DNA of 64,000 nt from a virus, in IMG/VR virus record IMGVR_UViG_3300025005_000002, positions 96,001 to 160,000 of that record; one strand, 5' to 3'. Below the pieces are notes generated by a model. It saw only the letters and a program-made list of their open reading frames with translations, was not told the DNA's origin and searched no databases. Position numbers and translations under genes: made by a program. How positions within the stretch are numbered: the first letter of the stretch is position 1; the number at the start of each line of letters is the position of its first letter. Shown here in pieces: positions 1 to 64,000 of this stretch.

Positions 1-1
1 T

Positions 2-148
2 GGTAATAATTTCCGTGTGACAAGATGTGTTAATATGCAGACACCATTGCCTGGGGACATTCTTACCGAAGTAGAGTATGGCGAATTAGTAAAAAATAAA
101 TATATCCGAGTTATCTGCGACGCAGACGGAAAAGTTTCTAACAAATAA
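2..148 (+). CDS. 3' end of hypothetical protein (partial, begins before window)
   Basis: Open frame GNNFRVTRCVNMQTPLPGDIL...VSNK* from the window edge to TAA; not in the ORF track. Confidence 0.4.
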   Translation, partial: GNNFRVTRCVNMQTPLPGDILTEVEYGELVKNKYIRVICDADGKVSNK

Positions 149-185
149 CAACAAATTCCATTTCAAGAAAGGTACCAGATAAATT

Positions 186-395
186 ATGACACAAATGACA
201 CAATTGGAAATGGTTGGTTTCCGTAAATTACATTCCCCCGTTTGGACGTGTAATAAGTGTGAAAAGTTAACCCTATTTCCTGATGTTGATGCTTTGTTAA
301 TCCATCTGAAAGACGAACACAAATTAGGTGAGGTGAATATTGATGCAGATGGTGGGGCATGGATTACTGAGACCATCACTGAGGCAACTAACTAA
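186..395 (+). CDS. small hypothetical protein, C2H2 zinc-finger-like
   Basis: CNKC-x13-H-x4-H spacing (CNKCEKLTLFPDVDALLIHLKDEH). Confidence 0.55.
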   Translation: MTQMTQLEMVGFRKLHSPVWTCNKCEKLTLFPDVDALLIHLKDEHKLGEVNIDADGGAWITETITEATN

Positions 396-630
396 GCAGG
401 ATTTACTAAAGATCATAGAACATTCAAATAGTATCATTAGTCAATGTACTGATGTTACCAAAACAAAGTCCTTTGCTGCCTGGGTTATAGACCACGACAT
501 TTATTGGATATTTTCTGTTTTTTATGGTAAAGGAGTACATATATTCAAACCAGAGGAGAGGATGAATGGGTATACAATTGCTGAAGATTCGACTGAAAGG
601 GTTCGCGACCAATTCCTCATCGGCCCATAG
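340..630 (+). CDS. hypothetical protein (start uncertain)
   Basis: Fills the gap between neighbours but overlaps both. Confidence 0.35.
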   Translation: MMQMVGHGLLRPSLRQLTKQDLLKIIEHSNSIISQCTDVTKTKSFAAWVIDHDIYWIFSVFYGKGVHIFKPEERMNGYTIAEDSTERVRDQFLIGP

Positions 631-2008
631 TGTAATCTTGGCTGGATCATTAAAATCAGGAAATAGTGGGCCAGTGACAGATGGTGAATTTGGATGGGAG
701 CATTTTTTACAGTCTACTTATAAGGAAAAGATGTCGTATATGGCCCAGGCATTATTTGATTGCTTGTCTAATCATGAGGACCGTGCTGCCAAATCAAAGC
801 GGGCGAGGAAAATAGTCAAAGATCTTCTTGGTGTTGAGTGTGGATTCGGTACTGGTATTGATCATCAATCTGCCATTGAAATCCCGCAGCGTATGAATAA
901 AAAATTGGCACTTGATTTTTGGAAAGAACTTTCTATTGCAATAAGTAAAGACCAAACGGTAGAAATAGCTGGTGGTAATGATAATGGTGGTGATGTCGAA
1001 GCTGAAGAGCATCCATTTTGGAGCGCAATACGCAACGCACTGAATCATTACAACAGTAATTACCGTATTAGAAAGGATGATGATATTTGGGTATTATTTA
1101 ATACCTATGACGGGACAAAAATGCACCTTGCGTTAAATGATAATCAATTTATTGATGACTTCAAACCAACAAGACCAGAATTAATAGATCTTAAAATTAC
1201 TGACAAATGCAATACTGAATGTAAATTTTGCTATCAAGGAAGTTTACCTAGTGGTCACCATGCTAAATATGAAGATATAGAAAAAGTTCTTGTAGGGATG
1301 GCTAAGGCCGAGGTATTTGAGATTGCAATGGGTGGTGGTGAACCAACGTTACACCGTGATTTTTTTAAAATATTAAACAAAATTAAAAAACTTGGTATGG
1401 TACCAAATTTTTCTACAAAGAATTATAATTTTTTTACGCCACGTAACTTTGAACTTTTAAAAAATGTAGTTGGATCAATTGGTATAAGTGTTAGTACTTT
1501 GGATGATTTAGATAGATATATAAAAATAATGACAGCAGCACGGGATTGTGATATGAATAATTTTTTTGGTAGATCTAAAATTATACTACATTATATATTG
1601 GATCAACATCCAATGTCTAATTTTATAAATATATTGGAGCGGCTATCAAAGACCAATATGTTTCGTCATCATCTGCTATTGCTTGGTAAAAAAGGCGGCG
1701 GGCGTAGTACTGGTGGGTATTTAGATAGTACTGGTTGGGCCTTATTTGTAGATAAATTTTTTAAAGATGAGGAGTCGGAACAATTAGATGTTTCTGTTGA
1801 TACACTTATTGCTAATAGATATGAAGATGATCTGAAATCCATTGATAAAAGACAGTATTACACAGATGAGGGTAGATTCTCTGTGTATGTGGATGTAGTA
1901 AATAAAAAGTTTGGTAAAGCTTCTTATGGAACAGAATTACTACCATATGTTAAGGTTAAAGATATTTTAGATGCTTTTAAGGGATGGGAACCAATCAAAA
2001 TACTCTAA
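566..2008 (+). CDS. radical SAM protein with N-terminal TNSSSxHS phage domain
   Basis: CxxxCxxC (CNTECKFC), GGGEPTLH and STKN motifs of radical SAM enzymes; N-terminal GFATNSSSAHS motif seen in phage hypothetical proteins. Confidence 0.85.
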   Translation: MGIQLLKIRLKGFATNSSSAHSVILAGSLKSGNSGPVTDGEFGWEHFLQSTYKEKMSYMAQALFDCLSNHEDRAAKSKRARKIVKDLLGVECGFGTGIDHQSAIEIPQRMNKKLALDFWKELSIAISKDQTVEIAGGNDNGGDVEAEEHPFWSAIRNALNHYNSNYRIRKDDDIWVLFNTYDGTKMHLALNDNQFIDDFKPTRPELIDLKITDKCNTECKFCYQGSLPSGHHAKYEDIEKVLVGMAKAEVFEIAMGGGEPTLHRDFFKILNKIKKLGMVPNFSTKNYNFFTPRNFELLKNVVGSIGISVSTLDDLDRYIKIMTAARDCDMNNFFGRSKIILHYILDQHPMSNFINILERLSKTNMFRHHLLLLGKKGGGRSTGGYLDSTGWALFVDKFFKDEESEQLDVSVDTLIANRYEDDLKSIDKRQYYTDEGRFSVYVDVVNKKFGKASYGTELLPYVKVKDILDAFKGWEPIKIL

Positions 2009-2040
2009 AGGATAATTATGGCATATTGTAGAATGAGTTT

Positions 2041-2466
2041 GTGTACGATAGATTAATTATGGAGGGCGAACCGTCTAAGCGTATTTCATCTTTTGCGAGG
2101 CGTGCTGAGGCATATGCTGGGAATTCAGACCATGTTAGGTATAAACATGTTGCTATGGTTGTGGGCCGTTCTTTTTTATCAATTGCCACTAATGTTCAAG
2201 GTAAGACTTGTCCAATGCCATCTTCTTATGGTAAGATTAAGGATAAGGCTCATGCTGAAATGAGGGCACTTCACTGGGCATCGCATACTAAGGGTGCGAC
2301 TTTATTTTCAATTAGGGCCGGTTTCAAAAATGCCAAGCCCTGTGCGGGGTGTTTACAACTTGCACATGAGTACGGGATAAAAGATGTCATATATTCCAAT
2401 AATGGGAAGCTTTATACTATAAAATTGAACGGAGAGGGAACAAGAAATGGAACTAGTATTAGATAA
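2041..2466 (+). CDS. Zn-dependent cytidine/dCMP deaminase-family protein
   Basis: HAE (KAHAEMRAL) and PCxxC (KPCAGC), then GIKDVIYS; GTG start. Confidence 0.8.
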   Translation: MYDRLIMEGEPSKRISSFARRAEAYAGNSDHVRYKHVAMVVGRSFLSIATNVQGKTCPMPSSYGKIKDKAHAEMRALHWASHTKGATLFSIRAGFKNAKPCAGCLQLAHEYGIKDVIYSNNGKLYTIKLNGEGTRNGTSIR

Positions 2467-2722
2467 TTACCTAGGTGGGGAGGTAAAAGAAGTAAAGGTG
2501 AATAATCGACATGAATATGGTGATATTGTACAGCAATATATGTTAGAACATCCTGACAATTTTATCACGGTGCGTGGCAAAGATAAGAGTTATGTTATTG
2601 AATATAGTGGTAAGGATTCATATGATGTGTATGAACCCAATCTTAGCAATAAAGCATCTATGCCACTAATAGAAGCAATAGATTATATTTATAACCATGC
2701 TCAACCAAAATTAAAGGAGTAA
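2447..2722 (+). CDS. hypothetical protein
   Basis: Coupled ORF with AG-rich RBS upstream. Confidence 0.6.
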   Translation: MELVLDNYLGGEVKEVKVNNRHEYGDIVQQYMLEHPDNFITVRGKDKSYVIEYSGKDSYDVYEPNLSNKASMPLIEAIDYIYNHAQPKLKE

Positions 2723-2724
2723 AA

Positions 2725-2938
2725 ATGATCATAAATATAGAAACCAAAAAAATGGGGGAAAATAAAACTAACAAGAGAACAAGAAATTGGACTAGTAAAA
2801 AGGATAAAATTGGGATATATAATCACTAGATCATGGAAAACAAAATATGCTAAATGGGTGCGAGTAGATATGTTAAATATCAGAAATGGAGCAACTAAGG
2901 CCTTATATTGGCATAATGGATGGCAGATTGCACACTAA
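2725..2938 (+). pseudogene. frameshifted small ORF with sigma-70 region 1.2-like segment
   Basis: AAGGAG RBS and ATG at 2725; that frame stops at 2829, while the +1 frame after the A7/G5 runs (2745-2758) reads KIKLTREQEIGLVKRIKLG...IAH* to 2938. Confidence 0.45.
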
Positions 2939-2987
2939 TTAGTATTAATTTAGTGATATACATTAATCACTCACCAGGAGGTAAGTT

Positions 2988-3170
2988 ATGGCCGATGACA
3001 AGACTGAAGTAGTAGATCCCAAAGCAGAGTACCAGGGTAACCTTGATGGAGCTTTTGAAGAAGTAATTAATGACCTCGAAAACACAAGGGAAGTCCTTAA
3101 GGAAAAAATTGGAGAGATTGCAACAAATATTAAGGAAGAATTGTTAAAACCCCCAAAAAACAGTAATTAA
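2988..3170 (+). CDS. small acidic/helical hypothetical protein
   Basis: Strong AGGAGG RBS upstream of ATG. Confidence 0.65.
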   Translation: MADDKTEVVDPKAEYQGNLDGAFEEVINDLENTREVLKEKIGEIATNIKEELLKPPKNSN

Positions 3171-3190
3171 CAACCAGATTAAAATATGAG

Positions 3191-3919
3191 GTGGTAATGG
3201 ATAATGCTGTCTTTGACAAGGACGCATTGTTTCAAGAAGTATATACCCATATTAAGCAGCGCGGACTCCCAGTAAAATTCCCTCCATCATTACTCGAATT
3301 TTGTACTTATGAAGATGTCCAGCAGGAATTTTGGCTTGGGGTCACTCGTCGTCTTAAGAAAGTCAAACCATTCAAAGAGGGCACCGGGACATCACCACAG
3401 TTTGGTTTTTTGGTGGATGGTGGGGTACATGCGGTACAAGATTATGTTCGCAGAGTATGCAATCGCAATTTACTCCCACATTGCGCATGTAAGATATGGG
3501 CTACCAAGAAATATGACAAATGTCCTAAATGCGGAAGTGAAATATCTTATTCAACAATATATGGTGAGGATATTATATCTAGGTCAACGACTCAATGTGG
3601 CCCAGATAAAATAGCAGAAGGGAAACTTGAAGTAGAGAAATTCAGAGCATACTTGGAAAAACAAAAAGCAAAAAAAGTATTATATTTATTTAGCATATTG
3701 TGTGGGCATAATAAGGGACCGTGTGATATATGCCCAGATACTTGTAAAGGCAGTATCTGTGATTTTGAGCTTCGGAGAGGCAAATGGCGTTCTGGTTGTA
3801 TTAACCTTCCAAGTAGGGTGGCAGTATATTGGAACGTCAGTCCTGCTAGGGTTGGGGTTGTTTTTGCCAAACTTACCAAACTTGCAAATGAATTTATAAA
3901 TCAAGGTAAACATGAATAA
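3191..3919 (+). CDS. sigma-70-like transcription factor with Cys-rich inserts
   Basis: Region-2-like YEDVQQEFWLGV...AVQDYVRR, CPKCG zinc ribbon, C-terminal HTH-like VAVYWNVSPARVGVVF. Confidence 0.55.
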   Translation: MVMDNAVFDKDALFQEVYTHIKQRGLPVKFPPSLLEFCTYEDVQQEFWLGVTRRLKKVKPFKEGTGTSPQFGFLVDGGVHAVQDYVRRVCNRNLLPHCACKIWATKKYDKCPKCGSEISYSTIYGEDIISRSTTQCGPDKIAEGKLEVEKFRAYLEKQKAKKVLYLFSILCGHNKGPCDICPDTCKGSICDFELRRGKWRSGCINLPSRVAVYWNVSPARVGVVFAKLTKLANEFINQGKHE

Positions 3920-4289
3920 TCTGTTTGACCCCTATATCTTCCGTAAATGCCTAGGTTGGAAGGATATATCTGGAGATTATAAATTTAGCAAGGAACATGA
4001 AGAGTATTTTCTAATTTCCCCATCTGAGCACTTGATGCCAGACATGGTTCCACGTAAGGCCCGCTGTAAAGCCTGCGAAGTTGAATTCAAGCGTTACCAA
4101 ACATTAATCCGCGTCAGGCGTTACCGAATTAACCGGAAGCAAACGGAAATAATAAGGGAATATATTCGTGTGTATAGGGCCAATTTATCTGGCGAAATAA
4201 CTTTACCATCAAATGTTTTAAAACAATTACGCCAAGCGATAATAGAAAATGGAGGGGTACTTGAAGAAAAGAAGAAGTTTGCAGAATAA
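3912..4289 (+). CDS. hypothetical protein
   Basis: Coupled ORF; contains CKAC. Confidence 0.6.
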   Translation: MNNLFDPYIFRKCLGWKDISGDYKFSKEHEEYFLISPSEHLMPDMVPRKARCKACEVEFKRYQTLIRVRRYRINRKQTEIIREYIRVYRANLSGEITLPSNVLKQLRQAIIENGGVLEEKKKFAE

Positions 4290-4437
4290 TAGATATATTA
4301 AAGAGATATATGAATTTTTAATACCGATAACAGTAGATCCAAGATATAGGACAATATATAGTGAAGAATTGCGTAGTAAACTTACAAATCTGTATGAAAA
4401 CATAGCCACACATTGGCATGGGAAAGCACATAGGTGA
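4249..4437 (+). CDS. hypothetical protein (start uncertain)
   Basis: ORF track; fills gap. Confidence 0.4.
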   Translation: MEGYLKKRRSLQNNRYIKEIYEFLIPITVDPRYRTIYSEELRSKLTNLYENIATHWHGKAHR

Positions 4438-4445
4438 CAAGCCGG

Positions 4446-4601
4446 ATGCAAAATAACTGTAGTATGATGATGGTATTAAAATTATTATACACTATATGTA
4501 AAATAGCCAAAAATAACGAAGGGTTAATCAGTGATGATGTTTACGAGAAAGTAGATAATTTATGGTATAGACTTAATGTGTATTGGTATAGGGGAGCCTA
4601 G
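4446..4601 (+). CDS. small hypothetical protein (51 aa, below track cutoff)
   Basis: Manually translated MQNNCSMMMVLKLLYTICK...WYRGA*. Confidence 0.4.
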   Translation: MQNNCSMMMVLKLLYTICKIAKNNEGLISDDVYEKVDNLWYRLNVYWYRGA

Positions 4602-4716
4602 GAAATGATGGTCCTTAGAAGGTATAAGACAATCAAACAAAGGGATGACCGACCATGAAACAATACACAAACTGTCACATGGTTAAACTAACCAATGATT
4701 TTGCTAGGATCGCTGA

Positions 4717-5193
4717 GTGCCTAGAAAGGAATGTGGTATGAGGCGATATAGGACTATAAAACAGTCAGACTCGTATAGTTGCTTTGCGTGTTGTGCGTGT
4801 ATGATAACTGGTGAGACACTAAAGAAATTTATTAAATATATCGGGCATGATGGGTCGGAACCAGACCCAAATGAATCACACCCATCGAAATGTAGAGGAT
4901 TCACTGATAGAGAGGTAGTATTATATCTAGTGGATCGTGGATATGCACTAGGTACATCACCAGAATGGAGTATACCAATTCGCTTTAATGGTGACCCAAA
5001 TGAAGTTATCAAAATAGAAATTCCCATTACTGAGCCCGCAATATTACTTGTTGAAAGTGAAATGTTGTCAGGATATTTCCATTGTGTATTTTGGGATGGA
5101 GAATGGGTTCGCGACCCAAATCCAAAACGCCCGGCTAAGTCTAAACTGGGAGAGTACAAAATACGTGAGTGGAGCCAAGTGATTATATTATGA
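4717..5193 (+). CDS. C39-like papain-fold cysteine peptidase
   Basis: KQSDSYSCFACC (oxyanion Q and catalytic C), later HCVFWDG (H and D). Confidence 0.65.
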   Translation: MPRKECGMRRYRTIKQSDSYSCFACCACMITGETLKKFIKYIGHDGSEPDPNESHPSKCRGFTDREVVLYLVDRGYALGTSPEWSIPIRFNGDPNEVIKIEIPITEPAILLVESEMLSGYFHCVFWDGEWVRDPNPKRPAKSKLGEYKIREWSQVIIL

Positions 5194-5345
5194 AACGCAG
5201 ATATTTTAAGAACAGACGCCATGCAATATTTGTTCAGGTATACATGTTGCTGATGATATGCACAAATTTGTCTCTGTCTATTGAATTATGTAAAAAGGTA
5301 GAAGATATGGTAAATTTTTTTAGGGGGGAGTACAGGAAAGGATGA
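5190..5345 (+). CDS. small hypothetical protein (51 aa)
   Basis: Manually translated; ATGA overlap with both neighbours. Confidence 0.45.
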   Translation: MKRRYFKNRRHAIFVQVYMLLMICTNLSLSIELCKKVEDMVNFFRGEYRKG

Positions 5346-5503
5346 GCCATATAGTTACACATACAGAAGTTGAAACATGGGATGAGGTAATTTGTGATAA
5401 TTGTGGACATGGAGAAGGTATGCATTACAAAACTCCGGAGAAGATATTAGTTGGATCGGGTGGTGAGTATATAGCTTTTGGATGTATAAGGTGTTGCTGG
5501 TGA
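5342..5503 (+). CDS. small zinc-ribbon protein (53 aa)
   Basis: Manually translated MSHIVTHTEVETWDEVICDNCGHGEG...GCIRCCW*; two CxxC pairs. Confidence 0.5.
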   Translation: MSHIVTHTEVETWDEVICDNCGHGEGMHYKTPEKILVGSGGEYIAFGCIRCCW

Positions 5504-5640
5504 GGACCTAAATATCATTGCAATATTGGACAGATTATTTGGTAATGTGGGGTGGATGGGGGACGGATCTGATTTTTCGATACTTATTGATCGTATTATA
5601 TATAGTCTTGGGATACGCGATTTAAAATAAGGAGGGTGTT

Positions 5641-5853
5641 ATGTCAGTTGATCCTAAATATTTGATTGCACCAGAGTCAATAGAAGATACAGCAGATTTT
5701 TTGGCCAATACATTTTTCCCAAAAGGAGAAATAGATCCGGTTAATTTTCAGGTGGTTATGCAATGGGTAATGGCTAGAGAATTAGAAGATGAAGAGGTAT
5801 CATTTGCTTTAGAGAAGTTCTACCAAAAAATGATGATAAATGCTCACAGATAA
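5641..5853 (+). CDS. hypothetical protein
   Basis: AAGGAGG RBS and ATG. Confidence 0.65.
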   Translation: MSVDPKYLIAPESIEDTADFLANTFFPKGEIDPVNFQVVMQWVMARELEDEEVSFALEKFYQKMMINAHR

Positions 5854-6220
5854 GAAGGCTGAAATCATATATAGATTTATATGGATACCAATATTTACAG
5901 CAAGAGATTGTATAAAAGAAACCAACATTCATACTATGGGATGGCGTAAATTGACTAGCAGATTACATAAATTACAGTTTATAATGTGGGAGTTGTGGAA
6001 TAAATAATTTTTGGAAGTATATTTTGTTGCGATACAACCAGTAGAATCCTGGAACCCCTGGATACTACGTAAATTAAGGGTTTGATTTTTATTTCTTTTT
6101 ATAAAATCGCAACCTCAAAATCCAAGTCAAAATATATTAAAATCAAGAACTAAAACAAGAGGCCACAATGCGAAAATCTAAAATGATTGGGTTATTACAC
6201 GATTGAGTAGGATAATTAAG

Positions 6221-6382
6221 ATGTCGGTATCAAAGGATAAACAGATATCCGCTATTAGGAAAGATCTTAGTAAGGTGATGGTATGTATTGGGTCGGATTA
6301 TAATTTCCTACATCTTCGTCTGTTATATATATATGAAAGATTGGGGTATTTGTACTCATTTACTGATGTTATATATATATGA
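6221..6382 (+). CDS. small hypothetical protein whose 3' end is altered by a tandem duplication
   Basis: Manually translated MSVSKDKQISAIRKDL...LYIYERLGYLYSFTDVIYI*. Confidence 0.4.
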   Translation: MSVSKDKQISAIRKDLSKVMVCIGSDYNFLHLRLLYIYERLGYLYSFTDVIYI

Positions 6383-6412
6383 AAAATTGGGGCATTTGTA
6401 CTCATTTACTGA
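6321..6412 (+). repeat. 46-bp tandem duplication (2 copies, 2 mismatches)
   Basis: tgttatatatatatgaaaGattggggTatttgtactcatttactga (6321-6366) and tgttatatatatatgaaaAattggggCatttgtactcatttactga (6367-6412). Confidence 0.95.
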
Positions 6413-6428
6413 TGAGCGATAAAAAAGT

Positions 6429-7424
6429 ATGGCTGAATTTGCCGAATTAAAAGAGGCAATTAAGTTTGCAAAGGTCGGGGGTCTTACCGAATTGGTAGTA
6501 CCCCCAGCCTATATTAAATTCTTGTCATTTAATAAAATAGAGGTTACAACTGGGTATTTTAATGTTGGTGGTAAGGTAGACCAACGGAAAAGTGTTTTTG
6601 AATTACCACATTATCTCCTACCTACCATTTCCCGCCTGTTTACCTCTAAGTCTACCACATATTCCCTATTAACATCCCTATCAAATGACTTAGCAATAAG
6701 GTGCCTAAATGATATATTTAGTAAATATATAGAAAATGTGTATATTTTACATACAAAAGGTGTAATTAGGTGTATGGTACCAGAAAAATATGTTTTTATC
6801 CCAAATGAGTATATATTAAATGGTATAATCAGTAAAGAAACTGAGGCTAATGTTGTTAATATTTTGATGTGTGAACAATCTAGGATTATGAGGATGGTAT
6901 ATGTTGATGGTGGGACGATAAAAACTCAAGCAGGTCCAATTAAAAAAGCTGTTGCGGTATTAAATAGTGAAATTGGTATGTTGGATTATAAAATAGTTAA
7001 AAAGGCTTCTATAGTAGCATATCCAGCGGTATGGTATATAGATATAAATAAGTGTGCGATATTAAATGGTGTCGAGATCCCATTTGTGGCTGTTAATCAG
7101 CAGAGTAAGAAAAAAACTGATATTTTATTAGATTTTATGGTTGATATAGCAATGAGTAAATTGTATGATGTTGTCATTGATATTCATGATGCCATGGTAC
7201 AAGAGCGGCCAGATGGTGTAAATGGGTTGGTTGGTATGGTTAGGAGAGAATTAAAATCAATTGACCCGGCCTATTATAAACAATTGCAGACTTTAATGGG
7301 TAGAATGTCTGTTTATTCGTTATATATTAATATATTAAATAGAAGTAGTTCATATACACCACAATTTAGAATTAAGATTGAAAAACTTTGTGGTAAAATT
7401 TATGGGGGATTTTATGACAAATAA
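6429..7424 (+). CDS. hypothetical protein, possibly a distant DUF932-like protein
   Basis: IRCMVPEKYVFIPNEYIL and AVAVLNSEIG recall the RAxLSxxYxxxDN and NSExG motifs of DUF932; weak. Confidence 0.4.
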   Translation: MAEFAELKEAIKFAKVGGLTELVVPPAYIKFLSFNKIEVTTGYFNVGGKVDQRKSVFELPHYLLPTISRLFTSKSTTYSLLTSLSNDLAIRCLNDIFSKYIENVYILHTKGVIRCMVPEKYVFIPNEYILNGIISKETEANVVNILMCEQSRIMRMVYVDGGTIKTQAGPIKKAVAVLNSEIGMLDYKIVKKASIVAYPAVWYIDINKCAILNGVEIPFVAVNQQSKKKTDILLDFMVDIAMSKLYDVVIDIHDAMVQERPDGVNGLVGMVRRELKSIDPAYYKQLQTLMGRMSVYSLYINILNRSSSYTPQFRIKIEKLCGKIYGGFYDK

Positions 7425-9249
7425 AGAATTATATGATATTGCTAAAGAATGTCGTGATACAGGTAATACTCAAAGATTTAATAATATATTACCTAATCAT
7501 TATTTAGCCAAGGGTGAGAAATTTGTATTACTAGAAGGTAATAGTAAATATGGGGCTATGTTTAATTCAATTAATAATGTTGCAGAACTTGATGCGTGGG
7601 CAAGTAGTAATTATAAGTTATCTGGTAGGTATTCCGATGAATTGACAATAGCACTTTTGCCAAAACTATTAAATATACGCCTTGAAATTAAGAATAGATT
7701 TATATATAAAGCGTTATGGATGATAACACCAGGAATGAATGTTGATATAACCCATAATATTCATTTTATCGGTGGTGTACCTATTTGTCGTATGCCCTCA
7801 GATAATGGGTACATTCTTGGTTCGATTGTTTCTAAATTGTCAAACCAAGAATTATACAAATTGATGATATCACCATTTCCAGATGAACAGATATTAGCGT
7901 GTGATTTTGTTGTTTCGTGCGCACATTTTATGCCAATAGTATTTGATGAGATTGGTGATATGTTTGAAACTTTAAATAGGATTGGATTTAAGACTGCTGT
8001 TTTGTTGGGTACTACGACACCAAAATGGAGTCGAGCTATTGAGAGTGCTAAGTTGGTTGCTGGGAGTGGTAATCTTGGGTATGCGTGTACAAAGGTATTA
8101 ACTTCGTATAGTGATATAGAAATGGTAGATCTCTTATCAACCACTACAATCAATAAATGGGGTGTTACTACAGACATTTCCCCAACAACATTATTTGAGG
8201 TTGTTGGATTGTCTTGGGATACGGTCGTGGATAATGGTCAGGTCAATATTATACCGGTTGTTGCATTTAAATATGGTAATTATCCATTAGAAGGTGTGGC
8301 CCCTGGTCAAATTAAGATTGATACCAAAGCTAGGGTATTTTATAAAAAGATATTTGGGTTTAATGTACGAGATATAGATAAGTATTGTATTGGTGATGTG
8401 TTTTCGTGTGTTATTAAAGATGGGCAGATTTTATTAGAAAGGAAATTTGGTAGTGGTAAAATACCAATTTTGGCTCCTGGATGTCCAAAATGTGGTTATA
8501 GGGTTGATGTTAGGGATAACAAAATGTTTTGTATTAATCCTAGATGCCCAGCGGTTATACTTGGTAGTGTGCAAACTTGGGTGGATAAATTCTGCCCACA
8601 AGTTGGGCAACATATAATGGTTGATTTTATGCGTCGATATGAGATATCTAATATTGGTGATATTTATATGGTAGCAGATTCTGGTGATATGTCTATTGTT
8701 GAGTACCTGCCAATATTTGAAGGTGTTGAAAAAAGTAGGCAAGCTCCAGGAGAATTTTTAAATGTCTTAATGCCATTTTTAGATTTTCCAATATGTGATA
8801 GAATTATGGCATCTTTTTCGGTTAGTAGTATGGGTGTTGAACATACTATTGATCAGATTTTTTTGCCTTCCACATTAGCACGGTTGGAACTTGATGGTGA
8901 TATTATTGATAAAACGTTAGAATTTCTAGATACAAATAAGGTGCAGTTTGTAAATTTTATGCGGCGATATAGGGAACCACCGTCAAAACACAAATTATAT
9001 AAGAGAACATTTTTTATAGATGGATTACTTTATGATAGAGATAGGTTTAAATATGAAAAAGTTATTAGTAATTATTGTGGTAGGGTTATTTCTAATTTCA
9101 TGCCATATGTTACTGGGGTTATTTATGGAAAATATATAGACAGTGTAACGATGGGAGCGATCAAGCAGTTGGCTACACATAAAGATGTTGCGATATATTC
9201 TGAGGAAGAATTTAATAAGCTTGTTAATCAAGCAGATGGGGGTAAGTGA
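7378..9249 (+). CDS. highly divergent NAD-dependent DNA ligase (LigA)-like protein, probably catalytically altered
   Basis: LigA domain order retained: VDITHNI after motif I, OB region, CPKCG-x10-CINPRCP zinc finger, HhH region, BRCT-like C-terminus (TFFIDGL...IYSEEEFNKLV). Motif I KxDG reads KLLN. Confidence 0.7.
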   Translation: MKNFVVKFMGDFMTNKELYDIAKECRDTGNTQRFNNILPNHYLAKGEKFVLLEGNSKYGAMFNSINNVAELDAWASSNYKLSGRYSDELTIALLPKLLNIRLEIKNRFIYKALWMITPGMNVDITHNIHFIGGVPICRMPSDNGYILGSIVSKLSNQELYKLMISPFPDEQILACDFVVSCAHFMPIVFDEIGDMFETLNRIGFKTAVLLGTTTPKWSRAIESAKLVAGSGNLGYACTKVLTSYSDIEMVDLLSTTTINKWGVTTDISPTTLFEVVGLSWDTVVDNGQVNIIPVVAFKYGNYPLEGVAPGQIKIDTKARVFYKKIFGFNVRDIDKYCIGDVFSCVIKDGQILLERKFGSGKIPILAPGCPKCGYRVDVRDNKMFCINPRCPAVILGSVQTWVDKFCPQVGQHIMVDFMRRYEISNIGDIYMVADSGDMSIVEYLPIFEGVEKSRQAPGEFLNVLMPFLDFPICDRIMASFSVSSMGVEHTIDQIFLPSTLARLELDGDIIDKTLEFLDTNKVQFVNFMRRYREPPSKHKLYKRTFFIDGLLYDRDRFKYEKVISNYCGRVISNFMPYVTGVIYGKYIDSVTMGAIKQLATHKDVAIYSEEEFNKLVNQADGGK

Positions 9250-9449
9250 TGCCTAAAGAAGATGAATTTGAAAATGCTGTAGACCCAGGGGAGCCACCAG
9301 TTGTAGAAGCTCCTGGTGCAGAAGAGGAAGTAGATGATTTCCCAGATGCTCAGATTTTGGTTGACGAGACAACTGGACAGACGTTCATTGCTTTCGAAGT
9401 TCAACCGCAGGATGTAATAGAAGAAGAAGAGAAAGAAGAGAAAGAATAA
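9246..9449 (+). CDS. very acidic small protein
   Basis: Rich in E/D/P; ATGA-type coupling. Confidence 0.55.
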   Translation: MMPKEDEFENAVDPGEPPVVEAPGAEEEVDDFPDAQILVDETTGQTFIAFEVQPQDVIEEEEKEEKE

Positions 9450-9962
9450 ATGCCCCACAAAAATAAAGAGGAGGTAAAAGAGTACAAACGTAAATACTAT
9501 ATAAAAAATAAGGAGGAGATAAACAAGAAACAAGGGGTGTACAGGTGTAATAATCGAGAGAAAATACGTGTGCAGGAAAACGATCATTACAAAAAGTTTA
9601 GTGGTAAAATTAGAAAATATAGTAGGGGACAAGGATACAAATATCGCACAAGGCTTAAATTAGAATGTTTAACTCATTATTCTTTATTTGATTTTCCTAA
9701 ATGCTCTTACCCAGGATGTGAAGTAGCTGATGTTGATATGCTTGTATTGGACCATGTGATGGATAATGGGTCAAAACACAGAGAAGAAGTCAAAGCCACA
9801 CATGGCAAATCTAGTACTAGTTTTTTTGTGTTTTTAATTAAAAGCAATTTCCCACTTGGTATATAAGTATTATGTGCTAATCATAATTTAAAGAAAGAAA
9901 TTGAAAGGAAAAGGCAGATGATGTTACACCAAGGGATAAATACAGGGGGAGAGGAAAAATAG
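9450..9962 (+). pseudogene. HNH-type endonuclease interrupted by an in-frame TAA at 9864-9866
   Basis: LDHVMDNG...NFPLGI*VLCANHN; the paralogue at 24668 reads LCIDHINNNG...YPTEFQVLCWNHN. The frame stays open to TAG at 9960-9962, abutting the next ATG. Confidence 0.8.
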
Positions 9963-11144
9963 ATGTCTAAGGTAACAGTATTGGTTGGTGGGGCTTGGGG
10001 TAGTGAAGGAAAAGGTAAACTTGCGAATATTATCGCGGACTACTATAGTGTTCATGTTCGTACTGGTGCGCCAAATGCGGGGCATACAATTTACTATAAT
10101 GGGGATAAGGTTGTAATGCAAACTATCCCAGTTGGCTGGACCAATTTTGATGCCAAGTTAATAATTGGTGCTGGTGGGATGATTATACCAGAGCTTTTCT
10201 TTAAAGAGATTGCAATGCTTAAGAAATATGATCCTAATATTGAAAAGCGAGTTTTTATTCATCCAAATGTAGTGATTATTGAGCCTAAGCATATTTTGGC
10301 TGAGTATGGGCAGACTGAACCTTGTGATTATGCCCATAAGCCAATGGAGTGCCCACAGTGGCAGACAATTAAAGCAAATATTCAGAACGACCTAGTAGAT
10401 CCGTGCACTAAGTGTGATAAGTTGAGTGATAATGATCTTTGGAAGAAGGTTGGATCAACGCGTGAGGGTTGTGGTGCCGCACTCGCAGATAAGATTTGGC
10501 GTGGTGCTTCCCCAAGAGGGCTGGTCAAGTTGGCTGGTGAATGGCCCGGAATTAAGGAATTTTGTTGTGATACCACACTAATGATTAATGAGTTGATTGA
10601 TGATGGTGAATCAGTATTACTAGAGGGAACACAAGGGTCGGGTCTTTCATTGCATCATGGTACTTATCCGAAGACTACATCTCGGGATACTAATGCGGGG
10701 GGGTGGATTAGTGAAGCTGGGATTTCTCCATTGGTTGTCACTGACGTTATTGCTGCTATCCGCCCTTATCCTATTAGGGTGGCTGGTGATAGCGGTCCTA
10801 CGGGCTCACAGGAAATCACGTGGGCAGAAGTTGAGCGTAGAGCTGGTGTTCCAGAGGGAAGTTTTAAGGAAATTACGACAGTCACCAAGCGCGTTAGGCG
10901 GGTATTTGAATTTTCTAATGAGTGGTTTAAGAAAACGGCGATGATCAACCGTTTCACCGGTATTGGTTTAATGTTTGCTGATTACATCTCTGCCAAGGAT
11001 GCTGGTGTTAATAAGTGGGATGAACTTTCTGATGAGACCAAGGCTTGGGTGGCAGCATTTGAAGAGGAATACAATATTCCAATTGTTTGGATTTCAACAG
11101 GGCCATACAAAGAACAAACTATAATTAGGGAGGTATTTGAATAA
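9963..11144 (+). CDS. purZ: PurZ/PurZ0-type N6-succino-2-amino-dAMP synthetase (adenylosuccinate synthetase family)
   Basis: Short archaeal-type PurA fold (PNAGHT, LEGTQG, TTVTKRVRRV, STGP). GGAWGSEGKG has Ser14 where PurA has Asp; RPYPIRV replaces PurA KAY/FxTRV; MFAD keeps the guanine-binding Asp. Confidence 0.85.
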   Translation: MSKVTVLVGGAWGSEGKGKLANIIADYYSVHVRTGAPNAGHTIYYNGDKVVMQTIPVGWTNFDAKLIIGAGGMIIPELFFKEIAMLKKYDPNIEKRVFIHPNVVIIEPKHILAEYGQTEPCDYAHKPMECPQWQTIKANIQNDLVDPCTKCDKLSDNDLWKKVGSTREGCGAALADKIWRGASPRGLVKLAGEWPGIKEFCCDTTLMINELIDDGESVLLEGTQGSGLSLHHGTYPKTTSRDTNAGGWISEAGISPLVVTDVIAAIRPYPIRVAGDSGPTGSQEITWAEVERRAGVPEGSFKEITTVTKRVRRVFEFSNEWFKKTAMINRFTGIGLMFADYISAKDAGVNKWDELSDETKAWVAAFEEEYNIPIVWISTGPYKEQTIIREVFE

Positions 11145-11410
11145 TGGTGATGCTAAAATTAACACCGATTCCATTGGAAGAGCAAGCATGTTGTACAAAA
11201 GATGACGTTTTTGTGGTACAACACAATGCTGATGAAGATGCATGTTGTGGCCCAGTAAATGAGATCCTCGGTATTTTCACCAATGAAAAGGCAGCTAAGA
11301 AGTGTGCAGTGGCTGCCAAAAAGGCAGATGGGTATAAGGGTAAGGAAGTGAAGTTTCATTCGTATGATGTGGAATCATGGGTAGTAAGCGATAAGTTTAG
11401 GGAGTGGTGA
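11144..11410 (+). CDS. hypothetical protein coupled to purZ
   Basis: Start overlaps purZ stop; two vicinal CC pairs. Confidence 0.6.
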   Translation: MVMLKLTPIPLEEQACCTKDDVFVVQHNADEDACCGPVNEILGIFTNEKAAKKCAVAAKKADGYKGKEVKFHSYDVESWVVSDKFREW

Positions 11411-11413
11411 TAA

Positions 11414-11653
11414 ATGATATATAATGTATCACTTGGTATTACATTAAATATGGGTAATTTTAATTCAGTGCGTGCAGAGGTTACTACCGGGGCCGAGAAT
11501 TATAGCGAAGCATTCGAAGAGTCACGCACAAAACTTTTCGATGCAGCATACCATTTAGCAAAGGAGGTGGAAAAAGGATTAGGATCAAATACAATTAGCG
11601 ACAGTGCCGTTGGATTTTTGGCTAGCAAGCTGACTGAAGAACCACGAATTTGA
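11414..11653 (+). CDS. hypothetical protein
   Basis: Coupled ORF. Confidence 0.65.
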   Translation: MIYNVSLGITLNMGNFNSVRAEVTTGAENYSEAFEESRTKLFDAAYHLAKEVEKGLGSNTISDSAVGFLASKLTEEPRI

Positions 11654-11682
11654 GGCAGCGCCTCAAAGAACAGGAGCTTTAA

Positions 11683-12972
11683 ATGGGCTGGAGAGACAGC
11701 AGATTTGGTTTTATGAAAATTGAGGATAATAAGAAGTACAGAGTTCGGATTTTAATGCCATTTAAATGTAAGAAGTGCGGTGTCAGTGGGTATTATCCTA
11801 ACTGGCCAAATGTGACGTGCACCTGTGGTGTTGGATCTGATGATTTAGTAGAAGCCGAGTGCGTATCAGGTTGGTACCATCGCGTTCCTAGTGTATCAGA
11901 CCCAGTGACACGTGCGACGATTCGTAAATATCGTACGTTCTTATGTAATATTCAGGGTGTGGCCCGTGGTGGAAAGCGTGAATGTCAAGCAGATCTCTGT
12001 GGTAAGTTGGACCCAATGTTTAGGATGCTTGCACCTAGGGATCAGAGGCGAAAGCGCAATGGTGTGGAGGTCGATAGCCATTTTGGGATTACCCCACAGC
12101 ATATAATCACGGTCTACAGCTATGATGAGCAGAAGCCAATGGTATTGAAATTTGGTAATGATCTTCGTAGTGAGTTTGTGCGGATTATCACTGCCAAGAA
12201 TTCTCTAGCTGGCCGGGATATTATCGTGTGGCGGGAGAAAAATAATAACCAGACTACATACAAGGCAGAAGCACAAGATCCTTCTTCTTTTTCAGAGAAT
12301 GTTGATTATGGTTCGATCTCGTTTGATGCAGTATTAGCTTTTGAAAATGTTGCCCCAGTGAAGGTGTGGGAATTTGTTTCTACTGGCAAAATCTCTGGTG
12401 AGGGGGGATCAAGTGCCCTTCCTTTTAGTGAACAATCTAAGGCCATTGCTGGTGGGTTCCCAACTCAAGGTGATATTGACAAATATAAGCAAGCTCGTTT
12501 GCTCGTGGTAGATGTTGGTAAGAGATATGTCGGCAGAACTTTTGGATATTTAATTGATAATAATGAGCCGGATTATTTTAAGTGGCTTATTAATATGTCT
12601 AATTCTCCAGAAGTGAAGGCTGGGGCTGAGTGGATCTCTAGTTTGTATACTACTGGTAATATCCATTTGTTACTAAAGGTCCTAAATGATCCCCCAGAGC
12701 CGAGTGGTAATGGTGTGGGGTCTAGTGGTGAACCAGAACCAGCAATGAAGACTTCATATGTTGGGGAGCCTAGTGGTATTACTCCACAGTCTACGCGTGT
12801 TGATGAGATTAACAAAATTTTTGAGGCAAAATTTGTCGGTAAATCAGATAAAGAAATGATTGATTTCCTATCTGGAGTTTATGGTCAATATAAAAATGTT
12901 ACTGAATTGTCAATTGCATCATGGTCAGAAGAGAAGCTTAATGCGCTGGTTGAAGCATTAGCGAAGATTTAA
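11683..12972 (+). CDS. gp32-like single-stranded DNA-binding protein with Zn insert and C-terminal extra domains
   Basis: FMKIEDNKKYRVRIL...WYHRV...GRDIIVWRE...TTYKAE pattern of gp32-like OB folds; position directly before recA; CKKC/CTC insert. Confidence 0.6.
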   Translation: MGWRDSRFGFMKIEDNKKYRVRILMPFKCKKCGVSGYYPNWPNVTCTCGVGSDDLVEAECVSGWYHRVPSVSDPVTRATIRKYRTFLCNIQGVARGGKRECQADLCGKLDPMFRMLAPRDQRRKRNGVEVDSHFGITPQHIITVYSYDEQKPMVLKFGNDLRSEFVRIITAKNSLAGRDIIVWREKNNNQTTYKAEAQDPSSFSENVDYGSISFDAVLAFENVAPVKVWEFVSTGKISGEGGSSALPFSEQSKAIAGGFPTQGDIDKYKQARLLVVDVGKRYVGRTFGYLIDNNEPDYFKWLINMSNSPEVKAGAEWISSLYTTGNIHLLLKVLNDPPEPSGNGVGSSGEPEPAMKTSYVGEPSGITPQSTRVDEINKIFEAKFVGKSDKEMIDFLSGVYGQYKNVTELSIASWSEEKLNALVEALAKI

Positions 12973-12976
12973 TATT

Positions 12977-14062
12977 ATGGCAAAGAATGTAGTAGATGTA
13001 ATTAATTCTCGCTACGGGGCAACAACTATGATGTCTGGGGTGGACCGCACTGAGCGGTCCCCCATTCTTTTAGATTCTGGTGTATTAAGTTTAAATTTAG
13101 CTATTGGTACGAATGGGTTTCTTGGTGGTAGGATGGGGTTGGTGTGGGGAGAGAAACAATCGGGTAAGACCTTATTATCAACTTGTTTTGCTACGAGAGT
13201 CCAGAAAGATGGTGGTAAAGTGGCGTTCCTTGATGTTGAAGGGACATTTGATATGAAATTTGCTAAAAATTTGGGTATTGATCCTGCTAAACTTTTTATT
13301 ATCTCTTCTAAAGATGAAAGGGTAAATGAAAAGACTGGCGAATTGTTAGACCCATTGTTTGGCGAAGAATGGATTGATATCCTCATTGAGCTTATTAAAT
13401 CTAGGGAATACAATTTAATAATCTTAGATTCTATACCAGCATTGGTTCCAAGGGTTAAGATGGAAGCTGATACGGTAGATCAAAGCAAATTGAAGGCTGC
13501 ATCAGCACAGTTGATGGCAGAAATGCTTCCTAAAGTCAATTCATATTTAAATATGAATCCGTCGTGTTTTGTGTTGTTTATCTCGCAACAACGTTCAAAT
13601 CCAATGGTGACACATGGAAGCAATAGGAAGGCGGCTGGAGGGGATACAGCTGGGTTTTTCATATCTTATGAACTCTATGCTCGTAAGACTGAGAGTATTA
13701 GACGTAAAATTGCGCTTACACCGACTAAAATGGTTGAGGAAGAGGTCGCTATTCGGGTGGCGTATAGGGTTATGAAGAATAAGGTTGCCCGAGTGAATGA
13801 GCCAGCTGAGTTTATTGTTGATTTAGGTACTGGTGTAGACATAGTGGATGATACATTTGGTGTGGCTAAGCAATTTGGGATTATCAAGACTGCCGGTAGT
13901 TGGTTTTCATTTGAAGACAAGAAGGCAGCAGGTGAACAAAAGTTTAAAGAGTTAATGCAAGATCCCATAATTTTAGAGGAGATACGGGCTAAATGTGTTC
14001 AGGCACTAATTGGTCGTGATAATAATGGGCTAGTAGAAGAAGTATTGGTTGCTAACGAGTGA
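12977..14062 (+). CDS. recA: RecA/UvsX recombinase
   Basis: Walker A GEKQSGKT, FLDVEG, ILDSIPALVP, ISQQR, KNKVA, AGSWF. Confidence 0.95.
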   Translation: MAKNVVDVINSRYGATTMMSGVDRTERSPILLDSGVLSLNLAIGTNGFLGGRMGLVWGEKQSGKTLLSTCFATRVQKDGGKVAFLDVEGTFDMKFAKNLGIDPAKLFIISSKDERVNEKTGELLDPLFGEEWIDILIELIKSREYNLIILDSIPALVPRVKMEADTVDQSKLKAASAQLMAEMLPKVNSYLNMNPSCFVLFISQQRSNPMVTHGSNRKAAGGDTAGFFISYELYARKTESIRRKIALTPTKMVEEEVAIRVAYRVMKNKVARVNEPAEFIVDLGTGVDIVDDTFGVAKQFGIIKTAGSWFSFEDKKAAGEQKFKELMQDPIILEEIRAKCVQALIGRDNNGLVEEVLVANE

Positions 14063-14176
14063 ATAAAATAAGCGAGGGTATACACAATAAAAATGATTAG
14101 ATTTCATGTTGTGAGTGGTGCGATAAAATGAAGTGGATATATATACAAGTAGATTTTATTAAACAATACCAGAAGA

Positions 14177-14731
14177 TTGTTGGATATTATGGCAACAAAT
14201 AGAGGAACGTGGCAATCTATGGAGCGGCATATAGCAAAATTATTGGGGAGTTGCAGACAATATGGACAAAGTGCGAAGAGTAGTCGGTTTAAGGACCTGA
14301 GTATGCTTGGTGATGTGAAAACTGATAAGTATTTAATTGAATGTAAATTACGGGATTATGCTCCAAGAACATTCCGTATAAAACACCCACGCAAGTTTTA
14401 TTATAAATTTTCGGTTAAAAATGAGTGGTGGAAGGGGATCATAAAAGAGGCTACAATATCTGGTCGAATTCCAGTTCTTATTGTTAAGGCTAAGTATGGG
14501 CAAGACGAAGATATGATTGCAATAATGCGTGAAGATGAATTGCCATATGGATATACACCCAAAATACAACCAGATGCTTTACATAAAGTATTAAAATCTT
14601 CGGTATCCTTAAGACTAGACGGTACGTTTCCATGGGGATATGTATTGTTTAATGAATGGGTGGTGGCGCTATCATTTAAAGAATTTTTAGATGCTGTACG
14701 GAGGGCAAATGATTCCGGAACTACAGCCTAA
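14177..14731 (+). CDS. Holliday junction resolvase, Hjc-like PD-(D/E)XK nuclease
   Basis: MERHIAK...GDV...LIECK; IPVLIVK. Confidence 0.7.
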   Translation: MLDIMATNRGTWQSMERHIAKLLGSCRQYGQSAKSSRFKDLSMLGDVKTDKYLIECKLRDYAPRTFRIKHPRKFYYKFSVKNEWWKGIIKEATISGRIPVLIVKAKYGQDEDMIAIMREDELPYGYTPKIQPDALHKVLKSSVSLRLDGTFPWGYVLFNEWVVALSFKEFLDAVRRANDSGTTA

Positions 14732-15071
14732 ACCAAATGTTTCTATATTAAACATAGAAAATATTAATGTTGATGATCTAGTGGCGTTTATTTACCCAAT
14801 GAAAGTTATCCCGTTGTCTGATAGTATTGATGTAATAGCACCACTTTTGCCCCATTTTGCAAATGAATACAACCTTTTTTCGCAGTTACATGCTAAGATG
14901 ATGGCAGTTAAGTCTAGGATTAAGTCTACAGAAACTAATGTAAAGATTGATGTGTTGTATAGGGCACTTAGGTGTGCAGAGATGAACTATAATGCTGTAT
15001 CTAGGATATTGACTGTGGTACAGTCTAAGAATCCAGCACAGAAATGGAATAATACTACATTGGGGGGGTAA
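14709..15071 (+). CDS. hypothetical protein
   Basis: ORF track, start moved to ATG 14709. Confidence 0.6.
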   Translation: MIPELQPKPNVSILNIENINVDDLVAFIYPMKVIPLSDSIDVIAPLLPHFANEYNLFSQLHAKMMAVKSRIKSTETNVKIDVLYRALRCAEMNYNAVSRILTVVQSKNPAQKWNNTTLGG

Positions 15072-15277
15072 TGGCAGTTATATACCCAAGAAGAATATAT
15101 ATACCAGAAGGGTATGTTAGGTGTTATAAATGTGGTAGTACTGGGCGTATGCCGAGACACAGGGAAACATGGGAAGCCCCGCTTATAGGAGATGACACGG
15201 TATCGTGTGATGGGTGTCATGGTCTTGGGATGACACTAAATAAGTCTGTGTGTGTTGGGGGAGATAATGAAAAATGA
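15071..15277 (+). CDS. DnaJ-type zinc-finger small protein
   Basis: CYKCGSTG and CDGCHGLG (CxxCxGxG pair). Confidence 0.65.
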   Translation: MAVIYPRRIYIPEGYVRCYKCGSTGRMPRHRETWEAPLIGDDTVSCDGCHGLGMTLNKSVCVGGDNEK

Positions 15278-15452
15278 TAAAGTAATATTGTGTGGGATAC
15301 AATTAATAACTGCGAATATTGCTGAATTACTTGCTACTAAATTTCCGGAGGGTACATTGGTTGATGTTACTTCTTTAAATGAGGCACTTACATATTTAAA
15401 TCTTACACTAGAAATGGAGATCCTTAAACTCGATGGATATAGTACGGATTAA
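15267..15452 (+). CDS. hypothetical protein
   Basis: Coupled ORF, start moved to ATG 15267. Confidence 0.55.
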   Translation: MKNDKVILCGIQLITANIAELLATKFPEGTLVDVTSLNEALTYLNLTLEMEILKLDGYSTD

Positions 15453-16857
15453 GGTTAATAATGTTTATGGTCAAATACTTGATCCGATCCCAGAGAAGGT
15501 TTTCAAGGAGTTAAGAGAAGATTGTTCATATATTTCTAAGCAACTTGCTTATTCCTCTAGGCAGTATGGGTACCACCCACATCCAACTTATAGATTTAGT
15601 AAAACAATGGTTTTTAGGGTTGGATTACTAAGTAGAATACGGGGTATTCTTAGATCTCATAGTGTTCTCGCACATATTTTAGAGGAAGAGTGTAGTGATG
15701 AAACTGTGGGGTCTCCTATTCCAATAAGTGATAATTTTAAATTGCGTGATTATCAATTTAGTGCGGTAGATGATATATTGAAACGTCGCAAGACTGCCCA
15801 CGAAATTGCTACTGGTGGTGGCAAGACAATTATTATGGGGGATGCGATAGCTAAGATTGGTTTAAAGACTACAGTGCTCACCAATAGTACCGTGCTAATG
15901 CATCAGACAGCGAAGTTACTTAAGCAGATGTTGGGCATAGAAATTGGTATGGTTGGTGACTCAATTTTTAATCCAAAAGATGTGACAGTTGCAATGGTAC
16001 AATCTTTGGAGGGGGTATATGACAAGGAGGATGCGTCATCAAATAAAGGTGACAAGATTTCGCTTATCGAAGGTACTAAGTTTCTTATTGTGGATGAGTG
16101 CCATAGAATTGCGGCAAAAACGATCTTTGATCTCTCAGCTAATTTTAAAGGTGCAAGATACGCAACGTTTTTTACGGCCACCATGCGTAGATTGGATGGA
16201 AAAGACCTAGATTTAGAGGCCGCATCAGGGCCAATTTATTATTCGGTACCGATGATAAAACTCATGGATGAGGGATGGTTGGTGAGACCAACGGTATATT
16301 GTTTAAAGGTCCCACCTAGGTATATTTCACCAAAAGATTCGCACTTAATAGATTGTAAAGTGTATAACACATTGCGGGATTTCCATATTGATAAATATCA
16401 AGAGAGGACAGAATTAATAGCAGAAGCCGCCACGCACATGGTCAATTATGGGCTTCAAGTTCTTATAAGTGTAAGACACATAGAACATGGAAACAATATT
16501 AAAAAATTATTACCTAGTGCAATAGAGATTTATGCTGAAACTAGTGGACAATCGGCATTATTTGATTCTATAAGAAATAATGAAAGTGGTGGGATTTTAA
16601 TCAGTACATTATGTAAAGAAGGGTGGGATATGCCTAATTGTTCTGGACTTATTATCGCATCAGATACACAAGATCCAGAACAATTAGTTGGCAGGATTGT
16701 TAGGTTACATCCGCACAAAACTTGTGCGATTGTTGTACATTTGGCAGATCAACACCCAATATTTAGACGACACCTAAAAAATAGTGAAAGAATATTTTAT
16801 AATAAGAATAAGTTTGATATTAAAAAGGTAGATTTTATAAATGAAATCAAGAAATGA
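15433..16857 (+). CDS. superfamily II DNA helicase (UvsW/Rad3-XPB-like)
   Basis: LRDYQ Q-motif, ATGGGKT Walker A, DECH, TAT, QLVGRIVR. Confidence 0.9.
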   Translation: MDIVRIKVNNVYGQILDPIPEKVFKELREDCSYISKQLAYSSRQYGYHPHPTYRFSKTMVFRVGLLSRIRGILRSHSVLAHILEEECSDETVGSPIPISDNFKLRDYQFSAVDDILKRRKTAHEIATGGGKTIIMGDAIAKIGLKTTVLTNSTVLMHQTAKLLKQMLGIEIGMVGDSIFNPKDVTVAMVQSLEGVYDKEDASSNKGDKISLIEGTKFLIVDECHRIAAKTIFDLSANFKGARYATFFTATMRRLDGKDLDLEAASGPIYYSVPMIKLMDEGWLVRPTVYCLKVPPRYISPKDSHLIDCKVYNTLRDFHIDKYQERTELIAEAATHMVNYGLQVLISVRHIEHGNNIKKLLPSAIEIYAETSGQSALFDSIRNNESGGILISTLCKEGWDMPNCSGLIIASDTQDPEQLVGRIVRLHPHKTCAIVVHLADQHPIFRRHLKNSERIFYNKNKFDIKKVDFINEIKK

Positions 16858-17482
16858 AATAATGAGAAATAATAGGAAGAGACGTAAAATAGAAAATAAA
16901 TGTGAAATTTGTAGTGCACCTAGGTACAAAGATAGTAGTAACTGTTTGAAATGTCTCAAGAAAAGACAAGAACATAATCAAAAATCATATGCCAAACAAA
17001 AAATAATGAAAAATAATGGGGTATGTATAAATGGTGATAATAGGCCACTATATACAAGTTGGTATTGTAAAGAGTGTTGGGATAAAAGATATGGCAAACA
17101 AAAAGATAATGTTAGAGATAGAATAAATAAGGGTCTGTGTGTGCATTGTGGTAATGTTGCCACTATCACTTTAACAGATCGGACATTTTGTGACATTTGC
17201 TGGTTTAAAAATCAAGCCAAAACTCACACTGGGTCACGCAAAAATTTTAAAGAGATTGAACAAATTTTACAAAAACAAGAATATAAATGTGTATATTCCA
17301 AAATTGAGTTACGATTAGGCGTAAACGCAAGTTTAGATCATATAATACCAATGTCTAGGGGCGGGGCAAGAGATATTAATAATATCCAATGGGTTGATAT
17401 TAATGTCAATTTAATGAAACACAAACTTACACACTCTGAATTTATATCTCTAATAAAAGAAATATACAAGAATGTTAAATGA
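16841..17482 (+). CDS. HNH endonuclease with N-terminal Cys-rich region
   Basis: SLDHIIPMSRGGARDINNIQWVDINVNLMK. Confidence 0.85.
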   Translation: MKSRNEIMRNNRKRRKIENKCEICSAPRYKDSSNCLKCLKKRQEHNQKSYAKQKIMKNNGVCINGDNRPLYTSWYCKECWDKRYGKQKDNVRDRINKGLCVHCGNVATITLTDRTFCDICWFKNQAKTHTGSRKNFKEIEQILQKQEYKCVYSKIELRLGVNASLDHIIPMSRGGARDINNIQWVDINVNLMKHKLTHSEFISLIKEIYKNVK

Positions 17483-17652
17483 CTTATCAAGAATTGTGTG
17501 ACAATCCACATTGTTATATATTTAGGTATATTCTCGCTGATTATGTGGAGGAATATATCGGGCAGGGGTGGGAAATAGTAGGTATGATGCAAAATACGTC
17601 AATCGCTATTAATAGTGTGATATCATATATTATGGCATTAGAAATACAATAG
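17479..17652 (+). CDS. small hypothetical protein (57 aa)
   Basis: Manually translated MTYQELCDNPHCYIFRYILADYVEEYIGQGWEIVG...; ATGA-type overlap. Confidence 0.5.
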   Translation: MTYQELCDNPHCYIFRYILADYVEEYIGQGWEIVGMMQNTSIAINSVISYIMALEIQ

Positions 17653-17676
17653 AAAGGAGACATTAATATTAAACTT

Positions 17677-18036
17677 GTGCTGGTATTTGTGTTGTTAATT
17701 TTATATCTGTCTGTACTTCCAGTGTTTGCAGTTACCAATACTGTATCTTGGGACCCAGTCACCACATATACTGATAATACTTTAGTAGAACCGTCAAAAT
17801 TACCTGTTACATATATTGTGAAGATGGATGATGTGGTTATTTGTACTACTTTTAATACTTCGTGTACTTTTGAGCATGTTAATGCTGATCAAGACCATTG
17901 GTTCACTGCTATGGCGAGGTTGGTGACTTTAGAGGAATCGGCGTGGAGTCCAGATTATCTGTGGCATTGTCCACCTGCTGGTATCCCATCAACTACTCCA
18001 GCGGAGCCTATCATTCTTCAAATAAAACGACCATAA
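17677..18036 (+). CDS. exported FN3/Ig-like beta protein with signal peptide
   Basis: Hydrophobic N-terminus ending VFA; SWDPVTTYTDNTL motif; beta-rich. Confidence 0.55.
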   Translation: MLVFVLLILYLSVLPVFAVTNTVSWDPVTTYTDNTLVEPSKLPVTYIVKMDDVVICTTFNTSCTFEHVNADQDHWFTAMARLVTLEESAWSPDYLWHCPPAGIPSTTPAEPIILQIKRP

Positions 18037-18066
18037 TATATATTATTTGTTAGTAGCTCATTATCT

Positions 18067-18654
18067 ATGAGATATATACATATATTGTTAATGTACTCAA
18101 TATTGGCAATGGGATGGTTTATACTGCCAAATTGTGGAAATGGAGGAGGTGGTAATACTCCAATTGATAATAGTGTGCCTATAGATAATATATGTATAAT
18201 AGAGTTTACTCAAACTCCAGTGTATTCTGATAATACATTAATGAGTAGTACACCAGATAGAGAGATATCTGGGTATTATTTGTATGTGTGTCATATTATT
18301 AGCGGAGTCCCAGGAAATATGGTATGGATTGCAGAGATTAATAATCCACTAAAATGGGAAAAGGATGCGTGGAGAGGATCATGGGACATCAGGAATCTCT
18401 TATATGATAACACTAGTCTAATTTATGGAACTAGTCCAGACGGATTAACAGCATTTTCTTTAAAAGCTGTGTCTATTAGAGTAGATGAAAAAGGCAATCC
18501 ATTTGTTTCAGATTTTAGTGTACCATGGGTTTATAGTATAACACCATACCCATTAGATAATCAAACTTTACATGAAGGAGATATTTATGCGACGGATATT
18601 AATGGTAGTGGCCCTATTAATATGGACTTTGGGATTGGGGGTAACAATAAGTAA
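18067..18654 (+). CDS. putative lipoprotein, FN3-like
   Basis: Signal peptide then C-GNGGGG; VYSDNTL...ISGYYLY motif related to the preceding gene. Confidence 0.55.
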   Translation: MRYIHILLMYSILAMGWFILPNCGNGGGGNTPIDNSVPIDNICIIEFTQTPVYSDNTLMSSTPDREISGYYLYVCHIISGVPGNMVWIAEINNPLKWEKDAWRGSWDIRNLLYDNTSLIYGTSPDGLTAFSLKAVSIRVDEKGNPFVSDFSVPWVYSITPYPLDNQTLHEGDIYATDINGSGPINMDFGIGGNNK

Positions 18655-18979
18655 TGCAGAAACTTTTCCCGTTGTTGTAGCGTCCATATATAATGATAAT
18701 ACTTCGTGTGGTACTACTGCTATGACTGTGAAGGTTTATCAAGGGACATGTAAATCTGGTGTTGTGTTTGCTACCGGGCCTGCGTCTTGTGGTACAACTA
18801 GTAATATTACCAATGGTAGTTTAATAGCGTGCGGTACTGGGTCACATAATTATTATGCCACCGCTACTGTTGCTGCTGGCGGGACAGAAGGTGATTGTTC
18901 TGGAGTCAAAGCATACGCGCCACCAGCGTGTTCAGCTACACCAGCTGCTCCATCTATTGGGAATATTATAAGGAAATAA
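18587..18979 (+). CDS. exported Cys/Thr/Gly-rich beta protein
   Basis: AAGGAG RBS, MRRILMVVALLIWTLGLGVTISNA signal peptide. Confidence 0.6.
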   Translation: MRRILMVVALLIWTLGLGVTISNAETFPVVVASIYNDNTSCGTTAMTVKVYQGTCKSGVVFATGPASCGTTSNITNGSLIACGTGSHNYYATATVAAGGTEGDCSGVKAYAPPACSATPAAPSIGNIIRK

Positions 18980-19269
18980 TGGCTGATACGTCAAATAATC
19001 CTTGGTATCCATCGCCAGAATTTCTGGCTCAAGCAGGGCATGTGTTGCTTGGTATGCTTGCTGTGCTAGCACCACGTGCCCTGTGGGATGGATGGATGCC
19101 AGCCGCTGCTGGTACAGCAATGGTTTATATTTATATGTTGGTTAAAGAATTTTCATATGATATTTATATAGAGAAAGAAACTGTTGCTATTGGGTGGAAG
19201 GATATTGCGTATTTATCGGTTGGTACTATTACTAGTTGGGGATTGTTAATATATTTAGGACGTCTATAA
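18979..19269 (+). CDS. small membrane protein (about 3 TM)
   Basis: Three hydrophobic stretches; start moved to ATG 18979. Confidence 0.55.
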   Translation: MADTSNNPWYPSPEFLAQAGHVLLGMLAVLAPRALWDGWMPAAAGTAMVYIYMLVKEFSYDIYIEKETVAIGWKDIAYLSVGTITSWGLLIYLGRL

Positions 19270-19300
19270 TCTTATTTATCTTTTACGGCGGTAATTTTAT

Positions 19301-19350
19301 AGCGGGGTTGCCAAGTGGCTAAGGCGCTGGCCCCATAAGCTAGTCATCGC
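19301..19350 (+). pseudogene. truncated tRNA(CAT) copy 1 (5' half and anticodon arm, no T arm)
   Basis: AGCGGGGTTGCCAAGTGGCTAAGGCGCTGGCCCCATAAGCTAGTCATCG is nearly collinear with the intact tRNA up to the variable loop. Confidence 0.75.
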
Positions 19351-19358
19351 AAAAGAAA

Positions 19359-19416
19359 TGCGGGCGAATCGGCCAAAGTGCAGATGCCAGCCTCATAAGC
19401 TGGATAGGTGGGTGGT
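19359..19416 (+). pseudogene. degenerate tRNA(CAT)-like fragment 2
   Basis: TGCGGGC 5' end and a perfect anticodon arm CCAGC-CTCATAA-GCTGG; no T loop or acceptor 3' strand. Confidence 0.55.
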
Positions 19417-19424
19417 AATAAAAT

Positions 19425-19499
19425 TGCGGGGTCGCCAAGTGGTAAGGCACTAGCCTCATAAGCTAGTTATCGAGCGTTCGAATCGCTCCCCCGCAACCA
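19425..19499 (+). tRNA. tRNA with CAT anticodon (Met; fMet-like acceptor stem), CCA encoded
   Basis: TGCGGGG/CCCCGCA acceptor stem, GCC/GGC D stem, CTAGC-CTCATAA-GCTAG, GAGCG-TTCGAAT-CGCTC, A73, CCA. Confidence 0.93.
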
Positions 19500-19517
19500 A
19501 ATATAGTGGGGTGAATT

Positions 19518-19978
19518 ATGAAAGAAAGGTACAAGAAGTCTAATGAAACAAAATACAAACAATTAGGTGTCCATGCAAGTACTGCTAGATATCAATTGAC
19601 CAAGATAATGTTGTTGCATTACGCCAAGGAATGTGGGGAAGATAAATGTTATAGATGTGGCTTACCAATAGAATCGCCAAATGATTTAAGTATTGATCAT
19701 AAAATACCGTGGTTACATAATAGCAAAGAATTGTTTTTTGATATAAATAATATCGCATGGTCACACAAGAAATGTAACAAAACCGACAGAACTGGGCGCA
19801 AACAAAGTAAAGAGGGATATTCATGGTGTATGACTTGCAAAAAGAATTAAAATTAGAGGCATTTAATAAAAAAGCAACACGTTGGAATGGTGTAGATTTT
19901 GAATGTAAGGTGTGTAAATCTAAAAGAATGAAAGAATTTCAACCAAGAAGAAAAGATAGAGGTAAAATATTTAAATAA
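19518..19978 (+). pseudogene. HNH endonuclease with frameshifted C-terminal zinc motif
   Basis: SIDHKIPW...NIAWSHKKCN in 19518-19850; the -1 frame after TGCAAAAAG completes CMTCKK-ELKLEAFNKKATRWNGVDFECKVC to TAA 19978. Confidence 0.7.
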
Positions 19979-19995
19979 TTATCGAAGGAGGTAAT

Positions 19996-20310
19996 TTGTC
20001 TGCCCAATTAGAGTTTATAGATGCGCAACATTTTTTACTTGCTTTTCATGAGATGGTTGGTATGATGGCCGATGATAGACCCGGTGATAATGATCCAATA
20101 TTTGCATGGGTAACATTTAATTCCTGTGTGAAATTATTAAATATTCTTGGTGCTGTTGATGGCAATATGTTAAAATTAATACTTAAAATTAAAAGACCAA
20201 CAAATGATGATGAGGATGATCAAGAAAAATATTTGCGTAAAATGTATGATATAAGTGAAAAAATGTTAAATTTAGTTGGATGGCCACAAGATATAAGTGT
20301 GGAGGAGTGA
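19996..20310 (+). CDS. hypothetical protein
   Basis: AAGGAGGT RBS and TTG start. Confidence 0.65.
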   Translation: MSAQLEFIDAQHFLLAFHEMVGMMADDRPGDNDPIFAWVTFNSCVKLLNILGAVDGNMLKLILKIKRPTNDDEDDQEKYLRKMYDISEKMLNLVGWPQDISVEE

Positions 20311-20314
20311 GATT

Positions 20315-20593
20315 ATGAATGTGGGGTTATTTCTTAAAAAATATTATAAATTAATTGAGGATATTAATTCAGCTGATGTGGATAGTGTAGACGCATTTTA
20401 TACAAAGGTGTATACCGAAGTATTTGATTATATGGCTGACTATTATAATTTTATAACTGAATATTCAGATGAAACAGAAGGTGACCACGCCATACAAGCA
20501 ATGCATAGGTTAATAAGGAAATTAAATTTGCCAGTGAAGGAATTTAAGGTTCCAAGTTTGGCACTTCACATTTTTTATAATGAGGGTATATAA
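20315..20593 (+). CDS. hypothetical protein
   Basis: GGAG RBS and ATG 20315. Confidence 0.6.
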   Translation: MNVGLFLKKYYKLIEDINSADVDSVDAFYTKVYTEVFDYMADYYNFITEYSDETEGDHAIQAMHRLIRKLNLPVKEFKVPSLALHIFYNEGI

Positions 20594-20640
20594 TTTTGTT
20601 TCAAGAAATGTTAAATTTGAGAATAATGGGGGTGGTCGGC

Positions 20641-21154
20641 ATGATTTATCTAATTGCTGACACGCATTTTCGGTCACTTTAACATTATTAGGTATTGTGG
20701 TAGGCCTTTTGCATCTGTTGATGAGATGAATGGGAGGATGGTTCATAATTGGAATTCAGTCGTTACTCCAGAAGATACTGTGTATCATTTGGGAGATTTT
20801 TCTTTAGGATCTGCTGAATTGGTTAGGAACTATCGATATAGATTGGTAGGTAATATTGAATTAATATTTGGTAATCATGATCATAGATCTATTGGGTTTT
20901 GGGATAAATTGGGTATTAAGGCTCATAAAAAACCAATAATTGTTGATGGTATGTTATTTAGTCATGCCCCAATAATGCACCCAGAATTGCCAAATGTTCA
21001 TGGGCATACACACCAGAATAATACTAATATTGAGGGTACCCATATATGTGTGTCTGTGGAGCAAATTGATTACACACCAATTTCTCTCGATAAGGTTAAA
21101 GAAAGGATAGCTCATGCGCAGCAAATGGTTGTGGATGTCGAGGATACAGGATAA
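20641..21154 (+). pseudogene. calcineurin-like metallophosphoesterase with a +1 frameshift after codon 10 (or recoded gene)
   Basis: ATG 20641 gives MIYLIADTHF, then CGG TCA CTT TAA; skipping one base gives GHFNII...HLGDF...GNHD...SHAP...VHGHTH. Confidence 0.8.
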
Positions 21155-21287
21155 GTTATCAGTAGCAGATATTAGTGTATTTGACGTTGCAATGTATTTC
21201 CCGGAGTCAATAAATATAGCACAAAGAATCTGGGTATTAAATCGTTATATTGGTGCGATGAAAGATCGCCCAGAATTTAATAAGTAG
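21135..21287 (+). CDS. small hypothetical protein (50 aa)
   Basis: Manually translated MSRIQDKLSVADISVFDVAMYFPESINIAQRIWVLNRYIGAMKDRPEFNK*. Confidence 0.45.
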   Translation: MSRIQDKLSVADISVFDVAMYFPESINIAQRIWVLNRYIGAMKDRPEFNK

Positions 21288-21324
21288 TGCCCCGCCTCTA
21301 CCAGAATATCGGTAGGGGCGGGCA
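21288..21324 (+). terminator. GC-rich hairpin, probable intrinsic terminator
   Basis: TGCCCCGCCTCTACC-agaatatc-GGTAGGGGCGGGCA directly after a stop codon, followed by a T-rich tract. Confidence 0.65.
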
Positions 21325-21350
21325 TTTCATCTGTTTTTGGGGTAAATTGT

Positions 21351-22037
21351 ATGATTGTGATGTCTAGACAAGCAAGGGTCCTTCTGTCTAAAATTCAAGA
21401 ACAATGTCCTATGGTTCAGTATGAGGTAACAGATGTAGAATGGTATGCACATAGTTTTACGATTTCGTTGTTATGCAGTTGGTGGAAGGTAAAAAAGAAG
21501 ATTGAAGGTGGTGTTGGCGATACCCATACATGGTATCTCCCAGTAGTAGGATCGCAGGATTATATTTCATTAGTCGGGCATATAATTAGATTAGGTGGGA
21601 AGATTAAGCAAGCAAATTTGGATTGGTCAAATAACCACAGGCAAGTGTATCATTATCTATGTGCGAATATTTTAACATGTGATTTTAATCTTAATGAATT
21701 ACGTACTATTTTAGATATTGGATCAGAATTTAATATCCAAGATGTACAACAGGCAGCAGATAAAACACGTGGTGTAACTGGTGGTGATAATATATCTTAC
21801 CTTTTGGCGGTATTACAACGTAATAAGCAAGCCAAAGATATAAAGGCGCAGAGGGTATCAGAAGCGATAAATTTATCCCAAAGGTGTTTGAAGAAGATAA
21901 GTTCAAAGCGTAGTGGTGCATTAGATGTTACGTTAATGAAAATATCATTTTCAGATGCTAGGGAAACTCAAGAAGTGATGAGGAGAATGAATGCAATTCA
22001 GAGATCTTTCGGGAGCAATAGAGTTAGTAAAAAGTAA
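21351..22037 (+). CDS. hypothetical replication protein, possible DnaD-like C-terminal domain
   Basis: DVQQAAD...NISYLLAVLQRN resembles the DnaD/DnaB_C YxxxILxxW helix; directly upstream of the primase-helicase. Confidence 0.4.
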   Translation: MIVMSRQARVLLSKIQEQCPMVQYEVTDVEWYAHSFTISLLCSWWKVKKKIEGGVGDTHTWYLPVVGSQDYISLVGHIIRLGGKIKQANLDWSNNHRQVYHYLCANILTCDFNLNELRTILDIGSEFNIQDVQQAADKTRGVTGGDNISYLLAVLQRNKQAKDIKAQRVSEAINLSQRCLKKISSKRSGALDVTLMKISFSDARETQEVMRRMNAIQRSFGSNRVSKK

Positions 22038-24630
22038 GATAAGCCTTTTAGATTTAGTCAAACAACATACTGGTGAAGAAGGTAAAATCCAAGGTTTGAA
22101 TATTAGTTTCGCATGTCCGTTCCATGCTGAGCATGACCCATCATTCAAGGTAAATATAGCAGGTGAAATACACGAACATTTCTTTTATTGTTTTGGGTGT
22201 AAGCGTGGCGGTAGTATTATTGATTTTATTCAGTTTGCAGAAGGTATAGAAGTAGTTGAGGCCACTCAGCTACTAGCAGAACGCCACGGTGTTGATCTCA
22301 CTCCCTTCCTAGATGATTCGCAAGATCCCCGCCGATCTTTCTTAGCAAAAATCAATCAAGCAGTTGTTGATGTATGCCATGAAGCACTACTCGGGAATCT
22401 AGGTGCTTCATCTGTATTTATGATAGAGAGCCGGAAAATAGATATTGAGACCCTAAAGCTATTTAAAATTGGTTACACGGTGTCTACACAGTGGTTGCAT
22501 GAGAGTATAACCAAAAAATTAGGTGTAACTATCTCATATTCAGATTTAAAGGATATTGACCTATGTAATCCAATGATGTGGGATAATGCGATTGTGTTCC
22601 CAGTGTTTAGTAGTAGTGGGCACGCAACACACTTCTATACTAGGCCATTTTCTGGTAGTGTAAAATATGTTGGGACATCGTCAAATTCTCAGTTATATAG
22701 TGAAGATTCAATATATGGGTTACATATAGCTAGGAAATCGTTACGAGAAAATGGTTATAAATTGAATGTTGTAGAAGGCCAAATTGATCTGTTGCAGATG
22801 TATTCACATGGGTTTAAGAATACTGTTGCGGCTTGTGGCTTATCCAAATATACATCGTCGGTATTTATTAATGCGATTTCCAAATATAAAGTGAATGAGG
22901 TGGTGCTTATACCAGATGGAGATGAGCCTGGTAAACGAGAATTGATTAAGATTGCAGAAGATTTTACTGTTTATGGTAATATATTTGTGTCTTTTGTTGT
23001 TTTGCAAAACGGAGACCCAGATGAAATACTTAAAGAATTTGGTGCATCTGGGATTAATAATTATATTGTCAATAATATACATCCCATACATTTTTATATT
23101 GATAATGCTTACAACACGAATGCTGGGCTTTCGGATGAAATAAAATTTCTTGATGTGGTATGTAAGTATATTAATAAATTTAGTACTGTTTATCGTGAGA
23201 TGGCATCTAAACATATAGAAATTAAGTATGGTATACATGATGCATTAGATTATTTTATTACCTACTCGTTAAATCCTAGAGATATTCATGACAAAGAATC
23301 AGAAGCAACCATTATTAAATTAATGGTAGAAGACAAAGAATTTGCTTATACTGTACGACATGAAATCGGTGAGCATGAATTTTATGTGCGCAATAATGCA
23401 GATATCTATAAAACTATCTGTGCTTGTTTGACTAAATATGGTACAGTTTCAGAAGAAATTTTAATTAGTGTACTTAAAAAACCACTCCAACAGTACTGGG
23501 GTACGTTGCAGAAACACAATCTTGATATAGAATTTTGTATTCAGCAAGTTAAAGAATTATTTATGAGACGTAGTGCTAGCAAGGTAGCGGTTAGATTGTT
23601 GGCAGAGTCCATGGATATAGATAAATCGGTAGATGTGATTATGCAGGAACATCGTGCAGCAATAGTAGAGATTAATGATCGTCGTAATACGATGGTAACA
23701 TCATCAACGCAAGATTTGGCGGATCGGTTTTCAGAGTTATACATAGAACGTGCTCAGTCTGGTAAGACTATTTTAGGTACGCCACTTAGTAATAGGTGGG
23801 CCACACTCAATACAGCATGGTCTGGGTTGGAGCTTGGGTATGTCCATATGGTGGCTGCTCATACTGGTGTGGGGAAGACTTCGGTGGCGGTTAATTGGTT
23901 TAATGATGTAATTACACTATCTCAGGAACCAGCATTGTTTATATCGGCAGAAATGTCTAGGGATGACATTTGGACAAGGATGATGTCTATACATTGTGGG
24001 TTATCAAATACAATGATTAGACTTGGTAAATACCCACCAAGTTCTGTTGAATGGGAAAAGATGATGGAATCGTTTAAGGTTTTACGTGCAGCGCCAGGGT
24101 ATGTTATTGTGCCGAATAATTTTACAATATCAGAGATTATGGGTATAATAGAATACCACAGACTTAAATTTGGATGTAAACATGTATTTATTGATTATGT
24201 CCAATTAATTAAGGCTGATAATAGAGCTGGTAAGAAGTGGGAAGTTCTTGATGTAGCTAGTTCATTATTACAGAATAGGGCCATGAGTTCACGAGATCCA
24301 ATATGTATTGTCACAGTAGCACAACAGAATAAAGATAAATCTGAGATATTCGGGTCGGTTGAAGGTGTCGGTGGTGCGTATAAGCTAAGCCAAGATGCCG
24401 CGAAGGTGGTAATTTTAACTGAGAAATCTAATGAAGAGATTAATAGATTTGGTGGGAAACGTGGGAATATTACAATGAACATAGATAAAGTACGTATGGG
24501 CCCGTCTGGGATTATTGTAGATATAATGTATGATAAAGATCCCAATTTGGGATCACTTAAGGCTGGTGAAGCAGCCAATTGGGATGGGGAGATCAATCTT
24601 AATATAGAGATTGTGCCTGTCTATACCTAG
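21991..24630 (+). CDS. DnaG primase-DnaB helicase fusion
   Basis: CPFH...CFGC zinc finger, TOPRIM (VVEGQID, PDGD), AHTGVGKT Walker A, FISAEMS, VFIDYVQLI. Confidence 0.92.
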   Translation: MQFRDLSGAIELVKSKISLLDLVKQHTGEEGKIQGLNISFACPFHAEHDPSFKVNIAGEIHEHFFYCFGCKRGGSIIDFIQFAEGIEVVEATQLLAERHGVDLTPFLDDSQDPRRSFLAKINQAVVDVCHEALLGNLGASSVFMIESRKIDIETLKLFKIGYTVSTQWLHESITKKLGVTISYSDLKDIDLCNPMMWDNAIVFPVFSSSGHATHFYTRPFSGSVKYVGTSSNSQLYSEDSIYGLHIARKSLRENGYKLNVVEGQIDLLQMYSHGFKNTVAACGLSKYTSSVFINAISKYKVNEVVLIPDGDEPGKRELIKIAEDFTVYGNIFVSFVVLQNGDPDEILKEFGASGINNYIVNNIHPIHFYIDNAYNTNAGLSDEIKFLDVVCKYINKFSTVYREMASKHIEIKYGIHDALDYFITYSLNPRDIHDKESEATIIKLMVEDKEFAYTVRHEIGEHEFYVRNNADIYKTICACLTKYGTVSEEILISVLKKPLQQYWGTLQKHNLDIEFCIQQVKELFMRRSASKVAVRLLAESMDIDKSVDVIMQEHRAAIVEINDRRNTMVTSSTQDLADRFSELYIERAQSGKTILGTPLSNRWATLNTAWSGLELGYVHMVAAHTGVGKTSVAVNWFNDVITLSQEPALFISAEMSRDDIWTRMMSIHCGLSNTMIRLGKYPPSSVEWEKMMESFKVLRAAPGYVIVPNNFTISEIMGIIEYHRLKFGCKHVFIDYVQLIKADNRAGKKWEVLDVASSLLQNRAMSSRDPICIVTVAQQNKDKSEIFGSVEGVGGAYKLSQDAAKVVILTEKSNEEINRFGGKRGNITMNIDKVRMGPSGIIVDIMYDKDPNLGSLKAGEAANWDGEINLNIEIVPVYT

Positions 24631-24667
24631 GTTACTTAATGATATAGTTAATACGATAAATTAGTAT

Positions 24668-25387
24668 ATGAAGACATGTACAAAATGTGGGATTAAGAAA
24701 TCAAACTTTGGTAAAGATAAAAGAGCAACAGATGGATTACAATCACAATGTAGTGAGTGTAAGAATCAAGGAATATTTAAATATAGGAAGGCATCTGATT
24801 GGGCTAATAAGGCATACAAAAAGAAGTTAATAAAAATATGTTCAAAATGTGGCGTGAAAAATCCTATATGTGGTTTTGGTAAGGATAGAAGGGCATCAGA
24901 TGGGTTAGAATCAGAATGTAAAGAATGTAAGTCTAAAAGAAATATTGAGTATGAAAAGACGCCAAGATGTAAAGAAAAAAGACAGCGAAGAGATAAAGTT
25001 AAAAGGAGCGAATGCAGTAAAAGACATTATCAAAATAATATAGATCGTTATAGAAAGTGTAACGAGATGAGATACAACAAAAACAAAGAAGAGATATCAG
25101 AAAAACGAAAAATAACAAATAAATTATTAAAATTTGAGGTTATGTCCCATTATTCTATTATTATTGGTGTGCCGATATGTGCGCATAAATATTGTCAAAT
25201 TACTGACATTGATATGCTTTGTATTGACCACATTAATAATAATGGGAATAAACATAGAAAAGAAGAGGGTATTACTGGTGGAGTAAAATTGTATAAATGG
25301 TTAATCGATAATAACTATCCTACTGAGTTTCAAGTATTATGTTGGAACCACAATATGAAAAAATACATGGAGTTAATAAACAAATGA
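24668..25387 (+). CDS. HNH-type endonuclease with two CxxC...CxxC repeats
   Basis: CTKC...FGKDKRATDGLQSQCSEC and CSKC...FGKDRRASDGLESECKEC; IDHINNNG...QVLCWNHN. Confidence 0.8.
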   Translation: MKTCTKCGIKKSNFGKDKRATDGLQSQCSECKNQGIFKYRKASDWANKAYKKKLIKICSKCGVKNPICGFGKDRRASDGLESECKECKSKRNIEYEKTPRCKEKRQRRDKVKRSECSKRHYQNNIDRYRKCNEMRYNKNKEEISEKRKITNKLLKFEVMSHYSIIIGVPICAHKYCQITDIDMLCIDHINNNGNKHRKEEGITGGVKLYKWLIDNNYPTEFQVLCWNHNMKKYMELINK

Positions 25388-25944
25388 ACAAATTTAAAAA
25401 GCTTCTCTGGGTTATTGGCCCTGCTGGAAGTGGTAAGACCACTATTTCAAAACAAATTGCCAGTATAGTAGGAGTAGAATTTATAAGTTCTGGAGACATA
25501 GTAAGAAGCTTGGCAGATGCTCATAAAGACCTGGCCAATGGTGACCTTTATTATAATGATGATGCAATTATGGGGGTCATAAATGATAGAATTAACACTA
25601 CGTCTAGTCAGATTATTATTGTTGATGGGGTCCCAAGAACTAGTGGACAAGTCAGATGGATTAACGAAAACATGTCGAAATATTTATGGAGCGTGGTATA
25701 TATTGACGCGCCTACGATTAAAAGAATCAAACGACTTATTAAAAGAGGTCGTGACGATTACGACAGTCACGATATAATATTAAAAAGGGTCTCTAAGGAC
25801 GAGGATAATATGAAATATATTGCCAATATGTGCCTTGAAGTGTTGGCCCCTAGTAAGATAAGATTTATTGATTCGATTATAGATGGGGATACTTCATTAG
25901 AGGTCGATAGATTGCTTACATTACTTAGTACGATGGAGGGATAA
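25384..25944 (+). CDS. adenylate kinase-family (d)NMP kinase
   Basis: GPAGSGKTT P-loop, ISSGDIVR, VDGVPR, RLIKRGRDD; start moved to ATG 25384. Confidence 0.85.
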   Translation: MNKFKKLLWVIGPAGSGKTTISKQIASIVGVEFISSGDIVRSLADAHKDLANGDLYYNDDAIMGVINDRINTTSSQIIIVDGVPRTSGQVRWINENMSKYLWSVVYIDAPTIKRIKRLIKRGRDDYDSHDIILKRVSKDEDNMKYIANMCLEVLAPSKIRFIDSIIDGDTSLEVDRLLTLLSTMEG

Positions 25945-26427
25945 ATGGGAGTGTCGCTTTATTTAGCTGGTCCTGTTGATTTTAATGAAAGGACTTATTA
26001 TGATATCATAGATGGGCTTATCGTTGACGATGTTCCAGTTATTTTGTTTAGGCCTGGGATGGCGTTTAAGGTTAGAGGAGAAGCAGATCCAAAATATCTA
26101 GTTGATGTTAATATGGAAGCTATGATGCGTTCAGATATTGTGGTATTTTATTTGAATGCTTCAAAAACGTGTGGGATGTGGATGGAGTCTATCTGGGCAT
26201 TAAATAATAAAAAACGTATGATATTTTATGCAGAGCCTGGGGTTCGCTTGTCTTTATATACAAGATGGTTAGTTGGTCAGGTTCATTCTGAATGGATTAC
26301 TGATATTGAGGAATTTGGAAAGGCTTTAAATAAACAAATTTCTCAGGTATATAGAAGTAGATTATTAGGTAATATCTTTGATGTATTACCTTTAGATGAT
26401 ACAGTTACTTTATTGGAGGAGGGATAG
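25945..26427 (+). CDS. nucleoside 2-deoxyribosyltransferase / dNMP N-glycosidase (NDT/Rcl fold)
   Basis: YLAGP strand, RSDIVV, TCGMWMESIWA with the nucleophile Glu position retained. Confidence 0.7.
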   Translation: MGVSLYLAGPVDFNERTYYDIIDGLIVDDVPVILFRPGMAFKVRGEADPKYLVDVNMEAMMRSDIVVFYLNASKTCGMWMESIWALNNKKRMIFYAEPGVRLSLYTRWLVGQVHSEWITDIEEFGKALNKQISQVYRSRLLGNIFDVLPLDDTVTLLEEG

Positions 26428-26428
26428 G

Positions 26429-26893
26429 ATGAGTGATCGTTTATTGGTGAAGGTATTGGAAGATGCACCATTTAAACCACCCGAGTTGAGACCAGCAAAG
26501 CCCGGGGATGTTGGTTTAGATTTAGCTGTGTGTATTAAGGAAGACCAGATGGTTATTTCTGCTGGGCAAATTATAGATATCCCATGTGGGATAGCGGTAA
26601 AATTGCCCTGGGGAACTTGGGCTGGTATCAAGTCGCGTTCGTCTACTTTTGCTAAGAAGAAATTGTTAGTAATTGAGGGGGTAATTGATGAAGATTATAC
26701 TGGAGAGCTTAAAGTATTCATTCTTAACCCAAACAAATATGACGTTGTGATTAAAAGGGGTGAAAGGTTGGCCCAATTAATAGTATACCCAAAAGTCTCA
26801 TTTAATGTGACTTATGTTGATGTATTGCCAAAGACAGAAAGAGGAGATAGTGGCTTTGGGAGTACTGGCGGGTTTGTGGGTGATTTAGTATGA
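26429..26893 (+). CDS. dut: trimeric dUTPase
   Basis: GDVGLDL, RSS, GVIDEDYTGEL, GERLAQL, RGDSGFGSTG. Confidence 0.93.
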   Translation: MSDRLLVKVLEDAPFKPPELRPAKPGDVGLDLAVCIKEDQMVISAGQIIDIPCGIAVKLPWGTWAGIKSRSSTFAKKKLLVIEGVIDEDYTGELKVFILNPNKYDVVIKRGERLAQLIVYPKVSFNVTYVDVLPKTERGDSGFGSTGGFVGDLV

Positions 26894-26947
26894 GTAGGGT
26901 GTCTTCAATAGGATTAGACCGTCTAAATAGATCTAGGGGGATATAGA

Positions 26948-29900
26948 TTGAATACTATCAGTCCAAACGGATTAACAGTACTTAGAAAACGGTATCTTCG
27001 TAAGAAGGGATCAACCCACGAGACACCTGAGGAATTATTTTCACGAGTAGCCAAGGATATAGCAAGTGGTGAAGAACTTCCTAAGAAGAAGAAGGAAGAG
27101 TTAATTGAAGCATATACTAATATGATGGCTAATTTAGAATTCTTGCCAAATACGCCAACATTAGTAAATGCTGGCACTAATAATGGGTGTGCCTATGCAG
27201 CATGTTATCTACTAGATGTTGGTGACTCATTAGATGATATATTTAGCGTTTACCGTAAGGCAGCATTAATACAGAAGGCTGGTGGTGGTGTCGGTATGGA
27301 TTGGTCGAATGTCAGACCACGTGATACCCTCATTAAGTCTACGGGGTATAAGACACGCGGTGTAGTGCAGTTCATTAAGATCTATGCTGATTCCATGTCT
27401 GTGGTAGACCAGGGTGGGATTAGGCCATCTGCGAACATGGGTGTCTTATCTGTTCATCATCCAGATATTCTTGAATTCATTAATATGAAGCATTCTGGTG
27501 CTGCGCAAAATATGAACATTTCAGTAGCTATTACTGATGAGTTTATGAAGGCTAAAGATGAAGGTAAAAAATATAATTTGTATTTTCCTGTGTATGGGAA
27601 CAGGGAAAAGGCGGGCGAGTTAGATGCAAAAGATGTGTGGGATAAAATTGTAGCTATGGCTTGGCGTATTGGTGATCCGGGTATATTGTGGCTTGATCGA
27701 GCAAATAGGGATAACCCAACACCATCCCTTGGGCAACTGCGTGGAACAAACCCGTGTGTGGTTGGTGAAACGTTAATTGCTGTGGCAGATGGACGGAATG
27801 CTGTTAGTATTAAACAGCTTACAGCCGAGGGGAAAGATATTCCAGTATACTCACGTAATTTGAAAACTGGTCAGGTAGAGATTAAGTGGGGTAGAAATCC
27901 ACGTCTAACTGGTGAGAAAAAAGAGGTCTGGAAACTTACATTAGATGATAATTCAACAGTGATAGCAACACCAGACCATAGAATACCATTGAGGGATGGG
28001 GGTGAACGCGTTCTTAAAGACTTATTGCCGGGTGATAGTTTATTACCATTTAATACGTATGTGACGCATAAACGTGGGTGTGACTATAGGCAGATATGTG
28101 AGACGTCTATGCATAAGCCAAAAAATGGTAGATTGCGAGGAAGCAAACGGCAATATCAATTAATATATGATTTTTATAGTGGTGACACAAATTTTGATCC
28201 AACAATGCATGTGTTACATCATGTCTCATGTGATTCTACAGATGACGCATTTGGTAATTTATGTAAAATGACCAACCAAATGCATCAAGAGGTTCACGAC
28301 ATTACGGGTAATAAGAACCCAATGTTAAGGCTTAAGGACCCAGAAGGGTATGCGGAGCAAATGCGACAAACAATGGCAGGACTTAATAATCCCTCGTCGC
28401 GTGTGCGTGGTGCAATGCCGGTTGACGAATGGTATCAGGCAGTTGTAGCAGCCATAAAATTAAGAGTGTATACGCGGGCCCCGGGATATGAGAATGTGTT
28501 TCAATTATGTAAAAAAATGGGGATTCCCACACCAACTAAGTTTAGGTTACGAGCAATTGGGTGCCCAGAAGGAGTGGGGTTTAGAGAGAAGATTAGTAGA
28601 GATACCGGGCTACCAATGATGGTTGTTTATCCAGAGAAGAATGGATGTGCTGGATTAAATAATCCGTCTGCAAAGAAGCATGGTTCGGTTCCGGTTGATG
28701 TGTGGTATGGGAAGGTGAAGGGGCTTGTGCTTCGTAAACAAAGATTACCGACATGGAAAGAACTGCACAGATTTTATAAGGAAACTGGGATGCCTAGTCA
28801 TAAAAGATTCAGGCTTAACAGTTGTGGGGTTGATACGTTGGCCGAGTTGTGGGACCGGATTCGTGCAGAGATACTTGTGGAGCATAATATTGAGATATCA
28901 CGACAGACAAATAAATCTATAGGTACACTTGATAAGGCTGTTGCGTATTGGAATCATAAAGTAAAGTCTGTTGAATTTCATGGGTACGAAGACGTGTATA
29001 ACATTACAGTGGATGACAATCACAATTATTGTATTATAACGTCCTGGACTGATACCAAATTTATGGGGTCTAGTGGTATATGCAAATTTAATTGTGGCGA
29101 GACCTGGTTACTTCCTGGGGAAAGTTGTTGTCTTGGATCAATAAATTTGGTGGCGATGTTAAAGAAAAAGGTAGATGCTGATGGAGTGATTATATATGAG
29201 TGGGACTATGATAAGATTAATAAAACGGTGCCAATGGCAGTTAGATTTTTAGACAGTGTTCTAGATGTTAGTCCGCAACCATTGCAAGAGATTAAAGATG
29301 CGATGATGAAAACAAGGAAGATTGGTCTCGGTGTAATGGGGTTTGCTGATGCCCTGATTAAAATGAAGATACAATATAATTCGATGCAAGGACTTGAACA
29401 AGCTGAGCATATTATGGGGTATATCAATACCAAGGCGATGGATGTTAGTGTTGAATTGGGGAAAGAAAAAGGAGTATTTCCAGCCTGGGAGTTAGATAAA
29501 TTGGGTACTGCTCGTAGAAATGCTATAGTTACTACAATTGCACCCACTGGATCAATCTCCCTTATCGCTGGAGTATCTTCTGGTATTGAACCTGTGTATG
29601 CTATAGCGTATACACGTATGGCGTTTGGTGATAAGAAGCTGAGTGAATTGCATGCGGATTTTGATGAAGAGATGCGTAGGCGTAGTATAAATATACCAGA
29701 TATGTTTGATGTTATTTTTAATGAGCATAATGGCTCAATCCAAAAGATGAATATACCAGATGATATAAAACGTACATTTGTTACTGCCCATGACATTTTG
29801 CCAGAATGGCACGTACGAATGCAAGCTGCATTTCAGAAGCACACTGGTAATTCTATCAGTAAAACAATTAACATGAAGAAGGATTCAACAATTGAAGACA

Positions 29901-30508
29901 TCGATGAAGCCTACAGGCTCTCGTATAAACTTGGATGTAAAGGAGTCACGATATATAGAGATGGATCGAAATCTGCTCAGATTTTATCTTCAGGTGTACA
30001 AAGCCAACCAGTGGGTCAGAATGGTGGATTTGGACCACGGGTTAGAATTGAGGCACCGACTGGACGAACTTATGAAATACCCTTTGGATTCGGGGATGCT
30101 CTTATTACCGTGAATGAAGATGACATTGGTTTGTGTGAGGTTATTGTAAAAGCTGGTAGGTCTGGGTCGCCAATTTCGGCAGAGGCTGAATCACTTGGTA
30201 GATTGGTGTCATTATTGATGAGATGTGGTGTGTCTACCAAATATATCACCAAGCAACTTCGTGGGATTTCTGCTGGTGAAACGGCATTTTATAAAAGTGG
30301 GCGTACTATTACATCATTATCAGATGCAGTTTGTGCAGCGATAGAAAATCATATAGGATATAAAATGCCAAAGGGTAGTACGCCCACAAAATATAAATAT
30401 GAGTCAGTGCTTACATATAAACAAAATTGCCCGGAGTGTGGTAATTTGGTGATTCATCAATCCAAATGTATAGAATGTTCGGCTTGCGGATGGTCAAAAT
30501 GCAAGTAA
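26948..30508 (+). CDS. nrdJ: class II (B12-dependent) ribonucleotide reductase with intein
   Basis: [14 protein letters not shown][intein][35 protein letters not shown]; TSCPD-like domain (TSLSDAV) and terminal CPEC...CSACGWSKC; no beta subunit in window. Confidence 0.9.
27755..29092 (+). mobile_element. 446-aa intein in the RNR active-site NPCGE motif, HNH-type endonuclease core
   Basis: Begins CVVGETLI, block [15 protein letters not shown], ends ICKFN before +1 Cys; internal HVLHH...DDAFGNLC...HQEVH. Confidence 0.9.
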
Positions 30509-30672
30509 ATGATGAGAAAGAAATTGGTAGAGAATTAACCGCTGAGGAAAAGGGAGACATTTTGAAGAAATTTCCTCATTGCTCTCTATGTGGATTCCCT
30601 GAGAGGGATGGTCATAAGAATATGTGTCCTAATACTGAGCCCAAACAACGCTTACTGATGGAAGCCCTGTGA
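30499..30672 (+). CDS. small hypothetical protein with CxxC-H-C motif
   Basis: CSLCGFPERDGHKNMC; start moved to ATG 30499. Confidence 0.55.
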   Translation: MQVNDEKEIGRELTAEEKGDILKKFPHCSLCGFPERDGHKNMCPNTEPKQRLLMEAL

Positions 30673-30947
30673 CTCCAGATCATCGGGAGATAAACCCAGA
30701 AACAGGACAGCAAAAGGGATATGTTGTGCTATCAGAAGAAGAACGAAAGAAAGGGTTTATTAGGCCAGTACGACAAGTTTATTTACATCTTACATGTAAG
30801 ACAACAACAAGGATGGGGATTGCTCTAGCAGAAACGTATGCACGAGATCCAAAATTTTATGGTGGGACATTTTGTGTAACATGTAAAAATCATTTCCCAC
30901 TTGATCAATTTTTGTGGGAAGGGACTAACGAGATAGTGGGGTCCTAA
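30669..30947 (+). CDS. hypothetical phage protein, metal-binding motif
   Basis: HLTC...YGGTFCVTCKNHFP. Confidence 0.7.
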   Translation: MTPDHREINPETGQQKGYVVLSEEERKKGFIRPVRQVYLHLTCKTTTRMGIALAETYARDPKFYGGTFCVTCKNHFPLDQFLWEGTNEIVGS

Positions 30948-31331
30948 ATGCAAGTAAAATTTGAAGATAGTGAATTACGTGAGTATGTAAAACAGCACAT
31001 TGGTGCCGCCACTAAGTCTGTAGTACGTGCAGAAGTTGCCGCACTTATTCATGAAGAGATGGAGAAAAAATTGAGAGAGATAACTCCACATTCTATACAG
31101 GTAGCAATAAGTGGTATCCTTAATGAAAGGATTAAAAAGACTGTTGATGATGCATTTAAGGTTTTAAATGATAGTGGTGTTGATTCAACATATCCGAATT
31201 GGCATCCTCCACTGTTGTTTATTCAAAAAATGACACTTGGGATTAGAGAAGAATTAAAAGAGAAATTGTGGAAATATATATCATCTAAAATAGGGGTTGA
31301 ATTAAATACCTCTCTTAAGGAGCGCAAATGA
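30948..31331 (+). CDS. hypothetical protein
   Basis: Coupled ORF. Confidence 0.65.
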   Translation: MQVKFEDSELREYVKQHIGAATKSVVRAEVAALIHEEMEKKLREITPHSIQVAISGILNERIKKTVDDAFKVLNDSGVDSTYPNWHPPLLFIQKMTLGIREELKEKLWKYISSKIGVELNTSLKERK

Positions 31332-31549
31332 AGAATAAAAATGTATGGGATATTAAATCAATCGAGGACATTGAAATTCCAGAGATTTTTATGGAAAACG
31401 CTAAGATGGGTATTGCAAGGATTCAGTTTGAGTCCTTAAAGGTTAAGGAATTGCAGAAGTTGAATGAGAAACTTGATAGGTTAATTGCTGTTATGACACC
31501 GTCAAATGTTAAGGTTGCAAAAGGTTCTGCGAAGGGAGATGGACAGTGA
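31328..31549 (+). CDS. hypothetical protein
   Basis: Coupled ORF. Confidence 0.6.
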   Translation: MKNKNVWDIKSIEDIEIPEIFMENAKMGIARIQFESLKVKELQKLNEKLDRLIAVMTPSNVKVAKGSAKGDGQ

Positions 31550-32019
31550 GTGTTAGCACACCAATTAAAGATGTTATAGTTAGGCCCCTTATTGTGCACC
31601 ATGATGATCGTGGGTATTTAATGGAGATACTTAGAGATGATAGCCCAACATTTACCAAATTTGGGCAAGTGTATTTAGTTGGTGATGTCGCTAGGGGTAC
31701 TGTACGGGCTTTTCATAGACATAGTGAACTCGTTGATTGGTTCTTTATCTCTCATGGTGCTGCGAAATTCGTATTGGTAGATGGTCGAGAAGATTCTCCG
31801 ACATATCGCAATTATCAGGTCATTGTTACTGGAGATCGTAAACCAGCATGTATCACAGTCCCTCCTGGTGTGTGGCATGGATGGATGGCACTTACTGATG
31901 ATACACAGTTAATTAGTGTAGCTAGTAATTCGCATGATCCTTCTAAATTAGATGAGGAGAGAATCGCCCCAGATTACTTTAATTATATAAAGCGATTTTG
32001 GGACGTTGAATTTAAATGA
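31546..32019 (+). CDS. rmlC: dTDP-4-dehydrorhamnose 3,5-epimerase-like cupin
   Basis: HHDDRGYLME, RAFHRH, VLVDGREDSPTY, VPPGVWHG. Confidence 0.85.
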   Translation: MSVSTPIKDVIVRPLIVHHDDRGYLMEILRDDSPTFTKFGQVYLVGDVARGTVRAFHRHSELVDWFFISHGAAKFVLVDGREDSPTYRNYQVIVTGDRKPACITVPPGVWHGWMALTDDTQLISVASNSHDPSKLDEERIAPDYFNYIKRFWDVEFK

Positions 32020-32612
32020 AAAATCATATGATGTATAATTGTTTTCTTGAGTACTTACAAAAGATTAAAGATTTGGGTGGTGATATTATTGAAGTAGGGG
32101 TACATAGAGGCAATTCATTAAAGGTGTTAGGGGCGATTACAAGAGATTTAAACATTAATAAAATTATTTATGGTGTAGATACCTTTTGTGGTATGCCGGA
32201 TCGTGTTATAGATGGATTAGATAACGGATATAATGAAAACGGCGAAATTACTCCTGGGGAAGGTGGGCATTATCCGGGTGATTTTAAAGATACATCACTT
32301 TTACAAGTGTCTAGGGCGGTTCCATGGGGGAATATCAAATTAATTCCAGGTGTATTTCCTGTGTGTGCTGATCAAATTAAGAGTGATAAATTCTGTTTTG
32401 CCCATGTTGATGTTGATATCTACAATTCATATAAAGATTCATATCAATATCTTTGGCCAAGAATCGTATCGGGTGGTGTTATAATTTGTGGTGATGATTA
32501 CTTGTGTCCATGGTTAAAGGGTGCCAAAAAAGCGATTGATGAAGTAACTGCTGAATTTGGTGTTGTTCCTATCATTACACCAAAGGGACAACACGTTATA
32601 GTGAAACCATGA
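32016..32612 (+). CDS. TylF/MycF/NovP-family sugar O-methyltransferase
   Basis: IIEVGVHRGNS, DTFCGMP, AHVDVDIYNSY, GGVIICGDDY. Confidence 0.85.
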   Translation: MKNHMMYNCFLEYLQKIKDLGGDIIEVGVHRGNSLKVLGAITRDLNINKIIYGVDTFCGMPDRVIDGLDNGYNENGEITPGEGGHYPGDFKDTSLLQVSRAVPWGNIKLIPGVFPVCADQIKSDKFCFAHVDVDIYNSYKDSYQYLWPRIVSGGVIICGDDYLCPWLKGAKKAIDEVTAEFGVVPIITPKGQHVIVKP

Positions 32613-33202
32613 AAAAGATACAATTTGGATCTGGTGGTAAGGATTGTTTTATTGATGGATGGGAAAATTATGATATAGATATAGATATTAGGAAGCCATT
32701 ACCATTTGAAAATAATAGTGTGGATTTTGTGATGGCTGAGCATCTAATTGAACATGTTACGCAGCATGACGCCTATTTATTTTTTTTGGAGTGCAGACGG
32801 ATTTTGAAATCTGGTGGTACGGCCAGGATTATAGTGCCAGATATCAAAAGAATTTATGAGAATTGTAATGAAGAATACCGTGGGTTTGTTAGGCGGTGGT
32901 GGCCCGGTGAAAAACAATGGTATAATTCGAGGTATTGGGAATATAAAGAGAAAAATTGTAAAAAAGATAATCTTACTAATAGTGTTATAGCTGAACAAAT
33001 GATATTTAATTTTGCCCATGTGTCATTTTGGACTGCTGATTTATTGGTTACTGCTTTAAATATTGTGGGATTTAAAACTATAATTGAAGGATATGGGAAG
33101 TCGAGTATCCCAGAATTAATCGGAGTTGATCGACATGGTATTGCAATTGGAATGGCCGCTACTATTATGGAGTCTATTGTAGTTGAGGCGACAAAGTCAT
33201 GA
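32609..33202 (+). CDS. class I SAM-dependent methyltransferase (type 11-like)
   Basis: IQFGSGG, PLPFENNSVDFVMAEHLIEH, RILKSGG...IVPD. Confidence 0.8.
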   Translation: MKKIQFGSGGKDCFIDGWENYDIDIDIRKPLPFENNSVDFVMAEHLIEHVTQHDAYLFFLECRRILKSGGTARIIVPDIKRIYENCNEEYRGFVRRWWPGEKQWYNSRYWEYKEKNCKKDNLTNSVIAEQMIFNFAHVSFWTADLLVTALNIVGFKTIIEGYGKSSIPELIGVDRHGIAIGMAATIMESIVVEATKS

Positions 33203-33954
33203 TTTATAGTTCTATAATGTTCTTTAATGAACTTGATTTGCTTGATTTAAAGATTGCAGAAGAATCTCCATATGTAGACAAGATTTACATTACGGAGTCA
33301 CCATTAACATTTACTGGCAATCAAAAACTACTTAATTTCCCGGTGGAAAAATATAAAGACAATGATAAAATAGTGTATTTAGTCACTCCAAAAGAGATAT
33401 ACAAAGATTGTAAGGTCGCATGGGATAGGGAATTTTTGCAGAGAAATTATGCACAGGCTATAATACCATTTAATGATGATGATGTCTGTTTTGTTACTGA
33501 TGCAGATGAAATAATTTGTGGGGATATGTTTCCCACTATACTTCATGGATTAAAAACATATCAATTTGTTGCGATGCATATGAAGTTTTGTATGTTTTAT
33601 ATTAATGTTGAAGTTGTAGGGCAGATTTGGGAGCCACCATTTGCTGCAAGGGGAAGGATGTGTAAGCAATATGCATTTCAAACTATGAGGAATAGAAAAG
33701 TAGGCACAAATAAAGTAATAGATAATTGTGGTAAGCATTTATCTTATTTAGGTGGTGAAGAAGCAATTAGGTTTAAATTAAGAAGTTATTCACATACAGA
33801 ATGTGCTGTCCCAGAACGCGTAGCGTCCATTATTAATGATTTTAATATGGTAGGATATAATAATAATAGATTAAAAATAATAGAGGTAAATAGGTTTTAT
33901 CCAAGGATCATATTAGATAATTTAGATAGGTGGGAAAAATATATAAAGAGGTGA
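33199..33954 (+). CDS. GT17-like glycosyltransferase (GT-A)
   Basis: FFNELDLL...ITES..TFTG, EFLQRN, VTDADEI (DxD), HLSYLGG. Confidence 0.8.
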   Translation: MIYSSIMFFNELDLLDLKIAEESPYVDKIYITESPLTFTGNQKLLNFPVEKYKDNDKIVYLVTPKEIYKDCKVAWDREFLQRNYAQAIIPFNDDDVCFVTDADEIICGDMFPTILHGLKTYQFVAMHMKFCMFYINVEVVGQIWEPPFAARGRMCKQYAFQTMRNRKVGTNKVIDNCGKHLSYLGGEEAIRFKLRSYSHTECAVPERVASIINDFNMVGYNNNRLKIIEVNRFYPRIILDNLDRWEKYIKR

Positions 33955-33957
33955 TTT

Positions 33958-34224
33958 ATGTTTAGTCATATTAAGGGATTGTGTAGGGTGTTTGGTGGTG
34001 TTGGTGAAGAAAGAGCGGAGAAAAGTAAGGTAGTAAATCACATAGTATTTGTAAAAAAAGGATCGGGGATTGATATGGTAAAACTCAAATCTATGGGGTT
34101 TCATGTTGTTGAAGGAGATTCAATAGAAGAGGGACGTGATTTCAAATTTATTGAAAGTGTACAAGTTACAACTACCTTCTATTCAAGAGAAGTAGAAGAG
34201 GAAGAAAAAGAAGGAGAAAGATAG
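33958..34224 (+). CDS. hypothetical protein
   Basis: AGAGGTG RBS. Confidence 0.6.
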   Translation: MFSHIKGLCRVFGGVGEERAEKSKVVNHIVFVKKGSGIDMVKLKSMGFHVVEGDSIEEGRDFKFIESVQVTTTFYSREVEEEEKEGER

Positions 34225-35258
34225 TGGTACTCGTCCTTGGTGGGGCAGGCTATGTTGGGTCAGTGCTTGTTGAGGCGTTGTTGGATCAGGGGTATTCGGT
34301 TAGAGTTTATGATAGGGAATATTATAATATAGATAATTCTAAATTTTCTAAGAAGGCAGATTATTGTTGGGGTGATGTAAGGGACATACGCCCAGAAATT
34401 TTTAATGGTATTGATGCAGTGATTAATCTTAGTGGCCTAAGTAATGATCCAACTGCAGAATATAATCCCGAAGCAAATAAGGAGATGAACACAGGGGCAA
34501 CCATTAGTTCAGCAAAACAAGCTATAGACCTTGGGATAATGAGGTATGTTTTTGCCTCTAGTTGTTCAGTATACTATAGAGATATTAGCGGTACTGATAT
34601 AGATGATGTTATATTGAATGAAAATGATAAAATTAGTCCAAAGGCTGCTTATTCTAAATCAAAATATGAGGCTGAACAAGGATTGTTACGTTTAGCCGGT
34701 GAATATAAAGGATTTTGTCCAGTTATTCTGAGAAAAGGGACTATATTTGGGTGGTCCCCAAGGATGCGCTATGATCTCGTTGTTAATACATTTGTCAAAG
34801 ACGCACTTAAAACTGGGAAGATTACTATTCATAACGGTGGTGAGATGTGGCGTCCTATGCTTGAAATTAATGATGCTACTAGGGCTTATATTGCATGTCT
34901 CCAGGCGAAGGCTCCGAAGGTTAGAGGTCAGATCTTTAATGTTGCGTACAAAAATTTTAGGGTATCTGAGATTGCGTTAAGGACCGTAGAGGCATTGAAG
35001 AAACTTGGGATTAATGTTGAGATCGAAATTCAAAATTCGCTTGGTAGTGTAAGATCATACAGAGTATCGCTAGAGAAGGCTCGTAATGTCCTTGGCATAA
35101 CACCATCAGTTACAATTGGTGAGTCGGTGGCCAATATGGTAAATAATATTAAGGCTGAAAAATACACAGATTTTGACAATCCTATATATTACAATATCCG
35201 TTGGCTCAAAACTCTCGAACATGCTAGTCGTATACTTATAAATGGGGAGGTATTTTAA
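34224..35258 (+). CDS. NAD-dependent sugar epimerase/dehydratase (extended SDR)
   Basis: GGAGYVG, NLSGLSND, ASSCSVY, YSKSK, WRPMLEIND. Confidence 0.9.
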   Translation: MVLVLGGAGYVGSVLVEALLDQGYSVRVYDREYYNIDNSKFSKKADYCWGDVRDIRPEIFNGIDAVINLSGLSNDPTAEYNPEANKEMNTGATISSAKQAIDLGIMRYVFASSCSVYYRDISGTDIDDVILNENDKISPKAAYSKSKYEAEQGLLRLAGEYKGFCPVILRKGTIFGWSPRMRYDLVVNTFVKDALKTGKITIHNGGEMWRPMLEINDATRAYIACLQAKAPKVRGQIFNVAYKNFRVSEIALRTVEALKKLGINVEIEIQNSLGSVRSYRVSLEKARNVLGITPSVTIGESVANMVNNIKAEKYTDFDNPIYYNIRWLKTLEHASRILINGEVF

Positions 35259-35561
35259 ATGATGATAATGAGTCATTGGGACTATCGTGTAGTTAGGAAA
35301 AATGTTTATATGGGTAAAACAATCAGTCCAGAAGTTCAGTATGCAATATATGAAACGTATTATAATGATGAAGGCGAGCCTATTATGATTACTACTGATT
35401 ATATGTCACCATATGGTGAGACACCAGAGGAATTGAAGAGTGATTTGGAGAAAATGGTAGCAGCGCTAGATAAACCGGTGTTGAATTGGGGAGATTTTAA
35501 AAATAAAGAGATTGAGGTACCTACAAATGACAAAGTCATTGGCGGTGGTGATAGGCAGTAA
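35259..35561 (+). CDS. hypothetical phage protein
   Basis: WDYRVV...PYGETPEELKSDLEKM pattern common in phage small proteins. Confidence 0.6.
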   Translation: MMIMSHWDYRVVRKNVYMGKTISPEVQYAIYETYYNDEGEPIMITTDYMSPYGETPEELKSDLEKMVAALDKPVLNWGDFKNKEIEVPTNDKVIGGGDRQ

Positions 35562-36402
35562 CGGACAATTTGGGTCAGATATTGTTAAGGTTTTAAATGG
35601 GAAATTTACGGTTAAGGCATTAACTCATAAAGATATTGATATTACCAAAAAGGCGTGTTATGATAGTATCGTTGCGCTTGAGCCTCAATATGTAATCAAT
35701 ACTGCGGCATTTCATAATTTAAAGGCATGTGAAGAAGAACCAGATAAAGCATTTTTAGTGAATGCCTGGGGTGCGTTAAATTTAGCTAGGGCTTGTAATG
35801 ATATAGGGGCCACACTGATTCATACCAGTACGGACCATGTGTTTGATGGTGAAACTGATCAGCCATATTTTGAGGATAGTAAGACTTGTCCGGTTAGTTC
35901 ATATGGTAGGTCCAAGTTATTGGGTGAACAATTGGTAACTGCTTATATAAATAAGCATTATATATTGAGGGTGTCAACTTTATATGGATATGTACCACCA
36001 AGTGGTAAACCATGGAATTTTATTGATATGGTTGTTGGGAAAGCGATTAAGAAAGAGAAGATGACCATTGTTAATATGCTTTATTCTTCACCAACGTTCA
36101 CAGCCAATGCAGCTAATAAATTACTTGCCATATTAACCAGAAAATTACCATATGGTGTATACCATTGTTCTGATGGTGGGGTTACATCTTTTTATGATTT
36201 GGCAGTTTTTATATGTAAATATTTAAATTTGGAGGTAGATATAGTCCCACTCACAGAACCACTAGATAGTGTGCCACGACCAAAATATTGTATTATGGGT
36301 GGTGCAAAATTGGATGGTTTTGGTATACCATCTAGGCCATGGCAGGCATGTATAGCGGTTTATTTAAATAATAAGTATCCGGAGTATGCTCCTAAACGAT
36401 AA
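35527..36402 (+). CDS. rmlD: dTDP-4-dehydrorhamnose reductase-like SDR
   Basis: GSNGQFG, INTAAF, STDHVFDG, YGRSKLLGE, SPT. Confidence 0.88.
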   Translation: MTKSLAVVIGSNGQFGSDIVKVLNGKFTVKALTHKDIDITKKACYDSIVALEPQYVINTAAFHNLKACEEEPDKAFLVNAWGALNLARACNDIGATLIHTSTDHVFDGETDQPYFEDSKTCPVSSYGRSKLLGEQLVTAYINKHYILRVSTLYGYVPPSGKPWNFIDMVVGKAIKKEKMTIVNMLYSSPTFTANAANKLLAILTRKLPYGVYHCSDGGVTSFYDLAVFICKYLNLEVDIVPLTEPLDSVPRPKYCIMGGAKLDGFGIPSRPWQACIAVYLNNKYPEYAPKR

Positions 36403-36429
36403 AAAAGCAAATATTTTATCGGGGAGCTA

Positions 36430-36984
36430 ATGTCGCCAGCTAAAATTAAGCAAAAATGTGTTGAATGTGGTGTTGTATTTGAAAGATCTAAGTTTAATCC
36501 ATATTTGGATCGATGTGAAAAACACAGGATATCAAATAAAAAAGTAAGGGTACAAGTTGAAGGACCAGTTAAGAAACTGGCAAAGAAGACGAAAAAAGAG
36601 GAACCTCAACAAATAATATTGCCAGTTCCATCATTAACTAATTTTAAACCAATTGTTGTTACCATAGAAAAGGAGAAGATTTATTTACATCTTTTATCTC
36701 GTGGATGGCAATTATCAACCAGTAATAAATTATTTAAGAAGACAGACAAAGTAAACGTCGTAGCTACTCTTGGGTCAGATGGATCACAATCACAAAAGTT
36801 TACTGCTAGTTTTTGGGGTGGCGATAAATTTAGTGGGTTTGATGGTAGTTTGTCTATAGTGGAGAGGGCACAGTTGAAAAAGTTACCATCAGAAATAACT
36901 AATGATTTAGAAGATATTATAAATTTAATTTGGCCGATTGGAGAGAATGATGAGAAAGAGTGCGGAGAAAAGAAAAGAATATAA
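36430..36984 (+). CDS. hypothetical protein with N-terminal zinc ribbon
   Basis: CVECG...RCEKH. Confidence 0.6.
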   Translation: MSPAKIKQKCVECGVVFERSKFNPYLDRCEKHRISNKKVRVQVEGPVKKLAKKTKKEEPQQIILPVPSLTNFKPIVVTIEKEKIYLHLLSRGWQLSTSNKLFKKTDKVNVVATLGSDGSQSQKFTASFWGGDKFSGFDGSLSIVERAQLKKLPSEITNDLEDIINLIWPIGENDEKECGEKKRI

Positions 36985-37624
36985 TAAGAAGGCTTGGCCC
37001 AAATATATTAATCGGATTGGAAAAGAGGAGAGGTCTAAACGGCAGATAGTGTCGTATATTAAAAATAGAGATAAAGTACAGGCAAGGCATAAAATAAGAA
37101 GGGTAGAGATCTGTGAGTTTGTGGACGAGCAAAAGAAAGGAAAACAGTGTGCCTATTGTGGCAATGTGGATTGGAGGGTATTAGAATTCCATCATCTGGG
37201 CGATAAAGATATGTGGGTTAGTATTATGCGGAAGTACGCATGGGGCAGGGATAAAATCTTGGCTGAGATTGCTAAGTGTGTTATATTGTGCACCAATTGT
37301 CATAAGATTCTTCACCACGAAGAGAGACAAACAGAACAGGTAGCGAGTGGCTGGAAATGCAGTAGGGCCAGAAGGGCCGCTGCGTATAAACTAGTTGATG
37401 ATTATAAGAAGAAGAGTAAGTGTATCAAGTGTGGAAATAATGATTGGCGTGTGTTAGAATTTAATCATAGGGACCCAGCGACCAAAAGTGGTGATATTGG
37501 TCGTATGCGTAGTGACGGGTGTACCAAGAAACTTGTGATAGAGATGGCGCAATGCGATATGTACTGCGGTAACTGTCATAAACTATATCATTTAGGAGAA
37601 TGTGGTGATGCAGAAAAGGACTAA
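36938..37624 (+). CDS. protein with two tandem HNH domains
   Basis: CAYCGNVDWRVLEFHH...LCTNCHKILH and CIKCGNNDWRVLEFNH...YCGNCHKLYH. Confidence 0.8.
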   Translation: MERMMRKSAEKRKEYNKKAWPKYINRIGKEERSKRQIVSYIKNRDKVQARHKIRRVEICEFVDEQKKGKQCAYCGNVDWRVLEFHHLGDKDMWVSIMRKYAWGRDKILAEIAKCVILCTNCHKILHHEERQTEQVASGWKCSRARRAAAYKLVDDYKKKSKCIKCGNNDWRVLEFNHRDPATKSGDIGRMRSDGCTKKLVIEMAQCDMYCGNCHKLYHLGECGDAEKD

Positions 37625-38675
37625 TAAGAGGAAAATATTATATGTTCTCGCCGACAGCCAGGGATGTGGACATTACCGTTGTCTTCTCCCGGCTTGGTAT
37701 TTGCAGATGATAACAGACACATATCATACTACATGTTCCTGGGAGTTGTCATTAGCTGACATGTATTGTTATGATATGATTATATTTCAGCGGCATTTTG
37801 AAGATAAGGTTAAACCGTTATGGGACGCAGCCAAAGATTCTGGAGTAATTATGGTATATGAAACGGATGATGACTTTTTTAATATCCGCCCAATAAACCC
37901 TGCGTATAAGTTTATACACAATAATGAAAAACAAAATGTTAGAAATTTTATGAAGATGGCAGATGCTGTAGTGGTATCTACTGAGCACCTAAAGAATCAG
38001 ATGAAGTGTTATAATAAGAATATTTATGTGATACCAAATATGGTTGAAGTGAATAAGGATTTTATTGCTCAACGGCCATATGATTACAGTAAAGAAATTC
38101 GTATCGTATATGCTGGTGGACCATCGCATGGTGATGATTTTAGGGGGATGGAGGCGTCTATAGTTAAATTACTTGATGAATTTGGTGATAAAATTAAAGT
38201 GTTTTTTATGGGGTGGGTACCAGAATGTTTGAAAGAAGAGAAACGTATCATACAAATACCTTGGCTAAAGATTGGTGAGTATCTCCATACTTTGGCTAGT
38301 ATACAGCCACATATTGGTATTTGTCCTCTGGAAGAAAATATTTTTAATAGAAGTAAAAGTAATATGAAATGGCTTGAATATACAGCAGTGGGTGCGGTTA
38401 CTGTTGCTTCCAATGTGTTACCATACCAAGAGGTTATTACTTCTGGGATTAATGGTGTGTTAGTTGATGGTCAAAGGTCACGTGATTGGTGCCATGCATT
38501 GGAGGATTTAATCAATAATCCAGATAAGATTAAACCAATGGTAACTGGTGCAGTACAAGTTATGGAAGAGAAACAATTAAATATTGTAACTAGTCCAATA
38601 CTTTCGAATGTCATTGGTACGATATTTAATAATGTGGCCGCAATGAGGGAACAAAAGAGAAAGAAGGCATCTTAG
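37602..38675 (+). CDS. GT-B fold glycosyltransferase (GT4-like)
   Basis: GCGHYR, YETDDD, AGGPSH, IGICPL...NRSKSNMKWLEY. Confidence 0.8.
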   Translation: MVMQKRTNKRKILYVLADSQGCGHYRCLLPAWYLQMITDTYHTTCSWELSLADMYCYDMIIFQRHFEDKVKPLWDAAKDSGVIMVYETDDDFFNIRPINPAYKFIHNNEKQNVRNFMKMADAVVVSTEHLKNQMKCYNKNIYVIPNMVEVNKDFIAQRPYDYSKEIRIVYAGGPSHGDDFRGMEASIVKLLDEFGDKIKVFFMGWVPECLKEEKRIIQIPWLKIGEYLHTLASIQPHIGICPLEENIFNRSKSNMKWLEYTAVGAVTVASNVLPYQEVITSGINGVLVDGQRSRDWCHALEDLINNPDKIKPMVTGAVQVMEEKQLNIVTSPILSNVIGTIFNNVAAMREQKRKKAS

Positions 38676-41600
38676 TGCAAAATTTTATACATACCCACTG
38701 CCATAGTTCATATTCACTAATGGATGGGGTCACTTCCCCGGCTAAGATGGTAGCACATGCTAAGAAACTTGGGTTCCAGGGTTTGTGTCTCACCGATCAT
38801 GGTAATATCTTTGGTGCCATACCATTTTATGAGGCATGTAAAGAACAAGGGTTGAAATGTGGTATTGGTATTGAGGGGTATGTGTCTAAGGAGAGGAAAT
38901 TTGAAGGACGGGAGAAACTTGGACATATAGTGTTAATAGCCAAAAATATGGTGGGGTATAAGAATCTTATTAAGATTGTATCAGATGCCTTTGAAAATTT
39001 TTATTATAAACCTAGAATGTCGTTGGATGTTATTGCTAGGTTTAGTGAGGGGATTATTTGTTCAACTGCTTGTTTGCATGGATTGATTGCTAGGGATGTG
39101 TATGATGATAAGGCTGATGAAGCGGTTGCAACATTAAAACGATTGCGGTCTATATTTAATAATGATCTTTATGTTGAGGTGATGGAAACGGGGGTTAAGG
39201 GGCAAGGTGGTTGGGCAGATCTGATGTTAGAAATGGCGGAGAAATTTAAGATTAAACCAATTATTACTAATGATATACACTATTTAAATAAGGATGATGC
39301 TGAAATACAAGATGCAATGGTTGCATTACAATTTGGAACGCATATTTTGGATAGGAAACGTGGTGTTGTTTATGGTGACTGGCCAGACGATGTGAGTAAA
39401 CCATCAATTTTGAATGCTGAATATTATATGAAGACTCGTGGTGAGTTGGAGAAATTTGCTTCCAATATCCCAAAAGTAGCATTTGATAATACAATGGAGA
39501 TTTGTGAGAAATTAGAAGATTATAATATTGAGTTTAAGACTGGTAAATATATGCCAGAACTGCCTAAGTCGTTTTTACCGGCAAACATAGAGACTAATGA
39601 TGAATACTTAAAGACGCTTGCTTATGATGGGCTAAAAAGTAAAGGTATAGATACACAAGAGTATAGAGATAGGTTGGAGTATGAGTTAGGTGTAATATCA
39701 AAACTTAATTTTTCTTCATATTTTTTAATCCTTGGTATTGTTATAAAGGAGGTACGTAAGCGTGGTATTTTAGTTGGACCAGGAAGAGGTTCGGCAGGAG
39801 GCAGTTTAACTTTATTTGCTCTTGGGATATCGGGTGTAGATCCAATAAAATACAAGCTTATGTTTGAGCGGTTCTTAAACTCTAGTCGTATTGATCTGCC
39901 TGATGTTGATATAGATTTTGAGCAACGAAGGAGACCAGAGGTTATTGATATTGTACAGCAAATTTTTGGAGCTGATAAAGTTTCTAAGCTCGCAATATTT
40001 AACAATATGACAACCAAATTGGCGATTAGAGAAGCTTTGCGGGCCATTGAACCAAATCGTAAAAGAGTAGATGAGCTTATAAAGGATCTTGGTGGTTTAG
40101 ATGAACTGGAGCCTAAAGAGTTATTTGAGGAGACTGCAAAGAGAGAAGAAGAAGGTGTAATGGTTGTCATGGATAAGATGCGGGCATTTAAATCCCCTCG
40201 AGCGGGTAAGAGTTGGTATGATTTCGCTGCTGGGCTGTCTGGCAATCCTAAGGCTGTATCGATCCATGCATCTGGGGTTATAATTTCTAAGGATAGGTTT
40301 AGTGATATAGTACCAACATTTAGGGTGAATAGAGAGTCAGAGACGGCATTGATGTGTGATATGTATGTATCGTCAAAACTTGGGTTGGTTAAATTTGATT
40401 TGCTTGGTTTGACTACCCTTGATATTATTAAGATAACTTGCGAAATGATTAAAGAGAACCATGGCATAGATATTGATCCTTATGCCTTGCCGTTTGATGA
40501 CCAAAAAACGTTTGCGTTATTTCAGGCTGGGAATACATGTAGAGTATTTCAAGCTGAAGGAGATGGGTTCACCAATATGATGAAGGGATTGGTCCCAACC
40601 GAGTTCGAACATATTATTGCTATGAATGCCCTTTATAGGCCAGGGGCTTTGGCTTATGATGAAGCGATTAAAATGTCAGCCGCTGAAAAATATATAAGGA
40701 CTAAAAATGGTTTAATACCCCCAACCAAGATTGATCCATGTATTGATGATGTACTTGCACCTACGCACTATATGATGCTTTTCCAAGAGCAGATTATGGA
40801 AATTGCACGGCGTGTAGCTGGGTATACTATGGCAGAAGCCGATCACCTACGTAAGGTTATTGGTAAGAAATTGGTTAAAGAGATTGATGATGAAGGTGAC
40901 AAGTTTGTCGCAGGTGCTATTAAAAACGGAAAGAGCAAGGAATTTGCTGAATATATTTTTGGCCTTATTAAGCCATCAGCAAGGTATCTCTGGAATAGAG
41001 CACATTCTGCAGCATATGGAGTCATCACTTACATCACGGCATACTTAAAGGCTCATTATCCCGTAGAATTTATGTGCGCTAACCTTATAATGACTGATGC
41101 TGATCAAGCAAAGGTTATCATTGCTGATTGTAAGAAACTTGGAATCAAAATTTCAAGACCTGATGTTAATAAGTCTAAACTGTCATTTTCTGCTTCTGGT
41201 GATACTATATACATAGGTTTGTCTTCTATCAAAGGCATCGGTGAGACTTCTGCTGGTGCATTAATCTCTGAACGCAATAAAAATGGTGAATATAGATCAT
41301 TTGCCGATTTTATTAATAGAAATCGTAGTGTGCCATCTAATCAAGTTACTCAATTAGCATTGGCTGGTGGATTCTCATTTGATAAGAGTATAAATAGGAA
41401 GGATATAATAGAGAATATAGCAGAGATTAAGAAGTATATACGAGTAAAGAGCCTTTCTCCAAAGGTTGTAATGAGTAGATATACTACTGCTAGTGAGTTT
41501 GATAAGCCAGCATATAAAAAGGCAATAGAAACTGGGTTCCTTGGTTTGGAGTTGCCTGATGATATAATTTCGGTCCCATGGTTTAAGAAGCAAGTTGAGT

Positions 41601-42211
41601 ATGATTTGTCGGAGATATTAGAGATTGAATCGGAAGTAATAGGGCTTTTAGATGTTGATTCGGTGTTAGATATATATCAAGCATTAGCCGATTCGGTTGG
41701 GGCTATTTCACTTACCAAGGCATTAACATTACCAACACAATCAGTTGTTTATATTTATGGAATTAATGGTGGGGTGGAGGTTATTTATCCAAAGAAAGAT
41801 CAAACATGGAGTAAATTTGGGTCGGTGGCTGTGATTGATAGGGAGGGGCTCCATCAGAGGAATATAAATATTAATACAGAAGATTTGGATGATAATGTGG
41901 TGAGTGGGGTTAATTATGGGTGTATTAAGACTTCTCTTAACAAGAAGTTTATCCCAATTATTGTAAAGGGTATTGTAAAATATAGTAATAAGCGTGGTAA
42001 GGGGTTAACTTTGGTAGGGAAGCCCACATTGCCACAGCAAGGGATTAAGGTTAAAAATATTGGATTTATGAAGGCCCCATCTATGATGGATAAGATAATT
42101 ATTAGTAAAGTTTGTGGAGACCTTGGGAGTATCGATATACTTACTAATGATATAATTAAATCGCTCGTGGGTATAGTGGGACCGACAATATTTGCGAATA
42201 TACGGGAGTAA
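38675..42211 (+). CDS. dnaE: DNA polymerase III alpha subunit (family C)
   Basis: PHP domain HTHCHSSYSLMDG, TDHG; GPGRGSAGGS, PDVDIDF, HASGV, KFDLLGL, NALYRPG, FQEQIM, NRAHS. Confidence 0.95.
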   Translation: MQNFIHTHCHSSYSLMDGVTSPAKMVAHAKKLGFQGLCLTDHGNIFGAIPFYEACKEQGLKCGIGIEGYVSKERKFEGREKLGHIVLIAKNMVGYKNLIKIVSDAFENFYYKPRMSLDVIARFSEGIICSTACLHGLIARDVYDDKADEAVATLKRLRSIFNNDLYVEVMETGVKGQGGWADLMLEMAEKFKIKPIITNDIHYLNKDDAEIQDAMVALQFGTHILDRKRGVVYGDWPDDVSKPSILNAEYYMKTRGELEKFASNIPKVAFDNTMEICEKLEDYNIEFKTGKYMPELPKSFLPANIETNDEYLKTLAYDGLKSKGIDTQEYRDRLEYELGVISKLNFSSYFLILGIVIKEVRKRGILVGPGRGSAGGSLTLFALGISGVDPIKYKLMFERFLNSSRIDLPDVDIDFEQRRRPEVIDIVQQIFGADKVSKLAIFNNMTTKLAIREALRAIEPNRKRVDELIKDLGGLDELEPKELFEETAKREEEGVMVVMDKMRAFKSPRAGKSWYDFAAGLSGNPKAVSIHASGVIISKDRFSDIVPTFRVNRESETALMCDMYVSSKLGLVKFDLLGLTTLDIIKITCEMIKENHGIDIDPYALPFDDQKTFALFQAGNTCRVFQAEGDGFTNMMKGLVPTEFEHIIAMNALYRPGALAYDEAIKMSAAEKYIRTKNGLIPPTKIDPCIDDVLAPTHYMMLFQEQIMEIARRVAGYTMAEADHLRKVIGKKLVKEIDDEGDKFVAGAIKNGKSKEFAEYIFGLIKPSARYLWNRAHSAAYGVITYITAYLKAHYPVEFMCANLIMTDADQAKVIIADCKKLGIKISRPDVNKSKLSFSASGDTIYIGLSSIKGIGETSAGALISERNKNGEYRSFADFINRNRSVPSNQVTQLALAGGFSFDKSINRKDIIENIAEIKKYIRVKSLSPKVVMSRYTTASEFDKPAYKKAIETGFLGLELPDDIISVPWFKKQVEYDLSEILEIESEVIGLLDVDSVLDIYQALADSVGAISLTKALTLPTQSVVYIYGINGGVEVIYPKKDQTWSKFGSVAVIDREGLHQRNININTEDLDDNVVSGVNYGCIKTSLNKKFIPIIVKGIVKYSNKRGKGLTLVGKPTLPQQGIKVKNIGFMKAPSMMDKIIISKVCGDLGSIDILTNDIIKSLVGIVGPTIFANIRE

Positions 42212-42416
42212 TATGCCAAAGACAATAGTTACTGGGGCAATGAATGTTAGTGTTGATGTGCGTGAGGTTATGAATAGTTATGTGTGTAATAAAGTTGGGA
42301 TAGGGGAGGGGCAGTATGCAGATCCAAAATTTGCACTAGATGATTTAGGGGCTATGCTTGTTTCTCTTGGAAAAGATAGGGGGATCAAAATTAAAGTAGT
42401 GATAGACCATAAATGA
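42192..42416 (+). CDS. hypothetical protein
   Basis: ORF track; likely start MPKTIV. Confidence 0.55.
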   Translation: MRIYGSNMPKTIVTGAMNVSVDVREVMNSYVCNKVGIGEGQYADPKFALDDLGAMLVSLGKDRGIKIKVVIDHK

Positions 42417-43447
42417 AAATCCTCATAGTTGGAGACATCCACATTGATGGAAATTGGACCGAAGATACTGATGAAGTTTTGTCTAAAATAACCGGGTTTG
42501 CGTATGGATGTGAGAAAGTTATTCTCCTTGGGGACATATATCATCGTAGGGATGTACAAAAGGGAGGGAAAGAAGAAGCCAGATTTCATAGATTTTTGGG
42601 GTCTTTACCAAGAGAAGCCGAGATTCATATATTAACTGGTAATCATGATCTATCTGATGAGCGCAATCTATTGGCGGAAGTCAAAACCTTTCCATTTATT
42701 CAAAGGATATATTTATATGATGAACTGAGCATACCATTTTCTATTGGTGACAAATTAGCCGTAATGTTGCCATGGGAAGTTCATCGTAGGACTGATACTG
42801 TTGAATGGTTTAAATCTAAGTGTGAATATTTAAAAACACTCAATGAAAAGTTTATATTATTTGCACATCTGCCGTTGATTGAGGCCAAGTTTAATAATAC
42901 TAAAATGATTAGTAATCAAGCAAAGAATTTCCCTTCAGTTAAATTATTAGAAGCGATACCAAATTTTGAGTTTGCATTTCTTGGTGATATTCATTTACCA
43001 CAAGATGTTGGTCATCGTGCAATATATGTTGGAGGGATTAGAAATATAAATTTTGCAGAAAATGGCGATAAACGGGTTATATTGTTTGATACAGATAAAA
43101 TGGTTGGTACCAATTTATGGCTTGGTTGCAGGGATACGTATATGGCTGATATTAAGATGGCCGACCTTAAGGGTTTATTATTAGATCCAATACTTACCAA
43201 TAAAATGGTAAAATTGAAGGTGCACTGTACACAGGAGGAATATGAAAGAGGGATAGAATTAATAGATCATAAGGCGTATGATCTAAAAATAGATTATGAG
43301 ATACAGGGTAAAAAAGAGTTTAAAAGCCTCGATATAACTGATGATGACCGTATGTTTTATATGTATTGTGATACATTGTCTGGGAAGTATGGTGTCAATA
43401 TAATAGATAAAGTTAAAATTATTGGTAGGGATATTATTAATGGATGA
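42413..43447 (+). CDS. sbcD: SbcD/Mre11 (gp47-like) nuclease
   Basis: GDIH, LGDIY, GNHD, AHL, GDIHL metallophosphoesterase motifs; adjacent to SbcC. Confidence 0.85.
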   Translation: MKILIVGDIHIDGNWTEDTDEVLSKITGFAYGCEKVILLGDIYHRRDVQKGGKEEARFHRFLGSLPREAEIHILTGNHDLSDERNLLAEVKTFPFIQRIYLYDELSIPFSIGDKLAVMLPWEVHRRTDTVEWFKSKCEYLKTLNEKFILFAHLPLIEAKFNNTKMISNQAKNFPSVKLLEAIPNFEFAFLGDIHLPQDVGHRAIYVGGIRNINFAENGDKRVILFDTDKMVGTNLWLGCRDTYMADIKMADLKGLLLDPILTNKMVKLKVHCTQEEYERGIELIDHKAYDLKIDYEIQGKKEFKSLDITDDDRMFYMYCDTLSGKYGVNIIDKVKIIGRDIING

Positions 43448-43763
43448 TAATAACGGGTTTAGGGATAAAGTAATCGCTATGTATGAACATAGGCAGGCAT
43501 TTGGATGCCCTACTATGAAATGCAAGTCTTTACAAGATACCATTTTAAAAGAAAGTAATGATAATACATATGAATTATGTTTAAGTATAAGTGTCCTATT
43601 ATTTTTAAATAATATAGAAATCAATGATGGGGTATTGGGTGATATGGCTGCATTGGTATATAGAAATAATATAAAATATGGCATAAAATGTGCTTCTACT
43701 TCATTTGAAATATGCCAGGCATGTGCGGTAAGCAAATTAATTAATAATAAGGATGTACAATAG
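43440..43763 (+). CDS. hypothetical protein between sbcD and sbcC
   Basis: Coupled ORF, start moved to ATG 43440. Confidence 0.55.
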   Translation: MDDNNGFRDKVIAMYEHRQAFGCPTMKCKSLQDTILKESNDNTYELCLSISVLLFLNNIEINDGVLGDMAALVYRNNIKYGIKCASTSFEICQACAVSKLINNKDVQ

Positions 43764-45913
43764 TGAGGCTTATACTTAATAATTTTTTATCATATGGGGA
43801 CAATGTTGTTGTGGACATTTCTCCTGGGGTTACGTTAATCCGTGGAGATAATGGTGTTGGTAAATCTGGGTTACTGGAGGCATTCACATATGCTATCTGG
43901 GGTAAAGCACGCGGAACTTCTGAGTTTCCTGGTGGAGATCACCTTATACGTGATAGCAATAGAAATATGTCTGTGGAACTTGGATTATCCTCGTCCAATC
44001 AAGTTAAAATCACTCGTGGTCGTGATGATCTTGCTACTAATCTTTCTATTAATTTATGTGGTGCGGATCAACAATTTGTTACTTTAGATGGTGGCGAGAA
44101 GATAATCAATAATATAGTTGGTATGGGGTATGATACATTTGTTAAGACTGCATATTTTCAACAAGGTAAAGATAAGGCATTTTCCGAATTAACATCTACA
44201 GAATCACGCAAAAAAGTTGTTGAAATGCTTGGATTAGATCGTTGGCAAGAGAAGCAAGCAATAGCATCGAAAAAATTAGATGAGATTAAAAAACAAATTA
44301 CAAAATATAAGATTATTATGGATAGTATAGATAATAAGGTTTTAACTGCTGAAATAGAGCAGGCTACCACAGAGACCAAAGATACACAAAATAAGATTAA
44401 TATTGCTGGGCTTGAATTAGAGATTACTAAAAATATGTTAACTAGTGCCCGATTTAATGCGTCAGCATTATCAGATAAAATTAGTGCTATAAGTGCTCAG
44501 GTTGCATTGGAAGAGGAAAAGCGGAAAGCATTAACTATTGTTAAGCTAGAGATTGAAGATTATTCGCAAAAAATGTGGAATCTTAGGAAACAGTTAAAGG
44601 TTAATGTTGATAGGGGCATTGCTATCAATATTAATATGAAAGCATTGCAAGAGCAGATAGATAGGGTAGATATTGGGGTCATAGTGGAGCTCCAAGAAAG
44701 AGATCGGGTGACGTTAATATCGCATCGAAATGTTTTATTAAATAAGAAAGATGCTTTAAGAGATATGACTAATCAAATATCAACCATGGAGAAGCAGAGA
44801 GATAACTTAACCACATGTGGGATGGAATGCCCAGTGTTGGGTACTAAATGTGAAATGTTGGGGCAAGATAGATTACAAGAGAGAGTCAAAAAAATAAATG
44901 AAGATATTGCCTATATGACTATTGACATGCTTAGTTTGGGGGAAGACATAAATAAACTGCAGCTTAAAATTTCTATATATGAAGCCAACATAAATAAATA
45001 TGAGAATATAAAGACTGATTATGCTACAAATGTATCGAAATTAGATGGGCTTGCTTTAGAGCGCAAGGGGATTGATGAATTAATTACTTCAACTAAATCA
45101 AATGTTGATAATATTAATACTTTAATGCAAAATACTAATATTAAATATGCTTCGGTATCAACAGAATTAGAACAAATAAAGACTGGGATGATTACGGTTG
45201 TTAATCTTAGACAAGAGTATACCAAGGTTAATGCTGATGTTTCCACATTAGAGAAAGAGTTAAAAGGTAGAGAAGATGATATTAAAAAATTAAATAATAC
45301 TATAGCTTCAGATGAGGCCAAGATAAAAATAAATACAGGGAAATTAAAAGAATTTGATAAATTTTCTTCTCTCTGTGATGGGTGTATTAATGAACAACAT
45401 ATATATGACATATTAACTATAGCATTTGGCCCAAATGGTGTACCAGCTATGCAGATAGAGGCTATGAAGGATCAGATTGAGGTATTGGCTAATAATATAC
45501 TGCAGTATGGTGGGCAGAAATTGTCAGTGTCGATACTTTTAAAGGAACCGAAGAAATCAGGAGATGGTGTAAAAGATGTATTTAAGATCTTGGTAAAGAC
45601 TGGAGATAGGGTAATTCCCCTATTTAGGCTCTCTGGTGGGGAGGCTTATTGGGTTGATCTTAGTGTCCGTGCAGCATTGTTTCTTGTGTGGCGTGTGCGA
45701 AACCCAGATAATATATTAGATATTTTAATGATAGATGAAGGGCTTGGTAAGATAGATGATGGGAAACGTAGGATATTGGTAGATGTACTTAAATATTTAT
45801 CTACTAAGGTAAAACGAGTACTCGTCATAACTCATACGGATCTTAAAAATTTGGTGGATGAGTTTGATAATGTGATCACAGTTAGTAAAATTGATGGTGT
45901 GAGTACGGTATAA
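43763..45913 (+). CDS. sbcC: SbcC/Rad50 (gp46-like) ATPase
   Basis: GDNGVGKS, YFQQG Q-loop, coiled coil with CPVLG hook-like region, LSGGE, IDEG, ITH. Confidence 0.9.
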   Translation: MRLILNNFLSYGDNVVVDISPGVTLIRGDNGVGKSGLLEAFTYAIWGKARGTSEFPGGDHLIRDSNRNMSVELGLSSSNQVKITRGRDDLATNLSINLCGADQQFVTLDGGEKIINNIVGMGYDTFVKTAYFQQGKDKAFSELTSTESRKKVVEMLGLDRWQEKQAIASKKLDEIKKQITKYKIIMDSIDNKVLTAEIEQATTETKDTQNKINIAGLELEITKNMLTSARFNASALSDKISAISAQVALEEEKRKALTIVKLEIEDYSQKMWNLRKQLKVNVDRGIAININMKALQEQIDRVDIGVIVELQERDRVTLISHRNVLLNKKDALRDMTNQISTMEKQRDNLTTCGMECPVLGTKCEMLGQDRLQERVKKINEDIAYMTIDMLSLGEDINKLQLKISIYEANINKYENIKTDYATNVSKLDGLALERKGIDELITSTKSNVDNINTLMQNTNIKYASVSTELEQIKTGMITVVNLRQEYTKVNADVSTLEKELKGREDDIKKLNNTIASDEAKIKINTGKLKEFDKFSSLCDGCINEQHIYDILTIAFGPNGVPAMQIEAMKDQIEVLANNILQYGGQKLSVSILLKEPKKSGDGVKDVFKILVKTGDRVIPLFRLSGGEAYWVDLSVRAALFLVWRVRNPDNILDILMIDEGLGKIDDGKRRILVDVLKYLSTKVKRVLVITHTDLKNLVDEFDNVITVSKIDGVSTV

Positions 45914-45924
45914 AGGAGGTATAA

Positions 45925-46149
45925 ATGGTCTGGAAATATCGCAGGAGGATAGTTAAGATATTAAACGGTGTAGAGATTGATATCGCTGGATTGTGTGAAA
46001 TTAAAGAAGGTGATTTATTTAAGATGTATAACGATGGGGACCAATTGGATGATGATTATACAACTGGTAGGATTTGGATTGCCAGATCAAATCCAATCCC
46101 AAGTAAAGAATATGATTTATTGTACGAAATACAGGGAGAAGCAATGTGA
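45925..46149 (+). CDS. hypothetical protein
   Basis: AAGGAGGT RBS. Confidence 0.65.
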   Translation: MVWKYRRRIVKILNGVEIDIAGLCEIKEGDLFKMYNDGDQLDDDYTTGRIWIARSNPIPSKEYDLLYEIQGEAM

Positions 46150-46688
46150 TGTGTACTGGGAATATTATTGAGTTTGGGTGTAAGGTTATCACTGAGGAAC
46201 TTGTTTTTAATAAAACAATTTTAGATGTTGGTGCGTATGATGTTAATGGATCTTTGAAAGATATGGTAATGAAGTTTAATCCGAGATTATATGTTGGGGT
46301 TGATATAAGAGAAGGACCCAATGTTGATATTGTGTGTGATATATCTGATATAGAACATCTATTTGAGATGGAATCATTTGATGTGGTTATATGTACGGAA
46401 GTGTTGGAGCATGTGGAAAATTGGCGTGTTGCCATAGATAATTTAAGGCAGGTAGTAAAATCAGGTGGGTTTATTCTAATAACAGTTCCTACTATTGGGT
46501 TCCCTTATCATGGGTATCCTAATGATTACTGGCGGTTTACATTAGATAATTTCAGAGACATATTTAGTGATTTTGATTGGATTGCATGGCAGCAGCATAA
46601 TGACCCAGGTATTTGTATATTAATTCGTAAACCAATCGGGTATCAATATACGCTTACGTCAAGTACTATGGAGGTTGCGCGTGTTTGA
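46146..46688 (+). CDS. class I SAM-dependent methyltransferase
   Basis: ILDVGA, GVDIREGPNVD, FDVVICTEVLEHV, HGYPNDYWRFT. Confidence 0.85.
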   Translation: MMCTGNIIEFGCKVITEELVFNKTILDVGAYDVNGSLKDMVMKFNPRLYVGVDIREGPNVDIVCDISDIEHLFEMESFDVVICTEVLEHVENWRVAIDNLRQVVKSGGFILITVPTIGFPYHGYPNDYWRFTLDNFRDIFSDFDWIAWQQHNDPGICILIRKPIGYQYTLTSSTMEVARV

Positions 46689-46893
46689 TTGGAAGCAATT
46701 TAGTATTTATTTATTTAGATGGCAACTATCAACTATTACTCTAGCCCCGTGTATTTATTATTTGAATCCAAGAATAGGGGCTATTTTCTCTACAATTATT
46801 GCCAATTTTGTTGGTGGTGTGATATTCTATTTTGTGGATAAATATTTAATATTTAAGGAGGGAAATAATGCCAGTGTCAAAATTCAATCTTAA
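46675..46893 (+). CDS. GtrA-like small membrane protein
   Basis: Two TM helices ending ANFVGGVIFYFVDKYLIFK, like GtrA helix ends. Confidence 0.55.
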   Translation: MRVFDWKQFSIYLFRWQLSTITLAPCIYYLNPRIGAIFSTIIANFVGGVIFYFVDKYLIFKEGNNASVKIQS

Positions 46894-47230
46894 TAAGTAT
46901 TTTGATTTTAAGGGTATTATTGCTATGGTTGTTGGGCTTTCTGTATTAATCGGGTCAGTCCTTGGAGTAAATGCATATTTTGCAAAGGATCGAGAGTTTA
47001 AAGCATATGTAGTTTCTGTGGATCGGAGATTTGCTGAGTCAGACACCAGGTTACTAATATATCAGGCGGAGCAATCGAAATCTTATGTACAGGAAAAGAT
47101 ATGGAAAGTACAAGATAGGGTGGAGCAAAAGCCTGGTGATATCGAATCTAAACATAAGTTACGTGAATTACAAAATGAAAAAGAGGAACTAGATATTAGG
47201 ATACAAGATTTGAAGAATGGCAAACAGTAA
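46868..47230 (+). CDS. membrane-anchored coiled-coil protein
   Basis: One N-terminal TM (IIAMVVGLSVLIGSVLGV) then charged helix. Confidence 0.6.
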   Translation: MPVSKFNLNKYFDFKGIIAMVVGLSVLIGSVLGVNAYFAKDREFKAYVVSVDRRFAESDTRLLIYQAEQSKSYVQEKIWKVQDRVEQKPGDIESKHKLRELQNEKEELDIRIQDLKNGKQ

Positions 47231-48063
47231 TGGAAATATCTGGGTCAATGTTTATACACAATGCAATTAAGCAAGATTATTGTATTGAGGCAGTAGCCGC
47301 TAGTTTTTCTGATTTATGTGAGGAAGTGATTATCCTGGATGCGGAAAGTGATGATGATACTGTCGATTTATTATATGAGATAGCAAAAAAATATAATAAT
47401 GTTAAGGTTCATACTGGGGCAAAATGGGCATGCGAGAGACCTGGGCGTAGTGGGTATGATAGGTATGCAGTATTAGCTGATCAAGCCAGGGCTCTAACAA
47501 GACATCAAATACATTTTATGATACAAGCAGATGAGGTTTTGCACGAAGATTCAATTCCAATTATATATAATTCTTTAATTAGTGATCCAAGAACATCATA
47601 TGCAATTGCTAGGTATAATATATTCGGTAGTCCAGACAAATACTTAAGGTTTGATTCAAAACAACTTACTGGGCACGAACAGCCATGCAGTATTTGGCCA
47701 ATAAGGTTGGGCGATAGGGGGCTTGTTGCATTAGGGGATGCAGAGAGTATTACTCCTGGTAATAAGCCTGGTAGGTTACCCGTTGATGCGTGTTTATTCC
47801 ATTATTGCCATGTTAGAGATTTAAGGAAACAACTAGATAGGGTGTCGGCTATCCAAGATTGGTTCTTTAGTAATACCGGTAGTGGTGGGGAGGTTGATAA
47901 AAGGATAGTTGAGCAAAAAGCAACTACTGGGTATTTTGATGCTCGTGTGTGGTATCCAGATGATCGGTGTTTTATCCCAATCCCTAAACCGCATCCAAAA
48001 TGTGCATTACCATGGGTTGAAAAACAACGTAAGCAATTTGAGGAGATATTTGGCAATGGATAA
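47230..48063 (+). CDS. GT2-like glycosyltransferase (GT-A)
   Basis: VIILDAESDDDT, MIQADE (DxD-like), FHYCHV. Confidence 0.8.
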   Translation: MEISGSMFIHNAIKQDYCIEAVAASFSDLCEEVIILDAESDDDTVDLLYEIAKKYNNVKVHTGAKWACERPGRSGYDRYAVLADQARALTRHQIHFMIQADEVLHEDSIPIIYNSLISDPRTSYAIARYNIFGSPDKYLRFDSKQLTGHEQPCSIWPIRLGDRGLVALGDAESITPGNKPGRLPVDACLFHYCHVRDLRKQLDRVSAIQDWFFSNTGSGGEVDKRIVEQKATTGYFDARVWYPDDRCFIPIPKPHPKCALPWVEKQRKQFEEIFGNG

Positions 48064-48313
48064 AGTGAAGTTGTATTTCATTAGTTTGGGGTATGGTATT
48101 GCTAATTTTTTACGTGGATTAGATATTTTGGTTAATTCAATCTTGGGTGGAGATGGCAGGGAAACAATATCTAGTCGTCTTGGGAAGTATAGACATGGGC
48201 ATCCAGGAGTTGAGTTTGTAGCTAAGATTGTTGATAAAATATTCTTTTGGGAAAAAAATCATACCAACACACATGAAAATCCTACTGTGGGGGATAAACA
48301 GACGTGGAATTAA
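48056..48313 (+). CDS. hypothetical phage protein
   Basis: LDILVNSILGGD.RETISSRLGK motif; start moved to ATG 48056. Confidence 0.6.
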   Translation: MDKVKLYFISLGYGIANFLRGLDILVNSILGGDGRETISSRLGKYRHGHPGVEFVAKIVDKIFFWEKNHTNTHENPTVGDKQTWN

Positions 48314-48981
48314 TTGAGGTACTAGACCATGGATATATTAAATTATTGAGGGTAGATGGTACAGATAGGGATATTGAGAATAGCGCTCGTGCTAGTTTTA
48401 TAAAATCAGTAGATAAAGTGACGCCAGGATTTATTGAACGACTAGCTAAAGAAGGGCATTCTTCACCATTTCGTTGTGTTGGTCTGTGGTTTGAGATAAA
48501 GATGCCTGGTGCAGTAAAAAATCAATTTTATCGTCATGTGGTATCAAATGCTATTATAGATAGTCCTGTGTCTTGGAATGAGGTTTCATTTAGGGGGGTA
48601 CATAATGATATTGAATTTTATACACCGCATGTTAGAGCTGCTACTGGTAGGTGGGGACAGGGTGATGTTTTAAATAATGAGTTTGATATAGAATTTCAAA
48701 GAGATCTTAAAGATTTTTATACAAAAGGGTTAGATTATTATAATCGTTGGATTGTGAGGGGTGCATCTGCAGAACATGCTAGATCTTTTTTGCCTTTTTA
48801 TAATATATATACGGTTGTTAGGAGTAGGATGAGTTTAGAGGCAGCATGTCATTTCTATAAATTAAGGAGTGATTCTCATGCTCAACTTGAGATACAACAA
48901 TATGCTGCTGCTATAGATATTATATGTGGTAAGTACTTTCCTATTTCATGGGAGGCACTTAAAGCAGGTATAAAGAATTGA
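48304..48981 (+). CDS. thyX: FAD-dependent thymidylate synthase
   Basis: GHSSPF, QFYRH...SWNEVSFR, EHARSFLP, LRSDSHAQLEIQQYA. Confidence 0.9.
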   Translation: MELIEVLDHGYIKLLRVDGTDRDIENSARASFIKSVDKVTPGFIERLAKEGHSSPFRCVGLWFEIKMPGAVKNQFYRHVVSNAIIDSPVSWNEVSFRGVHNDIEFYTPHVRAATGRWGQGDVLNNEFDIEFQRDLKDFYTKGLDYYNRWIVRGASAEHARSFLPFYNIYTVVRSRMSLEAACHFYKLRSDSHAQLEIQQYAAAIDIICGKYFPISWEALKAGIKN

Positions 48982-50255
48982 GTTGTACTAATTGTCCTAA
49001 AAAGGCAACTTGTGAGAAAATATGTCCATATATTGAGGGGTTGTTATACTCACAGACTCATAATGTTTGCAAGTATAATAATGGTGGATGTTATTATGAC
49101 GTAGGAACTGAATGTACTGTCAATAATCCTGATGGTCTTTATCAAAATTATGATGGTGAGTATGGGACCTGTAATGAAACTAGGTGTTCTAAATTTAATG
49201 GGTGTGCATTTGGGTATTCTTGTTGGACTACGGGATGTAATGTTAGCACGTGTGAAAATTATGATCCGATAGAAAAGGGTCAGGTGTTTAAATTTGGTGT
49301 TGAAAATGGGTTTAGGAAAGAGATAGCATACGATTCGGGTGCCCTAGATATAATTAAGCATAAGTTGACTAATTATTTTGATTTAGATCGGGATGAAGAG
49401 CAAGTTGAGGTACCTATTGGTAATATAGAAGATATTGTACATGTTGCTGGATTGGATTGTAGATCTTGTAAACTTAGGAATAAGTGTAATGCTTTAAAAT
49501 TGTGCAAAAAGATGGCGGCTATTTTAACTACTGCTATTGTCGATAATATTGAGGGAGAATTTGAAAATATGAAGGTTAAAATCTTGTCTGGGTCTAAGTA
49601 TGTTACACCAGAGATTAGACTTAAACTTATTAAATTGCTTAAATGTGAGAAATTTTTATCAAAAAGACAGAGGGATGTATTGTGGTTGCATTATATAGAG
49701 GGAGTACCTCAAAAGGATATAAAGGATATCCTTTCAGCGTATAGGTGTTCTAGTGAGAATTGTGTATTCTTTAGTCCTAAAAAAGTTGATGTATGCCCTA
49801 GGTGTGGGGCCAATGAATTTATTCATACTAATATCACATCACAAGCAGTAAATAGGTATATTAAATGGGGGTTGTCAAATATACGTAAAAAGTTTTTGAT
49901 TGACCTAGATATGTTTGATACTCCGGAGTATAATAAGGAGTGTGTGGTGTGTGGGAAACCATTTAAGACGAAATATAAACATCAACAATTTTGTATCGAG
50001 GAATGTAGGGTTAAGTTATATACTAAGAAACGTAGGGATGTGCGTAGGAAAAGGAGAACCCTAGCACGTAAAAGTAAGGTAAAACAAATTGTCAAGCAGA
50101 GAAAGTGTGCCAATCCGGATTGTGGCATAATATTTACACCTAAACCATTTCAGATATATCACTCTAAGAGTTGTAGGTTGAGGGTAACTAGAACAAATTA
50201 TATAATACATATCCCAAATATCCATGATGTTGGTGGTAGGATTAAAAGACGTTAA
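48978..50255 (+). CDS. Cys-rich protein with sigma region-4-like HTH
   Basis: LSKRQRDVLWLHYIEGVPQKDI...ITSQAVNRYIKWGLSNIRK; about 29 Cys by my count. Confidence 0.55.
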   Translation: MSCTNCPKKATCEKICPYIEGLLYSQTHNVCKYNNGGCYYDVGTECTVNNPDGLYQNYDGEYGTCNETRCSKFNGCAFGYSCWTTGCNVSTCENYDPIEKGQVFKFGVENGFRKEIAYDSGALDIIKHKLTNYFDLDRDEEQVEVPIGNIEDIVHVAGLDCRSCKLRNKCNALKLCKKMAAILTTAIVDNIEGEFENMKVKILSGSKYVTPEIRLKLIKLLKCEKFLSKRQRDVLWLHYIEGVPQKDIKDILSAYRCSSENCVFFSPKKVDVCPRCGANEFIHTNITSQAVNRYIKWGLSNIRKKFLIDLDMFDTPEYNKECVVCGKPFKTKYKHQQFCIEECRVKLYTKKRRDVRRKRRTLARKSKVKQIVKQRKCANPDCGIIFTPKPFQIYHSKSCRLRVTRTNYIIHIPNIHDVGGRIKRR

Positions 50256-50314
50256 TCCAATTTACGTATATACAATAATATATATTTGTTTAAAAAACAT
50301 AAGAAGTAAATTTA

Positions 50315-50893
50315 ATGAGGTGGCTAATGAGTGTTCCTTCTATTGAGGTCCGTGATCTTATTTGGGATATGGCCCTAAAATTAAGGCCTTCATATGTTAT
50401 AGCACGGGAGTTGGGATTAGATATTACCGATGTTATTGATGTTGTGGCCCAGTATCGTATTGCTCTAGATAAGAAAATTCAAGATAATCCTGACCTATTA
50501 GACCGTAAATTGGCCAATATATTTGGGCAATTAGAAGAGTTGGATTTGGTTAAGAAGGAAGCATGGGCTACATATGAAGGTATCCCGTCAGATAATACTA
50601 ATTCTAAAGCCAAATTGTTAAAATTGATTACTGATGTTGAAGCCCAGCGTAGCCAAATCCTTCAATTACTTGGTAGTGATAAGGATGCAATTACAAGATT
50701 ACAATTAGCCCAGTCTACACAAAATCAATTTGTCAATATTGTTAAGGGTGTTGTGTCTGGATGCCCCAAATGTCTGGAGGGACTTAAGCGGGCATTACAG
50801 TCTGGACGCGTTAAGATAGTCATAGAAGATACTCGGCCAGTAAATGTTGTAGAAACTGAATTAATTAATGCACTTCCATTAGAGAATAATTAA
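50315..50893 (+). CDS. putative terminase small subunit
   Basis: N-terminal HTH (SYVIARELGLDITDV), helical body, directly upstream of and coupled to terL. Confidence 0.6.
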   Translation: MRWLMSVPSIEVRDLIWDMALKLRPSYVIARELGLDITDVIDVVAQYRIALDKKIQDNPDLLDRKLANIFGQLEELDLVKKEAWATYEGIPSDNTNSKAKLLKLITDVEAQRSQILQLLGSDKDAITRLQLAQSTQNQFVNIVKGVVSGCPKCLEGLKRALQSGRVKIVIEDTRPVNVVETELINALPLENN

Positions 50894-53847
50894 TGGAAGG
50901 TAATAATAATGGTAATTTTTATACTTCATTGGATCAATTAGCCAATGATTTTGTGGAGTATGCTGATGCGGACGTGCGGGCCAGATATAGAGATAATCCA
51001 CTAGAATATTTTAAAAAATTTCATGGGTTTATTCTCCCGCCTATCTTAGATTGGATATTTCGTAAAATATATGATATGGCCAAAGATTCAGTTGATAATG
51101 GTGTACGTTCTAATGGTCTTGATATTATCATATGTGCAGCTCGAGGAAGTGGTAAGTCGTTGTTTGCATCGATGCTTGAGTTTGCGTTGTGGTATTTTTT
51201 GGATTCTGATTGTCTAAATGCCGCTGGATCGCTCCATAAAGATACTGCAATTATTACAAATCGCGGTAGTGTCCCAATCAGTGATGTGGTGGTAGGTGAT
51301 ATGGTCGTGTGTTCTGATGGTAGATGGCACAATGTGCTTGGGAGATCGGTAACAAATATTGGTACGCCATGGGTTCAATTAAGAGTATTTGGTAGTAATA
51401 TACCAACGATTTTAACTGTTGATCATAAAGTTTTGACACAGCGTGGGTTTGTCTCGGCAGGAGAACTAACGCAGGCTGATTATGTTATCCTTCAAGGGAA
51501 CAAAGAACAAACATATATACCGACAATTGAATGGGATATCCCAAATAATTGTTCGGGTAAATATAGAATTAAATTGAATAAATTAATGAATATGTCATTT
51601 CATGAACCAGATTTTTATAGGTTGATTGGGTATTATTTGGCTGAGGGTTGTTCTGGGGGTAGCAATAGTTTGGGTAAAAATCATGGAAGTATTGTTTTTA
51701 GTCTGTCAGCTGATAATGATGGTGATATCATAGCAGACCTTAAGACATTAATCCCGAGATATATGCTTTGTGATGTTAAGATCGAAGAACGCCCACTCAA
51801 ACGTGAGTCTGTTACAATGGTTCGTTGTGCTAGTCCGGCTTTTAGAAATTTTTTTGGTCAGTTTGGGGCAGATGCTATGCACAAGAAATTACCGTATGAA
51901 TGGTTGGCCATGGATAATGAATATATTAGACAATTGGTGCGTGGTATGTGGTTGGGAGATGGACATATTAGAAGGACTAAAAATTTGTGGAATTATGAGA
52001 GATCTGAAGCTGGGTATACTACAACATCACAACAATTAGCAATATGGGTTAGAATGGCTTTGGCTAAACTTGGTATAGCAAGTTCTATATCTAAACAAAA
52101 AGTACCGTCAATTAATATGGCATCAACTAAGAAATTTAAAAATACCCAACCATATAGGTATAATATAAGTGTTTATGGGTCTGCTTTTTATAAGTTGATG
52201 ACAGAAGTATTAAATAAAGATGTTAGCTGGGTGTGGAATAGGACAGATAAACCATATGATGTATTTGGGTATGAAAAATCGAGGTGTGATGGAGACAAAA
52301 TATTATACAAAGTAAAATCGGTTGTACTATTAGAAGAATGTTTTGATCATTATGATATTCAGGTAGAAGGTATCCATGATTTTTGTACATTAAATGGTGT
52401 TGTGCATAATTCTGAAGACCAGGCATCAATTGTTTATTCGTATACATGTTCTTATATTGACAATGATGCAAAAGTATCTAGCGTTGTTGATAAACGTACT
52501 ATATCTGTCACCAATAAAAAGGGGCCTGCTCCTACGCCAGTTTTGAAATGTTTGACTAGTTCACCTAAGAGCTTGCGAGGCCACCATCCGGGAGCATTGC
52601 GTAAAGCCCCCGGATTGTTGGTCTTGGATGAAGCGGCAGAAATTGTTGATGGGCTAATGAAGCAGGCATTGCCGATGACTAAAGAAGCAAGGCCTCCTTT
52701 TAACTTGATTATCTCAACGTTTCATCATGCGTTTGGTGATTTCCAGGATTTTTGGGATAATGCTGAGGCTCGTGGATTCCTGAAAATTTCTATGGATTCG
52801 TTTGATGTGTGTGAAAAATGCATCGATGATTGTACTAAATGTATACCAGAATTTGATGAAACTTATTGTCAATTGATATGTGGATGTTATTTTAATTTTG
52901 AGATCCCACGTGAGCAATTACCTATGTGGGTGCGATTCCATTACCAGGAGCGACTTGATGAGACGAGACTTGATCAAAAACCAGCAAATTGTATATATCC
53001 AAAGTTATGTAATGAGTGTCCACAGAGAGAAACATGTGGAGCAATTAAAGTAAAGATTAAGCAGCCTGGAGACTTTGGTAGAATATGTGAAAAATGTGGT
53101 GAAAAGGTAGACCATAAGGCTAGACGTAGTGCTGGGCACTTTCCAGTTGAAGAAGTGCGTAAAGCTTGGAAACGTAATGATAAAACTACATTTGAAGTTG
53201 AGTATATGGGCTGGCGTCCAGGTCGTGGTATTTTTGTTCTTGACCCATATGAGATTGATAAGGCCATAGTACCAGATGAACAGTGTTATTATAAAAGGGG
53301 ATTTGGTTCTACATTTTTGGGGATTGACTGGGGTGCCGCTGGTACTACAGCTATGGCGGTAGTGCAGTATATGACGGACGAATTTGTTAATATTATCGCG
53401 TATCATTCGTTAAATGCTCCATCAGATACTGATTGTTATCAGCTTGTTGCAGACCTATCTAAGCAATATGGTATATCAATGGTGTTACCAGATAGTTCGC
53501 ATGTGTTCCAAAATATGCATATGCAAAAAGAATTGGGATTAGTGGTTAATCCAATTAATTTTACTGTTCAGAAGGAAGCAGGAGTTGGGGCTATGCGTAT
53601 GAAGTTTGAACGTAGACAGGTAAGAATACCAGAGCGATATCGGCAGACTTTATGTAAAGATTTAAAGAATTGGCGTAGAGATGCGAGTGGTAATATAATT
53701 AAGAAGAATGATCATGGTCCAGATGCATTGTTGTGTGCAATGATTAATAGTACATCGTTTGGTTCGGCTGCAACGTACTTTACTGGAGATAATGAAGAAA
53801 AGGTTAGAAAGACCTATTATGATCGCTGGGATCAATCAATATTTTAA
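50893..53847 (+). CDS. terL: terminase large subunit with intein
   Basis: AARGSGKS Walker A, LVLDEA Walker B, ISTF coupling motif, nuclease GIDWG ... DHGPDAL. Confidence 0.9.
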   Translation: MEGNNNGNFYTSLDQLANDFVEYADADVRARYRDNPLEYFKKFHGFILPPILDWIFRKIYDMAKDSVDNGVRSNGLDIIICAARGSGKSLFASMLEFALWYFLDSDCLNAAGSLHKDTAIITNRGSVPISDVVVGDMVVCSDGRWHNVLGRSVTNIGTPWVQLRVFGSNIPTILTVDHKVLTQRGFVSAGELTQADYVILQGNKEQTYIPTIEWDIPNNCSGKYRIKLNKLMNMSFHEPDFYRLIGYYLAEGCSGGSNSLGKNHGSIVFSLSADNDGDIIADLKTLIPRYMLCDVKIEERPLKRESVTMVRCASPAFRNFFGQFGADAMHKKLPYEWLAMDNEYIRQLVRGMWLGDGHIRRTKNLWNYERSEAGYTTTSQQLAIWVRMALAKLGIASSISKQKVPSINMASTKKFKNTQPYRYNISVYGSAFYKLMTEVLNKDVSWVWNRTDKPYDVFGYEKSRCDGDKILYKVKSVVLLEECFDHYDIQVEGIHDFCTLNGVVHNSEDQASIVYSYTCSYIDNDAKVSSVVDKRTISVTNKKGPAPTPVLKCLTSSPKSLRGHHPGALRKAPGLLVLDEAAEIVDGLMKQALPMTKEARPPFNLIISTFHHAFGDFQDFWDNAEARGFLKISMDSFDVCEKCIDDCTKCIPEFDETYCQLICGCYFNFEIPREQLPMWVRFHYQERLDETRLDQKPANCIYPKLCNECPQRETCGAIKVKIKQPGDFGRICEKCGEKVDHKARRSAGHFPVEEVRKAWKRNDKTTFEVEYMGWRPGRGIFVLDPYEIDKAIVPDEQCYYKRGFGSTFLGIDWGAAGTTAMAVVQYMTDEFVNIIAYHSLNAPSDTDCYQLVADLSKQYGISMVLPDSSHVFQNMHMQKELGLVVNPINFTVQKEAGVGAMRMKFERRQVRIPERYRQTLCKDLKNWRRDASGNIIKKNDHGPDALLCAMINSTSFGSAATYFTGDNEEKVRKTYYDRWDQSIF
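51229..52410 (+). mobile_element. 394-aa LAGLIDADG intein starting with Ser
   Basis: NAAG|SLHKDTAII ... LTVDHKVLT ... YYLAEG / GMWLGDG ... YDIQVEGIHDF..NGVVHN|SEDQA. Confidence 0.9.
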
Positions 53848-53861
53848 AATTGGAGGATGTT

Positions 53862-54143
53862 ATGAGTGGTGAATTGATTTGCCAGAATGAGAATTGTGCT
53901 AAGACGTTTATTCCTATGTTTGAGGGACAACTTTATTGCACCAAGAAATGTAAACGTGCTCGTATAATGAGGCGTAATAGAGGGAAAAAGAATGCAAATG
54001 TTTACAGTGCTAGGATCGCAGATACTAAGATATGTCAGCATTGTCAAAAGGTTATACAACGTGATCCAAAGACACCAGATTACCAGTGGGAAATGCAAAA
54101 GTATCATAAGAAATGTTATGAAGGCATACATACGATAGCCTGA
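53862..54143 (+). CDS. small zinc-binding protein
   Basis: CQNENC...YCTKKC and CQHC...HKKC; GGAGG RBS. Confidence 0.65.
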   Translation: MSGELICQNENCAKTFIPMFEGQLYCTKKCKRARIMRRNRGKKNANVYSARIADTKICQHCQKVIQRDPKTPDYQWEMQKYHKKCYEGIHTIA

Positions 54144-56186
54144 TTGGAGGACGAGATGGGACTAATAAATCGATTGTTTGGTTCTGCAAAATTAGAGGAG
54201 TCACTTATTGAGGTAGAATCAACAGTGGGTCATTTAGAAAGAACTGTTGATGCTGCAAGAGAAATACATGAATCGGCTATGATCAATATGCTAAATGATT
54301 TGGAATCGGAGAATGCTGGGTGGCGCAATATCGGTACAGCTAACGATTCTATTAGAGACTTTACTACTGACACTCATAGAGAATTGAGTAGAATGGCGTG
54401 GTCAGCGGTTATGACCAATCCAATTGCTGCTCGTGAAATTTTTTATAAGACAGTATTTGTGGCTGGTAAGGGACTGCGTTGTACTTCACAGATTCCAGAG
54501 ATTACAAAGGTTTTAGATGAGTTCTGGACTGCAACACGTAATAAAATTCCTTATTATTTCCCTATGTATATTAACCGGTACAATATTGATGGTGAATGTT
54601 TTTTTGCGTTATTTATAGAGAAACAAAGTGGAAAAGTTACACTTAGGGATATTGAACCACAGGAAATTACAGAAATCTTGTATGACCCCGATGATATCGC
54701 TGTTCCTGTTTATTTCAGGCGTCAGTTTTGTAAGACTAGTGGGGCAAAAGGTACAAACCAAAGTACAGAGACGAAGGATATTTGGTATAAGAGTGTGGAT
54801 TGTATACAACACCCACAGTTGGAAAAAGAAGTAAGATTACCAGATAATGCAGAGGTTGCGGGGAATGACGAGAAGAATATAGATATATTTATTTTCCATT
54901 TTAAGAATAGCTTACTTACAAATAGGCGACGTGGACTTTCTACATTAACTAATCATCTGCCTTGGTTACGTGAATATAAGGATATCCTTAGAATGCGTAC
55001 TGGTATTAATAAGGCGCGATCAACATTTTTCCTTGATGTTACTATGAAGAACGCGACTAAATTACAGATTCAGGAAGAATCTAAGAAACATACATCTCCA
55101 CCAAGGCCAAACACTTGTGTTGTTCATGGTGACGATGTTATATATTCATTTATGACACCAAATGTAGCTGGTACCGATGTGGCGTCCGACCTAACAGAGA
55201 TTAAGAATATGTCGGCTGTTGGATCTATGTTGCCACCAGATTTGCTTGGAGAATCAGGCAAGTCAAATTATCAAAATTCTGGGAGAAGTAAATTTCCATT
55301 TGTGCGGTCTATGGAATTTCAGCAAGAATTATGGGAGTATGCACTTAAGTATGGTATTATGTGGGTTGTAGTGTGGGCAGCTACTGAGTATGGTGAGTTA
55401 CCAGGATCTTTTAAGGTAGCCAAGAAGTTGAATATCTCTTCATTAGCGCTTACACAAGAAGGTGATTTATATGATATAAATACTATGGCCATACAAAATG
55501 AGAAGGTAACTAAGGTTGTTAAGCAGCACATTAAGAATCTATTAGAGGCTGCAGCGGTTGCTCCTACTGATGTCACTGGTGCACCAGCTCCAATGCAGCA
55601 AATGCCTGGGGTACCTACACCACAGGGGCAACCAATTCCTGGTGGAGACCCAGCTAAAGCTGAAGGTGCAATGGATGATTATGTTATTATAACAATGAGT
55701 GAAGAAGTTGATGCAGTAGATTTGGTTGATGTTCAATTCCCAAGGATTGATACTGAGAATCTTGGTGATATGGCGATGGCGTTCCAAGCGTTTGATGCTA
55801 TGAAGATTGTGTCCAAGCGTACACTTGCTAAACTTGCTGGGTTCGACTATGAGAAGGAAAAGGAATTAGTTGCACAAGAGACTGCTGAAGCGATGAAGAC
55901 TATGGAAGATCAGCAGGCTAAATTAGCAGGTAATCCAGCATTGGGTGGTGGTGTTAATCCGATGCCTGGTGGCCCAAACCAAACAGATATAAATAGTCCT
56001 GGTACCCCTGGATTTGGTGGTGCGCCGCCACAACCTCCAGCTGCCAATTCGGCTGGCAATATCCAGGCAGTATTGGCTGACATATTAAACCGTCCAGGTA
56101 GGGCTAAGAAGCGTGGACCAATTAATGAATCACGTTTAATGGTAGCACATAAGTTAGTAGAGGCATTTTTGGTGGAGGATAAATAG
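54144..56186 (+). CDS. portal protein with Pro/Gly-rich insert and tail
   Basis: Follows terL; DGECF...IEPQEI, RRGLSTL...PWL..YK..L..R pattern of phage portals; start may be ATG 54156. Confidence 0.7.
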   Translation: MEDEMGLINRLFGSAKLEESLIEVESTVGHLERTVDAAREIHESAMINMLNDLESENAGWRNIGTANDSIRDFTTDTHRELSRMAWSAVMTNPIAAREIFYKTVFVAGKGLRCTSQIPEITKVLDEFWTATRNKIPYYFPMYINRYNIDGECFFALFIEKQSGKVTLRDIEPQEITEILYDPDDIAVPVYFRRQFCKTSGAKGTNQSTETKDIWYKSVDCIQHPQLEKEVRLPDNAEVAGNDEKNIDIFIFHFKNSLLTNRRRGLSTLTNHLPWLREYKDILRMRTGINKARSTFFLDVTMKNATKLQIQEESKKHTSPPRPNTCVVHGDDVIYSFMTPNVAGTDVASDLTEIKNMSAVGSMLPPDLLGESGKSNYQNSGRSKFPFVRSMEFQQELWEYALKYGIMWVVVWAATEYGELPGSFKVAKKLNISSLALTQEGDLYDINTMAIQNEKVTKVVKQHIKNLLEAAAVAPTDVTGAPAPMQQMPGVPTPQGQPIPGGDPAKAEGAMDDYVIITMSEEVDAVDLVDVQFPRIDTENLGDMAMAFQAFDAMKIVSKRTLAKLAGFDYEKEKELVAQETAEAMKTMEDQQAKLAGNPALGGGVNPMPGGPNQTDINSPGTPGFGGAPPQPPAANSAGNIQAVLADILNRPGRAKKRGPINESRLMVAHKLVEAFLVEDK

Positions 56187-59100
56187 TGCCAAGGAAGACT
56201 CATAAGGAATACATTAATGAATATACACGTGTATATTTTGAATATTATACCGCTTTAACACAGGGAAGACAAGAAGTCGCAGACGAATATTATAATGAAT
56301 TAACAAGAATTTCTAGTGAATATGTTATAGACGGTGGCAAAGCCAACACACTAGTTGATGCTGCTACGTTCTCTGTTCGTGCACAGTTAATAGACCCAAT
56401 TGAAGATAGGTTAGCTGATTTGGTTGTAAATAAACCTGTAGTTGGGGGTGTTAATAAAGAGGCCTTACGTGTAAGTGGTGTGGGTAATAGGTTTGGTACT
56501 CAGATTATGATTGATGGTGATGAACGAAGGCTGTATATTGGCATGGGTAATAATAGTATGAATGCATTTGCTGTTGAGGCTGGATTTAACCAAGTAGTTG
56601 ATGTTGAAGAGGCAAAAAGGATTAAGAAATTACAGGGGTTGTTTATGGAGGTCAATGACGACATAGCTGAGATAACGGTAGCTCTCAATGCTAAGGGAAC
56701 GTTGTCTCCTGGGGCCAACAAGTTTGTTGGTACAAAATTTGATCCTGGTGCATTGATGAGGAAGTTGGTTGATAAGAGAAAACAATGGAATCAGATAGTT
56801 GAAGAGCTTGGTGCAACTATTTCTAGTAGATATAATACTGATATTGTGTTACCTAGTAATGATATAGAATATACCAGAAATGTTGGGAAAACCATTAGGC
56901 AGAATCCTCTTATTAACCTATACATGCATCAAAATATTTTGCCTTATTTACAATATCGTAGTGGTGAAGAATTGCCGATTGGAAAGGCATTGGATTTAGT
57001 AAGTAATGTTGAGTTTTTTGATGGTAATATTAAGGATGATGGATATTGGGTGATTAAGAAGATTGAAGTAGACCATGGCGTTGGGGCTATATTAGTAAAG
57101 CATAAAAGAAGTGGTAGGGTTATTGCTTATGTCCCACCAGTAAGAAAAACCCACATAGATGCGCTTAAACAAATATTTAAAGATCCAGACATGCCTATTG
57201 ATATGTTGTTTATTGATATGAGATATAGCGATGTTTCTAGTATGTTAATGGCTGACCCGTCGGTTACAACAAGATCGTATCAATATTTGACTAGTAGAGA
57301 ACTTTCAGATGCTATTGTTGATGCTTATCAACTTACGAATGAACGACCAATTAGTTATCAATTGATGAATGTTGATAATAATATGCAAGCAATAACTATA
57401 GTAAAATCTCTCGAGACTAGGTTAGTTTCTAGTGCAAATCAACGTGCTGATGTTCATATGTCACCAGTAAGCCATGATAAGAGGCCCATGATTGCTGTAA
57501 TGGATAGCAAAGGGTTTGATATAAGTCCATCACAACAGACTCTAGGTGAGATCCATGATGAGATTTTAGAAATTGCAATTAAAAAGACTAGGGAAGCACG
57601 GCTTGGGTTGTCTGCGGCAGATATAGAAGATAAAAAGGTAAATTTGAGTGATGAATATGAGGTATATGGATATGCAACTGAGGATCAAGATTTAAGAACT
57701 GAAGCTGATCAAATGTTGCATTCTGTATTGGCAGAAGAATTAGATATACCGCTTGGTGTGGAAGGTGCTATCCATGATCCACTTTATGTCCAATTTGGTG
57801 TATCTAGTGAAGTTTTCAGCGTGGTCACTGATTCTACTAAAGCAGATGCTAGTGCCTTAGCTTGGGTTAAATTACATACAAAGGAAAAACACGCAGAAGA
57901 GATTATTTCTGCAGTTAAAAGATTTAGTATGGTAGATGATGGGAAAGTCATAGATTTATCACTAATGGCTATACCAATATCACCTACTCCAGGTACTACG
58001 CTTTCAAATGGCGAGGTTCTTATCAATCAAGCGAGAGCGGTTTATAGGCAAAATCTGCGAGATGCGGTGTTGTCGCAAGAAGTGTTTGATAAGATTATAA
58101 AATGGGATACATCTAAATTTGCATCAAATATTGATGCTAGGGCTGAGTTTATAAGATTAATGCATGACTATACATGGGTTAGGCCTCATTTTAATTTGGA
58201 TATTGAATGGATGAAACATGAAGAGGATGTTATTCAACAGGTATCTAGGGCTTTAATGTTTCAAACTAAACAAAATAGTGAAGACACAGTAAAAATATTC
58301 AAAGGTACTGCGGCTAAATATTTTGGCCCGATTGATGATAAAATCATTAGTGTGTTGGGTGCTGTTGGAGTGGCGGGTAAAAAGGGAGAGGTTAATAAAT
58401 TACTTAAAGAAAGAGAGCGTCTCATAGGTGTTATCGCCACCAGAATTGATAAGGATAAGGCTAAAAGTTTTGTTGTACTAAGTAAAGCAGCCTCAAACTA
58501 TGGTGTGTCAATTGATGAACTTAATGATTTAGCTAGAAATACTCATGGGTTTAGTATAATAGCAGGGCTTGATGGTATTAGTGCAAATAGAGTAGAAGCC
58601 ACGCGCCAAGAATTGTTGTATTTTTATAATAGGGCAAAAGCGTATGAAGAATTTATTGGATGGCTAAATAATAATCATAGTAATTTTAGAGCTGTTGTTG
58701 GCCTTAGAATGAGTGGCGCGGTTACGATGGATCGTGTGACAGAAGCCGCATTTTCACAAGAGATAGCCAGTGCCTATATGGCTGATGGTTTGGGCAGAGA
58801 ATTAGATGCTAGATTTGATCAGTTTGTCGGGTTGGTTAATGCTAAGAACTCATTTGATGCACCCGTGGCTCATTATATTAATATGATTAGGATACAAGAA
58901 CTTTTACGCAGGGTAGAAGAAACCAATAGATTAGCACCAGAATATACTACATATATGAGAGAATTAGAGACTGCTATCAATAGGTTTGGTAACATTAATA
59001 ATTTATTTATAGATCCTCCGATTTATAGTGGGTATGATGCGGATATAGGTGGGCGTGTATCGACGATTTTATCTGAGATAGAGATTTTGAATTCGCCTTC

Positions 59101-62100
59101 AGTTAATCTATTACATGGCCCTTTCGAAGACCTAATAGATTTTAGTGATTTTGAAAGGGGGGTCCGTAATGTACAAAATGATTTACGTAGATTTACCAAT
59201 ATAATAAGAGATAATAATGAATTAGAAGTAGCAATAAATCGGTATTTTAAGATCAAAATAAATAATTTTGTGGCGGAATTAAGGGGGTTAAGTACCCCTG
59301 ATAGGGCAAATGATTATAATAAGAAATTAAACGAGGCAACTGAATTTGTTTTGGGGGTTATGGGGTACACACCAACTGAAAAAAGGCGTTTTGTGTTGTT
59401 AGATATACCAAGTATTGACGCGGTTGACATCACTAAATTTGATAGGGGTGCTGATGTTATATTTGCGCATACAAATAAATTAGTTAAAGCAGCAACAAAG
59501 GAATGGATGGAGAAGGTCAAGCACACAAAGGTTATAGAGGATAAGGCAAAAACCACAAGTAATAAGGAAGTAGCTAGGATACTTACTGAAAGAGAAGCTC
59601 TTGTTATAACCTTAGAAAATAAGACTAATGATTTATTGGGCATTGGAAGGAAGATAGCTGCCATATCTAGTTCATTACCAAAGGATAAAGCGGAAGAATT
59701 TAATGCTGCAGTTGATTATAAAACTGAAAATGAAGTTGCATATGCGTTTTTAAATATGCGACATTTGGATAATAGTAGGACCATTCTTCGTGGAGAAATA
59801 GCTGATATTCGCATGAAGATTGCTGAATTAGATATAAAAAGGTTTAAAACATTTAATATGGCAAACCCTGATCAGGGTACAGACGATGTTATTGGTGGGT
59901 TTAATGCAATCAGATCTGGGAAAATAAACCCAGAAGCTGCCAATGAAGTTTCTAACATATTAGCAATGGCAGATGCTAAGAGAGATGAGAAATCTAAGCT
60001 TGTATTAGTATTACAAAAAATGCAGGATTTACATAATGAACGATCTAGGATGGTAGAGAGGGGGAGTAGGGAGGTAATAAATAAAGAAATATTTAGCATA
60101 TTTGCTGCGGAAACCAAGTTATCTAATCCATATATATATGAAAAGGTAGTAATACCAGCTATAAATAATGTGTATTTTTCTGATGCCGAGGTGGATGGGC
60201 ATATTAGGCTTATGATTGAAGCTATAGATCTTAAATTAAATGAACTTGATGCGATTATTGGAAAGACAGAGAAAGCAATAAAGACATTAAAAGGGTATTC
60301 CCGTAATATAGATATACCATTTAAAAAGTTTGTGCGTAAGGATATGAGTGACAATGCCTTTGTTATTAGTAGCCCGCATGTTATATTGGAATTAAATGGT
60401 GATCAAGTTGTAGCTGCAAAACAATTTGCCCCTGGGTTATATACTGGGAGAATCGACCGTCCTGGGTTGCCAATTGATTTAATGAAAGAATTTGGTCTTT
60501 CTGGGGAAAGTGCATTCTTATTCCCTACTATGATTGATGGTACAAGAGTATATAAATTAAATATACCGGTTCATGCTACAGCAAGGCAAGCTAATGCATT
60601 AATTATTGAGGCTGAAAACCAGGCAAATCATTTTGGTGTGGATACTCTTGTTGTTGAATTCCCAGCAAGGATATATAGAAATTTTGTTCCTAATTCTGAT
60701 GAATTTAAAGCATTGCGTAAATATTACAATATGTCAATGGTGGATGGTAAAAAAGTACCAGAATTTGTATTTCCAAGGGCAATAGACAGGTCAAGAACAG
60801 TTATATTTGGTTCTGGGTATCACTATGACGTATCAGAAGACAATGAAATTAGAAAATTTCAAACTATTATTTCGAAAAGTGGTATTGGTGATTTTTTAAA
60901 GGAACCAAAAAGATTAGAGTTAATGCTTGAAGCAGACCATATAAAATTTTATGATAGAATAAGCCAGATTACTGATGATATTGGTACCCCAGTGCAAAAA
61001 GCGATTATTAATGGAGAGTTAGAAAATTGGAGGGTAGCTGTATTAGAGGCTATGGCTGGTAAATATATTAATACAGTAAATAGTGCAAAGAAGAAGAGTG
61101 TTGGGTCATTTTTTGATGAAGCCCTGAATATATCTAGAGGTATTGAGCCCATAGAATTTCCAGTTGTTGTGTTTGTAGATAAAAATAATGCAATACGTAT
61201 TAAAAATCTTGGAGTTTTACATTCTGGGGGAGCGATTGATCCATATTCATATGTTTTATTAAATAGTGGTAAGGGGTTCTTACCTAATGATGCTCAATTT
61301 TCAGTTATAATCTCTGGGACAGCAGATAGGTTTAGGGTTACTAATGCTACTGGTACCCTTCCAAAAGAAGTGTCTTTTAATACGATCTTACACACGATTA
61401 CAGACATAGTATCTACAAAAACTAGGGTAAAATATACAATAGATGTGGCAAGTGTTGAGAGAGAGATTCAAGAATCTTATGATGAAATGGATAAAGCAAT
61501 AAAGAGATTACAAATACCGCAAGAGGTATTAGATTATATAACTAAAGGAGAAAAACGATTAAAAGAAACTTTGGCTAGAGATATATTGGCCTCCCCTGGC
61601 ATTCGTTCGAAAGAAAATGCTGCCATGAAAAAGTATTATGCCAATATTAGAAAGTTGTATGCTGAAGTATTGACGAAACATGAAAGGTTTACTGATCTCC
61701 ATAAGTATGTGTCAATTAAGAATAAGTATCTTGGTGAGGCCGGGAAAAGAGTTTATAGTGATAATTTAGTTGATGATGGGATAATAACAATAGCTAAGAA
61801 ATCACTTAGTGATATGGGTATAGCTGTATGGTTTGATAATAGTATACCAATACAATCAATACCAGCTTCATTTTTAGACCTTCAAATTAGAGAAGTCCGT
61901 GCGATGATAAATGTAGACCCACAAAAGTCTTCTGAATTATATGAAAAGTTAGAAACGTTGAAGGCTATGCGTAATGGTTTTGTTAATTCAGAAAGTAGAA
62001 CATTAGTATTTAATCCTGATACTAGTGTCATATATAATGAATATTTACTTCGACAATTGATCGATGTAGATCTTAGATATGCCAATATAATTAAAGATGA

Positions 62101-64000
62101 AGTACTGCAGGCCCAGGTTATGCAACAGATTAGTTTGTTGCGTTATAGTATTAAAAGAGATTCAGAAATTGCTAATAAGGTACGTTTATATCGAGAGATT
62201 AATAAGATTATTGGTGAGTTATCTGATAGTAAGGGCAATTTTGCTCTTGGTAAGGAGTTGTTAGAACTTAGAATAGAAACTGTATTGACACCAGCAAAAC
62301 AAGCCAGGAAAAATGAATTAGAAACATTATTAACATATTTTACATCTTTATCTACTAATAAGACAGATTTAGTATCAGATATTGAGAATATGATGGTAAT
62401 TAAAGCTGAACCGTCGAGTATGGCTGATTGGTTTAAATTGCGTAAGCATGTGGTCCAGACTGTTGTAGAAAATTGGGTATCAGATGCTAAGACGTCCTTA
62501 TCTAGGATTTTGCCAAGGTCCATAGATTTTAAAAATGCGATTAATGGGTCACCAGTTCAATATATAAATTTATTTGATGCTAGGGATGTTAAGATTAGAG
62601 AATTGGCTGATGCTGCAAAAAAATTCTCAGAGGCCAATGCTGAACATGCGCGTCTTATTGAAAGAACTGGCATTAATGAGTATCAGGCTGAATTTTCTCG
62701 TATAAAGGATAACATTGAAGAATTAGTGAAAAAGCGTGCTTCTATATTTGACAAATTTGATCAAGTGGCGGTTGCCGAAACTGCCTATGATGTTTTAGAG
62801 CGGCTAAATAACGGTGATCCATTTTTTGATTCAGAAGTTGCTAAGCGTATGAAATATATACTGCGTATAAAATTGGAAGAGTTATCGTTAGAGAGGGATA
62901 AGGTACGGGCAACAGATCCTCTTAGGTATAATATTATTAATACAGATATTAAAAATATTGACGATGCATTAAAAGAGTTTGATAGGCTCAATAACCAAAA
63001 TTTATTGCGTAGATCTGTTGGACTTGGGGTTGATTTGATTGACAAAGAGATAGAGGCCAATCGTAGTAGGCTTGTCGCACTTAATGATATATTGTCTAGG
63101 GTAGAGGAGTTAGGGCGTATTGAGACACTTGCCGGAGAAATAGCGTTACATTCAGAAACGGTGTCTGCATTATCTGCAGAATTAGAGGCTATTAAATTAA
63201 AGATTGAGTGGATACCGCATCAAATATCTGAAGATGCTCAGCATATATATTTAATGAAAACCCAGCGTATTGGGCAAATAAAACGAATGAATGAAACTCT
63301 TATATCATTAAAAAATGAATATGATAAGGCAAGTGGGGGTACAGCAGTTCGACTTGGTTTTGAAATTAGCAAGATTGAGAAAGGGATACAAGAAATAGAA
63401 AAATCGCTTATTGACCCAGATAATGTACAATCGGTCAAAGAAGCTGAAGATAGGCTTGCCAAAAATATATTGCAGTATGATGATGTTAGATTGGCAAATA
63501 TAGGATATATAAAAGAGCAGATAATAGAACACAGATCGGCACTTCAAACAGCAGATAAAAAGGAAGCGATTGCAATAAATGCAAGGTTAAAAATGTTAGA
63601 GGATATGTTAAAGAATAAAGATTTCTATAAACAGATTGAACAAACCCTTGGTGCATTAGGCCATGCTGAACATGAAAGATTTTGGTTATTAGCCAATAAA
63701 AATAAAGCATATATGGACCCATCGTATACTGAACGTATAAAGGATGTTAATGAAGTTATCCAAGAATTGAGAACTCAATTAGTCGAATTAACTGGGCAAA
63801 TGAGTGCTAAAGATCCATTTTACAATGTAAATATGATTAAACGAGATTGGGATACGCTTAAGAAAGTATCCAACAATATTATAAATTTAGTAAAACCATC
63901 ACCAGAAGAGGTAGTTACAATATCTACCAATAATTTAAGTGAGATTTTTATCAAAAGGTATGCTCAACAACAATTTGCGAAGAAATTTAATGATGCAGCT
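56186..64000 (+). CDS. giant protein of at least 2605 aa (partial, runs off window), probably virion-associated
   Basis: GTG overlaps the portal TAG. No stop in the stretches I translated (all of 56186-58080, spot checks near 60000, 61000, 62000 and the end). The track lists no + ORF here, as expected for a frame lacking a stop. Coiled-coil rich distally. Confidence 0.85.
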   Translation, partial: MPRKTHKEYINEYTRVYFEYYTALTQGRQEVADEYYNELTRISSEYVIDGGKANTLVDAATFSVRAQLIDPIEDRLADLVVNKPVVGGVNKEALRVSGVGNRFGTQIMIDGDERRLYIGMGNNSMNAFAVEAGFNQVVDVEEAKRIKKLQGLFMEVNDDIAEITVALNAKGTLSPGANKFVGTKFDPGALMRKLVDKRKQWNQIVEELGATISSRYNTDIVLPSNDIEYTRNVGKTIRQNPLINLYMHQNILPYLQYRSGEELPIGKALDLVSNVEFFDGNIKDDGYWVIKKIEVDHGVGAILVKHKRSGRVIAYVPPVRKTHIDALKQIFKDPDMPIDMLFIDMRYSDVSSMLMADPSVTTRSYQYLTSRELSDAIVDAYQLTNERPISYQLMNVDNNMQAITIVKSLETRLVSSANQRADVHMSPVSHDKRPMIAVMDSKGFDISPSQQTLGEIHDEILEIAIKKTREARLGLSAADIEDKKVNLSDEYEVYGYATEDQDLRTEADQMLHSVLAEELDIPLGVEGAIHDPLYVQFGVSSEVFSVVTDSTKADASALAWVKLHTKEKHAEEIISAVKRFSMVDDGKVIDLSLMAIPISPTPGTTLSNGEVLINQARAVYRQNLRDAVLSQEVFDKIIKWDTSKFASNIDARAEFIRLMHDYTWVRPHFNLDIEWMKHEEDVIQQVSRALMFQTKQNSEDTVKIFKGTAAKYFGPIDDKIISVLGAVGVAGKKGEVNKLLKERERLIGVIATRIDKDKAKSFVVLSKAASNYGVSIDELNDLARNTHGFSIIAGLDGISANRVEATRQELLYFYNRAKAYEEFIGWLNNNHSNFRAVVGLRMSGAVTMDRVTEAAFSQEIASAYMADGLGRELDARFDQFVGLVNAKNSFDAPVAHYINMIRIQELLRRVEETNRLAPEYTTYMRELETAINRFGNINNLFIDPPIYSGYDADIGGRVSTILSEIEILNSPSVNLLHGPFEDLIDFSDFERGVRNVQNDLRRFTNIIRDNNELEVAINRYFKIKINNFVAELRGLSTPDRANDYNKKLNEATEFVLGVMGYTPTEKRRFVLLDIPSIDAVDITKFDRGADVIFAHTNKLVKAATKEWMEKVKHTKVIEDKAKTTSNKEVARILTEREALVITLENKTNDLLGIGRKIAAISSSLPKDKAEEFNAAVDYKTENEVAYAFLNMRHLDNSRTILRGEIADIRMKIAELDIKRFKTFNMANPDQGTDDVIGGFNAIRSGKINPEAANEVSNILAMADAKRDEKSKLVLVLQKMQDLHNERSRMVERGSREVINKEIFSIFAAETKLSNPYIYEKVVIPAINNVYFSDAEVDGHIRLMIEAIDLKLNELDAIIGKTEKAIKTLKGYSRNIDIPFKKFVRKDMSDNAFVISSPHVILELNGDQVVAAKQFAPGLYTGRIDRPGLPIDLMKEFGLSGESAFLFPTMIDGTRVYKLNIPVHATARQANALIIEAENQANHFGVDTLVVEFPARIYRNFVPNSDEFKALRKYYNMSMVDGKKVPEFVFPRAIDRSRTVIFGSGYHYDVSEDNEIRKFQTIISKSGIGDFLKEPKRLELMLEADHIKFYDRISQITDDIGTPVQKAIINGELENWRVAVLEAMAGKYINTVNSAKKKSVGSFFDEALNISRGIEPIEFPVVVFVDKNNAIRIKNLGVLHSGGAIDPYSYVLLNSGKGFLPNDAQFSVIISGTADRFRVTNATGTLPKEVSFNTILHTITDIVSTKTRVKYTIDVASVEREIQESYDEMDKAIKRLQIPQEVLDYITKGEKRLKETLARDILASPGIRSKENAAMKKYYANIRKLYAEVLTKHERFTDLHKYVSIKNKYLGEAGKRVYSDNLVDDGIITIAKKSLSDMGIAVWFDNSIPIQSIPASFLDLQIREVRAMINVDPQKSSELYEKLETLKAMRNGFVNSESRTLVFNPDTSVIYNEYLLRQLIDVDLRYANIIKDEVLQAQVMQQISLLRYSIKRDSEIANKVRLYREINKIIGELSDSKGNFALGKELLELRIETVLTPAKQARKNELETLLTYFTSLSTNKTDLVSDIENMMVIKAEPSSMADWFKLRKHVVQTVVENWVSDAKTSLSRILPRSIDFKNAINGSPVQYINLFDARDVKIRELADAAKKFSEANAEHARLIERTGINEYQAEFSRIKDNIEELVKKRASIFDKFDQVAVAETAYDVLERLNNGDPFFDSEVAKRMKYILRIKLEELSLERDKVRATDPLRYNIINTDIKNIDDALKEFDRLNNQNLLRRSVGLGVDLIDKEIEANRSRLVALNDILSRVEELGRIETLAGEIALHSETVSALSAELEAIKLKIEWIPHQISEDAQHIYLMKTQRIGQIKRMNETLISLKNEYDKASGGTAVRLGFEISKIEKGIQEIEKSLIDPDNVQSVKEAEDRLAKNILQYDDVRLANIGYIKEQIIEHRSALQTADKKEAIAINARLKMLEDMLKNKDFYKQIEQTLGALGHAEHERFWLLANKNKAYMDPSYTERIKDVNEVIQELRTQLVELTGQMSAKDPFYNVNMIKRDWDTLKKVSNNIINLVKPSPEEVVTISTNNLSEIFIKRYAQQQFAKKFNDAA

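Follow-up and report, generated by a model that had tools for sequence, protein, structure and literature searches.

Does the large phage from which this DNA comes make 2-aminoadenine (Z) nucleotides, and does it place Z in its own genome? The question is raised by an open reading frame at positions 9963-11144 of the window, i.e., the whole stretch of 64,000 nucleotides that we analysed, which belongs to a metagenome-assembled contig of 178 kb (36% GC; estimated completeness about 92%). The initial annotation had regarded its product as a PurZ0-type enzyme of Z synthesis encoded within a replication operon. We propose, with a probability of about 0.68, that it is a PurZ synthase of a new clade, which would convert dGMP and aspartate into dSMP in a Z pathway involving a DutZ-like enzyme, a DmtZ-like enzyme, a kinase and a DnaE-type polymerase.

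The PurZ-family synthetase and its donor pocket

The gene and its relevant elements are as follows (methods in brackets):
9945..9954, + strand: strong ribosome-binding site, GGGGGAGAGG, 8 nt 5' of the purZ ATG (sequence read)
9963..11144, + strand: PurZ-family synthetase gene, P0001, 393 aa (Pfam, PHROG, PDB profile, alignment, AlphaFold2, tree)
10002..10004, + strand: codon 14, AGT, a Ser that replaces the PurA catalytic Asp13 (translation and alignment)
10311..10433, + strand: clade-specific insert of ~45 residues with C121, C130, C148 and C151, just N-terminal of the GST phosphate loop (alignment, model)
10761..10775, + strand: R267...I271 in the RPYPIRV loop, Lys and Thr at these sites in PurA (alignment)
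10974..10985, + strand: F338-A-D340-Y341, the phosphate-donor base-recognition segment (alignment)

The homology of the encoded protein to adenylosuccinate synthetases is far beyond chance. It matched PF00709 (E=2e-53) and phrog_1211 (E=1e-67), its best sequence match in the PDB was the archaeal-type PurA 5k7x (9e-52), and its AlphaFold2 model (pLDDT 93) gave TM scores of 0.81-0.94 to PurA, PurZ0 and PurZ structures, with 0.94 to Pyrococcus horikoshii PurA. The protein scored under the cut-off of every NCBIfam PurA model that it matched (276 bits for NF003295, the equivalog cut-off of which is 368), and also under that of the PurZ model NF038379 (202.5 bits for a cut-off of 300). A megablast search with the 10 kb around purZ returned no match in 50,697 phage genomes.

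The following lines of evidence support the assignment to the PurZ family, and not to PurA, in agreement with the initial annotation. First, the translation reads GGAWGSEGKG at residues 9-18, AIRPYPIRVAG at residues 265-275 and LMFADYI at residues 336-342, which bears out the three motifs previously noticed, namely Ser14, the RPYPIRV loop with R267 and I271, and the MFAD340 specificity segment. Second, in a structure-aware alignment Ser14 corresponds to E. coli Asp13 (14 counting Met); R267 and I271 correspond to an E. coli Lys and Thr, respectively, and to R235/I239 of S-2L and R230/I234 of phiVC8; and D340 corresponds to E. coli Asp333/334 and to D305 of Archimedes. At Ser14, R267 and I271 the protein agrees with every PurZ or PurZ0 enzyme of characterised structure, unlike PurA. 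Third, a Ser occupies position 14 in 120/120 of the nearest metagenomic homologues, and in 143 of the nearest 150 representatives of 50%-identity clusters, the others having Asp (three) or Gly (two), or being fragments without that end (two). Fourth, the Ser-bearing proteins, among which the window protein nests, form one clade separate from the Asp-bearing PurA (SH-aLRT 99 in one tree; 100/99 in a second tree). The predicted reaction is dGMP + Asp + NTP to N6-succino-2-amino-2'-deoxyadenylate.

The donor pocket is a hybrid, which has the Asp340 of the GTP-using PurA and PurZ0 together with the Phe338 and Tyr341 of the ATP-using PurZ, the P-loop (GSEGKG) being in the PurZ0/PurA state (for the roles of the donor-site residues, see PMC8342488; bioRxiv 10.1101/2025.10.22.683976). 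Because the guanine-binding Asp340 is kept, GTP is probably the phosphate donor, with ATP as a possible one; given the hybrid pocket, GTP use is therefore only what we infer.

Phylogenetic placement and the four-cysteine insert

The PurZ0 label of the initial annotation, with PurZ0 taken in the sense of Tong et al. 2023 and PMC12884076, stood in part. It is favoured by Asp340, by the GSEGKG P-loop and by the presence of DmtZ-like and DutZ-like genes (see below), and disfavoured by the lack of a DpoZ-type PolA and by the position of the protein outside the reference PurZ0 clade (Archimedes, Wayne, Keanu and TurboVicky; support 100/100). Likewise, the phylogeny with PurA, PurZ and PurZ0 references, which had been suggested as a check, set the protein apart from PurA but in a clade of its own, supported by 99/98 (bootstrap 99). 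The backbone between the PurZ-type clades has bootstraps of 44-69, and forcing the window clade together with the reference PurZ0 costs 37 lnL, a sister relation between them being neither shown nor rejected by the AU test (p=0.137). On this phylogeny, the window protein is a member of a third, previously uncharacterised and well-supported clade marked by the four-cysteine insert. In the tree, the Asp-retaining ("PurZ0-state") enzymes represent the majority of the sampled metagenomic PurZ-like proteins, and the donor-site switch from Asp to Asn/Gln has at least three independent origins, which makes a two-way division into PurZ0 and PurZ, as derived from phages in culture, too simple.

Every homologue with an insert of at least 34 residues has exactly four cysteines in it, apart from one with an 81-residue insert and eight cysteines. 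In the alignment, the four-cysteine insert was found neither in the short forms nor in the PurZ0, PurZ and PurA references. The insert, which has a pLDDT of 62-81 in the AlphaFold2 model, is a putative zinc-binding knuckle.

Replication module, candidate partners and proposed pathway

The genes that bear on the pathway are as follows:
12977..14062, + strand: UvsX/RecA-like recombinase, in a conserved purZ-...-recA-helicase-primase module
15433-16857, downstream of purZ: SF2 helicase
21991..24630, + strand: DnaG-DnaB primase-helicase fusion (domain search)
25339..25944, + strand: adenylate-kinase-like NMP kinase, P0270 (Pfam ADK 8e-12; PDB adenylate kinases 1.5e-8)
25945..26427, + strand: DmtZ-like member of the NDT superfamily, P0268, with a predicted activity of dAMP N-glycosidase / deoxyribose-phosphate transferase (residues, hhalign)
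26429..26893, + strand: dUTPase-family gene, P0269, predicted DutZ-like dATP/dGTP/dUTP diphosphatase (PF00692 3e-25)
26948..30508, + strand: ribonucleotide reductase large subunit with an intein, for deoxynucleotide supply (domain search)
38675..42211, + strand: DnaE-type DNA polymerase III alpha, the sole DNA polymerase detected in the genome

As previously noticed, purZ lies in a replication and recombination module, with the UvsX/RecA-like, SF2 helicase and DnaG-DnaB genes and a RusA-like resolvase gene downstream; the module also houses sugar-modification or sugar-transfer genes. The ribonucleotide reductase is probably of class II, because it displays the RNR barrel and TSCPD domains. Scans for promoters and terminators gave signals no better than those of shuffled sequence. 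Two further open reading frames were considered and set aside: the 429-aa neighbour at 11683-12972, with no Pfam or PHROG match and a weak gp32-like atlas lead (0.80), was dropped as a pathway component, and the resemblance of 18895-19269 to Archimedes gp51 was too marginal for use.

The kinase, dmtZ-like and dut genes, 15 kb downstream of purZ, are tightly coupled: the kinase stop codon adjoins the dmtZ-like ATG, and the dut ATG (26429) lies 1 nt past the dmtZ-like stop. The best phage match of the kinase is the adk gene of Bacillus phage vB_BpsS-140, where the order is primase, adk and dut. A related contig of 112.6 kb, with a PurZ 84% identical to that of the window, keeps the kinase-DmtZ-Dut-RNR order, PurZ and DnaE. 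In another contig of the clade (L099, member P0080) we rejected a 275-aa DCD protein as a DmtZ-Dut fusion, as it is of the true dCTP-deaminase type.

Profile comparisons indicate that the DmtZ-like protein has the NDT fold. Its highest-ranking PDB profile matches were to NDTs, in alignments that pair the catalytic Glu, and hhalign related it to the reference DmtZ domains (98.3%, E=1e-14); it scored under the Pfam NDT gathering thresholds (20.1 bits vs 30 for PF15891; 17.9 vs 28.8 for PF05014), and a search with the single protein retrieved close relatives only. Its Tyr6, Asp12, Pro37, Asn56 and Glu81, which correspond to Y6, D12, P57, N77 and E103 of Ghobes, are invariant in six sequences, and all the DmtZ residues tested by mutagenesis are kept. 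As regards Dut, it shares 39-46% identity with the DutZ domains encoded by Archimedes, Wayne and Keanu, and the best 40 of the 1839 Dut-matching records in the 50,697 phage genomes all belong to PurZ0 actinophages. The window Dut could be a plain dUTPase, since it passes the NCBIfam equivalog cut-off of the canonical enzyme, and the DutZ papers that we consulted give no sequence determinant of the dATP/dGTP diphosphatase activity.

Throughout the 178-kb record there was no match to DatZ/HD (PF01966), MazG/MazZ (PF03819), DUF550 (PF04447), DUF5664, guanylate kinase or PurB/Lyase_1, nor to PolA (PF00476; hence no DpoZ-like enzyme), PolB or PrimPol. Similarly, tblastn searches of the source genome with S-2L DatZ, S-2L MazZ, Keanu PurB and Wayne gp51, which we take to be the DUF5664 protein of that phage, retrieved nothing.

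From the gene set, we propose the following pathway. PurZ would use dGMP, aspartate and the energy of a nucleoside triphosphate to form dSMP, which host PurB would turn into dZMP, and the phage adenylate-kinase-like enzyme and/or host kinases would then raise dZMP to dZTP. Meanwhile, the DutZ-like enzyme would cleave both dATP and dGTP into monophosphates, thereby clearing dATP and supplying PurZ with dGMP, while the DmtZ-like enzyme would destroy dAMP. Because dATP would be depleted, the DnaE-type replicase would place Z opposite T. The source phage likely has a Z-containing genome, a proposal that is strengthened by the presence of DmtZ-like and DutZ-like genes, which PurZ0 phages typically carry. 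Indeed, dutZ occurs in 98/98 PurZ0 genomes, usually along with dmtZ (PMC12884076), and the combination of an S14-type PurZ, a dUTPase and an NDT is tied to Z-DNA phages (PMC12884076; bioRxiv 10.1101/2025.10.22.683976).

Three other explanations can be weighed against this pathway. It is unlikely, though still worth considering, that Z or succinylated-dG nucleotides are made while the genome is not fully substituted, the substitution being partial or the enzymes serving to deplete or remodel the purine dNTP pool for takeover or counter-defence. Consistent with this explanation, DatZ, MazZ and DpoZ were not detected in the genome, no Z preference is known for DnaE replicases, and the replication module contains sugar-modification genes, so that another DNA modification may be the main protection. 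Against it, published work has until now linked the combination of DmtZ-like and DutZ-like proteins to Z-DNA phages in particular, and S-2L achieves full substitution with a non-selective polymerase by dATP clearance alone (PMC8342488). Still less probable is a coincidental co-occurrence in which the kinase, NDT-like and Dut proteins operate in general nucleotide salvage unrelated to PurZ, with Dut merely sanitising dUTP: the distance of the trio from purZ, the Dut score above canonical dUTPase cut-offs and the frequency of dUTPases among phages agree with it, but the closest relatives of Dut are DutZ proteins, the NDT-like protein has the unusual catalytic-triad Asn and the Asp12 of DmtZ, and an adk-dut pair also accompanies PurZ in Bacillus phage vB_BpsS-140. 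Finally, an ordinary PurA-type auxiliary metabolic gene raising AMP synthesis from IMP is very improbable, in that the top PDB and NCBIfam scores to archaeal-type PurA, the nearest fold (P. horikoshii PurA) and the GTP-type Asp340 are outweighed by the change of the catalytic Asp13 to Ser and of the K/T pair to R/I, by a score under the PurA equivalog cut-off and by the position inside the Ser clade.

Returning to the proposed Z pathway, a bolder version of it can be put forward tentatively, with rather less than even chances. It would be a third self-contained version of Z-DNA synthesis, proper to large low-GC phages, in which a PurZ with a zinc insert and a hybrid pocket would operate with a translationally coupled operon for a dZMP-capable NMP kinase, DmtZ and DutZ, and DnaE would copy a fully Z-substituted genome of ~180 kb, which may be further sugar-modified.

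Comparison with known Z-DNA systems

To our knowledge, the described Z-genome phages are siphoviruses or podoviruses of 38-83 kb, which replicate by a PolA-type DpoZ or by PrimPol; the DnaE family of the window phage polymerase differs from that of any described Z phage. If Z were confirmed, Z-DNA would reach a lineage of ~180-kb phages with a DnaE-type polymerase; a distinct PurZ clade, with its four-cysteine insert and mixed donor pocket, would bear on the evolution from PurA to PurZ0 and PurZ; and a phage NMP kinase would be nominated for the missing pathway step, until now credited to host enzymes.

Among the known enzymes, the short archaeal PurA of P. horikoshii (5K7X) is the top PDB match in both structure and sequence (TM 0.94; 32% identity) and shares the GTP-type Asp, but the sites of Ser14, Arg267 and Ile271 are occupied in it by the catalytic Asp, by Lys and by Thr/Ser, respectively, and it has no four-cysteine insert. 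The canonical ATP-using PurZ (phiVC8, 6FM1; S-2L, 7ODX; SH-Ab 15497) share with the window enzyme Ser14, the Arg/Ile pair and the donor-flanking Phe and Tyr, at 25-27% identity; they differ from it by a D.Q.GSTGKG P-loop instead of GGAWGSEGKG, by Asn297/Gln308 instead of Asp340, and by their DatZ, MazZ and DUF550 partners, which are absent from the window genome.

The best GenBank phage match of the window PurZ (31%) is that of Bacillus phage vB_BpsS-140 (MH884512), the genome of which (55 kb) has the same order of purZ-like gene, ~400-aa unknown, recA, helicase, primase, adk and dut, with no DmtZ-like gene annotated between the last two. Its PurZ-like protein falls within the broader clade of canonical PurZ, and its donor-site residue is Asn, unlike Asp340 of the window.

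The PurZ0 Z-cluster actinophages (Gordonia phages Archimedes and Ghobes; Arthrobacter phage Wayne; PDB 7VF6; PMC12884076) have in common with the window phage Ser14, the GSE(G/A)KG P-loop, the RxxPIRV loop, the donor-site guanine-binding Asp and the lack of a PurZ-type loop insertion after PIRVA, as well as a pair of DmtZ-like and DutZ-like genes with neither DatZ nor MazZ. The window enzyme, ~30% identical to PurZ0, differs by its four-cysteine insert and by Phe338, where PurZ0 has Met. The window phage has its dmtZ/dutZ pair 15 kb from purZ and coupled to an ADK-like kinase gene, it replicates by DnaE without a DpoZ-1 PolA or DUF5664, and it has a genome of 178 kb with 36% GC, whereas those of the PurZ0 actinophages are ~40-80 kb with a high GC content.

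The PurZ-family synthetase and its donor site

The ORF at 9963-11144 (+) starts with an ATG with GGGGGAGAGG just ahead, carries AGT as codon 14 and encodes a 393-aa adenylosuccinate-synthetase homologue (PF00709, E=2e-53; phrog_1211, "2-aminooxy adenylosuccinate synthetase", E=1e-67). The codon and the GGAWGSEGKG, RPYPIRV and MFAD340 segments, read by the initial annotation as those of a PurZ0-type enzyme, are all present in the translation. Of the solved structures, P. horikoshii PurA (9e-52) is the closest, ahead of Archimedes PurZ0 (Gordonia phage; 7VF6; 5e-42), phiVC8 PurZ (2e-27) and S-2L PurZ (6e-20). The NCBI curated models claim the protein neither as archaeal-type PurA (276 bits, cut-off 368) nor as PurZ (202 bits, cut-off 300).

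When aligned with PurA, PurZ0 and PurZ references from annotated records, Ser14 corresponds to E. coli Asp13, S-2L Ser23 and phiVC8 Ser14, while Arg267 and Ile271 equal the Arg/Ile of all aligned PurZ and PurZ0 instead of the Lys and Thr/Ser of PurA. The GSEGKG P-loop is of the PurZ0/PurA type, unlike the D.Q.GSTGKG of canonical PurZ. In ATP-using PurZ, adenine is read by Asn297 (phiVC8) or Gln308 (S-2L) of the donor site (PMC8342488). In the window's protein, Asp340 occupies the place of PurZ0 Asp305 and of the Asp by which PurA binds guanine, whereas Phe338 (Met in PurZ0, Lys in PurA) and Tyr341 agree with phiVC8 PurZ Phe295 and Tyr298, which stack on adenine (bioRxiv 10.1101/2025.10.22.683976). 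Because these residues point in two directions, we regard the predicted donor pocket as a hybrid, with GTP as a reasonable but unproven candidate for the phosphate donor. Asp340 is also the majority state (67/80 rows of the tree described below), Asn/Gln having at least three separate origins.

A third clade of Ser14 proteins

The top GenBank phage match to the synthetase is only 31% identical, and relatives abound in public metagenomes. Ser14 and the PIRV motif occur in 120/120 best matches from a 90%-identity clustered collection; among the best 150 representatives of 50%-identity clusters, position 14 is Ser in 143, Asp in three and Gly in two, the other two being fragments without that end. 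In a maximum-likelihood tree (80 rows, LG+C20, rooted on E. coli PurA), every Ser protein falls in a single clade (SH-aLRT 99), sister to two Asp-bearing archaeal-like PurA sequences. Within it, the PurZ0 references form one clade (100), the PurZ references another (100), and the window's protein belongs to a third, of 16 rows (95). A careful search on 50 rows gave this third clade (15/50 rows) bootstrap/SH-aLRT values of 99/98 and each reference clade 100/100, the backbone reaching 44-69; forcing it together with the PurZ0 references cost 37 log-likelihood units, and that tree was not rejected (AU p=0.137). The protein thus represents a lineage of its own, of which the PurZ0 references may or may not be the sister group. 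The PurZ0-type label agrees with the P-loop and Asp340; Phe338 and Tyr341 are those of ATP-using PurZ, and the protein lies outside the PurZ0 reference clade.

In most of the clade, an insert of ~34-58 residues (~45 in the window's protein) separates the GST phosphate-binding loop from the helix whose end is near residue 114. The inserts hold exactly four cysteines apiece, C-x8-C...C-x2-C (here C121, C130, C148 and C151), except in one protein whose insert is duplicated (81 residues) and has eight. This feature is absent from the short forms and from PurZ0, PurZ and PurA. The AlphaFold2 model (overall pLDDT 93, pTM 0.91) is moderate in the insert (pLDDT 62-81), which, from its conserved cysteine pattern, would bind zinc. 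Another four-Cys member, on a 166-kb metagenomic contig (L099; JGI 3300009506), has a different partner set near the helicase (L099:17379-17645): an 88-aa MazG/PRA-PH-like pyrophosphohydrolase, a 275-aa dCTP-deaminase-type protein with Cys clusters at its C-terminus and a Dam-like methyltransferase.

Replication module and nucleotide genes

The window spans bases 96001-160000 of a 178,008-bp IMG/VR virus record (CheckV completeness estimate 92%). Its GC content is low (35-39%, about 36%), and its GC skew is uniform and strong (+0.23 to +0.32 over 1-64000) on the strand bearing nearly all genes. The replication-operon setting proposed initially is borne out: purZ is followed by two small ORFs, a ~400-550-aa protein without known function, RecA/UvsX, a nuclease, an SF2 helicase and a DnaG-DnaB primase-helicase, an order common to the window, two large contigs from metagenomes (112 kb and 166 kb) with clade members, and Bacillus phage vB_BpsS-140. 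The 429-aa protein at 11683-12972 always lies between purZ and recA in this lineage and in vB_BpsS-140 (tblastn E=1e-5 to the counterpart); Pfam and PHROG searches gave no match, the sole lead being a weak language-model similarity (0.80) to gp32-like SSB clusters. The module is dotted with a tRNA-Met gene (19425-19499) and two or more HNH endonuclease genes (16841-17482; 19518-19850), and the primase-helicase is closely preceded by a calcineurin-like phosphoesterase (20654-21154; phrog_547, E=9e-38). A 239-aa protein (24668-25387), encoded after the primase-helicase and before the kinase, has PHROG matches of the Lar-like restriction-alleviation and endonuclease VII/HNH types.

Candidate partners of the synthetase
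25339-25944 (+): adenylate-kinase-like NMP kinase, directly upstream of the dmtZ-like gene
25945-26427 (+): DmtZ-like (NDT-like) protein; Tyr6, Asp12, Pro37, Asn56 and Glu81 conserved
26429-26893 (+): DutZ-like (Dut-like) protein; 39-46% identity to the DutZ domains of Archimedes, Wayne and Keanu
38675-42211: DnaE-type Pol III alpha, the sole polymerase detected in the genome

The classical Z-cluster partners DUF550, MazG, HD/DatZ and DUF5664 were not found in the genome. At 15 kb downstream of purZ, a weak NDT match adjoins a gene of the dUTPase family. Such a pair is characteristic of PurZ0 phages, whose DutZ hydrolyses dATP and dGTP while retaining dUTP hydrolysis, and whose DmtZ either hydrolyses dAMP or passes the deoxyribose phosphate of dAMP to the Z base (PMC12884076). 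An independent metagenomic association study ties S14-type PurZ genomes to NDT and dUTPase (bioRxiv 10.1101/2025.10.22.683976).

Three lines of evidence bear on the NDT-like protein. First, its five conserved residues correspond to the mutagenesis-tested Y6, D12, P57, N77 and E103 of Ghobes DmtZ, including the uncommon Asn of the catalytic triad. Second, its family profile matches the DmtZ-domain profile of Archimedes, Wayne and Keanu (98.3% probability, E=1e-14). Third, its three best hits in a PDB profile search are deoxyribosyltransferases with the catalytic Glu in register. As for the Dut-like protein, the best 40 of 1839 dUTPase-matching phage records belong without exception to phages of Streptomyces, Microbacterium and Arthrobacter that bear PurZ0. 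It also passes ordinary dUTPase model cut-offs, which does not contradict a DutZ assignment, since DutZ still hydrolyses dUTP.

The kinase stop abuts the dmtZ-like ATG, one nucleotide separates the dmtZ-like stop from the dut ATG, and the GGAGG-type site of each of these two starts lies within the gene ahead. Next after dut comes a ribonucleotide reductase gene (RNR barrel and TSCPD domains; 26948-30508, probably a class II large subunit), whose barrel is matched in two stretches around an intein (Intein_splicing domain, residues 278-695). A 984-aa ORF (50893-53847) has an intein bearing a LAGLIDADG homing-endonuclease domain. A related 112.6-kb IMG/VR contig (PurZ 84% identical) retains the kinase-DmtZ-Dut-RNR block and DnaE, which argues against a chimeric assembly.

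PolA, PolB and PrimPol were not found in the genome. Fifty PurZ-bearing IMG/VR contigs include PolA in 31, DnaE in three and dUTPase in 27. PurZ, a DnaE-type polymerase and dUTPase also occur together, without PolA, in two more phage contigs whose PurZ is outside the window's clade: G021, of 68 kb with terminal repeats, and G030, of 52 kb. An NDP-sugar epimerase/dehydratase, an RmlD-like reductase and GT1-/GT2-type glycosyltransferases (34224-38675 and 47230-48063) are encoded among dnaE and sbcCD-like genes, and may point to an additional modification, by sugars, of DNA or virion.

The predicted Z-nucleotide pathway and known systems

Together, these data partly support the initial interpretation as a PurZ0-type enzyme of the Z pathway. 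Most likely, the phage encodes a Z-nucleotide pathway of PurZ0 style, comprising PurZ, DutZ and DmtZ without DatZ/MazZ, built on a different PurZ lineage. PurB and guanylate kinase were not found in the genome. The NMP kinase would extend the pathway, a step (dZMP phosphorylation) attributed to host enzymes in published Z-pathway work; its top phage match is the adk of vB_BpsS-140, a phage that also has a PurZ-like gene and in which primase, adk and dut follow one another in that order. The pathway would then supply the DnaE replicase. Substitution of the genome by Z, complete or partial, is the likely outcome, and a role other than genome substitution is possible but less probable. The searchable literature yielded no link between Z genomes and DnaE-type polymerases or large phages. 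A Z-selective polymerase would not be strictly needed, because dATP is cleared, as in S-2L, which has a Z genome without a polymerase selective for Z (PMC8342488).

Follow-up and report, generated by a model that had tools for sequence, protein, structure and literature searches.

A PurZ-type synthetase, DutZ- and DmtZ-like genes and a DnaE replicase in a 178-kb virus record suggest a variant 2-aminoadenine DNA system

The synthetase gene and its neighbours

The 64,000 nucleotides analysed here, referred to as the window, are part of the IMG/VR virus record IMGVR_UViG_3300025005_000002, which is 178,008 bp long, has a G+C content of 36%, and is 92% complete; all of the record was searched. The window genes given with coordinates below all lie on the + strand. 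An open reading frame of 393 amino acids at 9963..11144 encodes an adenylosuccinate synthetase homologue (Pfam PF00709, 182 bits), which matches the PHROG family 'phrog_1211 2-aminooxy adenylosuccinate synthetase' (1.3e-67), and its residues are those of a PurZ-type (PurZ0-like) enzyme. The position of PurA Asp13 is taken by Ser14, within GAWGSEGKGK, RPYPIRVAGDSG stands in place of PurA TRVGxGPFPTE, and the substrate loop R-x-[YF]-P-I-R-V-A-G-x-S-G is present as RPYPIRVAGDSGP, aligned with VIRPFPIRVAGNSGE of 7vf6. Its PIRVAGDSG segment agrees with PurZ0 of Archimedes (7vf6) and not with PurA of P. horikoshii, and the signature is common to all of the best 120 database relatives that fit the motif pattern. 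The protein also keeps the aspartate of the MFAD segment, which corresponds to E. coli PurA Asp333, so that a GTP-type donor is predicted. An insertion with four cysteines at about residues 118-152 is specific to its clade, and the AF2 model has a pLDDT of 87.8. The match to archaeal PurA 5k7x (9e-52) was stronger than that to PurZ0 7vf6 (5e-42). In trees that contained interleaved Ser-type cellular paralogues and no Asp-type archaeal PurA, the protein fell on the PurZ-like side of E. coli PurA, in a separate clade outside both reference clades. Short PurA paralogues of the Ser13 type are also widespread among cellular genomes in which a normal PurA is retained, thus the serine signature by itself is no proof of dGMP use.

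Downstream of the synthetase gene lie a conserved ORF of 429 amino acids with a Cys-rich N-terminal segment and no Pfam or PHROG family (11683..12972), a RecA-family recombinase (12977..14062), an SF2 (ResIII/DEAD) helicase (15433..16857), and a DnaG-type primase fused with a DnaB-type helicase (21991..24630). The window further contains a class II-type ribonucleotide reductase with an intein (26948..30508), a ThyX thymidylate synthase for ordinary dTMP supply (48304..48981), and a dCMP deaminase-family protein (2041..2466). Archimedes gp51 gave a weak match at window positions 18952-19146 (E = 0.003), where the ORFs belong to no Pfam or PHROG family.

The nucleotide cassette and the DnaE replicase

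Directly 3' of the primase-helicase gene sits a cassette of three genes. The first (25339..25944) encodes an adenylate-kinase-family NMP kinase, a candidate dZMP (or dNMP) kinase, the second (25945..26427) a DmtZ-like protein of the NDT superfamily of 160 amino acids, and the third (26396..26893) a DutZ-like protein of the dUTPase family (PF00692, 89 bits), 165 amino acids as listed, whose true start is probably Met12 at 26429, 2 nt past the upstream stop codon. The latter two genes were overlooked in the first-pass annotation, despite lying inside the interval that it described. Of the 1,839 phage records with a match to the dUTPase-family protein, the top 30 were all PurZ0-bearing actinophages (37-41% identity), and Archimedes DutZ (gp55) was recovered by tblastn at 1e-19 with 41% identity. 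Among its nearest cluster representatives, 23 of 150 are fused with a DmtZ-like domain. Its putative DutZ membership is based on this similarity rank and on the domain fusions, and not on a rooted tree including canonical dUTPases.

The similarity of the second protein to DmtZ is weak yet consistent, with pairwise E values of 2e-4 (Wayne) and 9e-6 (Hiyaa), and a tblastn value of 6e-6 (Archimedes gp53). Its alignment with the Wayne, Hiyaa and Archimedes DmtZ domains, the three sequences used for the residue comparison, begins at residue 1, and by published numbering its Tyr6, Val11, Asp12, Pro37, Asn56 and Glu81 correspond to Tyr6, Val11, Asp12, Pro57, Asn77 and Glu103 of Ghobes DmtZ. In the latter enzyme, mutagenesis showed Tyr6, Asp12, Pro57, Asn77 and Glu103 to be important, with Tyr6, Asn77 and Glu103 forming the catalytic triad and Asp12 as the proposed reader of the adenine 6-amino group (PMC12884076). 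Y6, D12, P37, N56 and E81 of the protein described here are invariant across 14 homologues. The AF2 model (pLDDT 82.6, pTM 0.79) gave NDTs, MilB and DNPH1 as best Foldseek matches (E about 1e-5, TM 0.6-0.7). The Pfam NDT models scored under their cut-off, and tblastn of the NDT-like protein against the phage records gave no match, so the DmtZ homology was recovered by pairwise comparison, profile and fold only. DutZ and DmtZ remove adenine nucleotides in PurZ0 phages (Poubanne et al., NAR 2026, PMC12884076). The first-pass annotation had suggested a distinct Z system in which other enzymes deplete dATP, and such enzymes do appear to be present, at 25945-26893, but they are already known: judged by sequence, the seemingly missing dATP-clearing genes are the DutZ/DmtZ solution published in 2026 (PMC12884076).

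The replicase gene, at 38675..42211, encodes a complete DnaE (family C replicase alpha subunit) of 1178 amino acids with PHP, DNA_pol3_alpha, finger and HHH_6 domains (Pfam). The closest solved relatives are Taq Pol III alpha 2hpi (1.9e-158) and M. tuberculosis DnaE1 5lew, and the combination of PHP, Pol III alpha core, fingers and HhH indicates a DnaE rather than a PolC type. At first pass this intact DnaE had been described as the only polymerase in the window, next to which no DatZ/HD, MazZ/MazG or PolA gene was recognised, and both observations extend to the entire 178-kb record. Pfam searches of the record gave no match for HD, MazG, DUF550, DUF5664, YfbR-like, PolA, PolB or Prim-Pol, nor for PF00476, PF09250 or PF00136, and tblastn with DatZ of phiVC8 and S-2L, MazZ of S-2L, four DpoZ, two PrimPol and two phage PurB proteins found nothing in it. 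The YfbR-like and DUF550 models did detect DatZ and MazZ in the controls phiVC8 and S-2L. Based on these Pfam and tblastn searches, a datZ, mazZ or dpoZ gene outside the window, which would have spoken against a different Z system, was rejected for 92% of the genome.

Recurrence of the gene set and the predicted pathway

A survey of PurZ- and DnaE-bearing contigs, as proposed in the first-pass annotation, revealed the same pairing together with the cassette in at least five other large IMG/VR contigs (G001, G002, G003, G005 and G006) and in Bacillus phage vB_BpsS-140. The nearest relative is G001 (81-84% identical). The order primase-helicase, kinase, DmtZ-like and DutZ-like gene, accompanied by PurZ and DnaE, was found in G001, G003, G005 and G006, and variants of it in G002 and vB_BpsS-140. 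The kinase gene immediately upstream of the DmtZ/DutZ-like genes, and the conserved ORF between purZ and recA, are likewise found in G001, G003, G005, G006 and vB_BpsS-140. None of the five contigs nor vB_BpsS-140 carries PolA, an HD/YfbR-like protein or DUF550, and no MazG scored above the cut-off. Since the record is 92% complete, a gene may have been overlooked, but the same genes are lacking in the relatives G005 and G006, which CheckV rates as complete.

The genes, their diagnostic residues, fold, synteny and co-occurrence are what the analysis shows, and they support a reading that we consider likely, namely that a PurZ0/DutZ/DmtZ-type nucleotide module together with a DnaE replicase would replace adenine by 2-aminoadenine (Z); from them we infer all enzymatic activities and the DNA composition. 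A DutZ-like trimer would hydrolyse dATP and dGTP to dAMP and dGMP, after which the DmtZ-like enzyme would destroy dAMP, giving adenine and deoxyribose 5-phosphate, and the sugar phosphate may pass to a free Z base. The PurZ-type synthetase would join dGMP and aspartate, with GTP as the probable phosphate donor, and dZMP would be released by PurB of the host; tblastn found no phage PurB in the 178-kb record. The conserved phage adenylate-kinase-like kinase, nominated for a missing step of the Z pathway, would together with host kinases convert dZMP into dZTP. Finally, the phage DnaE would place Z opposite T chiefly for want of dATP, without necessarily being selective itself, and its intact PHP domain could add proofreading. 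The pairing of PurZ and DnaE is therefore best described as probably a fresh variant of the known DutZ/DmtZ system, with a DnaE that is probably non-selective and works on a dATP-depleted pool.

The phylogeny of DnaE bears on whether the replicase itself is specialised. In a FastTree of the polymerase core of 80 phage DnaEs, which provides local supports only, all seven PurZ-linked DnaEs fell in a single clade of 16 rows (support 97), against none of the 64 outside it. None of the nine PHP metal-ligand positions is lost in the DnaE described here or in G001, G002 and G003, and the selectivity of DpoZ is reported to be linked with its exonuclease (PMC8599892). These observations would fit a Z-substituted genome with a Z-preferring DnaE that co-evolved with PurZ, a family C counterpart of DpoZ, using for example PHP excision of A:T termini. 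We regard this as unlikely, since the same clade includes the complete genomes G073 and G062 that lack PurZ, and G005 and G006 bear PurZ despite a degenerate PHP domain. Moreover, A and Z are not told apart by most polymerases (PMC8342488), and the clustering may reflect no more than common ancestry, within one phage lineage whose replication module is syntenic. It is similarly doubtful that the PurZ-linked DnaEs form a Z-replicase lineage, either preferring dZTP or removing misinserted A by PHP, and that the kinase is dedicated to dZMP and refuses dAMP. If true, the two would amount to a third Z-genome machinery, self-sufficient and put together independently, in large phages, Bacillota phages included.

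The first-pass annotation had also considered that dZ might serve as an acceptor for further modification. The replication genes are interspersed with genes for a dTDP-sugar-type pathway, for methyltransferases and for three glycosyltransferases, one of which immediately precedes dnaE, and these could in principle decorate dZ or another base to yield a hypermodified purine. We find this very improbable. Apart from G001, no relative shares the genes: the corresponding regions of G002, G003, G005, G006 and vB_BpsS-140 lack them. They could equally serve glycosylation of the virion or the host surface, and to our knowledge there is no precedent for glycosylation of Z. The sugar and glycosyltransferase cluster was rejected as part of the Z system for being confined to the record and G001.

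Comparison with known Z systems

The sole cultured member of the group, Bacillus phage vB_BpsS-140 (MH884512.1; DSM 29700), a 55-kb siphovirus, shares the order purZ-like, conserved ORF, recA, helicase, dnaG-dnaB, adk, dut and DnaE, although its DmtZ-like ORF stands elsewhere in the genome (L007:19611-20096) and its DnaE is split over two overlapping ORFs. Its synthetase is only 31% identical, has no Cys insertion, and carries an ATP-type Asn where donor specificity is set. No analysis of this phage as a Z phage was found in the searchable literature. Its DNA is reported to be uncut by DraI, PstI, HindIII and BamHI, four of the six enzymes used, even though the 45 kb of its 55 kb that we examined contain 19, 4, 6 and 3 sites, respectively. 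EcoRI cut the DNA fully, whereas dZ-PCR DNA is reported to be EcoRI-resistant or partially resistant (PMC12944874), so that substitution may be partial or the modification a different one in this phage.

The EcoRI sensitivity could also be taken to mean that the module merely biases the purine pools, with partial and variable A-to-Z replacement, or that the PurZ-like enzyme uses another substrate, as its Ser-type paralogues in cells may do, and the Dut-like protein is an ordinary dUTPase for ThyX. A conventional role for a dUTPase is indeed at hand given the presence of ThyX and dCMP deaminase, dUTP is still the favoured substrate of Wayne DutZ, and the cellular Ser-type paralogues constitute a family without an assigned function. 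This explanation is nevertheless rather improbable, as a dUTPase-family gene occurs in 36 of 41 PurZ-like viral contigs, against none of 80 cellular Ser-type paralogue loci, in which no Dut-like or DmtZ-like ORF was present within 3 kb. In addition, Asp12 is retained in the DmtZ-like gene, this gene is confined within the DnaE clade to PurZ-bearing genomes or their fragments and is missing from the PurZ-less complete genomes G073 and G062 of that clade, and the resistance of vB_BpsS-140 DNA to the four enzymes concerns sites that do exist. As vB_BpsS-140 is cultured and available from a public collection, the chemistry of its DNA is directly measurable; Z-DNA would with this phage be brought to a Bacillus host.

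The closest described systems are the PurZ0/DutZ/DmtZ actinophages (Arthrobacter Wayne; Gordonia Ghobes and Archimedes; Streptomyces Hiyaa; PMC12884076). They share with the record the Ser13-type synthetase and the aspartate of the GTP segment, the DmtZ catalytic residues, and the lack of DatZ and MazZ, and the adjacent NDT-like and dUTPase-like genes stand in the order of the Wayne/Hiyaa fusion. The actinophages replicate with PolA (DpoZ-1), whereas the record has DnaE and no PrimPol, and their genomes are 43-83 kb and high-GC, compared to 178 kb and 36% G+C. Furthermore, the synthetase described here belongs to a separate metagenomic clade with the 4-Cys insertion, purZ lies 15 kb from dutZ/dmtZ, the cassette includes an adenylate-kinase-like kinase, and DUF5664 and phage PurB are lacking. 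What stays unusual is the type of replicase, DnaE.

With the PurZ/DatZ/MazZ phages that use DpoZ (Vibrio phiVC8, Acinetobacter SH-Ab 15497) or PrimPol (cyanophage S-2L), the system would share the logic of converting dGMP to dZTP and removing dATP. In contrast to these phages, the record has no HD/YfbR-like dATPase and no MazG/DUF550, its polymerase belongs to family C, and its synthetase has SEGKG and Asp (GTP-type) where PurZ of the phiVC8/S-2L type has STGKG and Asn/Gln (ATP-type). The PrimPol of S-2L is non-selective, which provides a precedent for polymerase selectivity being dispensable. When datZ-mazZ-purZ is expressed in E. coli, Z enters chromosome and plasmid DNA via the cellular polymerases (PMC8342488).

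In the searchable literature, the only polymerases named for Z phages were PolA (DpoZ) and PrimPol, and no relevant mention of PurZ with DnaE or polymerase III was found; prior mention elsewhere is possible. The Z-genome phages known to date are small, either siphoviruses or podoviruses of Pseudomonadota, Cyanobacteriota and Actinomycetota, and their replicase is a PrimPol or a DpoZ of family A, a trait that was reportedly still termed critical for dZ phages in a 2026 paper. Compared with these, the combination of PurZ, DutZ/DmtZ-like proteins and DnaE would extend Z-DNA to phages of 100-180 kb and to family C, the replicase family of bacteria themselves, and it would provide a natural experiment on whether clearing the pool is enough by itself for a Pol III-type enzyme to achieve complete substitution.

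Replicase and PurZ-like synthetase

The single IMG/VR virus record that contains the window (its bases 96001-160000) is 178,008 bp long and 92% complete according to CheckV, with a G+C content of ~36% and essentially all long ORFs on the + strand. The first-pass annotation had described a PurZ gene paired with the family C replicase DnaE, with no visible DatZ, MazZ or DpoZ, and had proposed searching the remaining genome for HD, MazG, DUF550 and PolA genes. Domain searches of the whole record detected no HD, YfbR-like, MazG, DUF550, DUF5664, PolA, PolB or Prim-Pol domain, and tblastn with DatZ, MazZ, PrimPol, four DpoZ and two phage PurB proteins gave no match. The DatZ and MazZ proteins of the positive controls phiVC8 and S-2L were picked up by the YfbR-like and DUF550 models. 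With these results the observation is confirmed and extends from the window to the whole record.

The PurZ-like gene (9963-11144, + strand) encodes a 393-aa adenylosuccinate synthetase homologue (PF00709, 182 bits; PHROG phrog_1211, '2-aminooxy adenylosuccinate synthetase'), whose P-loop, GAWGSEGKGK, places a Ser at the position of the PurA catalytic Asp13. Where PurA has the loop KAYTTRVGAGPFPTE, this protein has RPYPIRVAGDSGP, a feature it shares with PurZ0 of Gordonia phage Archimedes (7vf6) but not with PurA of Pyrococcus. Like PurZ0, it retains an Asp (MFAD) at the site equivalent to Asp333 of E. coli PurA, whereas this residue is Asn in phiVC8 PurZ and in Bacillus phage vB_BpsS-140, and Gln in S-2L PurZ. 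A plain sequence search matched the protein better to Pyrococcus PurA than to PurZ0, and it was placed in a large uncharacterised clade with a common 4-Cys insertion. This insertion, ~45 residues with four Cys (C-x10-C ... C-x2-C; aa about 118-152, window 10314-10418), is probably a small zinc-binding module; it has a pLDDT of 64-81 in the AF2 model, is common to several metagenomic PurZ-like clades (P0011, P0013, P0015 and P0080), and is missing from PurZ, PurZ0 and PurA alike.

The domain search identified a complete DnaE (38675-42211, + strand), whose closest relatives are the Pol III alpha subunits of Thermus and Mycobacterium, PolC being only a remote match. The nine metal-ligand positions of the PHP domain are all kept in this DnaE and in those of three other large PurZ-encoding IMG/VR contigs (G001-G003), but the PHP domain is degenerate in two more (G005 and G006), so editing through PHP cannot be a general feature.

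Upstream of the replication module, a 480-aa radical SAM protein gene (566-2008) adjoins a dCMP-deaminase-family gene, and genes resembling HNH or endonuclease VII-type homing endonucleases are spread across the module (16841-17482, 19518-19850, 24668-25387 and 36938-37624). Two genes contain inteins: a class II-type ribonucleotide reductase (26948-30508; Intein_splicing, an insertion of ~420 aa) and an ORF of 984 aa (50893-53847) carrying Hint and LAGLIDADG domains. A sugar-nucleotide pathway, common to the window and G001 only, is interleaved with the replication genes (31546-38675 and 46146-48063) and comprises a dTDP-sugar epimerase-like protein, TylF-like and other methyltransferases, GT17, GT1 and GT2 glycosyltransferases, an NAD epimerase and RmlD.

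DutZ-like and DmtZ-like genes

PurZ0 phages carry DutZ, and usually DmtZ, in place of DatZ/MazZ (Poubanne et al., NAR 2026, PMC12884076). DutZ is homologous to dUTPases and hydrolyses dATP and dGTP; DmtZ, of the NDT superfamily, destroys dAMP and is able to move deoxyribose 5-phosphate to the Z base. In the genomes of that study, dutZ is present in 98 of 98 with PurZ0 and dmtZ in 85 of 98, the two often being fused (PMC12884076). The first-pass annotation thus stands in finding no DatZ-type or MazZ-type gene, but it passed over DutZ-like and DmtZ-like genes that lie within the window. Family searches found a sole dUTPase-family gene in the genome (26396-26893, + strand, 89 bits), directly preceded by a DmtZ-like gene with a weak NDT match (25945-26427, + strand) and, before this pair, by an adenylate-kinase-family gene (25339-25944, + strand). 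The gene order is thus DnaG-DnaB primase-helicase and kinase, DmtZ-like, DutZ-like, and then class II ribonucleotide reductase.

The best 30 of 1,839 phage records matching the Dut-like protein were all PurZ0-carrying actinophages (37-41% identity), namely Streptomyces phages Galactica, Keanu, Hiyaa and Spocter, Microbacterium phage Milani and Arthrobacter Wayne-like phages, and Archimedes DutZ (gp55) matched it at 1e-19. In a library of 1.84 billion proteins, a DmtZ-like domain was fused to the dUTPase domain in 23 of the 150 nearest representatives, at the N-terminus in 19 and at the C-terminus in 4. The 297-aa Dut-like ORF of G002 (L081:18347-19240) is extended at its N-terminus by a stretch which the DmtZ-like profile did not match and which may be a different fusion partner.

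Alignment of the NDT-like protein to the DmtZ domains of Wayne gp52, Hiyaa gp69 and Archimedes gp53 starts at its N-terminus. Across 14 aligned homologues, Y6, G9, D12, P37, N56 and E81, among others, are invariant, and all of these but G9 correspond to Tyr6, Asp12, Pro57, Asn77 and Glu103 of Ghobes DmtZ, in which mutagenesis showed the triad and Asp12 to be essential (PMC12884076). The AlphaFold model (pLDDT 82.6, pTM 0.79) matches structures of NDTs, MilB and DNPH1, the structural neighbours reported for DmtZ itself (PMC12884076).

Recurrence in phages, and cellular relatives of the PurZ-like protein

The proposed survey for contigs with both PurZ and DnaE was carried out on IMG/VR, where a profile scan gave 57 PurZ-like loci. 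Among the 41 contigs of at least 20 kb, 24 carry PolA, 5 carry DnaE (G001, G002, G003, G005 and G006; 103-178 kb, two rated complete) and none carries both. Each of the five encodes a dUTPase-family protein, and HD, YfbR-like, DUF550 and above-cut-off MazG are absent from all of them. G001, G003, G005 and G006 keep the order primase-helicase, kinase, DmtZ-like, DutZ-like and, together with vB_BpsS-140, the order PurZ, conserved ORF, RecA. All 7 PurZ-linked DnaEs in a tree built from 80 phage DnaE cores belong to a single clade of 16 rows; the remaining 64 rows include none. A PurA homologue was found in 2 of 48 DnaE contigs of at least 30 kb (G001 and G003). The same clade includes two complete genomes without PurZ, G073 and G062; both are without the DmtZ-like gene, and in G073 a dUTPase is missing as well, so the helper genes follow PurZ and not the DnaE lineage.

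The cultured vB_BpsS-140 (MH884512.1) has the gene order of the window, with its DmtZ-like ORF elsewhere in the genome. Its DnaE consists of two overlapping ORFs (L007:38885-42492; MH884512.1 48884-52491), a PHP part of 363 aa and a core of 852 aa, unannotated in the GenBank record and named dnaE_1 and dnaE_2 by the authors; possible explanations are a genuinely split gene, a frameshift or an indel from PacBio sequencing. By the authors' account, DraI, PstI, HindIII and BamHI did not cut the DNA, KpnI cut it poorly and EcoRI cut it completely. In 45 of the 55 kb we counted 19 DraI, 4 PstI, 6 HindIII, 3 BamHI, 3 KpnI and 20 EcoRI sites. Since the non-cutting enzymes do have sites, the DNA is protected at sites with A:T pairs, which fits with Z. 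However, dZ-PCR DNA is reported to be resistant or partially resistant to EcoRI (PMC12944874), so the complete EcoRI cutting calls for caution over this reading.

Scanning prokaryotes at one genome per species yielded 403 stretches encoding relatives of the PurZ-like protein. Among 80 relatives examined, all 72 P-loops found contain Ser, one of the two search patterns having demanded it. These short PurA paralogues (L171-L250), which carry Ser in place of Asp13 and the motif PIRVAGxSGP (PIRVAGxQAG in Acidobacteriota), occur widely in cellular genomes and group by taxon, in clades of Dehalococcoidia, Acidobacteriota and DPANN archaea; canonical PurA is also present in 14 of 17 tested genomes bearing them. 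No Dut-like or DmtZ-like ORF lies within 3 kb of any of the 80 loci. The Ser signature alone is therefore no marker of Z-DNA, and the case for Z rests on the PurZ-like gene combined with the DutZ-like and DmtZ-like genes.

Proposed pathway and known Z systems

In the most economical model, the published PurZ0/DutZ/DmtZ pathway would supply a DnaE that simply takes what the pool offers. The S-2L PrimPol is non-selective, adenine being excluded there through dATP removal. [quoted passage not shown] The kinase of the conserved cassette belongs to the adenylate kinase family and, judging from its gene position, would phosphorylate dZMP, an adenine analogue; as tblastn found no phage PurB in the whole record, a host lyase would be needed.

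The earlier suggestion of a different Z system is supported, the DatZ/MazZ/DpoZ type being absent from the record, but the clearing genes resemble the already published DutZ/DmtZ pair. The DnaE pairing, the large genome, the attached kinase and the Bacillus-phage link were not found in the literature searched, and dZ phages are said to depend on PolI-family or PrimPol enzymes in a 2026 paper (PMC12944874). The nucleotide module itself is a distant member of the kind published in 2026.
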